A stretch of DNA of 64,000 bases, taken from contig JALJEE010002345.1 of NCBI GenBank assembly GCA_023231475.1, forward strand, positions 1 to 64,000, in the 5' to 3' direction. The stretch comes from Seison nebaliae (lineage: Eukaryota). The first letter of the stretch is position 1. Every line of letters begins with the position of its first letter. Made by a program: the position numbers and the translations under genes. Below the pieces are notes generated by a model that was not told where the DNA came from, did not search any database, and saw nothing but the letters and a program-made list of their open reading frames with translations. Positions 1 to 64,000 of the stretch are shown here, in pieces.

Positions 1-23
1 GGAATTTTGGTCTCCTAATAGCA

Positions 24-665
24 ATGGGCACAGGTGCTGGTGGAGCCATTTGTTGTGCTGGTGCTTGCATTTGCATTCCAATTCCATGTGGAGGAGGCAT
101 GGGCGGTCCACCACCCCCACCACCGCCACCGCCACCACCGCCACCACCACCAATGGTGTTAGTGCCAAAACCACAACCACAAACAGTCTGTTTAACTATT
201 CCACCACCACCACCACCAGAATTGGTACCAATGCCAATGCCAGGTCCTATGGGTCCACCACCAATGCCAATGGCTCCACCACCAATGCAAATGGCTCCAC
301 CACCAATGCAAATGGCTCCACCACCAATGCCAATGGCTCCACCACCAATGCAAATGGCACCACCACCAATGCAAATGGCTCCACCACCAATGCAAATGGC
401 TCCACCACCAATGCAAATGGCTCCACCACCAATGCAAATGGCTCCACCACCAATGCAAATGGCACCGCCAGCACCGGCCCCACAAATGCAGATGGCACCA
501 CCAGCACCAGCACCACAAATGCAAATGCAAGCACCAGCACAACAAATGGCTCCACCAGCACCTGTGCCCATTGCTATTAGGAGACCAAAATTCCGTGGCG
601 GTAATGGCGGAGGTGGCCGAAGTGGAGGTGGAGTGAACCTCAATTGTCATTGCACTCCAATTTAA
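24..665 (+). CDS. Pro/Met/Gln-rich repetitive protein with Cys-rich N- and C-terminal caps; probably 5'-partial (frame open to window edge)
   Basis: ORF with CCAGACICIPIPC, a poly-Pro run, about 10 PPPMQMA repeats and a C-terminal NCHCTPI; GC-rich compared with its flanks; the frame upstream of ATG 24 has no stop. Confidence 0.7.
   Translation: MGTGAGGAICCAGACICIPIPCGGGMGGPPPPPPPPPPPPPPPMVLVPKPQPQTVCLTIPPPPPPELVPMPMPGPMGPPPMPMAPPPMQMAPPPMQMAPPPMPMAPPPMQMAPPPMQMAPPPMQMAPPPMQMAPPPMQMAPPPMQMAPPAPAPQMQMAPPAPAPQMQMQAPAQQMAPPAPVPIAIRRPKFRGGNGGGGRSGGGVNLNCHCTPI
255..470 (+). repeat. 21-bp coding tandem repeat (ccaccaccaatgcaaatggct)n
   Basis: Directly visible, about 10 near-perfect copies. Confidence 0.95.
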
Positions 666-1453
666 GGTCATGGGAAATAGTGAATTTCAAAAACAAAAAT
701 TATTGATTATTTGTCCAAATTGTGTACATATGTGTCGTAATTATTTTATTAATAGATATTGGTGAATTCGAATTTAATTCATTCATCCCAAATTGAAGAT
801 TATCTATTACTACCTAAAATGATCTATTGTGTTTCTTAATGTCATCAACTATCAACCATCGGATAAATCAATAATGTCTAATACTCTCTATGTTTTATGT
901 TCATATACCGATTTGTTTGTTAATCAACTATCACCTGCATGTTCTTTTTCTGCTTCCCGCAATAGTTTTAGTATCACGACGTAGTCGATATCTATCCACC
1001 ACATAAATGCTTTTCGTTGACAAGAACGTTCACCGTTTATCTTGTCCCAACTTATATACAGATATAATTTGATAGTTATATGTTCAATTCCCATCATTAT
1101 ATTCAATATTAAGCAATCACTATCCACCTCATTTTCCACTTTCGTTCTACCTCAATTTATTCATTAAGTTTTATTAAATAAACTAAGCCTAGCGCACTTT
1201 TCTTCTTCCAATACTCGCAGTCACCAACACTTCATCTGTTACCAAATTATTCAATTCAACTAAAAATCTATTTTAAACAATTGAGCTGCTTTGTCTTAAA
1301 AAACCCAAGTCTAAATGAATTCTAATGAAAATTTTTATTATAAATATTACTTCGTTTAAAATCGATCAGTTTTAACTAAACTACCGAATACCAATCTTCT
1401 TTACGGCCAACTGTCCACCTCTCCTAATTCAAACTACACACCTTTCCTCAACT

Positions 1454-3217
1454 ATGAATGGAAATCACATTTTTGTTATATTATTTTATTTCTTCACAAA
1501 CCATTTAGTTTCAACGAGAATCTATTCACGTCAGAAATGCGGTCCCAAATACGTTTGTGAATGTGTCGATGACTATTATACTTGGGTGATCAATTGTAAA
1601 AATAAGCGTTTGACAAATACAACAGCCAATCAACAATTCTGGCATCAACGACAATACATCACTTATGACTTTTCGTTCAATCGATTGAAGATGACGCAAT
1701 CGAATGTCTTCAAATTCTTCTTCAAAATTCCAATGGACTATAAATATTTCAATTATTATTTCACTTTCAATTATTCTCATAATTATTTGAAAAGTTTTCG
1801 AAATCCCACTTCACACGACTTCCTTAACCGTTACGATTATATGGATCTCAGTTTTAATCGATTCCGATCATTCATTTTAACACCCGATTATAATCGATTA
1901 AAGTCATTGAACATTTCTCATAATAAATTAGAATATTTCTCTGGAAGATTATCGACGAAAGAGAATATTTTAACACGATTGGATCTATCATACAACGAAC
2001 TGACATCAATAACGAGAAATGAAGTCGGTTCACTTTCTAAAATCGAATATCTCGATTTATCTAATAATCAGATTAAAGTGATCGAAGCTGATGCATTAGA
2101 TCAAATGAATGGTTTAAGATATCTCCTCCTCAACAATAATCAATTGAAGATTTTCAGTAATTTGAAATTTACGAAGGAATCCGTTTTCGTTAATTTGTGT
2201 AATAATTCCATTGTCACTTATCAGAAATATATTGATGATTTTATTTGTGATGAGAATAATATTATTCTTCGAATGGATCTTCCTTTATCGATCGATCGAG
2301 ATCCATGTACTAAATGTTATGGAGAAGATACTCATCGAATAATCGAATCATGTAAATATATGAGATCGTTACCATATAATGAAATTAGTCCGAAATGTAT
2401 CGATCATCGGGAAATCGATGGTGCTCGACGATCAGTCAAACGATATTTGAAAAATGAAAATTTGGGATTAAAGAACTCCATCATTTCAGGAGAATCGACA
2501 AAACAGGAATATATTAATAGATTTTCGATGGTAGCCGTCATTATCGGAAGTGTTGTCGGTTTCGTCATGTTGGTTATTCTCATCACTATTTTCATAGTTC
2601 GACGACGACGATTAAATATCCATCATCGACGTAAGAACGAGGAAGAGGAAGAAAAAAAGAAAGAAGAGGAACAAGATCGAGAAATGAGGCAAATGGTAAA
2701 TTTGAAGAGTGAAGGATTTTATGATTATTTAGATGTGACAAACAACAATCAAAATTCAATTTACGTTTCGCTTACGAGAAAAAATTCAAAAAATTTCAAA
2801 AATGTTATTCGTCAACAAATTAATCGTGTTTCTCGTCAAGTTTCATTGATGCCTTATACGATTCTGAGAGGATTAACAGGAAGAAAATATTCAGTTAATG
2901 AATCGGAAAAAGAACTACAAAATACCGATAATTTACCATCAGAAAGTTTTTATGATGCCTCATCCAGAATTCTCACAACGTCCAGTGTATTAGAAGTGGA
3001 TTCATTCTGTCCTATACACGGATCGACAATAGTTAGACAATTTTCTTTTCTTTATTTCATAATTTTTTTGAAGAAAACGAATAAATTAACAGATGAAATA
3101 ACGGATACGGAAATTTATAGTAATAAAGACGATCATCCGTTCGACGACAATGATAACGATGACGACGAAGAAAGTGAGGATAGAAGTGAAGAATATGGAA
3201 CGATAACAAAAAATTAG
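1454..3217 (+). CDS. Leucine-rich-repeat type I transmembrane protein
   Basis: Signal-like N-terminus, LRRNT (CGPKYVCEC), LxxLDLSxNxL repeats, TM segment VAVIIGSVVGFVMLVILITIFIV followed by RRRR; probable in-frame GTT..AAG intron at 3032-3073. Confidence 0.85.
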   Translation: MNGNHIFVILFYFFTNHLVSTRIYSRQKCGPKYVCECVDDYYTWVINCKNKRLTNTTANQQFWHQRQYITYDFSFNRLKMTQSNVFKFFFKIPMDYKYFNYYFTFNYSHNYLKSFRNPTSHDFLNRYDYMDLSFNRFRSFILTPDYNRLKSLNISHNKLEYFSGRLSTKENILTRLDLSYNELTSITRNEVGSLSKIEYLDLSNNQIKVIEADALDQMNGLRYLLLNNNQLKIFSNLKFTKESVFVNLCNNSIVTYQKYIDDFICDENNIILRMDLPLSIDRDPCTKCYGEDTHRIIESCKYMRSLPYNEISPKCIDHREIDGARRSVKRYLKNENLGLKNSIISGESTKQEYINRFSMVAVIIGSVVGFVMLVILITIFIVRRRRLNIHHRRKNEEEEEKKKEEEQDREMRQMVNLKSEGFYDYLDVTNNNQNSIYVSLTRKNSKNFKNVIRQQINRVSRQVSLMPYTILRGLTGRKYSVNESEKELQNTDNLPSESFYDASSRILTTSSVLEVDSFCPIHGSTIVRQFSFLYFIIFLKKTNKLTDEITDTEIYSNKDDHPFDDNDNDDDEESEDRSEEYGTITKN

Positions 3218-3369
3218 AAAAGAATTCTTTTTTAAATCGATTTTAAATCGACTACCAAATTGTCTTTTAATCTAAAGAAAGAGGAAGATAAAATTTTCCA
3301 GCCAAAAACGTTTTTCATATGAAAATAATTTTGCGGAATTTCATTAATTTACGTTCGCTAATGTTTATA

Positions 3370-4529
3370 TTAACCAAGAGTTGGAAATTCTTCTTCTTTC
3401 GTCACATCTGGTTTCGCGCTATGATAATTATCCATAAATTCACGTCTTTTCCCCTCATTGAATTTGATCAAATTTTGTTTGACCGGATCAATCCCCGTCA
3501 TCAACATTTTATCGCTATGATCAACGTTGGATGTTGTGCTATCATTGCGTAAATGTGGGAGAACGTATCCACTTTCTCTGTTTGGTTTACTTTGAGTTGG
3601 TCTCGCTCGAGTTAATCCAAAGTCTGATAAATTCAGATCGGAATTCCCACCAAATCTTTTACTCGGTGCCATATAAACATTATCATTCTGTGGTTCTAGT
3701 GGTGGCATTGGCGGTGGAACATATCCACCAGGTCGACGAGATGGTGGCACATATGCATCTCCGTTTCCATTTGATTCATCTTCGTGTTTCTCTTCTTCTT
3801 TCTTTTCAATTACCGTTTCCGTTACCGTTTCTTCTTTTTTTTCATCTTCTGATTCCGATTCTTTAAAAATAACATTAACTATACATGTTTAATAAGAAAA
3901 AAGGAACTTGATATATTCTTATCTCGTTTCCAGATTTCCGTATTCTTCCCCAAAATCTTCTGCAACGTCAAACTTCGATGAACTTCCTTCTCTTCTGCTG
4001 GTTCTTTTTCCGTCGTCGTCAATATCGTTCTTGAAAAATTGAAATCACAAAATTATTGGGAGAATGAATTCTAACGGTCTATTATTCACTAATCGATTAT
4101 CTGTGTCGAATAAATCATCGTCAGGATCGATTTCTTCTGATAAATGTTCCTGAAAAAAATTATTTTTTACAAAATAAAATTTCCTCGTAGAAATTTTTAA
4201 AATTCGTTAAATTTCCGAAAATAACTTCAATCTGTTGTTTCTTTCGTTCAGCTTCCTCCTGATTCTGTCGTTCTCTGGCGGCAGCAACCGCCTTCGCTTC
4301 CAATTCGTCCACATTAATTTTCGTGATAATTTTCGGAATTTCCACTTTCGCTTTCTCGATCGTCTTATCTTGTTGTTGAAAATAATCCTCGATCGTCATA
4401 TTCTTATGTTTCTTCTTCTTTTCTTTATTCTTCTTCTTCTTCTCCTTCACATTTTTCACCGGAACGTTTTCTTCAAAAAATTACTGAAATCATTCAACAA
4501 TTCCCTTCGATTTTCTAACCGATTTCCAT
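3370..4529 (-). CDS. CDV3-like protein (5 exons)
   Basis: Lys-rich N-terminus, GGYVPP motifs and C-terminal PDVTKEEEFPTLG resembling the CDV3 end; four GTT..AG introns restore the frame from ATG at 4529. Confidence 0.55.
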
Positions 4530-4917
4530 GATCAATTTTAGATGACGTGTTCTTTCTCACTCACAACTTCTTTCACCTTCGAATTAATTGACAAAATTTT
4601 TGTGTAAGGAAAATGCTTAAAATTTATTTGTCAACACGTTATATTTCTGGAAATAAATTTTTATGTTTTCAAAAAGATCATTTTTTTTTTCCTTTGATAT
4701 TTTCATTAAATTTTATTAATTAATAAGCCGTCGATAGTTTTGGGAAATTATTTTATGAATTAAAAAAAAAACTGTTTTATAATTATTAAAATATTTAATT
4801 TATTGTGAGGGAAAATAACAAGAATTCAATTATCATTGAAAGAAGAAATGGAGAAAAAAGTTTGATGAAACAATTGAATAAATAATAATAAGGAAAAGTT
4901 TTAGAGATTTATTTTTA

Positions 4918-5617
4918 TTAAACGATTTTCTTCGCTTCGAAAAATGATTGAAGATGCTTCGCTTGCCAATATCCAGTGACGACGAGAATTCCTAATTGTC
5001 CCAAAAACCAGTAGAGAACACGAGAGTTGGTAGTGTCACTAGTTTGTCGGAATCGTTCTTCCCGATATCTTTGATATTTTTGTTCTTTGGAAATCTGATC
5101 TACTTGGTCTAATAATTGTCGAATTCTCAATTGTAATTCTGTCAATTTCTCACGTCTGGAAATCTTCTCATAATCATTTGTATGTTCTCCAACATCAATC
5201 TTTAAATGAATTCGCTAATTTAAAAAAATAAAAAATATGAATTAATGAAATGAAGAAAATGAATTAAACTAGTTGATTTCCACCGAACCAATTACTCGCA
5301 TTGGATGCCATACAGAGAACATGTTCTCCTGGTTCTTGGGAAGTAAATACGACACGTCCCTCATTACTGTAAGTTTTCGAGAGAAAGATCTTCTGTTGAG
5401 GATCCTTCACTTCCACATGCATTCCCATATTATTAGTTGAGATGATATATTGCATAGTATTAGGATCATACACTTCCACTTTGTATGCTGCTATCACCAT
5501 CGTATCATCAGGAATCTCTTCTATAAAACATTTCTTCTCGCCCTCTTTGATATGAAAATAAAGACCCTGACTTAATACGGGCAACAAAACTAACAATGAA
5601 ATGGGGAAAAATTTCAT
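4918..5617 (-). CDS. TMED9: p24/emp24 family GOLD-domain protein, alpha subfamily (TMED4/TMED9-like)
   Basis: [19 protein letters not shown] ... [15 protein letters not shown] ... FFEAKKIV; one intron at 5215-5269. Confidence 0.9.
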
Positions 5618-8095
5618 TTTGTTATTTTCAATTCACTTATGAATTGAACACGTAGATTTCTTTCAATAATTTATTCACAGATTCACTATAATTCTTTACA
5701 CTTTACACTTTCTGGCAATAATCTAAATAATTCTTATTTCAAATATTTAGTTCAACATAATAATTTCTCAATTTTAAAGAATTTGAATTTGAAACTAAAT
5801 TCTTTATATAGACATTTTGTAAATTATCTCGCCCATTTTTTTCCAGTAATCTTTTATGCATTGAATTATTTATAGAAAGTTCAAAATTGAAATTTTAAGA
5901 AAATATCTTAGGAAAATTCGATTACGAAATAAAATGAAAAATGAAAAATTAGAATGTAATTTAATAATTATTTCTTCTGTTTAAAATTAGTTTAGAAATG
6001 TCAGAAATTGATTAAAGAGTGAAAGTGAAGTGTCTTAAGAACTGAAAGTTTATTTGATGGAGAAAGACGTCCATTTAATATGGGTATGAGTGAGAGTTTC
6101 AAGTAGGAAAAATGTGGGGAACAATTTATTGAAATACATTTACTTAATATTAGTATTAGGAAAATGAAGGAAATTCATATACGTCAGATTATGTAGTACG
6201 TCTATATGGAGAAGAGGAAACAATGATAATTTTCAGTTTAGTCATATTTCTTCTTCACGTCTTCCATATCAGCCAAATGGAGGACACTTCTAATTATTTA
6301 AATACTCAATTAAAAAAAGACATTTCTACTTTTTTCATACGGACAATTTCGAAATTTTTCGTCCCATATTCGTATAATTTCTTAAAGTTCCATGCCTTTT
6401 CCGTCTCATGCACAAAACCTAAAAGTAAAAACTTTAGTCTTATGTTAAATCTAAAATTTAATTGCACGTAGAAATGAATGAACATGTCAAATATTTGTTT
6501 AATGAATATTGTACACGAAAGCGTAATAAGAAAATTTAAATTCAAACTATTCTTGCAGTTCAAAATATATTAAATTTAATTATGTTCATGAATATTTTTT
6601 ATTTAATAAATCTTCTTTATCAACTGATGAAGTTCAACGAATTTGTTGGGGAACAAAACACAATAAACTACCTAAATATTATTATAATAGTATTATGCAA
6701 TCTAAAAATATTGTTAGACTTACAAGAGTCTCAATCGGGAAATTTATTAATTATAATTTCGTAAATTTTATATGTGTATAAGATTCCAAAAACTTCCTTC
6801 TTCTAACTCTTTTTTTCATTTTCATCCACCGAATATATATTTTTTAAGGATATATTTTAAAATTATCATATAAGTTATAGTTTTATAATAATTGAATAAA
6901 AACTTCAATTTGAAAATATAATACCAAATTTTAGAAAGTAGGCATTAAAGTGAAAGCAATTGAAACGGTTTAATTGAACTGTTGAACACATTTTTCGAAT
7001 AGTGAATAAGAAGTTGAATTGTACAAAAGATATCTCTGAAAGGAGTAGCAATGTCCAATTTTGTTAATGACCTTATTGGTAGAGGAAGAGAATAAAACTG
7101 TCCGTTTTCTAATGAAGAATTGAATTTAGTGAAAATGTCCGACCACCTCTCAGCAATTACCACTAGCTCGCTCTCATACAATTTCGCCTATGATTGTTCT
7201 CATTATTTGTTATGTATCATTACAAAGGATAATAGTCTCCAACTAATATGTTATAATGATGATGATTATGATGATGATGATGGTGGCGGTGATGGTGATG
7301 ATGGTGATGTAGTATGTGTATATCCATATCGATTAGGAGAGAAATTATATATAAAAGGAATGTGACAAAAAAAAAGAATAGAAACGCGTTCGCTCATCGA
7401 ACTATTAAAAGAATATTATATTATCGATTCATCGACAACAATAAAATTTTCGACGACAAAGACGATAACTTTTGATGATGTTAGGGAGACGACAGCATTC
7501 CACTATTAATTCATCGATACAAACGATTTTTAATGCCAAAATGTATTTTTGAATAAGAACACTTCTTTCGGAGAAAGTTTTCCTACATTCCTAATAATGT
7601 TTTGTATTGTCTATTTAGCGATGTTTTCGTTCTTCTACCTCCGTTTCCTCATCATCGAAACAAAAGTTTATTTTCAAACTTTCATTTTCTTTCTTCTTCT
7701 TACTTCTTTTGTCATTTCTCCTTTTCTTCCTTTCTCATCCACAGTCTCTCAACTATTCCTTCTTATTCTTACCTGTCGTTGGATCTCACATATTCGTAGG
7801 ATCTGATTGTCCAAACGCATTTCTTTTGAATAATTCATTCGACGTTTACTTCTTTTATTGAAGTTAAAATTAAGTAAGAAATGCGTTTAGACATCAGATT
7901 CACATATGTAACCATCATCAATCATTCTTCATATTTTATCCTACTTTTTTACAATATCGATTTCTATTTCTAATCTAATTATTTATGATTATGACGAGAT
8001 CATATATATATATATTTTTATTTAGGATGAATCCCAGTTTGGGCAATTTTCGATATGAATGATTATGAATGAAACATTAAATATAATTTGTGTTT

Positions 8096-8145
8096 ATTGA
8101 GAAATAAATTAGAAATATATTGAGAAATAAATTAGAAATATATTG
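8096..8145. repeat. Short AT-rich tandem duplication (attgagaaataaattagaaatat x2 plus a partial copy)
   Basis: Directly visible. Confidence 0.7.
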
Positions 8146-8228
8146 AAGAATAAATAGATTAGTATCGAGAATATTTCTTTTCCAAATCTTTTTGTAAATT
8201 CAAAATAATTTCATATAAATTCTACAAA

Positions 8229-9187
8229 TTAACAGAAATTAAGAATTGGAATTTTAAAACAAAAACAAACTTGTCTCGAACAATATCTTAAGTCATCGAT
8301 TGTATAATTGAATTCTTTCTTATCATTGAATCCGGAATCGTTTGATGATGTTTCACAATCATCCACACTCCTCAAAGATGAAGTAGACGATTGTTTCGAT
8401 GTTGGAATTCTTCTTGGAATTATTTTCTTTTCAACTACCGTTGTAGTTTCTCTGGCAATTTTAGATCGTTGACTTAATTCGCTACAAAACTTTTTATTTC
8501 TTTCGATATAATTAACTTTTCTTTTCGGTTTTTTTATCGGAATTTCTTTCGTCAAATATTTTTGATTATCTATTTTCTCTTCTGATAATGATGCGCTTGG
8601 TAATGTTGCAATTGGTGATGGAATCGATATCGATTCCATAATCGAACTTTTCTCGGCCATAGTTGACAACATTTTATATTCAGTCGATTTTCTTTTGTTC
8701 TTTAATGACTTCATTGTTGATGACAACAACATGGAGATGACAAACATTTGTTCTTGAAATTGAGGATTTGAAATGGTTTCGTAAATATTTTGAATGAGTT
8801 TCGATGGAATAATTATGGATTGATTTACACGATTTTTATTCATTGAATTCGTTCCATTCTTTCTTCTCTGTTGTTGTCTCAATTGTTTTCGGTACTTCTT
8901 ACAACTGATACTGTGAGCAAATTGTTTATATGTGATGAGTGCCGTTGACAAGCGTTTGAGGAGAACGATTGCATAGCTGATGAGAATATGACTCGATTTA
9001 ACGGATTTGAATCGATTAATCCGCTTCAATAAACAACGTAGACAAATGTTGTTATATGTAAGAATTGTTTGGATATGATTGACTATTTCCATGACTCTGA
9101 TAACTGTTCGAATGATTTCGAATGAAAGAAGTGAATTAGAAATTGCCCCGAATGATCGATGAATTCCTTTCGAACGTTTATATAGTT
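8229..9187 (-). CDS. Hypothetical basic/Ser-rich protein (large exon; true ends uncertain)
   Basis: Open frame of more than 300 codons in AT-rich DNA, with a candidate CAG acceptor near 9188 and a GTT donor near 8270; no family recognised. Confidence 0.5.
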
Positions 9188-9944
9188 CTGATGAGAATTA
9201 GACAGTTCTTTATTCGTTCGTTAAATACGTTCGACGATAAGGAAACTATAAAACGCAACAACAGATGTGAATATGATTAGGAGAAATGGAACAATAATGA
9301 TTCTTCGGGTAGATTTACGAATAGAAAACTCTCTTTTGTAATATCGATTCTTTCTATCTACTTATTTATATGAGATCGATCTCTACCTATGTGTGTTAAA
9401 GTGAACAATTCATATCTTCCGATAATTCCACTTTATTCGTCTTACTCATTACTAATGCAACAGATTATTCTAACAATTCCATTTACGCTTTCTTTGATTG
9501 CCACAACGGAGATCTCTGTTAATGTGACGACGAATGGGAGTGACTAATAGAATATCAACTGTCTTCTTTATACTTTCAATTCCAACAAGTGGTAACATGA
9601 GAAAATTGTGAAATGACAAGTTTTTTCTAACAAATTATCTCCCCTCACCATCATCCGATAATTTCTCTCGGAAATATGTGATATCGTAATACTTCAAACT
9701 GATTATTATTCTTCCTAAAATTCTTCATTTGACACATCAAAAAAAACTAAAAAGGAATGCTCCATTAATCCGATTAAAATTAAAAGAAAATAATGAATTT
9801 TTTGTAATGTTTGAGATGAGCCATAAAAGGCTTTCTGGCCGTTCCGAAAAGTAGATTACTTGAAAAGATGAAAGAAAATTATTTTTGAAAATTTCAAATC
9901 GAATTTTTAGCTATAAATATTTTCCTCAATTTATTGCACTGATA

Positions 9945-12179
9945 ATGGGACTTTTCTTTAATGATCCGCCACCAATTGCAGACTCTGTTGGATCATCGTC
10001 AGTACCGCCACCATCAAGTGATGGTAAAGATGATGGAATTCCCGTTCCACATTTGGGTAATACGGAGAGTCGATATCGATTCGATTCGGCTGCTCTTGAA
10101 CGTGCCGCCACTGCTGCTAAAGATCTAGAGAAATCGAGTTATTTTCTAGTTCTTATAATTCTCTCTAATAATTTGTTGTTGAAGAACATGCGGATAAAGC
10201 ATTTCAATTGATGCAATCACAAGAGAAAACGAAACAAGTCGAATATGAGAAACAATCGAAAGTTATTTTGAGAGTTTTTAATTGAAAATAATTAATTGAA
10301 TATAAAGGAATTGGAATTAGCTCAAGAAGAATTGAAATTAAAAGCAGTCGCTCAAGCTGCCGAAGAACGACGTCGAACGATGCAAGAAGAAACGAAACAT
10401 CAACAAGAACGAGCGAGATATCAAGATCAATTAGAAAGGAGACGATTTGAAGATCAGAAACTTCAACAAGTTTTCTCTTGAACGAAATTTGAAATTTCTT
10501 AAAAGATTTTCAGACGAAAAATCAAGAAGAGAATTTGAGAAGACAAGAAGAATCGGTGATGAAACAAGAAGCAATGAGAAGAAGTTCGATAAATTTTCAG
10601 AAATTAAAATTTAATTTTTTCAAATGTTCAGAAACAATGGAACAAGAAGCATCATTGAAACATGAATATGATATGAAGAGATTGAAAGCAGAACTTAAAG
10701 GAAAAGCAGAAGTCGAACGAGATAATAGAGAGATTCGAATGGAGCAAATTCGAGCGAAAGCTGAAGAGAATCGAAAAACCGTCATGGAAGGATTGAAGTT
10801 TAATTTATTCTTATTCAATTATTATATTAACGTTTTGAAGAACTGCTGGTGGAATATTAGGACAAGGCTTCTCATATTTTCTCAATCATCCTAATCAAAT
10901 ATTAATGACGGTTTTATTTCATCTTTTTATACCTAATTCAAAACGATTTTATGATAATTTTTATGGAAAGGCTGGTGGATTATCATTATTGGCGTTAGGT
11001 GTCTATTCTAGTCGTACAGCTGTCAATATTGGAGGAAGTATGATAAGTAATCGAATATTGAAACCAGCATTAATTCGTGAGACATCTCGATTGAATGCTG
11101 TTAATGCAATGTTCCATCCAATTCAAGTTAATTTAAGTCAATCATTTTTACAATTAATTATTTTATTTTATTTATTTGAATTATTTGTAGACTATTAAAA
11201 GATTGAAGAATCAAGATGTTGATTCATTGAGTGGAGTAGTATTAGAAGAAGAATTAGAAGCGCGATTAAGAGAGATTGCAATCGCCACAAGAAACACAAA
11301 AAGGAATGGTGGACAATTCCGTAATATACTGATGTATGGACCTCCTGGAACTGGAAAAACATTATTTGCTAAAGTTTCTCTATTTCTTCACATGACATTT
11401 CAATCATATTTCTTTCTCACAGAAATTAGCTAAACATTCTGGATTGGATTATGCTATCATGACCGGTGGTGACGTAGCACCAATGAAAAAAGAAGGCGTC
11501 TCTGCAATTCACAAAATTTTCGATTGGTCACAAACCAGTCGGAAAGGTCTCCTCCTTTTTGTGGATGAGGCAGATGCATTCTTAAGAAAACGAGCTTCTG
11601 TTAATAAGAAATTTCATTGTTTTTTCCTCCATAATTTTTTCTTTAGGAAGAAATTAGTGAAGATGTACGTGCGGCTTTGAATGCTTTTCTATTTCGAACG
11701 GGAGAACAATCGTCGAGATTTATGTTGGTGTTAGCGAGTAATCAACCCGAACAATTCGATTGGGCAATCAATGATCGTGTTGATGAAATTGTAGAATTTC
11801 AATTACCATCACTCTCCGAACGTATTCGATTAGTCATGTTATATTTCGACAAATATATTCTTCAAGGAACGGTACGAAATCGGTTCGATTTAATTTAAAT
11901 TTATTTAATATGTTTGTAAATTAAATATTTTTTAGTAATATCGAATTAGAGGAATTCGATCTGGCATCGAAATGTCGAGAGATTGCTGGATTGACCGAAG
12001 GCTTTTCCGGACGAGAAATCTCTAAACTAATAATTGCTTGTCAAGCAGCTGCTTTCGCTTCCGAAGATGGCAAATTAACATGGAAAATGATAGAAGATAA
12101 AATACAAATTTCACGAACTGCTCATGAACGTAAAGTGGATTGGAATAAAGATTTGTTGGGGAACATACAAAATGTTTAA
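9945..12179 (+). CDS. ATAD3: ATPase family AAA domain-containing protein 3 (mitochondrial), 11 exons
   Basis: [10 protein letters not shown], coiled coil, [18 protein letters not shown] (Walker A), [12 protein letters not shown] (Walker B), [15 protein letters not shown]; ten GTT introns join the frames. Confidence 0.95.
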
Positions 12180-12733
12180 ATATTTCATCGTTTTCTTCTT
12201 TGTAAAGTTTCTTTTCGTTATCAATTTCCTCTTTACAAATCTTTGTTTTCATCTTGATGATTTAATTACGATATTCATGTTATTCGTCATCCTTGTTATT
12301 ATTAGACATTAAACAAATTCTGTTCAATCATTAAACTCTCTTTCATGCGAACTTAATCGGTGAATTATTTTATCAATAAATTTTTGGAAGAAAAACAATG
12401 AAATTTTAACGAAAATTTTTTGTTGACTATAAATTCTATTTTTGTTTTCTTTCTTTCTTTTGAGACTATAAAACTATTGTCAAATATAAAATATAAGACG
12501 TGAGAAAAATAAGAAATTTGTTTTATTGAAATTCTTTTTCATTCAATTTATATTGAAATTCTCAATTTTATTTTAGATTGATTCAAAATGAGAATTGATA
12601 GATTTCTTTTTTGACGAATTAATTTTTTAGCTTTTATATTCCTTCTTTCGATTAGATATCGTATGAACTGACCACCATCGTTTTGTGAGTAGATTTTTTT
12701 TAATTTTCTAGAAAAAAAAATATTGTGAGAAAA

Positions 12734-13732
12734 ATGTCGAATGTGGCAGGTATGAGTACGGATTGTATGACGTTGACACGCTTCGTCTTACAAGAACAAA
12801 CGAAACATAAACAAGCGACAGGTCAATTGACTCAATTGTTGAATTCGATAACTTGTGCAGTTAAATCGATTAGTACTTCGGTGAGGAAAGCGGGATTAGC
12901 TCAATTATTCGGATTAGCCGGTGCTACCAATCAGACAGGTGATGAACAAAAGAAATTAGATGTAATTTCAAATGAATTCTTTGTGAATATGGTAAAATCA
13001 TCATTGACAGCGTCCGTTCTCATATCGGAAGAGGATGAGAAAGAAATTATTGTAGATTCGACGGATCATGTTGGAAAATACATTATCGCATTCGATCCTT
13101 TAGATGGTTCATCTAATATCGATTGTCTCGTATCGATCGGAACGATTTTTGGTATTTGGCGGAAAGATGAATCAAATAACATCCTCCAACCTGGTAATAA
13201 ACTAATAGCGGCAGGATATGCTTTATATGGTTCTGCTACCATGATCGTTCTGGCAACAGATCCTGGAAATGTTAACGGATTCATGTTGGATCCATCTATT
13301 GGAGAATTTATTTTGACTGATCCCAATATGGAATTGAAGAAACGTGGAAAGATTTATGCGATTAATGAAGGATATCAAAAATATTGGGATTCAACAACAA
13401 CAGAATATGTCAATTCGAAGAAACAAGCTGAAAAACCATATGGTGCTCGATATATCGGTTCAATGGTTGCTGATGTTCATCGAACTATTAAATATGGTGG
13501 TATTTTCATGTATCCCGCCACATCACTCGCACCTAAAGGCAAATTGAGATTGATGTATGAATGTAATCCGATCGCTTTTATTGTGGAGAAAGCTGGTGGG
13601 AAATCTTTCTCAGGAAATATAAGAACATTAGATGTAACTCCAACTGATATCCATCAACGAGTGCCAGTAGTACTCGGTTCATCAGATGATGTTGATGATT
13701 ATATGGCCATTTATAATAAAAATAATAAATAA
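12734..13732 (+). CDS. FBP1: Fructose-1,6-bisphosphatase class 1 (coding region intronless)
   Basis: [46 protein letters not shown] motifs. Confidence 0.97.
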
Positions 13733-13860
13733 TTTTTTATTAACATGAAATTTTTTAGTGATTTTAGTTTATTCTTTTTCGGTTTTATTTATTCGAATAA
13801 AATGTTATTTCCCTACAAATCTTCCACCCTTTTTCTTTTCTTTCTCTTCCAAAATAGATC

Positions 13861-15798
13861 ATGTCAACTGTGAGTAAACACAATAATCGTACCGAATCTA
13901 CTGTATTAGATTTGGTTTGTTTTTATCTCTCATTCTCTCATAATTTTTCTTTTGTGATGATGATAGTTTGAGAAACAGAATATTGAACGACATCTTGATG
14001 TGAATTTAGATGAATTGGAGAAATCGAACAAAGATTATCGAAATGAAACGAAAGATGAATTGGAACGACGAAAGAAAGCGAAGCAAATAGTCATTTCTAC
14101 CGATGACAGTCAAGTGAAAAAAGATCTGAGGAAATTGGGCGAACCGATTTGTTTGTTCGGAGAAGGACCGGTTGATAGACGACTCCGATTACAAGATATT
14201 ATCACTCGATTACCAACTGATGTTTTAACGAAAGTGTTCGAGAATGACGATGACGATAACGAGAAGAATAATCAAGAGAATGAACAAGATAAAACGATTT
14301 GGTATCATAAAGTTTCAAATTATTTATATATTTATTATTTATATTATTTCATCATCAAATCACCTTTGAAGGGTTCTCTCCATTTGGAGAAATGTCGATT
14401 AGATATCGCGAGAATGTCAATGAAGAATGTTGAAAGACGATTAGGAAAATTGATGAAATTGAAAGGAAGTCTCTCTAAAGACGATCAAACTTATCGAATG
14501 AAAGAGATATATCGTCGTCTTCGTTCCACTCACAATCAATTCACTCAAATGAGTGATACTCGTCCAATATTCCATATCAGATTCTCTCCAGATGCATCAA
14601 TGTTCGCTACCGCTTCATGGTTCCATTTCTGTCTTTCTTTCTCCAATTTTCTTAACATCATTTTACGTAGGAGTGGATGTTGTCGAATTTGGAATACGAA
14701 TGATTTGAGTGAATTGAGAGAATTGAAGGGACATACGAATTCCGCATCCTGTATTGAATGGCATCCAAATTCCTCCCAATCAGAAAATATGAATTCCTGT
14801 AATTTAATTTCATCAGATTTCGAAGGAAATATATTCTTATGGAATTTAAATGAGTTTCCTATTAATTAAAATTAATAATATTTTCAATCAATTTCAAAAT
14901 TTTTATTCTAGTGATGTTCCTATGGGTGCAATTGAGACTCATATTCCTTATCGAGTACCAAAATTGAAGATTGACAAGTCGGGACGATATTTAGCAACAG
15001 CTTGGTTCGATTTTGTTTAATTAAAGAAAATTGTTTAAATATCATTATTTAAATATAATTTCAAGTATCGATCATTCGTGGAGATTATATGATTTGGAGA
15101 TGAACATGGAAATCTTACATCAAGAAGGTCATTCGAATGTGGTGCAAGATCTCACTTTTCAACCCGATACAAGCCTTATATGTACAGCGTTTCATTTTCA
15201 TTTATTAAATTTTTAAATTATTTTTCTTTTTCAAAAAAGTGGTCGTGATTCATTTGGACGATTATGGGATCTGAGAACTGGTAGATGTGTCATGGTATTG
15301 GATGGACATCTTCGAACGATCACATCGATTGATTATTCAATTAATGGTTTTCATATTGCCACCGGCTCTGCTGATAATTCTGTAAAAATTTGGGATGTAA
15401 GAAATATCAAGAATCTTTACACGATTGCTGCACATAAACATTTAATATCTGCTGTTAAATACGATGCGAATTATGCTGATTTTCTCTTCACATCCAGTTA
15501 TGATCAGACCATCAAAACATGGTCCAATCCTGGATGGTCGAATTTAAAAGTTTTGGATGCACATTCCATGGTGATGAGTATGGATCTGCATACCATGCAA
15601 AATGATGGTGATATTCCAGATTCGATTATTAAAAAGAATCAATTAACGAATGATGATGTCGATATGGAGAAAGTGATAGAAGACGAAAATCAGGATGATG
15701 ATTCTTTCATTTCCAATTATAAAGATTATTTACATCAAAAATATTGGGTACTCTCATCCGCATATGATCGTACAATCAAATTATGGAAATCCGAATAG
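13861..15798 (+). CDS. PRPF4: U4/U6 snRNP protein Prp4 (WD40), 7 exons
   Basis: SFM motif [32 protein letters not shown], then WD40 repeats ([27 protein letters not shown]). Confidence 0.93.
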
Positions 15799-15998
15799 AA
15801 TTTTCAAATATTTAATTTTCATTTCATTATTAACATTTTATTTCATTTAAATTTTTTAAGTTTTTTTATAAGATAAAACCAATTTATCGTATGTCGAAGA
15901 AAATGTGTTGATGAGAAGAATATGTTTATTTCTTATAAATTAAAATTTATTTCTAATGATATTGAGAAAAAATTTCTATATAATTAATTTATATAAAA

Positions 15999-17170
15999 TC
16001 ACTTATAACGATTTCGAATTTCTTCACTCTTGATATTCTTCCAGATCTTCTCACGAATCATTTTAATTTGTTCTTCGGTTAATTCTTTCTTTCCTTCGCC
16101 AACCGCACCTTTCCTCACTAATGTTCCGATTTTATCCGATGTTTTACCAAAATATTTCTCTGTGTCTTTCATGAATCTTTCTCGGGCAAAATTCTTGATA
16201 GACTTAAACGACGTTTTCTCTTGGACGGTTTGGAGAAATTCGTCAGTTCTACATTATTTCATTCGATAAATTCGTCAACATAACCGAATTGACTAACCTC
16301 TGCAAATTGAGATATTTCGTTATTTTTTTCAATTCCTCAAGTCCATTTTGTTTCATTTCTTCAAAAGTGAAATAATGGCAATCATAATTCTTTATCATTT
16401 CCATCGATTGATTAACAAAATCATCATATCTTCCGTATGAAATACGTCCTAAGAAATAAAATTCATATTATAATTCACTTTAATCATTTTTTTATTAATA
16501 CGATATAAACCATCACAGTATGAATTAATGAATGGTTCCAATTCAATGTCTAGCACATATTTCCTTCCCAACTCTTTTATGTCGTCCTTGCCGATTACTT
16601 TCAATATATTCACATCCTTCGAATGGTAGTAGAATGAGATGGCCAAGTCATAAGGTGATCGGAAAATGCAAATTATTTTACTCGTTTTCTTGATTTTGTT
16701 TGGGAGGAATTTGGGCGGAATATGACTCATAATTAATCGAGGACCTTTTCTTTCATTGAGAGTGTTAAAGACCTGATCGCTCACTTCTATAAATGCAGAA
16801 ATTTTTCCACTTTTCCTAAAACAACATATAATTAAACGCACATCTAGTTCATGACTAACTCTAATTCTGTTGAATTTTTCATAATCATCGATAAGAAATC
16901 GAAAGACCAAGCATGACCACATTTGGGATATGAGACTACCCAAACATCATCTGGACGTGCTTCCCATTTCTCTTCCAAAGCCTTCAACTTGTCACCAAAT
17001 GAGCTGCCCATTAATCCAAATGCTTTACATGTTATATTAGAAATGATATTATTATCGAATGATTAACCAGGCAAATATGTTCCCTCATAAATTTCAACAG
17101 GACATCCATATGGTGTGATTGGAAATTGTTTAAGTTTTTTAATGATAACTTCTTTTCGTATATCGTCCAT
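15999..17170 (-). CDS. Cytosolic sulfotransferase (SULT1-like), copy 1, 5 exons
   Basis: ARPDDVWVVSYPKCG, PRLIMSHIP, IFRSPYD, RKGAVG; four GTT introns. Confidence 0.88.
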
Positions 17171-17619
17171 TTTACGAATAAATGACAGGTAAATAATTGA
17201 ATATAAATATTATCTCACTAAATTTATATCACTTGAATTATTTGATTTAGTCCAGTAATTTCGGCGAGAAATGACGTTAACAAATTTTGAAATTTCCTTA
17301 TCGTTCTACTTGATGAGACATCCACATTAATTAGACAAAGACTAGAATTTATTTGTATGAAAGAGAATGTTAGATCAATTAAGAGAAAATCGATAATGGA
17401 TCGATTAATTCAATTAATAAATAATGACAATGTGAAATTTCGAGGGAAAATGTCAAAATTTGAAATTTGAATATGAGATTGTGACGATGCACTTTTATAC
17501 ATTCTTCAATTTTTCGAATTACAATTCAATAGTTTTCATAATTAAATCAAGATAAACGAAATACAAATTAGAATGGAAAAAGATGAGGAGAATATGAAAA
17601 TAAAGCGAATTATTTCTGG

Positions 17620-18789
17620 TCATAGATTACTCGCTTTATTGGTAAAAACTTTTCAAATTATCATCTTTTATATTGTTCAATATATTCTCATTGATCATTT
17701 TGATATGTTTCACTGACAATTCCCTTTTACCTTCTCCCACTTTTCCTTTTCGAATTAACAGTGCGGCATTATTACCAACTTCGGATTTACTGTTGAACAT
17801 TTCTTTCGTATCTTTCGTATATCGTTCTCTTGCAAAAGATTTGATGGATTCGAATGATGTTTTCTCAACGACTTCTTTAAGGAATTTGTCAGTTCTTTAA
17901 AGTCAGTGAAATAAAAAAGAAAGAATGAAAGAAGAACCTGTGAAGATGAAGAAATTTCGTTAATTTCTTCAATTCTTCAAAACCGTTTTCTTTCATATTC
18001 TCATAAGTGAAATAATATCCATCATATTCTTTTACCATATCCATCGACGCATTAATATAATCATCATATCTACCATAAGCAATTTCTCCTGAAAATGACA
18101 TTCATAAAATTGTATCAATAAAAATATCAACCTGTAGAATAAGCTTCGATGAATTGATCAAGTTCAACATCTGATTTATATTTACCATCTAATAATTCCA
18201 TTACTGCTGGTAACATGATCGATATGACGTTCACATGTTTCGTATGATAATAATAAGATAATGCCACATCATATGGAGATCGGAAAATGCAAATAATCTT
18301 GCTAATACTTTTGATGGTGTGAGGAAGGAATTGAGGTGGAATATGTGTCATAATCAATCGACCACCTTCCATCTCATGTAGTCGAGTGAAAACTTTATCT
18401 GACATTTCGAGGAAGGAGAAAATCTTCCCACATTTCCTGAAATCGAATCTGAAGAAAAATCGGAAGATGAAAACGAACTCTAGCTCTGTTGAATTTTTCA
18501 TTATCATCGATAAAAAATCGAAAGACCATGCATGACCACATTTAGGATAAGAAACTACCCAGACGTCGTCTTCACGTGCTTCCCATTTCTCCTCAAGATC
18601 TTTCAATTTTTGTACAAACGATGTATCGAATATTCCAAATGCTTCATCCTATTATGAATTTTATTCAAATCTATCTCGAAGTTAACCTGGTACAAATATA
18701 TTTTGATATTCTTCCACCGGAAGTCCATACGATGACGGTTTGAATTGTTTAATTCGGTTAGCCAATGATTGGTATGATGTTTGATCCAT
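17620..18789 (-). CDS. Cytosolic sulfotransferase (SULT1-like), copy 2 (tandem paralog), 5 exons
   Basis: AREDDVWVVSYPKCG, RLIMTHIP, IFRSPYD, RKGKVG; same intron positions as copy 1. Confidence 0.88.
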
Positions 18790-19494
18790 GACTAAATTAA
18801 TTTAATTAATCTATATTAATTTTTATTCTAATAGATAAATTTGATTCATTTTTTTAAGTAAAAATTACTTTTATTAATAAAGATAATATAAATAGACATG
18901 CAATTGAATGGAATAATGAGCAACGACAATTGATACTATTTCAATTCATTACATGGAATTGAAATATCACATTATTTTACATTTTATGATAAATTTAAAA
19001 ATTTGGTAATTTGATTAATAGTGAACACCTGTCATCTAATACTTCTATTGTAGTAGCCGTTATGAAATAATTTTATTCTCAAATGAAAAACGAAAGAGTA
19101 ATGGAATTAATATAGTTGAGATTAATTAAAAGTTACATGTGATAATATTTAAAACTTACGAATAAGTTACGCAGTAGGAAATTTTCAGGAAAAATATATT
19201 TACATACTTCTCTTGGCTCATTTGATAATTTGTTATGATGATAATTTATTCCGATTTGCACTCCAAACACATTTGTACTCCTATTTATCATATCATACAT
19301 TTAATTTCACTAAATGGTGAAATAATTGTAAGTGGTATCAAATCATTTTTTGTAAAGATTCCTTAATTTTGTTTATTTTCTATATTTGTCTGATAAATTA
19401 ATTTAATTAATAGCGGTTGATTCTCTTTGAATCGATAAGAGAAATTAAATTTTACTCTAAAATAATTCAAATAATATTGAAGAAAAATAAGAAT

Positions 19495-20256
19495 TTAAAT
19501 AGTTTTATTATGATGAAAGAATTGAGAGATGACATATTCAGAAATGTTCAGTTGGAAAATGGAAGTGATGAAGAAGAAGAGATAACAAGCGATTAATGGT
19601 CCCAAAAGTACTTTGGCTTTGTTGGAATGATAAATTGTATTAAAACCGAAAAATAGATGAACGAAGTAATAATGGGAAGATAGAAGCCATAAGGAATTGG
19701 TGAGAATACAACTAACAACTGAATAGAAGTAATAAGTGACTAATTGAAATAGGAGTACATGATACAACATGACAATTATACAAATTGGTAGTATTGCATT
19801 TAATTGGAGATCGAATAGGAATGCCCATTCGACATCCTCCGAATGATTCTTCTGTTTATTCATCAACCCATTCACAATTATCCATAGAATGGATGAAATA
19901 ATGATTGATGGTAAAATGTAAAATAAAATTGTTATTTGAAATGACGAGCGAATAATTTGCATAAATGTCAATCCGAACACGAAACCTTGGAGAATAGATA
20001 AAACGAGAATAATCAGACTTGTTATCATCACGAACGTGGGATCATCTCGTGCGTATTGATTTTTTGTCTGTTTTCTGAATTGGAATTTTCTATAAACTTT
20101 TTTCGGTCGGAAGAATATTAATATGATTTCTCCAATTGCAACTGGAAAATCCATCTGATGGAAATTGAAGATTCTCCTTCGGAATTTATCAAACTTCTCC
20201 CAAACATTCTCCTTGTTAAAATTGTAAAAAGTATTAGAAATCAGATTGCTCTTCAT
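19495..20256 (-). CDS. UNC50: UNC-50 homolog (Golgi membrane protein)
   Basis: FHQMDF, PKKVYR..RKQTKNQYARDDP, DVEWAFLFD, multiple TM segments; start assumed at ATG 20256. Confidence 0.92.
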   Translation of the reverse strand: MKSNLISNTFYNFNKENVWEKFDKFRRRIFNFHQMDFPVAIGEIILIFFRPKKVYRKFQFRKQTKNQYARDDPTFVMITSLIILVLSILQGFVFGLTFMQIIRSSFQITILFYILPSIIISSILWIIVNGLMNKQKNHSEDVEWAFLFDLQLNAILPICIIVMLYHVLLFQLVTYYFYSVVSCILTNSLWLLSSHYYFVHLFFGFNTIYHSNKAKVLLGPLIACYLFFFITSIFQLNISEYVISQFFHHNKTI

Positions 20257-20627
20257 TTCAACGACCAAGAATATCGACTGATGGAAATTAGAGAACTGGA
20301 CGGAATTTTGAGTAATTCATAACCGATTTCTTTTACGCTTACAATTTTGATTTATTTTCAATGTAATTGATTGAAATTCAAAGGAGATTCACCCAAGAAA
20401 AAAAACATCAAAAAGTTCAAATTAAACAAAAATATTATTCGAAATTAATTTCCATATTTTTTTTTCTAATTTGAGAAATTTCTATATCACTTCCTCCCAC
20501 GAGAAAGAAAAATTTCTCGAGACTTCTTTTTCTCATTTAAATTCTCTTCTTATTCAGTTTAATTTGAAAATTTAGTTATTTCCTATAAATCTTCCCAACA
20601 TTTAAATAGGATAAAAATGATGAGAAA

Positions 20628-21505
20628 TTAATTAAATCGACGATTGACCACAACTTCTTCTTGGGATTCTTTAACGGAGAAAATTTCAATATTTCTCTGG
20701 AATCTAAATATTAATACGTAAATTTTTGGGAATAGATTCAAAGAGAGAACTTTAATAATTTATTGAGATTCTTCTCTAATTGTTCGGTGGCTATGTGAAG
20801 GACAGTCGATAAATTCTGACAAAAAGAATAGAAATAAAAATAGAATATAATTTTAGAATTTAAATTAACATCGAATGTCTTTCTAGATTTGGAATAAAGA
20901 ATCATATTTAACATTCCTGGTGAGCGAACAGCCTGAATGAATCTTATATTATGAAAAAGAAGAAATGTGTGAAACGATCGTCGAACGAGATTTACCAGGA
21001 ACAATTCCAGAATTTTTATATCCATTCTCCAGAGCGGTCGTCAACTTAATTAGAAATAATTACTTCAATAAATCAACATTGTCTAACCATTCTCTTACTG
21101 TGTTCACTATTGGAACAACTGACATGTAGAACGAACGGTTCCACCATTAACCAGATGGTGGAATTTGAAAATTCAGGAAACTCTTTAAAAATCTCCTAAA
21201 AAACTTTTTAAATTTTTTAAAAAATTCAAAAAAAAAATCACCAATTGCTCTCGAACTCGCTCAACAATATTTTCGTCTATTTCATGTGTCTGATACAAAG
21301 TTCTCGTACCGGTTTTTTGAGAGAGATCCTGTTTCGCCAAAATGCAGATTCGTCCCGAACACGAACTCGTCGTACAGAAATTATTGAGTCGATTGATCAT
21401 TGAGCAGATGGATCGAACTGGTGGATCGATTTCGCCTCGAATACTTCGATCAGATGATGATAAACAATTTTCTTTCCATTTCTGGAAATTGTTCATTTGA
21501 TTCAT
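20628..21505 (-). CDS. TYW3: tRNA wybutosine-synthesizing protein 3, 6 exons
   Basis: DRSIRGEID..IN....TTSSCSGRI and EPFVLHV motifs; introns restore the frame to TAA at 20628. Confidence 0.88.
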
Positions 21506-21703
21506 TGGATTTCACATAATTTAATGAAATTTATGAAATTAAAATTGAAAAGTAAAGTGAATTGTAATGATGAGAATTGGATGATTTGGAGAATTGAACA
21601 ATAAGAAAAGAATAAATGAGAATTTTAAGCTTAGAGAAGAATTAAGATAAAAATTTGAGTTTTCCTCTTTTTATTCTTCAGAAACAGACGATTCAAATTT
21701 GAG
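21506..21703. promoter_or_regulatory. Putative compact bidirectional promoter (TYW3 / SAS-6)
   Basis: Head-to-head start codons only 198 bp apart. Confidence 0.5.
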
Positions 21704-23656
21704 ATGATGGAGAAGAATAAGGAATGTGTATTTCAACAGGAGATTATCATCAAATATGTTCCGTCCATTTCGAGTAGTGAGGAATTACGACGTAAAATCA
21801 TCGTCTCCGTTTTCATTGTGACACATGCAAATCGGAAAGAATTATTCATTCGATTGACAGATGATATCGATCCATTCTTCCTTTATACATTGACATTGGA
21901 TGAAAATGATTTCCAACAAATCAAATCCAATCAAGGATTACTCGTCGATTTTTTAAGTTTCCCACAGAAATTTATTGAATTGCTCAATTTGTGCATCGAA
22001 AATCAAAATATCAATCCACCCAAATTCCAATTACAATTATTGGTAAATGAGAATGGATCGTTGAATGTGGTGGAGATCAATCCATTCAAACATCTCACAC
22101 ATTTATCGTTGTTGTTATTGAATGGTAATGATACGGAAGTGAAAATATATTTGGCGGAATGTTTGACGAAATTGAAGGAAGAAAATCGTCTTCAACGGAA
22201 GGAGAAGAATGAATTGCATGAGAAAATGATGGGAGAATATGAAATGTTGAATGAGAAATTGAAAACGATTCAGAAGGAACGAGATTCATTCGAAAAAGAA
22301 TATTTATTGTCGAAAGACGCATTTGAAATGAAATTGGAAAAACATCAGAATGAAGATCGAAATACAATTTTTGAATTAAGAAATGAATTGACGAAGAGAT
22401 TACAAGAGCAGAAGGAAACGATTGAGAATGAACAGAAAAATCGAATGACGAGTTTGGAGAAGGAGAAGAAATATTTCGAGGAGAAATGCGAGAAATGTAT
22501 AAAACGATCGAATTTGATGGAGGATGAATTAAATGGATTGAAATCAAAAGAGAAAAGTTTAATGAGTGAGAATGATCGAATTAATTTGGAATTGAGTCAA
22601 ATGAAGAATGAGAAGAAATGTATCAATAATGAACAACAAACGAAAGATAAAGCGATGAATCATATTCGTACAAGAGTCGCCGTTCTTGAAGAGGAGACGA
22701 AACATAAAGATATGTTGATCGAACGTTTAAATGAACAATTGGAAGCGGAAAAGATGAATATAAAGAAAAGTGAAGAAGCAATTGAGAGATATGTTGAAGA
22801 TATTCATCGTTCAAAGAAGAATATTAAAGAATTATCATATCAATTATTGGAGGTGAATGAGAGATTGAAAAATCAGGAATATTGTGCTACAACGAGAAAG
22901 AGTAAAATGAAATTGAAGAATGAATTAATTAAAGAGATGGAGAAAGTGATCGAAGATAATCGAACATCAATTAATCATTTGAAAATAAAAGAGAATGAAT
23001 TGAATCATGAGAAAGATGATCTCACCATCAAACTCAATCAATTACAAATTGAAGTTGAGAGTAAAGAAAGTAAATTAAACGAGGCATTGAAAACTATTGA
23101 GAGTAACGAGAAGATGTTACTCTTTTTAAATAAATCCGTTAACGAATTACAACTCAATCAAAATAAACATTCAACTCCAACAACATTAAGTAGTAAATCG
23201 AATAAGAAATTGACAAACACAACAGAAAATTCACAATTTTCAAATCGAATGAATAATCATCGAAATCGAACTCCTAATTCTCAACCGATTTCATCATCAT
23301 CGAATTGTCGCACTAATAATTCATCGAAATTCCGTCCAATGAATTCCACCACTAATCATCATCCTCTCACTTCCACCATCTCCAGTAATCTTCGATTTCC
23401 AATGCAGAAATCGAACACGTTAAATAACTTGAAGAATGATGGAATTGATATTGCACATTCAAAGGATTCGATCGATCCACAATACTTTCAACCAGCCAAA
23501 GATCAACAACAATCGACAAAAGAACCTTTCGATGCGGTACTTGCACGACTTGACTTGAACAGTACGAACATAAATAATTCGAACGTTCTACCAAACACAT
23601 CGGCAACTCCCACCAATGTCCGATTGTTGGCGAAGGAATCCATATTCTTTAATTAA
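21704..23656 (+). CDS. SASS6: Spindle assembly abnormal protein 6 (centriolar cartwheel), intronless
   Basis: PISA head [40 protein letters not shown], long coiled coil, disordered tail. Confidence 0.95.
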
Positions 23657-23820
23657 TTCTTTTCTTTCTATTCAAGTCTAATTTTCATTCCAAAATTCAA
23701 TTTTTTCAATATTTCTCCCAAATAATTCCCAAATAATCTCATTTTTATTCTCTTTCTCTCTCTCTCTCTCTCTCTTCTTTTTAGAATTTGCGGAAATCTA
23801 ATTTTTTAATATTTACAGAA

Positions 23821-24826
23821 ATGACTAAACTTGTTGAATTGTTAACGAGTTTAACAGGAAAATTTAATGATAAAAAAATTTTATTGGTTTGGAATGATCA
23901 ATCGATGATTGATGAGATAAAATCGAATAATATTTCAAATGTTCATTTTGAGAATTATTCGCTGGTGAAAGAAAGTTAGGAAAATGATCGAAAATTTATA
24001 TTTTTTAATTTTATTATTTAATTCAATTTTTCATATTAAGATAAAAATCAATCATTTTATGATATCGGCATATTGACAATAAAAGAGAAAGAGGAAATAA
24101 TAGATTTGTGTGACATACTCGAACATATGGGAAAGATATTGAAGGAGACTTCACTTCTCGTATTAGTGGGAGAGGATTTGAGAGATTATAAAGAATCGCC
24201 CATCATTCCTACTTTAGGCTACTCTCATTTAACAGAAGAGATGAAAGAAGAATATTCTTGTATCGATTCTGAAAAATTTCTTCTTTTCACTTCACCTAAA
24301 CGATTAATTCTAAGAACGATTGATGGTAAAATTATTGAGAATAGTTTGATTTATTTTCAATTAATTTTTCATAAATTCAAATTTCAGAGAGAAATTTATG
24401 GAATTTGGAATCGAATGAATTGATCGATGAAGATGATTTATTGAACGATGACGATTTAAAAAAACCGATAGAAAGTCTCATAAAATTCATTCAAATTTAA
24501 TAATTTAATTTCAATGAATTTTCAGACGATTGTAATATACCAGAAGCGAAGACGAAAAGACGTGCTTGTAAAAATTGCACTTGTGGTCTCGCCGAAGAGT
24601 TGGAGAAAGAAGCAACAAATATACCAATCGCTAAATCTTCATGTGGCAATGTTTGTTTTCATGTATGTCTTCCTAAAATTCATTTTCTTCATCAAAAAAA
24701 AAGTGTTCATTAGGTGATGCATTCCGTTGTGCGGCATGTCCATATTTGGGACAGCCTCCATTCAAGATGGGCGAAGAGCCGGAAATAACGATCAAATCTG
24801 ACGGTGTAGTTAAATTGGAATTGTGA
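23821..24826 (+). CDS. CIAPIN1: Anamorsin / Dre2 (cytosolic Fe-S assembly), 5 exons
   Basis: [48 protein letters not shown] after splicing. Confidence 0.92.
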
Positions 24827-25190
24827 GTGAGAGATTGTAATTAAATAAATTATTTGAACTGAAACTCTTGAACGTTTTATGTTAATGCGTCGAATGGGAA
24901 GTTGTTGTAGTAGTTTAAAATAAATGATTAAGGAATTCCTACATGATTTTTCAAAATCTAAATGAAAATTATCTGACGAATAAATTTCGAAATATAATCA
25001 TCCTTTGGACAACGTTGTTGTGAGCAAGAACAACGAAGGAACTTTAATAATATTTGATTCTTTCTATTTACATATCAATCTGACATAAAATGTAAATAGG
25101 TAAAAGCGGAAAGTTATTCACACATTCTCCCATAAATTTCAATTGATATACGTACACATATTTTCCTTTTGAATGTTCTTCAACTGAAAG

Positions 25191-28100
25191 ATGAAGCATT
25201 CGCATGAATTAAAACATTCTCCTTTCACCGGTCCCGGTACCTTACCAATGGAACACAAATCTACAACCAATGTCTTCGCTCGTTATCGTGAGAAGATGAA
25301 GGACAATCCTATAATCATATTATTAATCCTCATCATTTTTGGTATGGCAATCTCTTTGTTTACCATATCAGCTTTGTTTCATATCGAGAAACAAGATAAT
25401 GATCGATATCGTTTAGACAGACTAACAAGTACAAAGCCCATCATAACTGAAACAACAGAACATAGTCCAGAAATCACAACTACAACTCTTCCATCCACTA
25501 CAACAAAATCCATCGAATATTTGATGTGTGAACATTGTGAACCGAAATATTACGATCTTCGAATTCTACCTGTAATTGATAAATCGGAATTCTTCGGAAT
25601 AGTCACCATATTCTTCGATCGTCGTTACGAATACAGTTAATCAATTCATATATATTTTCATATTCATCTATATATATATATATGTATATATGATTTTTTT
25701 TTTCTCAAAGGAGATTATGTGACATTGAATATGAAGGAACTTGAAATTTATGATGATGAAATTTCTCTTACACAATGTGATGCCGGACTGAAAGATACGA
25801 ATTTCGATACAATGAATTGTACAGTGAACGCTATGGTTTTTTGACACTTAACAAATAAATGATTTCGTTAAATACATTTTCGTTTTAGGAGGCAGGAAGT
25901 GAAATAATAAAAAATGAAGCAAATCAAATTTTGTCAATGAAACTAAAAGACAGTTTCAAAGTCAGTGGACAACTGTTTCGAATAGATGTCGTTTTCTCCG
26001 GAAAGTTTCGTGGTCTCGTTGGAATGTATGGCAGCGAATACCAAATCGGAAATGAAACGAAGTTCCCAATTTTTCCATTTAGTCAACACTCTCATTTCTT
26101 GATAATTAGACATGTAATTTCAACAAAATTCGAACCGTCAGATGCTCGAAAAGCATTTCCATGTTTCGATGAACCGAATAAAAAAGCAAAATTCAAAATT
26201 ACTATCGGCAGATTACCTGAATATAACACCAGATCAAATATGGAAATGGAAGTTTAAATTTTAAGAGATTTCTTCTAAATTCCATTTGATAGTCGACCGT
26301 TCCGATAAGTGAAATAGTCAGTGACGAGTTAGCTCAAAAAATGCCGGTTGAAAATCTTCAAAATTACGTTGCCGATGTCTATAACGTGAGCGTACCGATG
26401 AGTACGTATCTAGTGGAGATGATGGTGAGTCAATATGAGACGAAAACTCATCCAACTGATGAAAGAGTTTTTCCTTCAATTTCACTTACAAAATAATTCA
26501 AACTAAAAAATTCAATTTTTTTTTCAGATTTCCATTTATGCTGATAAATTCCATTTGGATGCAGGTTTGGGAGATTTCGCTTTGGATATCGCTGGAAAAG
26601 TGTTGGCGTTCTATGAGAATAGATTTGGTATCAAATACGTTTTACCTAAATTAGGTTGAATTTTAATATATTATTAAAAAAAAAATTATTATTATTATTA
26701 TCATTTCTCACCGTTTATTAATAGATTTGACACCAATACCAAATTTTTTTTCGGGTGCGATGGAACATTGGGGACTCATCACTTTCAGAGAAACGGCTCT
26801 TCTTTTCGATAATGAAACGGCGACTACTACGAGCAAATTTTATGTTGCTCGAGTTGTTGCTCATGAAATTTCCCATATGGTTAATTTAAATTTTCATTTA
26901 TATGAAATTCATTGAGAAATTGAAAGTGGTTTGGAAATTTAGTGACGATGGAAGATTGGCAAGATTTGTGGTTGAATGAAGGATTTGCTTCGTATATGCA
27001 ATACTTTGCCGTAGATGAAATATTTCCAGAATGGCATGTAGTTAGTTGAAATTTGTCCAATTCTATAAAATTAAAATAGTGGAATTCGTTTGTTAGTTCC
27101 ACTATTCAACGTGCGCTCAATACAGATCGTACAGCAAGTAGTGCAATTATTACTCCAGTCACTGATCTCTCAGGGTCAACGGCGATGTTCAACGCCTTAT
27201 CTTATCAGAAAGGTGGGTCATTCCTCCATATGTTACGAGAAGTCATGCCAATAAACACTTTCGACGAATGTGTCAATGTTAATCTTCTCATTATCTCAAT
27301 TTCTTCCATTCATTTTTTCACAGTTATATTTAAATGATAACAAATTTGGCAACGCAAATTACGATGATTTTCTAATTTATATGAGTGTGGGCAACAGTTG
27401 TTGGAATGCAACTTTAGAACAAGTACGAGAAAATGTGAATTATAAATTATTTATGAAAAAACTTTTTGATGAAATTACTATCCCAACTTTTGCAAATAAT
27501 TATTTGTTTAAGAAACATTTTCCTGTTCTCACAATCAACAACGATGATGATATTATTGAATTTGATCAATTGGATGTGTTCGGAGATAAACACGCAACAC
27601 AATGGTATGTTCCTCTCATTTGCTACTCGGACAATAGTGGTAATGGACAAGAATTAAGATATTGGTTGAGAAATCCATCGATGAGTATTCAGGATGTAGG
27701 TTTGAAGAAATCGTTGAAATGTAATATTCGTTCGTCATCCTACCAAGTCATCTATTACAAACAAGTGAAAGATATTTGTGAGGGAATTGAGAGAGACATA
27801 TATGATTTGAAAGATTACCAAAATCTCCTTTATGATTCATTCATATTAGCCGAAGTGAACAATCGGATGGTTCACCGACCAGAAAAAATGAATAATTATG
27901 AAAGACCGTTTGCAATGACGTCGGTGTTAGTGGGGAACTTTTTGAAAAAAGTGGATAAAGACGAAAAATATTTCATCTATTCAACCATTCGCAATCAACT
28001 TCGTCGATTGTTTAGAAAGACAAGATATCGAGAAGCTGGAAAGAATTTAACTGTTCGATTTCTTTTTCTTTTCAACATCTCTTCATTTCGCTTAGACTAT

Positions 28101-29152
28101 GTACCTCGATCTTTTGGAAGGTGTCTATGAGAAAGTTCCACCGTTCCAAGTGAAAACGAAGGAAGAATATGATAATTTATCGTTCTTGGATAAGTTTCTT
28201 TTTATCTTCCTTTTCTTTTACTTCTAACACCGTTTTCTTATCAGAAAATTACAGACAGATATTACGAGCGATGCTTGTCTGTTTGGAAATGAAGTTTGTA
28301 TAGAGAAAGCTATCGAACTTGTTACTAACAATGAAACATTTGAAAAGTTTCCTTTTTGCATATTCTCATACTAAATTCTTTATACTTTATTTAATTTATG
28401 AAATTATTTTACTTTAGTATATTACCAATCTATCGTTACACAACATTTCGAACTTTTTTCATGAATATCAATAAAACATTAACAACGGAATATTTTCAAA
28501 TATTCTTCAAAAAATATCTAACGGAAGAAGATGCAGCAGTAAAAGAAGAATATTTTGCCGCTCTTTGTTTCATGGAAGACAAATATTTGCTCAATACGTT
28601 ATAATCATTCTATAATCTCATTTATCTAACATTCTAATCCAGCTTAATCAAATTAATAACAAAACGGACTGATATTGTCAGCGAACAAAATGTTTTTAGT
28701 TTCCTTTCTCTCATATCAAGTGGAACTGCGATCGGACAAAACTTAGTATGGAGATATATCGAAGATAATTGGTTGGAACTAGTCAGAAAGTTCGTCAGTT
28801 ACTAAAAACAAATCCTCCTGAAAACTCTTCCAATTATTTAGATATGGAATAGATAATAGAAAATTGGGTAACTTAGTTTATGATGTGACAAGTACGTTCG
28901 ATGACTACAGTAAATACTTCGAAGTTTTCCTTCTTATTATTTTTTATCTTTTCGAAGTATATTTTTGAAAAATAGGTCCAAAAATTTTTCAAATCTTATC
29001 CAAATGCCGGTGCTGGAAAGAAGAAACGTGAACAAGCGCTAAAACAAATTTCTAACAATTTTATATGGATTACAACATACGAAAAGCAATTGAACAGTTT
29101 AACAGAAAATTATCTAAATGAGAACGATTATTTGAAAGATAAATGTATTTAA
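25191..29152 (+). CDS. Type II membrane M1 aminopeptidase (aminopeptidase N/A-like), 16 exons
   Basis: N-terminal TM and Thr stalk; [63 protein letters not shown]-like C-terminus; fifteen GTT introns. Confidence 0.93.
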
Positions 29153-29299
29153 GTACAATTATTTCCTCCCCCAATTTTACTTAACTAACAGTAAATATAC
29201 ATATTTACTCTTACTAATCTACTTACAATTAGAGAAAACAAATAAAGACTTATTAAATTTTTTTAATTTTAATTTTTTATTAAATAATAATTCAATATG

Positions 29300-30057
29300 T
29301 GCATTCATCATTTCCAAAGAGGCAAGCATCGCTCGTAATATTTGTCTGTAATTTTCTGATAGAGAAGTAGAAGGAGGAAGATAAAAAGAAACTTATCCAA
29401 GAACGATAAATTATCATATTCATCCTTCGTTTCCACTTGGAACGGTGGAACTTTCTCATAGACACTTTCCAAAAGATCGAGATACATAGTCTAACAAGAC
29501 AAAATCATCCACGTGCCACTCACCGATCAAAATAAAAAAAGTACCAAAAGATGTGGCATTATTTTTTATCAAGGAATATGTTATTTTTAAGGGCAGCCGG
29601 GCCCAAATATGTGCACTAATATAATTATTTCGATGTTTAATAATGTTAAAAAAGAAGGTAGGCTTGCATATTTAGTGTAGTGCGGTAAATTAATGCACAT
29701 ATTTGGGCACGGTTGCCCTTAAAAATAACATATTCCTTGATGAAAAATAATGCCACATCTTTAGGTGTTTTTTTATTTTGATCGGTGGGCGAAATGGAGA
29801 GATGTTGAAAAGAAAAAGAAATCGAACAGTTAAATTCTTTCCAGCTTCTCGATATCTTGTCTTTCTAAACAATCGACGAAGTTGGTTGCAAATGGTTGAA
29901 TAGATGAAATATTTTTCGTCTTTATCAACTTTTTTCAAAAAGTTCCCCACTAACACCGACGTCATTGCAAACGGTCTTTCATAATTATTCATTTTTTCTG
30001 GTCGGTGAACCATCTGATTGTTCACTTCGACTAATATGAATGAATCGTAAAGGAGAT
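29300..30057 (-). pseudogene. Inverted partial duplicate of aminopeptidase segment ~27823-28292 (exons and introns), interrupted by an insertion
   Basis: Reverse complement is nearly identical to 27823-28292 ([17 protein letters not shown]...); has no start, catalytic domain or C-terminus. Confidence 0.9.
29517..29790. mobile_element. MITE-like non-autonomous DNA element with ~100-bp terminal inverted repeats
   Basis: 29521-29620 (caccgatcaaaataaaa...gtgcactaat) is the near-perfect reverse complement of 29690-29787; absent from the parental intron near 28090; no clear target-site duplication. Confidence 0.8.
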
Positions 30058-30269
30058 CTAAATAAAATAACTACAAAAGTTGACTACCGTCTATACAACA
30101 TTTGGAAAGAATATTAATTAATTTTGACGAATAGAATAGTTAGTTAAATTTAATGAATTTTTTAAATTTAATCTATCTAATTAATGATCTATGAATCTTA
30201 TAGTTATAAAATTTTATGAATACAATTTCTTGACTTATTCGAGGAGTAAATCATTTCGTTAAATCGTGT

Positions 30270-30378
30270 GTGCGTAGCGCAGTGGTCTACGCACGTTCGA
30301 CGCATATTTGCGATATAACGTACCCTGCACCTCGATAGAGTCATATTGGGGCGTGCGTAACACAGTGGTTTATGCACG
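30270..30378 (+). repeat. Two related GC-rich hairpin motifs (GTGCGTAR-cRcagtggt-YTAYGCAC)
   Basis: Copies at 30270-30294 and 30352-30378; stems of 8-9 bp with near-identical loops. Confidence 0.75.
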
Positions 30379-30649
30379 TTCCCAACGCCACAACGATGGG
30401 ACGCACGTCTCACGCAACGTAGAGATCTCTTACCACTGACCGTAGAGGAGATCGATCAAAAAATTTATCCCGACGGGAATTTCACTTAAAAAAAATCAAA
30501 ATTGAAATTGAAAAAAAACTATACTCATTCTTTTTCTTTTCTAGCCAGAGGGCAATCGACATTGTTTTGGGGAGTATAAATTGAGCAAATACAGAACATA
30601 AATTTATAAAATAGACTTTTCAGTTGTCTTCTATCATTTTTTTTGTTTT

Positions 30650-31309
30650 TTGTTTTTTTTGATTTTCATTAAAACTATGATTTGTGTAACATATGCATTT
30701 TCTTTGTTGGTCGTTTTAAGACTTCAAGATTTTTTGGTAATGGCTAAACCAATTGAATCGGATGATGATGCCTTCGATGATATTGGTCCACCACCATCAT
30801 GGTCATCTGGTGCGAGTTTTTCGTGGGATGGTGTACGTACCCCCCCCTCGGTAAGTGATTCCCCCCCTCGTGGAAATGGTGTACGTACCCCCTCGGTAAG
30901 TGATTCCCCCTCGGTAAGTGATTCCCCCCCTAGAATTGATAATATATATATGCCATCACCAGAAAGTCTTGGTGTTGATTTTAGGTCATCAACTGGATCT
31001 GCTGGTAGTTCCACCATTGATGCTTTATTGTCTGGTGATTCCGATTATTCTGATTTAGAAGGAGAATTATCCGGAAGTGAAGCAACTCTTTCAAGTGGTT
31101 CAGAATCAGGAGTTTCAGAAAAAGAGTATGAACTCCGACGAAATCCACGTGTTGATTTTGCACAATATGCGTCTTCGCCTTCCGGTTCCTTAGTATCCCA
31201 CATAAGCTCTCAATCAGTTTCAGAATCAGAAGGAGAAGGAGAAGCAGGATTCATGGATATGATAGTAGAAATTATGCAACAGCCAGAAAATATGGATAGA
31301 AATATATAA
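30650..31309 (+). CDS. Hypothetical Ser/Asp/Pro-rich disordered protein with internal GVRTP(P)SVSDSP repeats (start uncertain; ATG 30740 plausible)
   Basis: Open frame of about 190-219 codons; direct repeats at 30829-30930; AATAAA downstream near 31365. Confidence 0.5.
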   Translation: MFFLIFIKTMICVTYAFSLLVVLRLQDFLVMAKPIESDDDAFDDIGPPPSWSSGASFSWDGVRTPPSVSDSPPRGNGVRTPSVSDSPSVSDSPPRIDNIYMPSPESLGVDFRSSTGSAGSSTIDALLSGDSDYSDLEGELSGSEATLSSGSESGVSEKEYELRRNPRVDFAQYASSPSGSLVSHISSQSVSESEGEGEAGFMDMIVEIMQQPENMDRNI

Positions 31310-32020
31310 GATTGAACATAAGAAGATATTAAGTAACTTCATCTGATAATTCATATCTTTCTCTAATAAATTCATTTTAATAACAAGTAAGTAAACATCA
31401 TATATCTAAAACATTAGTGTTCATTATATTTTCTTCTATTTCGGTTATATGTTTAACTTTGTGGTGTTGCTGCAGAAGTAACTGCATACTTGTAATTTAA
31501 CGTATCGTTATCACATCTGTGTCTAATAATAATTAGGGCTGTTCACACAAACACGAACAAACATAGACCGTTCTAGGTATAGAATTGTGATGTCTAGTTT
31601 TTGAAAAAGAGTTTGACACGAACCAAATACATTGTTCTTATCAATACCGCTCGAACGAACGGTCCAATTTCGTTCGTGAAAGCGTTCTATAGAAACTAAG
31701 AAGATAGAAAATGAAAAATAAATCAAATGACATCCATACAGTCACAGTATATGCAGTTATGAAAATAATATTTCCCGTTTTATTCTAAATATTGTGAATG
31801 CAAATTAAGAATCAAATTAGGCTGTAAATATTAGTTGTCACCAATAAAATAACCGATAATGTATCTTTGACTTATTTCTTAACAATTCTTTATTTCCAAC
31901 ATTAGAAATATATCAAGCATAGTGAAGTGTTTTCAACATTCATATTCTTACAAGATTTATACAAATTAAATTAATTCATGAAAACTATAACTGAAAAATC
32001 CATAGCTAAAAATAGATATT

Positions 32021-33065
32021 TTATTTCGAATAATTTTTCTCATCTTCATGACGATTAAAATGACGATATTCATTTATTTGATCATGGCCAAAACATTTGG
32101 AAAATTGTGTGGTTAAAACGAGAATGATTGTCTTCCATCGATCAATAATTTCGCGAACGGAAAACTTTTTATCAATCGTTAAATATTTAGTTTCTCCAAA
32201 TAATTGGTTTCCAAAACCATTCAATTTATTCCAATCGAATGAATTATACGATTGATTATCTTCTTTCTGTTTGGATTGACTAATAAAATTCTCTTTAATC
32301 GGTTGATGGAATTGAGAGACGTTGAATGTTTCTATCAATTTCTCGTAAAGTAAATTTAGAAATTTCGAACGAATTGGACATGAAGGTGAAATGTATTGTT
32401 GGGAATCGAGTAGAATTTCTGGAATTCCATTTGGATAAGCATCTGGTAATCGAATTTGGAGTGGTGGTACTTCAGCTGAGAGAGCGGTGGCTTTGGTGGA
32501 AATAGTGAGAACTTTCTCTTCTTTCAACATACTCAAATCGATGTTGAGATCTGAACAGAACAATTCAATCTCTTTCAATTCCATTTCTAGATTTTTCTCC
32601 AATTCCCATTTGTCATTGGGAGAGATTTGATTGAAAGGTATCGAATCTTTATTCGTATGTAATTCTTCCATACAATCATTCATGATATATTGAGAATATG
32701 GATCAAATGATCGAATCAATTCAAAATGTTTCACATCTTCACTAGTTTTTCTTGGGAGAGTTTGAATTAAATTTATTTTCTCTTCAATTTTTTCTTGAAA
32801 TTTCTTTTCTCTTTGGGACAATTTTAAACTGATATTTGGATGACATTTTGTCACATCTTCAACATTCTTCCAATAACTCTCCAATTCTTTCACCATTTTC
32901 GTCAGTTCTTCATTCGCAATTTTCGGAGGAGACGACGGATTATATTGTCCCGTTACCTTTGGCGATTGTGTCGTTGACGGTGGATCAATTCGAGGAGGTA
33001 TCGGATGATTCATTACCATATTATTGTTCATTGGCATCGGTTCCACTTTCGGTTGCTGCAGCTGC

Positions 33066-33101
<36 letters not shown>

Positions 33102-33784
33102 GGTCTCTCAAAAAACTTTACCAAGTAAGAATATCTTTCACCAAACTGAAAACTGTCAAATGATAAATTTTAAAAGAAATAAGAACTTTTTTGTAAAATT
33201 CGATGTAGAAGCGTTCGGGAAGAAAAATTTTGGGAGGAATCAGTTCTTTGTACATCGTACTACTCCAAATTACATCCTCACAAAACTTACAAAAAGGAAA
33301 AAAATGATTTAAGCCAGTTGAAAGATGTATTTGTATCTTCCGAATTCTGTCCAATTCAGTTCTCAATCTCTTTTCCTTCCCTCCTCCACTCTCATGATTG
33401 ACATTCATCTCATAACCGTTATTATACTTCCTTAAAATCTTCTCGAATTGATTGTTTAAGGTAGGAACATAGTCCACCTTCAGTGATTGGAGTAGAATTG
33501 AGGCTAAAGTAGAAATGAGAGATTTTTAAATTCATAAATATTCTAACATTTTTTCAATAGCGACAAATATTCCGTTTTCAGAATCGTTATTTCTTGCTGC
33601 TCTTTACACGTTTTCATACGATCAAAAACATAACACGCTGCTTCATCCGGCAGATCGAACTTTCTAAAAACATACTAAATATTTGGCGAATGGAAATTAG
33701 TCATTTGAACTTCTGAAAATTTTTGACACATTCAGAAATGAAATTCTCATTAGGGAAATTCGGTGGAATTTGATTTGGATTCAT
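32021..33784 (-). CDS. MED15: Mediator subunit 15-like
   Basis: N-terminal KIX-like TEYLSLLKK, poly-Gln tract, C-terminal VPPLQIRLPDAYP resembling the MED15 C-terminal motif; three GTT introns. Confidence 0.6.
33066..33100. repeat. (CAA)n coding microsatellite (poly-Gln)
   Basis: Directly visible; similar tracts near 38910-38936 and 39108-39130. Confidence 0.9.
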
Positions 33785-35109
33785 CGTTTTGTAAGACTTT
33801 GGACGATTTTGGATGAAAAACACACAAATATAGACTAACTATTATTATTGTATTACTATCGATCTACAAGTCTGCTCTTCCAATTTGGCTGACTGTTTAT
33901 TCCGATTAAACTTATTAATTCGTTCTCAACTTCATTTAAATAGTTTACGCTTAACATTTCCAAAATTAACATTTCTACTGCGGTCATTATCCGCAAATAT
34001 AAAAGAAAAATTTGAAGTTCTTTTACTCCAATCACCATTTGTGGAGTTAAAAAATTTACGCTAAGTCTTAAAACTTTAATGAAACTAATGAAAGAATTCT
34101 GAAATTAATTTGACTGAAAATTAACATCCCAATCTTAGTAATTTAATTTTGTAGTGAAACTTACAAATATGTTGAACATTCGTCTCCCAAATCATGGAGT
34201 CCGATGAAACAATAGATTAGTTTTATTAACGGTCAATTAGAAGAAAAGCTGATGGATAAATAGTAAAATGAACAAAGTTAGACATCTTCGACAGATTCGC
34301 TTATTCAGCAAATTTTGATTAAAGAAACAATGTCAAATTAGTTAGTATGAGATATTAGATATTATTATTTATTACGATTGTTGTGTAGTTGGAGAATGTT
34401 GGATGTCTAGAGTAAATTTAAGTTAGATTATAGTTGAAGAAAAAATTATTTGAAATAGAACTGGAAAACATAAAAGTTGAGTTAGAAATTTGTGGGAGTT
34501 CCATAAATAAATAAAAAAAACTTTATCGAAATTTCTTGGATTTCCAATCAATTTTTCGTTCGACTGACCATTATAATCAATCTTTATGTAAACGGTCGAC
34601 GATAAAGGAATGAGATGAATTGATCCAATTTATTCCTACTTGAATTCAATTGTTTATATATAATTTTTAAAAGTGTTGTTAATGGTAGCTTTAGGTAACT
34701 AACTACGCAGCCTGCCATAAGGAACTATTTGTTACTATTTCATTATGTTTCTTTCTTGAGAAGTCGATGTTCTACATTTCTTTTCACACATTCCTACAGG
34801 AAACTGTATTTCCAACAGAACTTCCATCATCTTGTTAATAGTAGTCGGTGGCTTTGATAACCGATACTTTGAGGAAATACATTTCATTCTATTTTCAATT
34901 CTATTGACAATTCTTATAAATATTCACTTTTTCCATAAATAAAATTTTCCGTTTTAAATATTGGGAGAACGTAATTAATTTGAGAAGAAAGTGATTATAT
35001 TTATTTGCAGAGCAGTTTTTATGAGGTTATCAAGTTCAATTTACCAAAACAATTCAGAAGAAAACTGTTCAATTTTATATGTAAAAATTATTTAACGGAG
35101 TTCGATTTC

Positions 35110-35670
35110 ATGAATTATTATCCATATCAATATGATCTTAAGAATAATAACATTATACCTAGTCGTCCATCAACTGTCACTAAAAGGAAAGTTCAATCAA
35201 CGAAACGTTTAGTAAAATTATTATCAAGTTTCTTCATAAATTAATTTTTTCTATTTCGATTAGTGCCACGCGATAAATTTCTGCCATTGATATCATTAAA
35301 TAAAGATCAGACAATTCTATCTAAACGTTCCTCATTCACTTATGCAGCACAATTCAGAATAAGACAGAGATCTATGGGCGTAATTAGTAACAGTAACATA
35401 AAATTACCAAAATTGCATCACAAGAAACTGGAGAATATGAAGAATCCAAAAGTTTCTTCTTTCATCAATTGCGAACAGCGACGACCTATTCCAATCAGGA
35501 ATTACAAGAAAAAATCTGATGAAAACCTTAACGAATGGGATGCTTATTGGTCATGGAAATCATCGAAATTATCAATTTCGAAAAAGAAATATGATGAAGA
35601 ATTATTCTCCAATCGTTCCTCCTCAGGCTACAGTAGCAACACGTCTAATAATTTGATTGACGAACTATAA
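35110..35670 (+). CDS. Hypothetical basic protein, 2 exons
   Basis: ATG at 35110; a GTT..TAG intron at ~35207-35263 joins the two ORFs in frame. Confidence 0.5.
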
Positions 35671-36184
35671 TTTTTATGCCAATAGAAACACATGATAAAA
35701 ATTAATTTTCATTTAATATTTCTCTTCCTTATCAAATAAAATATTCGAATATAAAACGAAGAAACTTGATTTTCCGATTGGTTTTTATCGTCCAATATCA
35801 ACATGTTTCTGTACGGAAATAAATTCGGTTCCACTCATTATTTAGTTAAATTAATTTCAAGAGAAATAATTCAATATCTGTGAATTTAAATTTTAATTAG
35901 AATAATAAATTTTATATCTTTTATTTTATTTATCTTTCAAGAATATGATAACGGATGTAACGAAAAATTTATTCCATCGTTGCAAAAAATGAATGAGATT
36001 AGTGGAAATAAGAATAGTGATTGGTGAGAAGTAAGAAGTATCATGAAGCATTGCTGCATGGCAAAGGTAAAACTGTTGTTTTCATTTCATTGTATGATAG
36101 TTGTGTGTGAACAAGTGCTAGTGATGATGTCAAATATCTGATTATATACAAATTAAAAAAAGAAAAAAAAATCTATTCTATTAT

Positions 36185-39100
36185 TTATTCTTCATCGATT
36201 GTGTTTTGTGTGTGTGATGTACTACTCCGTTCTGTTGTACGGTTCGATGATTGCTCATTATAATTCTCTTTCATTTTGTTTTCACCTTGTTTCCACGGTG
36301 AAGTTAATTGAAAACAATCCATTTTCGAATGAAAAGATGATGACTTCTTTCTGGTTTGATGGAGTTGAGATGGTGGAGCTTCGGTTTGACGATTAATTCC
36401 TGTTATTTGATCTAATGGACCATCAAGATTGGTTCGATTGCGTATAGGACAACTATCTGCAAAACAAGGAGAACTTTGCATGATAGTTGACGTCCGATAA
36501 TCATGAGATGTCGGATAATAATTGTAATAATTAGCAGAGTGCGAATAATTTTGGCGAAACAACGAATTATAATATTGTTGATGTCGATAATGTTCCTGTA
36601 ATTGATATTGGAATTGACAGCAACAATGAAGATGTGCTTGAGGATAATGTATATGACTCGAACTATTACAACGATGGAGAGAATTAGATAACGAGAAATT
36701 TCCAATGTCATGTGCTGTTTGTTGTGGCTGGTGAGAATGAGATAATAAATGAGATTGCTCTTCTTTATAATGTTGAGGAGAATTGTGAATTTGAATTCTT
36801 TTCAAACTATCCAAGTTATTCTCATGTTGTTGTTGTTGTTGTAATAAGTTCAGTTGATTTTGACTGTGACTAAATTCCACATGTCTGTCCAAACTCTGCA
36901 ATTGTACCTGTTGTTGTTGTTGTTGATGTTCATCGACAATACCTGACGATTTCGTTTGATCATAAATCATCTGTATTGGTGATATTTGTTCACGATATTT
37001 ACAGTTCGGATACTCAGAATCAGTGGGCAAACCTTCTGTTGTGGGTTGACTTGTTGCAATTGGCTGTGATTGGAATGAATGTGCATCCTTTTGATCTAGA
37101 TTGTTATTCATCTTCAATTCATAAGTGTCTTTGATTTGTTTAAGGAATTTCATTTCACTTGGTCGCAACACATCGGAATTGGATGACAAATGTTTCTTTA
37201 GTGACGATTTGGGTGGAAGTAATTTATCAATTAACAATTGATCATGTCCTTCATTCGCCTTCACATTCCCCTTACAAGTAGACATGGTAGGAATTGACGT
37301 TGTCAATTTCAAATCGTTTTTCAATAATGCACATTCCTCATTATCAACCGATTCCAATTCCGGATCTAAATGAACGATTGTCTTATTCTCTGAAAAATGA
37401 AATTTAAAAAAAAAATTAGATTAGATAAAGTTCATTTAATTTCTTCATCAAAAATTCTTTCACAAATTCCAATTATTTCGACATAATTTCAAACGTAAAA
37501 CATTTTTAAAAAAACTTACAACACTGGAGAATACGTAGCGCTGTTGAAAACGAAATACTTACTTACACTCTTACCGTTCGATTTCTTTTCTTTAGGTGAT
37601 CTGACATTCATCTTCTTCATACACGATCGTCTTCCATCCATATTGGCTTGACCGATTTGTCGATAACGATGATCCATCGATTCATTGATCGATATTGTGT
37701 TCGATTGTTTTATTGCTCCATGTCCAGTCATTGTAACACGTTTGGGATTAGTAAGATGTTCTTGAAAATAAGGATTTGCTGTTCCTCTTTTAAATTTAAC
37801 TTTTTGTTCATTCGAATAATCATAATTTTTGTGTTTTTGAATATTCTCCATAGCTGATGTTGAAATAGAAGTAATTTTCGAACGATCTTTCTGCTCATTC
37901 ATTTCATTCTTATTAAGAAATTCGGAATGCATTTCAGCTAATTTAGCCGTTCTCACCGATAATGGAGCAGAGAGAGGTGTTATAAATGATCGTTGCATTG
38001 GATGATACCGATTCTCACTGACTGATGGAGCGTCACGACATACGACTCTTGTTTTTTTGAGATGACACGGAATGATCTCCTTACAAGGTGTGAGATATTC
38101 TTCGGGTAATGCGGTTGAGGTATTGTCGAAGAATTGCTGATTATTTAAACGATTCAATAATTTCGGTGAGAACGATGCACTACGATATTTGAGTTCATTA
38201 AAATTCTTTTGAGGCTCAACAATCATCGATGTTAATGGTTGTTTATTCCATGTGGAACGATCGATATAATATGATGGATCATCTTCTTCCGATATTAATG
38301 GTTCCTCATATGAATATTGAGGGAATTTGGGACGATGTTGAATAATTCCAGAATAATTAGATGTTTCATTTGTGGTTGACCTAGTCATGTATGGTTTGGA
38401 TGCTAATGTTGGATGATTCATCGGATGATTATATTGACCATTCGATGATGAATCGTGTAATTGTTCACTCTTTCTTTGCCATATGGGGAAGTTGTGAGAA
38501 TTCGTCGGATAATAATGATGATGATGATAACAATAATATGAACATTGATTATTCTCATCATTATTCTTGAAATTCGGTTTTGGCGACAATTGAGCTAATG
38601 GTATCAATGGCGAACGATCATGATGATGATGAAACGGTTGTTGCGGTTGATGAGGATGACGATGAAGATGTTGTTGTTGTTGTACATGATGAATGTTATG
38701 TGCATTCTGTTCCTCAGATTCGTTGATCATATTAAATTGTCGGATGGTTGAAGGAGAATAGGCCTTTTCTAAATCATAAGATTGAATAAGATTATTTGGA
38801 TTATTTTTATTCGTCGAATTATTGCATAGAGTTTCATTCATCAATGGAATCAAATCAGACTGATTATATAAAGGATCAACATTCGTATGGATAGTTTTCT
38901 GTAGAAGTGGTTGTTGTTGTTGTTGTTGTTGTTGTTGAGGTTTTTTATTTCGATGTATTTGACGATTAATAGAAAATTCATTTTGACCTGTCAAATTGAA
39001 ACATGGTGCCACTGATTGATGATTTGGTAAATTCTTATTATTTGTCGATGTAGAAATCGAATTATATTTCCCAAACTGATTTGATGAGGTATATGATTTA

Positions 39101-42100
39101 TTGATCGGTTGTTGTTGTTGTTGTTGTTGTTGCTGTTGTGGAAGATGTTGTAATTGATGAGTTTGATGATGATTTTTGAAAAGATATTGATTGAACGTTT
39201 CATCATTCTTATTATCTTTATCGTCTGTTGAATTATTTGGATTTCTTTTGTTCTCGTCAATAAGAGCGACGGGTAGGATGACATCGTTATATCGATTGGT
39301 ATCCATTTGTGGTTTCTTCTTCTTCTTTTTCTTCTTATTACCGGTCGAATCGATCGTAGTCGTCGTATTAGCGAGTGTGGATGTTGTAGTGATGGTTGTA
39401 GTAATAGTAGATATGGTCGTTGTAGTGATATTCTTCTCAGAATGTTGATTGGATAATGAATAATCGTCCTTCAATTGACGTAGTAAGTAGTCGACAGAGT
39501 ATTTTTGTTTCGTTTGGGTATCCGGTTTTTTTATATGTGACATTATCTGCTTATTAAACTTTTGTTCGTTTTTTGGACTGTTGTTGCCAAACGACTGATT
39601 TTTAGATGTCTTAATTAAATTCAGGGAAAGTTCCTCCACTGATGGGACCTTGAGAAAATGCACAGAAATTATTTATGAGAACTATAAGTGTGCTAATTAT
39701 AAATGGAAATTACTACTTCTAATAGATTCGGTTTCGTCTGAGAGAAACTAAAGGTCGACTGTTGTAAATGTCCTCCGTGTTCGTGCTCGCCTTCTTGTTT
39801 ATGTTGCTGCGATTGTTGCTGATGTTGTAGATGTCTCTTGTTTTCACTTCCGATTGAAGATGATGGAATATCTAATGATAAGCGACTATGAGACTTGTCA
39901 TCATCATTCACGAGAATTGAAACAGTTGACAATCGACGACCACTTCTTTTCCTATTAGAGATGACAGGAATTATCTTCGACTCTGTACTTTTCGTATCTG
40001 TCTCATCGCTAAAAGGTTGCTGTCCTTGCTGTAAGTTAATCGACCCTTTCCCAACGATAGGCGCGAATAATGAATAATTGGAGCCTTCTCCTTTCCTTCC
40101 GGATGTCTTATCGTAATTCTGTTGTTCTGAAAACATTCCAAAAGAACAAGATTCAACAACAAGTACTTGCTAATTCATTAAAATTCCTTCCAAACACTAA
40201 CCTTTCTTATTAGTATTTCTTGTATATCGAATGATGTACCAATAGACAGCGAGAACTCCAGAGAATTCACTGCAAACAAATGCCAGAACAGCTAATAAGA
40301 ATGAGTAGCCATAGCTGTATTTATATCGGAATGTATTGTGATATTGTTCATATTTTTCGGAGATATCTTCCACAAATGTCGCGATGAATATTACCAGTCC
40401 TACCAAACTGGACAATCCTAAAATTTCATGGAAATCATAAAATGAAACATGAATAATTGAACGACATTAGAAGGAAGGGCATCTCTCATTTCCGATAACA
40501 CATTAAATCTTTTTTCAATTATAGGGAAGAAGATGGGAAGGATGATTTCGATTGTTCATCTTTCTTTACGTGGATTCACACACCAAACACCAGAATCTAT
40601 ATTACGAATTCATGATGCTATATGTGAATATATGATGGAAGATTTTAAGAGAAAATTGATAAGCTGAATAAAACAAATCGTCAAATAAATGATGAAACGA
40701 TTAACATATGTAATCTTCCCAAATAAATACTTTTTTCCTTCTCCATATCATCACATAATTATAGGATGAAAGAAGAAACAATAAAAGATTTTAATGGCGC
40801 CGAAACGAGATCCGATCGATTCATCTCATAATTATTATTATGTGCACATTCACTCGCGATGGACTAATGTTGTTTATGTTTGACTTATAGATTCCAGTAA
40901 AAACAAATGATTCCTATTAGTCAGTTAACATTTCAATCTATCATTGAACTCATTGAGACGATGAAGAAATTACTTCAGTCAGTTATACAATAAATTACAC
41001 GGTGATTTTCCATTGTGCAATGGTTGTGCATTTCCGACAATATTTTCATGATTTGGAATACACTAAAAATTAATGTATTTCCATCGTCCATTCGGAATTT
41101 AGTTAGACAACCGAATATCAGGTTAACTCAATAGATCCATCACAAAATACATTAGATAAAAGAATGAACTTGGTAGTGATATTAGTTCCTGTCGACAATA
41201 AACTTGTCTTAATTGAACAAAACGTGAGTGAGATGTGGATAAAGTTCATAGTATTTACATTTGAAATCGAGAGGAATTGGAGAGGAGAAGTGGTGGAGGA
41301 AAAAAGTAAGAAAATATTAAAAAGAAAACCTGAAACAACATGAATTATACCGGCTGCAAGTACAGCATATTGGCATTGTAGCTTCTCCAAACAGAACAAT
41401 GAGAAGAGAAAGAGTGCAAAAGCAATCAATGAGAGAAAGCTGCCGCTAAACATGAACATTGCGCTACGCACCAGTAGACCTGTTATAAGAAATTAGAATG
41501 GATGAAATAGGATAATAATATTATGAATATAAGGAAATATGTGGAATTACACATAATAATACAATGTTGGAAAGACGAAGATTGAATTAATGAATAGAAG
41601 ATATGTTTAATAAAACAAATATGAAGGAAAAGAAGCAGACGGAGAATTCGATTTCGTCCACCATTCCAATTTCATTGAAGAGTTGTTGGTGGAAATTAAT
41701 AATTAATAAGCATATTCAATATAATAACCGGTTAATCCATCCATTACTGCTGGTGCTGGATCGCGAGATGTAAGATATGACAATGAATCATGAATGATGT
41801 CGTTGCTAATATCCCAACGAGATGATAAAATACAAAAATCAACAGAATCAAACAAGGAAAATAAGAACTTTAAGGAAATTCTAGGTTTTGACGGCCAATA
41901 ATTGATGATGTGACATAATAATTTTGGGTTCAACAAATTTTTTTGGAATCGTTTCAATTGTTCCGAAATGTTCATACTCGTCATATTGATTGATAAGATT
42001 AATGTTTGATTCTTTTCCAATAATAATCGTTCTAATATGATGAAAGAAATTTTTTAAAAAGACCAAAAAAATGGAACTTCGTTCGTTGTATGGTCGTAAG

Positions 42101-42582
42101 CGGATATCGCATAGTCGAATGAGACTCAACGTCCTTTCCAGTCGACCATATTTTAGGAAAACTTTCTCGTTCTGTATTTTACCCAAATCTTTCTTCGACG
42201 ATTCAGCTGTAGAATGTATTGTGGTCATTTGTTGTAGATCGAAATTAGAAGCGTCGTTATAAGTTTGGGATTTGGATTGTGTTCGCCACTTCACCGGATT
42301 TGAATGGTTGAACGTTGGAAGAGGTAGTTCGTTTGATCGAATGGTACGTGCTCCATTTAACATTTGGTTATCTACATTCTTTAACGCTTCATCAAGAAAT
42401 GGTGGTACGGTCTGTAATGTCATTCTGATGTGTAGCCACTCATTAGTTGTTGAGGATGTGATGAAGAGTAATAATGAGAGTATTGAATTAACATAAGCAC
42501 AGATGAGTGAGAACTTCCGCCGTTGCATTCTCTGTGCTACTGCTCGGACGGTGTTGAGTTTTATCGATGAGCATCGATTCAC
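36185..42582 (-). CDS. Claudin/PMP22-superfamily tetraspan protein, stargazin/TARP (CACNG)-like, with a very long Gln/His/Asn-rich C-terminal tail (5' end uncertain; MQRRK at 42528 possible)
   Basis: TM1 then STTNEWLH; C..INYWP; AAGIIHVVSGLSSLVGLVIFI; FRYKYSYGYSFLLAVLAFVCSEFSGVLAVYWYI matching the TARP TM4 pattern. Confidence 0.75.
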
Positions 42583-45500
42583 ATACCTCCAACATTACAT
42601 TGAAAGCATAACTGTAAAATTATCGATATTCTTCCGAGGAACATCCAGACTTTATGTGACGTTTAATGAAATTGTCTTCTTAAAATGAAACATATCAGAA
42701 TCTAAAAAAATGGTCGAAACTATAAAAAAAATTGTTCGGAAAATTAATAACAAAAAATTCTTAGGCAAATTAATAAAATAAATCTGTTGAAAATTCATAA
42801 TAATATTGTTAGTTCCATTTATTTCACAATATGATTTCATGTCAATCGGTAATGGAGCGATTATTTAAAGAATTCCGTTTACATTAGGAATAATAAAAAT
42901 GTTGAAAGAGATTTTGGAAGAAATCGGTAAAAATTGAAGAGAATTCCAAATATATATATATATATCTATATAGTAACAAGTTTATGAGAATGAGAATATT
43001 GGGAGAAATAGGATGAAATTTATTCATAAACTCATCACGAATCCTCTATATGACATTTACATATGATTATTATTTGGGATCATTTTTTTCCTGAAGTGTA
43101 AGTAAATTTCTTTAATTTTCTACCGAATAATGAAGAATAGGTAATAGGTATGAAATGTTGATATGCATTCCCTTTAGTAGTGTTATAGTGATAATAATAT
43201 TAGATGGTGCAGGTTGAAGACGAAGAAGAATATTAAAGTTATGGTAACGAACATGCGCTTATTCTCTGGGTCGATTCGGAATATTGGTGCGATCTCTAAT
43301 ATACATTGTTAGTGGGTCGCTTGAAGAATGTTGCATGTCATTAGTAGCATTGTTGATTAACTGAAGTAGTGATAATCCAAAGGAGTATTTCAAAAAAAAT
43401 TTCTAATAGAATGCGCGGTAATGCATTAGGAATGATTGGAAAGGTTCGTCGTTCTTTCGTTTGGGTCGACAAATGTGGAACTAGGAGTAAAGTGGAATAA
43501 TGTCGTACATTAAGTTTCGTTCATTTGCATCAATTACTCTCTTCATACATCATTATCATCAATATCGAAATGAGATGAACACAGCCAGAGTGGAAATTTG
43601 GGCTACTGTCAAATCAATGAAGGTTTTCTGGCAGGGAATTAGAATATGGAATAAAATAAGGAAAAGAAGAAGAACAATTTGATTTATGTCCATTATAATT
43701 ATTTTAACATTTATTATTCTTATTCAACTTTTCCTTGTGAATTACATAAAAGCCGTATTGATCTCCCTACTACCGTTGTTGTTGTTGTTATCATTAATAT
43801 TGTGATTATATGTGAATGTTGTGAAGATACTGCCCGCCCTACCAATCGTTTTATATATGCATCTAATATGCACACTTTTCATTCCCTCCTGCACAGGTAA
43901 TGCACACGTTCTGCACAATTCCATCAGAAATAATACAAAGGAATAATGATAACCTTAAGTGGAATGGTTGTTCCATACAACGAATATACATTGATTAAGA
44001 ATTATTTGTTTGTTCAAATCACCTAACATGATATAAATATAATAGGAAGACGAATAAAAAATTGGGAACAATAAATATTATGAATTCGTTTTATTGACAT
44101 TACGTACTTTTAACTTTTTCAAATTCAACAAATCAAATCTTTTACATCAAAATATTCCATTCAATTTTCTAATTCTCCTCGATCACTTCTTCGATCTTTT
44201 CATCGATAATGGAGAAAGAATATCGACTTAATTAAAATTACATGATGTGAACATTTCAAGTTGGAACTGATTTTACAGAATGAAATTGTTTAAATACAGA
44301 AAATCGATGTCAATCGAAATTAAATAAATTGGAAAATTCTAGTTCTGATTCCCAACTTCCTTGAATATACCTATATATAAAATAATATTCATATGTTCCA
44401 TGAAGTCATTTATCAGTCATTGATCAGATTAAAACAATGATGTATGTTTTATCCTTCTATGATACAATATTGACGAATGATATGTTTCGCGTTTTAAAAA
44501 TGTATTACTATCCCAAGTTATAGATAATTGTTGTCACATTATGTTGAATGTGCACATTATGGTTTGTTATAGGATGTTGGATGTCGATAATGTCTTTGAT
44601 GATTGATCAATATTTCTATCACAATATTATTGATCTGATGATCGATAGTCACCAAATCATTAGAAATGGAACGAGATGGAATGATCGTATTTGTTTATAG
44701 TATTTGTTAGAATGAAATATGATTACGAGCAGATAAATGGAAGTGCACATATGGATTTATTATGGAGTATAAGATAGTAGTTGAATGCACAGATAGATAA
44801 GGAAGAATGTGGATCGAAAAAAAAGTACGATAAGGAAGAAAGAAGGAAAGTTGTTAAAAAGAATAATGGAAGACTGTCTCTAACAATATTACATGAAGTG
44901 GTGGGTAAAACTAGTGCTCTAACAACTACTTTTGTATAAATTAGATAATAAAAAATTTGTTATATTTTTAGTATATAACAATATATTTATAAATATATAC
45001 ATAGAAATATATAAATATTTGTATACCATCTTCCAATCGACCAGATATGAGAGAAGTATGTGTGAGAGAATTGAACGGTTCTCAAATGGCAGAAAGACAA
45101 ATAAAAGCAAAAAAAAGATCTACACATACACACAGATCGATTGATATGTGGCAGATATTAAGGAAATAAATTGAATAGGATATGGTGGAAAAGAAAGAAG
45201 ATAAAACGAAGATAGAAAATTTGATGAATAACTGGATAAATGAATGAATTGACAAATATTTCGTTATTTTGATGTTGTTGTTCCTATAAATTAATATCAG
45301 CATATTAACCGACGAATACTTGACAATATTTTATACATATAACAATTAGGGCGAATGTATAAAAAGAAACGAAAGAGACGATCTCTTCCAGTTCCATCCA
45401 ATCCATTGATTCATCCAACTCAATGAAGCAATCATTAGTGAATAAAGTTAGTTGAAGTGAAATGATGGGAGTTTTTTAAATAATAAAATTATTGGAACTC

Positions 45501-48500
45501 TATTTTCATTTTTGATCGAATGTCATCTTTCTTTCAATCCTATTTCATCTTAACTATTTAACTTATTTAATCCTTAAGAGAAAGTTTTTCGTTCAATCTT
45601 AAGAAGAGATTGTTTGATTTTTTCTTTTGAAAAATTCGAGAGAATTTTAGTTATACGTTCGCCAGATAAAGGAGAAAATGCGTAACAATGATAATAATTA
45701 AAAGTAAGTACCTTTATTTCTTAAAATTTTCATTCTTATTTTTATAATAATTAGAAGATAAATGTCCAAATCTTAACATCTCATTTACTCGTTCATAGAA
45801 AATGAAGTATAATAATGTGGACAATGAACGTTGAGAAGGAGATGTACGGAAGAAGAAGAAGTGGAAAAAAATTGGATATACTTGAGATTTATGGCTAACT
45901 TTGAGATACATTGGTAAAGGATAGAAAACAAGACGAAAGTGGATAAAAGAATTAGATAGGATACGCAGGTAACAAAAAAAAGTTTATTCTATTTTCTATT
46001 CTTTTCTTGCTTTACATCTGTTTGACGATTGTTCCATTGTTGCGCTGTACGTGTAGAACGAGACGCACATAAATATTTGACGAATATAGGTGCATATCTG
46101 ATTACCTAACACATGTAACATGTCTTTGATAAATATATATCCCAATAATTTTCCCCCTTCATGTAACCGGACTGCTCTTTTATACATATAGTTCGTTTGG
46201 CTAGCTAAGACGAATGAACTAGATATGCTAGTCTTTACAGAAAAAAATAACGATATGAAAGTTATAATAATAGTTATTACATAAAGTAGTAGTAGTAGTG
46301 GGATAGTAATAGAACATAGGAGAAATGATATTTAATTTATTTCTTCTTTCTCGTCAACAGACAAATAATTCTAATGGAGATTTCTACAACATCATCGAAT
46401 CAGCAGTCAACGAGAGCATATATAAGGACATGTTTGGACGAACATGAAATATATAGCCATTTTCCAACTCCAATAAACAACAGACAAAACTATTCATATT
46501 TCATAATTTTATTCATATTATGCTTTGTCATCTTATTGAATGTGTGGAATTTTTGTCTTATTAGTAATAGAAAAAGGAAAATTGGATTGAAGATGCACAA
46601 CAATCGTTCCATGATACGTGTACGAACATACAATTGTAGAAGAGCAGTACTGTAAAAATATATCTGGTCGGATTGCTAATACTGTAGATGAGACTATGTA
46701 TGTATATCGTTCTTTTTATGAGATGTAGCGATTGATGAAGTATTATGATGAATTCTTTTTAAATAAGTACACAAACATCTATCAAGTGAAACAAGTACAG
46801 AAAAATTGGGGAGATAGACAAAACTCCATTTCTCCACGAAAGTGATGAACTGCGCTACAGTATAATACAAGTGAACATTGCCACTGTTCATGTCATACTC
46901 TCAACAATTTCTTTTCACTTATTTTACATAATGCGACTAAAGGTAACCAGAATTAGTTCGAAGTTTTAATATTCTCCTTCTAACTGCTATCTACTAATTA
47001 TTATAAGTTCGTTGTCACTTATGTTTGTTGTAATTCTCGTTTATATAAACCAAATTTATGGAAACAAAAAGAAGATTGATCCGAATATATGAATGAATCA
47101 ATCGAATTATTTTTTCTGCATCCATTTCATAATATCGACAATCATTTGCAAGAGAGCATAATATTCCTTATTTCATATCTATTAATCTTTTAACACATAC
47201 TAAAAGAATCGCATTTCCATAAATATCTTCTTACATGTGTAAGTTGTCGGAAAAAATCCAAAAGTTAAACAGGTTAATTTGAAAAGATTATAAAAAAAAC
47301 AACAAAAAGAAAACTCGAAAGGAAATTGTCAAATTAACATTTAATCAATTGTAATAAATGATATAACTTAATGAAGTTGTTTTCCTTCCCAACCGATCCA
47401 AACAACAACTTTCATCTGTAAGATATACTAATAAGACTTACATGTATTTGCTTATTTATTAATTTATTTGAACATCAGATCGCTCGTGTCAAATTGACAT
47501 GTTGGCACATGTTATCGAACAGGTTGGATGAGTCTAGCAGATACGAAAGTGCCATATAATACATGAACATCTAATAAAAATCTTTCTTCTTCATTCTATC
47601 CCCATGAACATTTATGTTATTCGTTTTGCACAGGATTTGCACACAATTTACTGTTAATGAATAGTTTAACTGGTGGAATTAATTTATTAGGTGAACGGTG
47701 AGAAAATAGAGGAAGAAAGAAAGACGAGAAAAAAGCGATCAAAGCAAAGAGTGTGAGTGGCAGAAAATGTTGATTGAAAAGAAAGAGAAATGATAAATCT
47801 AACATCGATATATTGCAAATATTGTCTAATCTAATTATTAATCGGTAGTTGTGTTACTTTATGAGATAAGTGAATGGATTAATGCATGCACACAGTTATC
47901 TGATCGACAACGAACCTGGCATTTCTCTTCTATTCTTTCTCTAATTTCTTCTCCTTTCTATTATTAGTAAATAAAACCCCAATCTTTCTTCATTCTCATT
48001 CTTCCAATGACATTTTCCTATGTGCGAAATTGAAGGACATTCCGATAAACTTATCGATATCCTCCAATACTCCAATGGAAATAGAACGGATATATTTCAC
48101 TTATCATTCTATTAGAACATTGATATATTCAATTGTTGAATACTTGTGAATAACTTATTCTTCTGCTCATACTATGTAAGTCTATATAATCCTCCGTGGA
48201 ACAAACATTACCATAAATATACAACATCAATTAATCGTCTTCTCTGCCTTACTTCCTTTCTACTCATCCACAACCATCCATCGGACCTATTACAATTTGT
48301 CAAATGCTTTCCTTCCCCCAATATCGACAAGGAAACCGTCTAAATGTTTGAGGTATCGAATCTATTCGATTCCTAACCTAATCTCGTGTGAATAAAGTCA
48401 ATTAACCAAAACAATATTGCTGTAACCTGAGTAAGATTACTTCGTTATTTTCAATAGAAAATGGTTCTTCTGCAATTAATAATATCGATTAAATAGTCAT

Positions 48501-48820
48501 TACCTGAGATGACCAAAATTTGATCCCACCGTACTGATTTGATCATTAACAAGATTATTTTAATACATCGATATTATAATGTTGTGATTAGATTCATCTG
48601 GTATTGAATCTTCAGATTTTTCAAATAAGCTGTTGAAATTCAGGAATAAATTTCGTTGAAATTGGAACGAAGAAATGTTTTTTAAAATAAGAAATTTATC
48701 GTTAAAAGAATAATTTTATTCAGGACAAAAATTTCCACATTTTTTTAATTTGAATGTTTTTCACACAAATAAATTAACGGACAATGTTAGTTTAAATAAG
48801 ATTAATTCTCCGATCCGCTT

Positions 48821-51800
48821 CTACATATCCAACATTGTTTTATCTATACGGCATGGAGGAGAATGAAAGAGATTTCAGTTAAAGATCGAACCTTTGTTAC
48901 TTTTGACTTTTTCAAAGAAAACAATTTCTCTATTTGGAATAGGTTGCAAATCGAATGTTGCATGTTGTGCCAGATTACACTTGTTGCCTGATGCTTGATA
49001 ATTAAATCCTCGACACTATACGATGTTAATTAGATGAAGTTCCATAATAATTTGCTAACATTGGAATCTGATGCACATTTATCTTGACATTCATCAACCG
49101 AACATTCCGACCGATTATATTCGCTAGTGGCAGGCATCGCATTACCATCAAATTGGTTCCATCCGTCACTACCTTTCGTTGATCTCAATTCAAAACAGAC
49201 GAATCCTGAATCTGGTAGTAGAGGTTCCGTTTTCAGATTATCCATGTTCTCCGTGTAAACGAAACAGTGAGGAGGACTGGTGAAATGTTTGTACACTTTA
49301 CATCTCGGATAAGAGTAGCACAATTGTTCGCATTCTGCTAAAGCCATATCCTCAACGTCCTCGTAGTGAGCAGCGTCTTTTGTTGGACATACCTTCGCTT
49401 TCTGTTTAATGGGTGTTGGTCCATCCTCACTACCCAATACAGCGGCTCCTTGTAATTTTCTACCAACTAAAATTTAGTGGTTATTTAATATAATAATTCC
49501 TACAAATTACTAACCATGTTCAAAGTAAGTACATTCTGGATTCTTCTCATCGAACTCAACTTTATCATTTTCGCTCAGACTACAAGTTGACGATTCTGCT
49601 GCATAACTGTAACCGATACACTTGAAAATGAGAATAATTATTAATTTTAAATGAGAATAATATTTAGCGATGATAAACCGGTTTATTCTCGAAACATTCT
49701 TTATGACAACCGAAATGAGTTAAGCCAACTCTCTCATTCATTCCTTTCAGACACGTATTTGGAATTCTGACCCAATTGGCTATAAAAGAAAGATAGAAAG
49801 AAAGAGATAATTAAAAATTCTAACAAGACATTTGTACTCTTGGAAGGAGAGCCATCGTGAAAATTTGGGGTACATAACATCCGAATTTAATGATGAGAAT
49901 ACTTTCCTCACAATTTTTACTTCCGAAAAATTCCTCGTCATTTACAACTCGACAGATGGTATTTCCATTACAAATATCTTCGACTTGTTTCGTTGAATCT
50001 TTGTCGATACATTCCTCCTTCTCAGCTTCCTCCTCGTCCTTAGAACCATAACACATGGTGTTCTTAATCGGTTTACGGATCACTGAATAAATGAAAATCT
50101 TTGAATTTTTCACTTCACATTTCAAGTCAACTCTCCATCGATAACATAGATAGTCAGTAGTGTACAACGTCTCGTCATCTTCGAGAATGTCATATAACAA
50201 ATCTTCTCCAGTGAAGTTAGCTGTCAAAATTTCTTTAGATACTTCAGGATTAGATAATTGGATGTATTCTGGTTCCAATTCAACTTTCTTCTCGATCACC
50301 TTCAACATTCGACATTCGAATTTCAATACTAAATGTTTGATAATTCCTGAACAATGATTCACATTGAAATATTCATTCGTCGCTTGGAAAGTACATTCAT
50401 TCTGACCGGTACAAAGTGCCGATATAATCGAATTGATCTTCTGCTCATAACATGGGAATGAGGCGAGAGAGCCTTCATTCAATTTGACGGGACAATCGGA
50501 ATATTCCTCATTAGCATTCGGTTTACCATAAAATGCACTCACTATTTGGATAACGGAACGCGGTTCTTCACATTTCAATGTCAAAGTATCACCCTCACAA
50601 ATCACCGGAGTTAAAACTTCGAAATTATTATTAATTTTGTACACTTCAGTCAAATATTGAGTTAGATGAATAGAATCTGGTATTTGTTCGATTTCACTCG
50701 TCGTTAAGAATTGAGGATCAAAAATTTCACGATTATTTGAATTAATTTTAATGAATTCACGAGGCTCTCGTACTGGTATCGGTTTTCTACAGACAAATTT
50801 CACAATAACATGTTTCATCGCTGTCATGCAACCGAATGAACCCAAAGTCTCCTCATTCACTAAGACGGTACATGTATCCTGATTATTACATTGATCTGTT
50901 AACCGTTTAAATACCATTTGGGAATGACAGGGATAACGAGCGACAGCTGAATGGACTGATTTACATTCTCCATAATCTTGTTTACCATTCAAAATTCCAT
51001 AAAATGCTCCCATAATAAATATTGTCGCTCCTTCTTCTGTACAGGCTAATGTGAATTCTTCGGAATCGCAAATTGGATATGTCGTTTTGATACCTTCTTC
51101 TTTATCTTCGACTAAAGCTCGATAGAAATCCGTCACAGGGAAAGCTGTCGTATATTGACTGATTTCGATGGTGTCCTCATACTTGTCTGGTTTACTAACA
51201 CCTAATTCGAACAGATTCTCTCGTTCAGGGAAATCTAATGGTTTCTCACAACCGAACTTCACCAGGAAATATGGTGCCATACCTTCGTCTTGGAATTTCT
51301 TCAAACTCAATGATTCAGTAGTCACATCAATCAGACATTCTGGTTTGCCGTTACATAATTGTTTAATAGTTTCAAACATATCATCTTCTTCGTAGATGGG
51401 CAAAGCGGAATCATCAGTTTGTGGTAAACCGGGATAACAATAAGCCACATGATCTACATCTTTCTCTTGTAATCGTCCCATAAATGCGGAATGAATTACA
51501 ATGGAAGATTCGGAGAGACATTGTAATTGCACTTTCTCTCCCAAACAAATCTTATATGAACCGACATATTCATTGGAAGAATATAAAATTTGATCCCGAT
51601 ATGAAGCCAAAGCTGCTTCCAAAGGTAAAGTATCAGTAGTAGCCTGAATATAATCCTTCAGTGTCAAGAATGTTAACGGATGTGAAATAGTTGGATAATT
51701 TTTGAAGATATTAATTCGATCAACTCGCTCACGTTCCACACAAGCGAATTTCAGTTTCTGGTAAGTTTGTTCATCATCCGTAGTTTCACTTGCAACAAAA

Positions 51801-54800
51801 GTGCAGGTATTAGTAGCGGAACATTGACTAACATAATCAGATAAACTGAATGGGGAAAGTTTAGTACCGAGATTCGGTTCAATGGCACATGGTTGTAAAT
51901 CTTCTTTTGCAATACGTCCATTAAATGTCATGTAGATGACGATGTAAGCGTGTTCGGGACAAGACAATTCGAATGTGTCGAGTGGACAAATTCGATCGGT
52001 GACTTTTGCTTCATCGTCTTCGCAATTCTCCAATTCGTTTAAGTAGTCCACTAAAATCTCTTCGCGTTCTCCATATTCTTGATTCTCCTCCAAGAACTTG
52101 TCGACACTTAACATCTTCGGTCTGGTTTCGAGGACAACTGGTTGGTAGTATTTATGATGAACGGGTACCCGTTCAACATTCGGATAGCAATTAAATCGAA
52201 CGATTAAATGTTTCTCGGTTAACATGCACAATTCTGGTTCTTCAAATACCTCATTACTGATGGTCAAGATACATTCGCTTTTTCCTTCACATTTCGCTTG
52301 GAGAATATCCAATGCTTTCTCTGAACCACAAGGGAATAATTCTTCCGTTTTCGATGGATAATTCGAACAAGTTCCATATTTGACGTTTGCTTCCGGTTTA
52401 CCATAATACGCTTCCATTACATGAATTTTATGTTCCTGAGCACAAATGAGATGAATGATCTCATTCTCACAGATCTCTCGCGTCGTCTCACCACAACTGT
52501 CAACTTTTCCTTTTAAGGCTTTGTAGTAATCAAGTGAAATTTTGGGTGGTGTCTGTTTCAAACATTCAATATCGGCAATCGGCGTTCCAATGAACACATT
52601 TAATTGATTTTTGATAGATGTTTTGATTGGTAGACAATTAAAACCGATCAATAGAGATTTGGGTCGATTGGGACAAACTGAAATTCGGAAGAATTTGTTA
52701 GTCATTTCAAAATTACATTTCTTCTTTCCATTACATAACGAGGAGAGAATGAGTGACATATTCTCTTCGTAACACAATAATTTCGCTTTACGATTCGCTT
52801 GTGAATTATAAGGACATTTCTCATTCGACAACGAATTGATGGCACCATAAACGACCGCTTGAATATTGAGAAGAGATCCTTCACTACAGGAAAGTTCCAC
52901 GGAATCTCGTTCACAAATATTTGCTTGGAATGTAGTATCCATAGCATGGATTAATTTATATTCTTCAACACAACTCGAAATTAATAAATCGTCTTGAAGA
53001 GGAATACCGGTCATATCACATTTGAATTTTGGAACTTCCAAATCTGGTCGTCTTATCAAACCAGTTAAAGCCCAATGTTTTGGCGTATAATTAATTTCTT
53101 TAGCTCGACATCTGAAATTTATGATAGCATGTTTGATAGCATCAGCACATGAAGTTCCACCAAAACTATCGTCATTTATATTCAATTTACACATCATTTT
53201 TCCATTACAAGTCTTCTTAATCCATTCTAAAGCGTTAGTGGATTGACAAGGAAATTCATCATTTCTGCCGTTCCAATTCAAACAATTTCCTGAATATGAA
53301 TTAGGTGTTAATTTCCCGTAGAAAACTCTCAGGATTTCCAAAGTTCCCGAATCATCACATTCGAGAAGAACATCAGCATTTTGACACATGACATCCGATG
53401 TAGTTACACTGGGTTGTACAGCGAGAAGTTCAGCATATTCCTCGTCGGGAGTTCTAAATTGTTGCAAACAATCAGGTTTCAATTCCGGTGCATAGAAAGG
53501 AACTTCTTCTCCGATATAATGATAATTTCGATTTCCATATAATTCCACTGCATTAATACACGAAAATTTCACTTGTAAATTCTTCACCCATTTCAAACAT
53601 TTAATATCGTCAAACAGATCTGAGAATTCTTCTGTATTTATTTCACATGTCTTCTGTCCATCACACAATCCTTGGATGTATGGAAGGATTTCTTTCGTGT
53701 AACATGGCCATATGATATCCTCATACTGAGTTTTACTTCGTGCACATTTCGGCATATCTGAACTGGCTTCATCCAATCTACCGAAATAAGCGGAATTGAT
53801 ATGAATTCGACTCAAACTCGGTTGGCATACCAAAATCAATTTAGACATTTCACAAATCTTTCCTTCATTATTCACACTAGGATGGTCATCTTCTCCCCAT
53901 TGGAAATATTGTTGAATGACGTCATAAGATGAGATGGTACTACTCTTATCTTCCAACCATTCATTCAGATCGATGACAATATTGTCAGTTGTCGATTCAT
54001 AATTAGTGATGAGTAGATTCTCTCGTCTGATGTTCGCTTTGATCGATTCGCAACCGAATTTAACGGCAAATTGTGAAACGGTCACATCACAAATCGAAGG
54101 GAAATATTCGGGTATGATGGAGAAAACACATTTCTCTTGTCCATTACAAAACTCGGCAGCAAAGGCGTAACTGGTGGGCATGTAACACGTGTCGATCTTG
54201 TTGAAAACGGGTCGTTCACAAGTGTTGTTCACTTGCTCCAAATTACCCACACCATAAAGTGCGGCGTAGATTTTGATGGTAGAGAAGGATGGACATTTCA
54301 ATGTTAATTGAGAATAAGGACATACGAGACCGGAAGCCAATAATCCGGCTTTTGAATCAGTCGGTTTCTCTTTCACTTCATCAACTATCATATCGGCAAT
54401 TTCTTGATTGTCAATCTCATCTGTTATTGGTTCAATCTTATCAGATATTTGATGTTGTTTCAATACTAAATGGAAATTAATTCCAATTGTTGTGGTAGTT
54501 GTGGTTGTGGTAGTAGTGGTAGTAGTAGTGGTTGTAATTTTAATACATTCCTCTCGACCGTTACCCATATATTCTCCTCGGCATTCACATTCGTACGTAT
54601 AATCACCAACCTTATTACATTCAGCATTCTCCACACAATCTGGTATTTCCTCTTCTATTGGTTCGCCGTTGATACAGGTAACTTTTTTATCACAACCTAA
54701 CATGATAAATTGACCTGGGGCAATTGTCTTATTATCATAATTACATGAACATTCTTCAATTGGAATACATCGACCTAAATTATCTAAATATTCGTCTGCT

Positions 54801-57800
54801 GGACAACAACATGAACGACTTAATTCAGCGTGACAGAATTCACTGTCCATTGTCGGTCGGAGAGCTGGACAATAAATTTCACATTCTTCTCTATCTTCAC
54901 AAGACACTTCACTCGTATCACAACTTTGACCGAAATGAACATCGGCACATTTCTCATTGTTCAATTCAACCGTTTCAACTAATCCATGCTTACACGGTAA
55001 TTCCATAGCGGTGACGGTGGAGCAAGTTGCTTCATGAATTCTTTTTGATACTTCATCCGTCATTGTACTATTTTCTGGTAATAATTGCATACTAATCATT
55101 TCCAATTCACATAAAGAAACCTTCGTCTCCAAATCACCTAATTTCACTTGAGAGTCTTCCAAATTGAAACATTGTTTGACATCTTCTTGACTGAATACTT
55201 CTTCACATGATTGAGAGATAGTTTCCATTAATTCCTCATCTGTTTCTGTCACTACTTCTCTCTTCTCTAACGAATTCTGACATAATTGATCAACAGTAAA
55301 TTTGTAGCCACCTAACCATTGGAGAGGTGATTCATATCCAATCGTCGTTCCTAACGGATATTCATTATCGTTCGTTAAAATTCTATCCATATTTCCACAT
55401 AATCCTTCAACACTATTATCTGGTGACGGTATCATATTATCGATAATCAAATCCTCATTCTTCGTGTAATCGATTCTCCATTTACATGTGCTATGTTCCA
55501 CCGTATATGCTTGATCACGATGCATTAATACAAAAATTACTTGACCCAAATTATCGATATATTTCGATGAGCCTTCCACCACACTACCTTTATCTCCGTT
55601 ATCAACCAAAGCATAAGACTTCTCGATGTTAATCGTTAAACCGTTCGTCATGATTTTGTAAGATCGATATTGAACATCCCAGTCATCCTCTAACGTTCGG
55701 ACAGTGACGGCTAAATCGCATTTCTTATCCATCGTTTCGATATTTGTCAAATATGTTTCACAATTCGAACGGAAATATAATGTCATACCATCGAAAGTGA
55801 GAACACGTCGGTCATTTTCATATCGACAATTATGCAATTCTTCATCAATGACGAGTGATTCCATTTTACATCCAACTTCATTCTCCGAACGATAATGTGC
55901 CACTCCTTCGAAAAACGGTTTACATTCACATACACTATCTCTACAAACTGCTGCTTCTTCACAATATAACAATTCTTCCAATTGAACCAATACTCCTTCT
56001 TGACATTGGACTTTATGATGGCAATCGGCAGATACGGCCGTTTCTTGATCATTCAAATCATATTGTTCATTTTTACAACGACACTTCGAAGGCTCTACAC
56101 ATTCACCATTGAAATATTTCAAACCCTCTTGACAAATACAACTATCGAAGCCAGTATATTCTTTCATTTCGTCACTCGAACAAAATTCCATTTGGTCCAC
56201 CGTATTAAATATCATGTTCTCTGGACAGACATCAACACAACCCAATTCGCTTGTCACTTGAATATCGACATTACCTTCTACTCGACATCTCGTATCTATT
56301 TCTTTCAAAAGAGGACAAATCAGTTCTGTAGGTTCTTCCACTTGTTTCGTCTCACAAATACTTGTCAAATAGTTTATCCAATCATCTTCCTCCCAAAGAC
56401 CAGAACAATCACCTAAAATTCGTTCATCGAAAATTGTTCGTCTCAAATCATCAGTTAAACAAGGTTCTGGTTCATCTTCCGCTACCAATCTAATTTTCTG
56501 TTGACACATTGGATCGATTTGTCCACCTTTCATCACTTCGAATTGACCACCGCGTAATTCAAAAAATCCAGCTTCTTCAACGAGTTCAGGTCCATAAGCG
56601 GAAATCGTATCGTTACCAGTTTCTTCACATTTATCATAAGTCGCTTCCATACACATTCCCTTGCTAACTTTGCCTAAATAAGATTCGCCCAATTGAAGAA
56701 TGACGTTGTCATCAAAAGTCCAATCAATTCGAATACCACAAATATGGTTTCTAAATTCGACGGTTGATCCTTGAATGGAGAACGAGATTTGAGTAGGATA
56801 GTCAGGATGATACCAATGTTTCTCATCTCTCACCTTATCGTTAACTGTCAATGAAGTTTTATCATAAACAATTCGAAATCCGAAAATCGCAATCCATATG
56901 GATTTCAGAAAAACGGTACTAGTTAACATTTGTTCGAAATTTGCTTTTTCATAAGCTTCTGTCTCGACGACCAATTCATATGCACATTCATCTGCATTTT
57001 GATCAGTAGCTGAAGCCATCATAGGACAAACATTCTGAACATCCATTCTCGTTCCGTTGAAAGTTTTCACTCTCAAACCATCACCTACTTCACAAATAAA
57101 CGGATACACATCGACCGGTTTCGGGTTTTCTGCGAATGCAGCAAATGGTGAATAGACACATTCGTTCGCTTCCTCGTTATAGATATGTTGAGTTTTACAT
57201 TCACATTGACCTCTCTCTTCGTTGCAAGTGGAGAATTCGGGACACTCCTGATAGTTAATCAATCGAACTTGTTGAGGCATAACACATTGGAGAACTTTGG
57301 AGCAATCTTTCGATTTGAATTGTTCATGAAGTGAAAACGATCGTCCTTCGTAATCACATCCACATTCATTCTTCTTTATACATTGACGACGTTCATTACG
57401 AACAAAACCTTCTTTGCAAATACACGCTTCTCTCTTGCCCATATCCATCAAACTGCACGATTCCATACTGTCTTCTAAAGTAAAACAACTCTTCTCGCAT
57501 CCTTCGATTAACGGAGAAAATTCTTCATTCTCATCACAGTCCATCGGACAATTAGCTTTCTCTCGCCAAACAATTGGTGCTTCCATTCCTTGTTTATAAC
57601 ATTCTTCAATTAACGACGCATAATAATGACATGCCAATTTTTTAATACGATTGTTCGGTCCTTTCGGATACAAGAAAGTGATGTCACTCTTCGCCTTAAA
57701 TTTCGTCTCTTCCATCACCGTTTCATTCAATACGCAATCACCAGTGTCAAAACCGATCATTTCAACTACTTCATCGATCAATTTATAATTTGCCTTTATC

Positions 57801-60479
57801 GTTTCATTACCGATGTTGGCATCGATTAAATCTATTTTATCTTGACCAACAGGTCCACATCTATTCGGAGGAAACACATTTAATAGATCTTAACGAAAGA
57901 AAAAATTCTCCAACTTCTTTCCAATATTCGTATCATCATCCACCTCGTACTTGAATCCACCTAACCATTGCATGTCCCAATTCTCCATATACGGAATCAC
58001 TTCATCCGTATCGGTATCCATTAGATCATCCGTCTTATTTCCTATCGATATAAAAAAAATGAGATATTTCAAAAAATGATAAGAAAACCGTTATAATTTC
58101 CACAAATACCACACATTTTATTTTGGAGAATATTTGGTACGAAAATTTTGAATTCCGTATCAGGAATATAAGTTATCATCCATCCGCACACAGTATTAGC
58201 AATATGTCGATGTCTCTTTCGATAAGAGATGATGACAGCGTTCGATGTTCCTTTGTATGGTAATTTGATGGTTCTTTCACTTCTCTTCTCTCCATTCACC
58301 TAAACAAATTTCAATTATTTAACAGATCTAAATTAAATAATAAACGAATAATTGATTCTTATAGAATCGAATTGTTATGTTATCGAATTTGACGTCGACC
58401 AATCTCGTCACTGTTCCTTCCAAATATTTCTCGTGAAAAACTCTGGTGACATCGTGAGTAGCTTTGTGTTCCACACGGAAATGACACGAATCCTAAATCC
58501 GACATGTCAACGGATGAAATTTTGGAAGATTGATATTAACGGTTAAGTCACACACTTCAGCAGCGAGATATTTGCATTGTCCTTGAAAATGGAGGATATT
58601 ATTATCGAAAGTTTTGTAATGAGGATCTCCTTCGATACGACAGAAAGCCGCACTCTGCTCCCATGCATTGTACAAGTCACGTTTCCGCAATTTACCTTCT
58701 CGATATAATTCCCAGATCTTCTTATGATTTCCAATTTCGAATAATCGATCCATCTCATCTCGAGACGATAAACAATTTTCCATTCCATCACCAATATAAG
58801 GAAGAACGCATTGACATGTATTGAAATCTAATTTATCTGTGTCACATTGTGCAGATTCGTGACAGAATGAGTCTTTTTCTTCAACTTTTGAAAATTCAGT
58901 ATTTTCTTGACATATCCATTTGCTGGCACAGTCGTCCTTATAAATGAAGGATCCGAACTGAAAGTTAGAAAATAAATGGTGAAATAATCATTAATTCAAA
59001 ATATTCAAACTTTCACATTAACACCCGATTCCGTTTTACATCCACAAATTGATCGTGGTTCACATTTGTTGTTGTTCCACACATATCCTTCTTTACAGAA
59101 ACAGATATTTTTCTCTGGTTTCTCACAATTCTTTCCCTCCATATCCTCACAAGTTTTCTGACAGGATTTCGTATAAGTCAATTCTTCATTCTCTTCACAT
59201 TTCTTACCTGAAAGTATAAAATCAAATAAATTTTCATGTTTCTCCTTCTTTGACAACTAACCGCAATATTCAGATGTGGTCCAATCGAAGTCCAGACCCA
59301 ATTCCACTGAACAGATAGAATAGAGATATCTGGTGGTGAAGCAGAAGATATAATCCTTCAAGTTCATCTGTTTTTCTTGGAGAAAATCGTTCAATTCAAC
59401 CGAATGTTTCTTGCAAACACCTAAACGGTCATTCAAGAAATCCTCACGTTCAGGAATACTCTAAAGAATGTCATCACTTTAAAATTGTCTCTTAAAAGTT
59501 AACAGATAAGCAAGATCGGAATTGGCCTTCATTTCTAGATAAGCCCAATGAATCCATAGCACAAAATGCGGAGACTTGTGTCACAAAATTTTGGTCATCT
59601 TCACTGCCGGTTTGAACGGATTTTATAGTGTTGTAACCATTCAAGATGTTCTCTTTCGAATCGAATTCGCATCTGTTCACATTGACATTGAATTAAGTAA
59701 AATATAAAATGAAAAAAAAAACTTTGTTCCAATATCAGTGTCATCTAATGAGAGATGTTGTACGGCACCGTTCCATTCTAATGTTAGTTCGGTAGGTTCT
59801 AATATCTTACCAGCCTCATCTCCATATACCAGTGCGAAATCATCAGTGGCATCACCATTTCCATTAGCACATAGACCACAAACATCAGCATGATCGGACG
59901 GTATGGTAACGGTGACAAATTCGTAATTCATAATTGTTACCAATTTGCCACATTTGAGATCCTTGATAGTGATCACATTCTCCTTTGAAGAGACTTCGAT
60001 TACACCTTGCTGCTTATAGGGCAAGTTGACTTCCAAATTATTAATCTGTATATTTAGACAGATTAATTCGATTAATATATTTGAAATTTAACGGTCAATT
60101 CATCATTGGAATAAACGACAGATATTGCTTCAAATTTAGCAAGAACATAATACTCCAATTCGTTGTCGACCAATTGAACTTTCCGTTCAATACTGAAATC
60201 ACATTTGTCCTTGAATAATTGAGAAATAATTTGAAGAAGTGAGGGAAATCAAAAGGCAAAACTCCAATGGTGCACGACTTCGCCAAATAGAATTTACAAG
60301 GCAAATAATAATTGTAAATGGCTCCGTCGAATGTCGTTACGTGATCCAACGAAGTTACCCTACAAGTTACTAAAGAACGAGAAGGATCATAAGAAGATGA
60401 GTTAAGACATAAAAAATAAACAGTCGTTTTCAGCTAGAACTGCACTAGCAGTTAGAAGTATTGCAAAAATAGGAAACAT
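48821..60479 (-). CDS. Giant secreted multidomain glycoprotein: signal peptide, 4x VWD with C8/TIL/EGF modules, Thr-rich linker, 10x SUEL/rhamnose-binding lectin, PAN/apple domains (~3,500 aa, 16 exons)
   Basis: MFPIFAILLTASAVLA signal; VWD motifs (GDPHYKTFD, CGICGNYNG, GLCGNMD); ten repeats of C.....L.C.....I.I..A.YG..C..C.G...C; C-terminal C...C..C.G..Y PAN-like units; fifteen GTT introns. Confidence 0.88.
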
Positions 60480-62784
60480 TTCTATTTCCAAAGAATATTT
60501 GCTTCTGCTGTCCAATTGTCGGGGAAGGTTCTTATATATTCCAATTAGTTTTCAAGAAGCGTTCGAGTTCTCTTCTCAGCATCTGTTGGAGTTAGCGCCA
60601 TCGACTCATCATGTCGGAGAAGTGATCGCTACTTGAACTTCAACTCAATTAATTTAATTATTTTCTCTTTTACAATTTTTTCAATAGAATCATGTGGAAT
60701 TGGTCAACTCTCCAAACTTACATTACATCGAAGGACATCCTATTAAAACTTGTCAAAGTAATTCTTTTTTCATCGTCTATCCATATGAAAAGCAATAGAA
60801 AGTCAATCTTATCTCGCCGAGTATGATTGGAGAAAATACTTTTCAGTGTTACAGAAATTGCTTATTAATATTTTTTATTATTGGAAATAAACGATATTTT
60901 TAATTAAATTTCCTATTTTTATTTACCGTCACCGATGATGTTTATCCATTCGTAGGCGTAACAAATCAATAACTTCCTCCACTATCAATTTTGTCGTTGG
61001 AATAATATTAATATTTTTAACGACGAATAGTTTTTAATATTTCCATTAACCTCCCCACATTTACACTGCGCAAAGTTATCCATATAATCATTGTGGCTGT
61101 TTTAAAAATACCTAATAGACCAAATGTACTAAATAAGAGTTATTTTCAAAACAAAGAGAGCTACATTATTTAGAGGCTAAATGAGATCTATTTACCTACC
61201 ATATTTACAATATTGTTAGTCCATCCATATAGCTATTTTAAGCCTATAACTAAAGTTGTTTTTATACTCTATTTTCAACTTCAAAAAACAGATGTTTTAG
61301 CGACTAATTACAATTCATTCTTATACCTTATTGAAGTGCTTCCAAATACATCGCTATAAAGGGCTAATTTAGATGATATTCTATATTATATCAATTAGTG
61401 CTAGAGAAGTCTATTAAGTTAGTTATTAAATTTGTAATTATTCCTCTTTATCTAAAAATTATGTTTTATGATTTTATGATAATGAAATTAATTTTGTTTG
61501 TCAATAAAGATGATGTCAATTGTCAATAAAGATGGGATTTCGATCGAGACAAAGAAATATTACGATAATGATCAAAATACTTGCTTCGTGATTCGAATAA
61601 TATAGATATCTGTACGTTAAATATATACTTAAAATAATGCAACACTAAAATCATTTAATTTTAAAATGCATTTGATTATTTCAATAGTGAGCAAAAACAA
61701 AAGAACACTTTTAGTATTTGACTGACAAGGAAAGTTTTCGATAAGAAAGAAATCAAAAATAGAAATAATAGGATATGTGAAAAATTCTGCTGATTGTAGA
61801 TATGATAGAATTTTTATTTTTTTGCCTAATAGTTAACATAGTTTATAAATTGGGATAAAACTCATAAATTACAAATCAATGTAATAATGATGATATATGC
61901 GATTCTTCTCTTACAAGTTAGTCTAGTGTTAGTTTTGGTTTAGTTTTATATAATCTTTATTATTTACATGCATTAGGGCTGTTTGTAATTTTGGTTCCTT
62001 CAAATTTTAAATGTTCAATTCCAGGAACAGAAATCGTAATGCCCTATGCGGAATACGCAACGGCTTTGTTTTCATGGACTATTTCATTCAACACATCATT
62101 CATATATTTCAACGACAAAATATTGTCGGTACTGTGTCGCTCCTTTTTAACATCAATGGAAAAATTATAAACGCAAGCTGAATTTTTAAACTAAAGAAAC
62201 TTGAATTTTCTTAAACAAAAATTTAGATTATTCAATAAGCTTAAACATACTTAATTCAATTAGGTACTTATAGAGACCATCTGGGGCCCATTTGGACTGC
62301 ACTTGATTGTAATGTTCTATATTATATCTATAACGTTCTCTAAATTTTTATTAGATTTTTCATCTTTCTAAGTGGATCTTCCATTATAATAATAACGAAA
62401 TAACTCTTATTGAGTTATTTCGTATTGAGTGCGTTTTTGTGTACTAAAGAAACTCTCATATCTGTCAGTACATATTTTTAAAGCAATTGAACTATTATTT
62501 ATTTCTATCGAATAAATTTGACGAATATAATATTTAATTAGAAAAAACTTTCATGGTCGTATGTGTCAGTCCTAGAAAGTTGAAATAAAACAGAAAAAGG
62601 ACAATCGATCTCATTAAAGTTCTTTTAATTGACTTGATGTTGATTGTTAACCTTTTTTTATGATCCAGTTATTTTATGCGTTTATGCAGTATGATATGAA
62701 AAGATGTAGTTAAATTTAATGAGATTTCCCGATGCTATTTCTATTCATCATTCCATGGTACAATTTCAGATCAGAATATTGAAA

Positions 62785-64000
62785 ATGGTTCATCAAAAAA
62801 CTTTCATAATAATAACTGTAATTTTATTGTACTCAGAATTCTCATCAGTTCGTACTGACAGTGAGATTATAGATTTTTCGAAAAGTTTAATTTTTGTTAA
62901 GAAAAGTTATGAGTTGTTTAATTCAAACTAGAAGATTGGTATGAATTTGAAAAAAAAGTCATCAATTTCGAACAGGTTGAAGGTAAGACAGAGAACAAAG
63001 TAAAATGTGATGATAATCATTTCCGAATTATGTTAGTATTTATGATCTAATTTTTCCAATTCTTAATTAGAGCACCTGTTTGGGGTGCTTCTCCCGTAGT
63101 ATGCGGACAAGGACTTACTCCTAAAACATTGTTCTTTAACACCACACAGATTTATTGTTCAGGAGAAGGATGTCGGAGAAGACTCAAAGGGAGAATTAGA
63201 AAACCGATCAAATCGGAATTAAACACTGAAATCAATATATGGAAATTGAAACGTATTCGAAATGATGAATATGAATTTCTCTGGGAAACGAATGGTTTCA
63301 CTGATACGGTTATAGAAATCGATGACGATATCCTGAATCAATTTCAAATAGTGAACGTTATAAATAAATATCATGAATGTAATGTTAATTTGACAAATCC
63401 TCTTACTCTTCCCAGAGAATGTAAAGAAGTCAAATTTGTAGTAGAAAGTTAGGAAGATTAATAAGTTTTCTTATTTTAAATTTTTGAAGAATCATCACCG
63501 AAACATTATAATGCTGCCGGTTATTTTTATATCAATAAAAATTAATCACTTCAACAATGAGGAAATTATACAGATTTAAAAATGAATAAATGGTCTTGCT
63601 CAAACTGCAAAGTCACATTCACCAATTTCCATATTCGCGATTTTAGTTTAAGTAAATTTTTATTTGTATATTGGTGTAAAGATTATTATGTAAAATTAAG
63701 GTTAGTTCAATAGGAATGAAACTTATAATAATTCAAATATGTTTTATTAATCTTCAGTTCTTTTCATCAGAATAGACAATATGAAGGACCACGTCTTTGT
63801 ACGGACAAAGTGAAACCAGTAACGATAAACGGTGACAATGTTACGATTAAAATGTCAAAGAACTTTTCCATTGATATGACTTGGATAATGGAATATTGTT
63901 TATTTATTTTGTATAGAAAAATTTAACTTGTTTGAAAAAAGATACAATTAAAGATGATTGGGAAGCTATTTACGATTTTAATGTCACTGATATCGATTTA
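62785..64000 (+). CDS. Secreted or membrane protein with CUB-like segments, 3'-partial
   Basis: Signal-like MVHQKTFIIITVILLYS; spliced exons give CKVTFTNFHI and GPRLC..GDNVTIKM; GTT introns including a 19-nt exon at 63682-63700. Confidence 0.5.

Follow-up and report, generated by a model that had tools for sequence, protein, structure and literature searches.

Genes and introns of the window

The DNA analysed (the window) is a 64-kb stretch from Seison nebaliae, a rotifer relative of the Seisonidea (Syndermata). Fifteen genes with introns were modelled, 11 by mapping database proteins (P numbers) back onto the DNA and four by hand:

1454..3217, plus strand: LRR transmembrane gene (LRR_8; P0249 maps 553/553); introns 1475-1534 and 3032-3073, both GTT
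3267..4529, minus strand: gene for a low-complexity charged protein with no Pfam match (P0248); five introns, donors 4519, 4225, 4075, 3907 and 3374, all GTT; last acceptor 3272
4918..5617, minus strand: TMED/p24 (hand model; EMP24_GP25L); intron 5269-5215, GTT
9945..12179, plus strand: ATAD3 (P0121 = SNEBB_006415 maps 577/577); 10 donors, 10138, 10262, 10470, 10584, 10798, 10911, 11127, 11374, 11600 and 11883, all GTT
13861..15798, plus strand: PRPF4 (P0241 maps 534/534); six donors, 13915, 14312, 14620, 14854, 15005 and 15189, all GTT
15999..17170, minus strand: sulfotransferase a, SULTa (P0242); four donors, 17067, 16859, 16510 and 16297, all GTT
17636..18789, minus strand: sulfotransferase b, SULTb (P0244); four introns, donor 18693 GTA as deposited, 18478, 18131 and 17937 GTT
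20628..21505, minus strand: TYW3 (P0246); five introns, donor 21241 GTG as deposited, 21087, 20975, 20869 and 20750 GTT
23821..24826, plus strand: CIAPIN1/anamorsin (P0243); four introns, donors 23975, 24344 and 24651 GTT, 24475 GTC
25191..29152, plus strand: M1 aminopeptidase (P0245 maps 1055/1055; aligned to human glutamyl aminopeptidase); 15 introns, all GTT, e.g., 26880-26926
32021..33784, minus strand: MED15-like (hand model, open frame; Med15_C); three donors, 33710, 33547 and 33186, all GTT
35110..35670, plus strand: unknown gene (P0251 maps 167/167); intron 35207-35263, GTT
37516..42528, minus strand: claudin/TARP-like (hand model, open frame; PMP22_Claudin); six introns, donors 42077, 41868, 41728 (249 nt), 41329 (912 nt) and 40201 GTT, 39716 GTA
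48875..60479, minus strand: VWD/TIL/SUEL-lectin giant gene (hand model, 3620 aa open frame; Pfam); 15 introns, all GTT
62785..64000, plus strand: secreted-type gene running past the window end (P0250, first 311/470 aa mapped); six donors, 62885, 63032, 63448, 63520, 63701 and 63898, all GTT

All 87 modelled introns have GT and AG termini, and 83 of them start with GTT (59/62 in genes based on database proteins, 24/25 in the hand models). An earlier note on this DNA had counted about 85 introns, all but about three starting with GTT, and this is borne out, with four exceptions. Its example introns were found where it had placed them, at 10138-10184 in ATAD3, 5269-5215 in TMED, 14312-14371 in PRPF4 and 26880-26926 in the aminopeptidase (the last separating HEISHM from WFG), and its intron of about 0.9 kb near 41329 is 912 nt long (41329-40418). 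The uniform use of GTT that it had described for the 10 ATAD3, 15 aminopeptidase and 15 VWD-gene introns also held. The intron set leaves out any introns in UTRs, a minus-strand gene at about 8229-9800, two ORFs (33856-34104 and 36185-37420) and the sequence upstream of 35110, all of which may contain non-GTT donors.

A purine at +3, as in the GTR consensus, is present in only 3/87 modelled introns, and C in 1/87 against a background of 14%. Among unused GTs, 30–48% have T at +3 (p≤3e-17 for the excess at donors). The sense strand of the introns is 45% T and 32% A, and GTT makes up 48% of interior GTs. Composition had been dismissed as a cause in the earlier note; T-rich introns do favour GTT over GTA, but 48% is far from the 95% seen at donors. 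Most introns are short, 84/87 being 39–76 nt (median 49 nt), and long introns of 249 nt and 912 nt both have GTT donors. There are 36 distinct donor hexamers, the commonest being GTTAAT (9), GTTAGT (8) and GTTAGA (6), while GTTTGT occurs in 2/87 and GTTAAG in none. U12-type introns have the 5′ motif RTATCCTT; they were rejected as a class, GTATCC being absent from the 87 donor hexamers.

Assembly error can be excluded for the introns in 9900-23734 and in the greater part of 23787-27895, where contigs from the DNA run X3 show no differences from the window. Runs X1–X3 behave as DNA, with no intron-skipping joints. A coding model blind to +3 gave GTT in 44/52 introns despite several mis-set starts. 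The PRPF4 protein aligns with human PRPF4 free of gaps over the five junctions within the alignment, and each ATAD3 junction has a sole GT-AG placement among those yielding the deposited protein. At 27041 of the aminopeptidase, GTT is chosen over an in-frame GTA at 27038. At the DNA level, and for this 64-kb window, the +3 U bias of the modelled introns is confirmed as real.

A GTT alternative is present for two of the four exceptions. In SULTb, the GTT at 18686 would give an intron of equal length to that from 18693, at the SULTa position and phase, so that the earlier claim of GTT in all eight SULT introns, true of seven as deposited, becomes the likelier reading for the eighth as well. In TYW3, an in-frame GTT is available at 21256. 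The clearest exception is the GTC at 24475 of CIAPIN1, which has no GTT alternative, and the GTA at 39716 of the claudin/TARP-like gene is an exception resting on a hand model. At least one GTC and at least one GTA donor appear to be in use.

Comparison with other rotifers

Alignment of ATAD3 with Brachionus, Capitella and Drosophila homologs, carried out blind to +3, returned the same ten GTT introns, and nine of the ten positions and phases are common to bdelloid and monogonont loci. The introns of those loci have A at +3 in 59/78 and T in 17/78, compared with T in 83/87 for Seison; these 78 introns are orthologs and hence not independent. The comparison leaves out 18 of 36 ATAD3 loci, with best matches outside rotifers, two garbled introns of locus L021, and loci L005 and L006 (20 introns, +3 T in six), near-duplicates of L002; loci L001 and L009 are intronless. 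Bdelloid introns have a near-identical composition (44% T) and T at +3 in only 15/63. Since the shared ATAD3 positions are mostly GTA in the other rotifers, they point to conversion of old introns and not to a new intron family.

The commonest Seison hexamers correspond to the rotifer GTAAAT/GTAAGT pattern with +3 alone switched. The ratio of A to T at +4 is 36:31 in Seison against 62:7 in other rotifers, and donor information is 6.4 bits, lower than in the two rotifer sets (8.4 and 9.9). Acceptors reading AAG are found in 23/87 Seison, 2/63 bdelloid and 5/15 monogonont introns. A transposon-derived (introner-like) family was rejected on the basis of the ancestral positions, the 36 hexamers and a folding z of -0.14±0.12; intron folding and end-to-end structure gave nothing specific.

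Donor flanks and competing sites

The earlier note had regarded +4 to +6 and -1 as unconstrained. Constraint is indeed weak, but these positions are not free: by uncorrected p-values, G is enriched at +5 (28/87, or 32%, vs 8.8% background; p=7.5e-10) and at -1 (26/87, p=0.02), A at -2 (43/87, p=0.003) and T at +8 (55/87, p=6e-4), and +4A tends to accompany +5G (p=0.019). Counts at +4 are A36, C16, G4 and T31 (n=87; T background 45%), -1A is found in 39/87 donors, +6G in 4/87 (under background), and T makes up 52–63% at +7 to +10. Both -1G and +5G are lacking in 43/87 donors, with no see-saw between the two (OR 1.5, p=0.46). Flank pairing exceeds the null by z=5.6 in the canonical register, compared with z=1.8 for a +1 shift and z=2.7 for a bulge, and the residual +5G/+4A signal sits in the canonical register.

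GTT is rarer immediately upstream of donors (0.96% against 1.58%, p=0.03), with no such thinning of GTA. In 15/85 short introns, the model passes over an in-range non-GTT site that would pair better with canonical U1. In the competing intron zone GTT looks depleted (8/911 against 51/2886, p=0.065), which is suggestive at most. Branch-site motifs gave nothing specific: YTRAY occurs in 39/85 introns (35.2 expected), and TGA alone is enriched (z=3.0), an enrichment also seen in bdelloids.

The central idea of the earlier note, that donor specificity has changed, is supported by ancestral GTA positions that are now GTT, by the thinning of GTT upstream, and by the bypassed sites of better U1 pairing. 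From these sequence patterns it is likely that the splicing machinery, most likely U1 RNA, changed in what donor it reads.

Possible causes of the GUU preference

The reading we favour, with a probability of about 0.45, is that +3 U results from a U1 snRNA in which A replaces the pseudouridine opposite intron +3. The Seison U1 5′ end would read ACUAAC in place of ACUUAC, giving a G-C/U-A/U-A core with which only GUU donors could pair, and since pseudouridine can wobble whereas A has no wobble partner, +3 would collapse onto U. Ancestral introns would have been converted singly, one after another. In short, U-rich, intron-defined introns (median 49 nt), positions -1, +4, +5 and +6 would relax, and a possible loss of METTL16 (U6 m6A) would remove the preference for +4A. 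This proposal is incompatible with AUACUUACCUG as the 5′ end of all expressed Seison U1 genes.

The rarity of +3 C argues that the pairing partner would be A and not G. Seison donors form on average 5.09 Watson-Crick pairs with canonical U1 (from locus L040), hardly more than the 4.79 of unused GTA/GTG decoys, and lie below bdelloids (6.67) and monogononts (6.60). With A at position 6 of U1, the donors form 6.02 pairs and the GTA/GTG decoys 4.24; as an arithmetic consequence of the +3 bias, this gain shows fit, not proof. Counting against the U1 reading, the 43 donors without -1G and +5G would pair little even if U1 had changed, a GTC and a GTA donor appear to be used, and the fixed base is confined to +3, where Entamoeba donors are strict from +3 to +6. 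Rfam found no snRNA in the 64-kb window, and a U1 pattern matched no loci in viral contigs; its seven matches in genome contigs were canonical U1 genes from other animals. Reads of runs X1–X4 on L040:381-600 gave one U1-like contig per run (392-458), with 12 differences, one of them at 425. Its upstream flank is 60% GC, its depth 0.38–0.63 of the window's (X1–X3), and its stem II has what we take to be an arthropod-like look. It may come from another organism in the sample, and so is uninformative on Seison U1.

On sequence alone U1 and U6 are inseparable, since both offer an AUAC-type sequence to +5 to +8, and the residual +5G and +8U suit U6 equally. Selection of +3 U at the U6 step, by an ACAGA box left unmethylated after METTL16 loss or carrying G to A opposite +3, with a standard U1 pairing weakly, is nevertheless unlikely. 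In its favour, pairing between GUUUGU and ACAGA is possible over +2 to +6 (bioRxiv 10.1101/2022.06.08.495308), the +4A preference is lost in Seison, and in a published BUSCO table of 25 syndermatans METTL16 is 'Missing' only in Seison (PMC12256650). METTL16 scored missing fits this lost +4A, and SPF45 and LSm2 are likewise scored missing only in Seison, SNRNP40 in Seison and one bdelloid. BUSCO 'Missing' calls are unreliable for Seison, as the essential LSm2 is among them. Against the U6 step, SNRNP27 is scored complete, and an unchanged G opposite +3 should favour C too, which is seen once. According to PMC10581693, METTL16 loss is tied to a +4 A to U change, the direction in which Seison differs from other rotifers at +4, and not to +3U (+4U in Seison, 31/87, is not above background), and the ACAGA box is 100% conserved in 240 yeasts plus outgroups. 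Against the U1 reading, atypical-donor lineages (yeasts, Giardia, Thecamonas, Micromonas) mostly keep a standard U1, although these cases are +4 changes (bioRxiv 10.1101/2022.06.08.495308 and PMC10581693).

If U1 pairing were largely dispensable, a protein (U1C, LUC7, PRP8 or a U-rich binder of TIA1/Nam8 type) might read GUU, with the first AG, the U-richness and the length of the intron setting its limits. The low donor information, the T-rich +7 to +10, the narrow length range, the failure of half of the donors to fit either the AG//GU or the //GURAG class (PMC11732430) and, weakly, the lack of a Seison-attributable U1 in one attempt suit such a mechanism, but the +5G excess and +4A/+5G linkage indicate that an RNA helix still forms, and GTT is kept in the 249-nt and 912-nt introns; we consider it improbable. 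Binding of a standard U1 with a shift of +1 or a bulge (GUUAAGU type), known from rare human donors, was rejected as very unlikely: -1A, +4A and the bulge z of 2.7 are compatible with it, but the shifted register predicts the +6G and GTTAAG that are depleted or absent, and +5G is enriched instead. Biased annotation, mutation pressure towards T acting on relaxed donors, or a quirk of this contig, which would make the pattern an artefact or a product of drift, have similarly little to commend them. The introns are T-rich and come from one 64-kb window, but the background of GTT, the foreign-protein alignments and coding model blind to +3, and the bdelloid introns all speak against such causes, and the pattern spans 15 unrelated genes on both strands.

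A broader proposal is doubtful: that this is a third kind of donor recognition in an animal spliceosome, in which a protein or a rewired snRNA reads GUU alone and the support held to be needed from the U5 side (AG//GU) or the U6 side (//GURAG) is dispensed with, the whole ancestral intron set having been converted from GUR to GUU.

Significance and comparison with known systems

GTR is described as the usual donor start in organisms ranging from yeasts to mammals, and GTT is penalised by aligners (PMC9869432). Default gene finders and BUSCO may mis-model the Seison genome, which could inflate reported gene loss. Most known consensus switches are in microbes with so few introns that little has to follow a change in machinery; an intron-rich animal with old introns turned GUU would show donor/machinery coevolution to be feasible even where many introns are involved. 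With the public genome and transcriptome it can be tested directly which of U1, U6 and protein determines the +3 base, and how a transition proceeds via a mixed state.

The earlier note knew of no animal with this pattern, and no animal precedent for GUU donors was found in the literature searched (the SNEBB annotation paper and bioRxiv supplements lay outside its coverage; the PMC8351084 supplements contained none of the splicing terms looked for); a non-animal precedent, which the note had not named, is Entamoeba. Compared with ordinary U2-type GTR introns, those of Seison are alike in GT-AG ends, ancestral positions, residual +5G and -2A, and differ by U in place of R at +3. Shifted-register GUUAAGU donors, reportedly described by Roca and Krainer in 2009, share the GUU start, but are rare and not the norm. 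Alternative U1 registers are also mentioned in PMC9311317. In Saccharomycotina, +4 changed from A to U with loss of METTL16/SNRNP27K (PMC10581693), and there too one donor position shifted across a lineage; in Seison it is +3 that shifted, with no preference for +4U and with SNRNP27 scored as complete. Fritillaria borealis likewise represents animals whose splice signals have changed across the genome, tied to snRNA modification and splicing-factor change, but there a new intron class arose and specificity became wider, 95% escaping GT/AG (PMC13326754), whereas that of Seison narrowed to GUU on old introns.

The closest likeness is to five Entamoeba species with GUUUGU donors, a U1 reading ACAAAC and a retained U6 ACAGA box (bioRxiv 10.1101/2022.06.08.495308, Roy and Bowser). 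Both are AT-rich, host-associated eukaryotes with GU-AG introns and near-universal +3 U. Entamoeba is intron-poor, with a strict motif of 6–7 nt (88–90% GUUUGU) and a demonstrated U1 change. Seison, an animal rich in introns (87 in the 15 genes), has a fixed base at +3 alone, with weak preferences at -1, +4, +5 and +6.

Donor sites in the window

Eleven database proteins were mapped back onto the DNA without any assumed splice motif, and with four hand models keeping an open frame they gave 87 predicted introns in 15 genes. All have GT-AG ends, and the +3 base (third intron base) is T in 83 (GTA 2, GTG 1, GTC 1), confirming the earlier observation that nearly all donors of the window begin with GTT. 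The share is alike in the two kinds of model (59/62 introns from database proteins, 24/25 from hand models). Intron length is 39–76 nt in 84 cases (median 49), the remaining three being 103, 249 and 912 nt.

The exception at 18693 in the sulfotransferase gene SULTb has a GTT 7 nt downstream, and this is the likelier donor, because the intron keeps its 45 nt length and then agrees with the paralog's in position and phase; against it, the residues of the deposited reading fit estrogen sulfotransferases well. The GTG donor at 21241 (TYW3) has an in-frame GTT 15 nt upstream, which shorter archaeal homologs weakly favour, while the GTC donor at 24475 (CIAPIN1) has no alternative. Canonical-looking GTAAGA/GTAAGT sites occur at 37574-37390 (minus strand), shortly before the claudin/TARP-like stop codon, and their phase agrees with that of an acceptor where ORF 36185-37420 starts; joining them to it would make a canonical donor on an intron of about 180 nt.

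The sequence belongs to Seison nebaliae, a seisonid and epizoic rotifer relative with a genome of about 46 Mb and 32% GC (PMC8351084, available parts). One ATAD3 exon of the window matches SNEBB_006415 of this species at 100%, and the contig with that gene is also the source of six further deposited SNEBB proteins. Contigs from DNA run X3 show no differences from the window over 9900-23734 and most of 23787-27895.

Several checks of the introns are independent of the deposited models. Brachionus, Capitella and Drosophila proteins, spliced-aligned with an intron cost blind to +3, returned the identical ten ATAD3 introns. PRPF4 aligns gap-free with human PRPF4 across five junctions. The aminopeptidase alignment is likewise gap-free where introns split conserved motifs, HEISHM|WFG and PEWHV|WNS among them, the latter using GTT despite an in-frame GTA 3 nt upstream. 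A coding model blind to +3 found GTT at 44/52 introns, with several starts mis-set.

Chance and base composition

T follows GT in 78/162 intron-interior and 370/1229 exonic cases, and window-wide the share is 39%; 83/87 departs from this strongly (p = 3e-24 against a rate of 0.45, p = 3e-17 against 0.55). The earlier note had argued that AT-richness should favour GTA as much as GTT. This is not fully accurate, because T (45%) outnumbers A (32%) on the sense strand of introns, yet composition still falls far short of the GTT share. The last 27 bases of exons contain less GTT than deep exon sequence does (0.96% vs 1.58%, p = 0.03), and GTA shows no such thinning (p = 0.74). A similar GTT trend (p = 0.065) is seen in the intronic zone where a rival donor still leaves at least 39 nt, where bdelloid introns show the opposite trend. 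Among 85 short introns, 15 have in range a GTA, GTG or GTC site with more canonical U1 pairs that the model leaves unused.

Comparison with rotifers

Of 36 ATAD3 loci from a metagenome scan, the 18 with rotifer best hits were analysed; in a tree, 14 group with Rotaria (support 1.0) and four with Brachionus (0.998). Intron counts leave out two intronless loci, two near-duplicates and two garbled introns. The +3 base is mostly A in bdelloids (63 introns: A 46, T 15, G 1, C 1) and monogononts (15 introns: A 13, T 2), whose intron composition is similar to that of Seison. These introns are orthologs and not independent, so the comparison rests on individual positions: nine of the ten Seison positions are common to the relatives, whose +3 has an A majority at seven, a tie at one and T at one. 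By sequence comparison, these are old introns converted to GTT, and no new intron family. The intron at aa 165 is GTT in all seven relative loci having it (L007, L010, L012, L016, L017, L021, L031), so a minority GTT class (17/78) pre-existed in rotifers as raw material.

Donor and acceptor anatomy

Around the 87 donors, A is found at -2 in 43, G at -1 in 26 and T at +8 in 55; +4 is A36/C16/G4/T31 and +6 is G in four. G at +5 (28/87) exceeds the 8.8% background (p = 7.5e-10) and co-occurs with +4A (17/36 vs 11/51, p = 0.019). Since 43/87 have neither -1G nor +5G, and the two do not see-saw, half of the donors lie outside both classes described in the available text of PMC11732430. Over -3 to +8 the donors carry 6.4 bits of information, compared with 8.4 and 9.9 for the small rotifer sets. 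Acceptors are TAG (40), CAG (24) and AAG (23), never GAG; AAG is near background A content (bdelloids 2/63, monogononts 5/15), and the -3 pyrimidine rule is relaxed. No branch motif stood out in the window introns, which fold no better than shuffled sequences.

Mechanism

The GTT pattern is real, and its mechanism we infer. U1 (5'-AUACΨΨACCUG) pairs with donor positions -3 to +6 (PMC9311317, available text). With a canonical U1 end, Seison donors make scarcely more pairs than unused GTA/GTG sites (5.09 vs 4.79); with A at U1 position 6 the values are 6.02 and 4.24, a fit that follows from the +3 bias itself. C hardly ever occurs at +3, which points to A rather than G as the partner of that base. 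The residual flank signal is in the canonical register (z = 5.6); a register shifted by +1 was rejected (z = 1.8, failing on +6G). A U1 carrying A opposite intron +3 would account for the donors, and we give this a probability of about 0.45, choosing it also because Entamoeba has U1 altered at exactly this position and a standard U6 (bioRxiv 10.1101/2022.06.08.495308, available text). A U1-like contig was matched once per sequencing run, its owner doubtful and maybe not Seison. Separately, animal U1 snRNA genes lie on seven bacterial MAG contigs (one with U2 too) as host contamination.

After U1, the donor is handed to U6 ACAGA and U5 loop 1 (PMC11732430), and selection at the U6 step might set +3 U, a less likely rival. 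In the supplement of PMC12256650, as far as available, METTL16, SPF45 and LSm2 each have a BUSCO score of 'Missing' in Seison and in no other of the 25 syndermatans. In yeasts METTL16 loss accompanies loss of +4A (PMC10581693, available text), and the +4 A:T ratio (36:31 vs 62:7 in rotifers) matches such an effect; METTL16 loss leaves +3 U unexplained. Protein-based donor reading with intron definition is a rival of the same, lower probability. In the BUSCO table Seison also has SNRNP40 'Missing' and SNRNP27 complete, and snurportin-1 is 'Missing' in Seison and both acanthocephalans. The LSm2 score warns of false absences there.

Other features of the window

7796-7904, plus strand: mir-219 hairpin; the Rfam match scores 43.7 bits (E 1.4e-6), under the gathering threshold
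29308-30057: incomplete copy of the 3' half of the aminopeptidase gene, inverted and rearranged (arms 269, 120 and 54 nt at 94–97%)
29530-29779: MITE-like inverted repeat, 94 nt arms, interrupting that copy
30204-31309: GC-richer stretch adjoining the duplicated region
30677-31309: intronless Ser/Pro-rich ORF with short direct repeats, no Pfam hit
48875-60479, minus strand: VWD/TIL/EGF gene with eight SUEL lectin stretches, 3620 aa, secreted-type

One Mir-219 is listed for Seison in the available supplement of PMC12256650. The 3620 aa protein has a mucin/lectin architecture out of the ordinary, and its gene has an 8 kb exon (49825-57860); FBPase, UNC-50 and SAS-6 (12734-13732, 19495-20256, 21686-23656) are intronless, although neighbouring genes carry as many as 15 tiny introns.

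Comparison with known systems

A literature search, with most subscription journals outside it, turned up no account of GUU donors in Seison, nor of any animal in which they are the norm. Term searches within the Seison papers PMC8351084 (available parts, including supplements), PMC12256650, PMC12690905 and PMC10125929 yielded nothing on splice signals. As far as their available text goes, PMC4901422 concerns GC donors and PMC13326754 non-GT/AG introns. Seison is like Entamoeba in the +3 base of the donor, and differs from it in its looser donor and its intron density.
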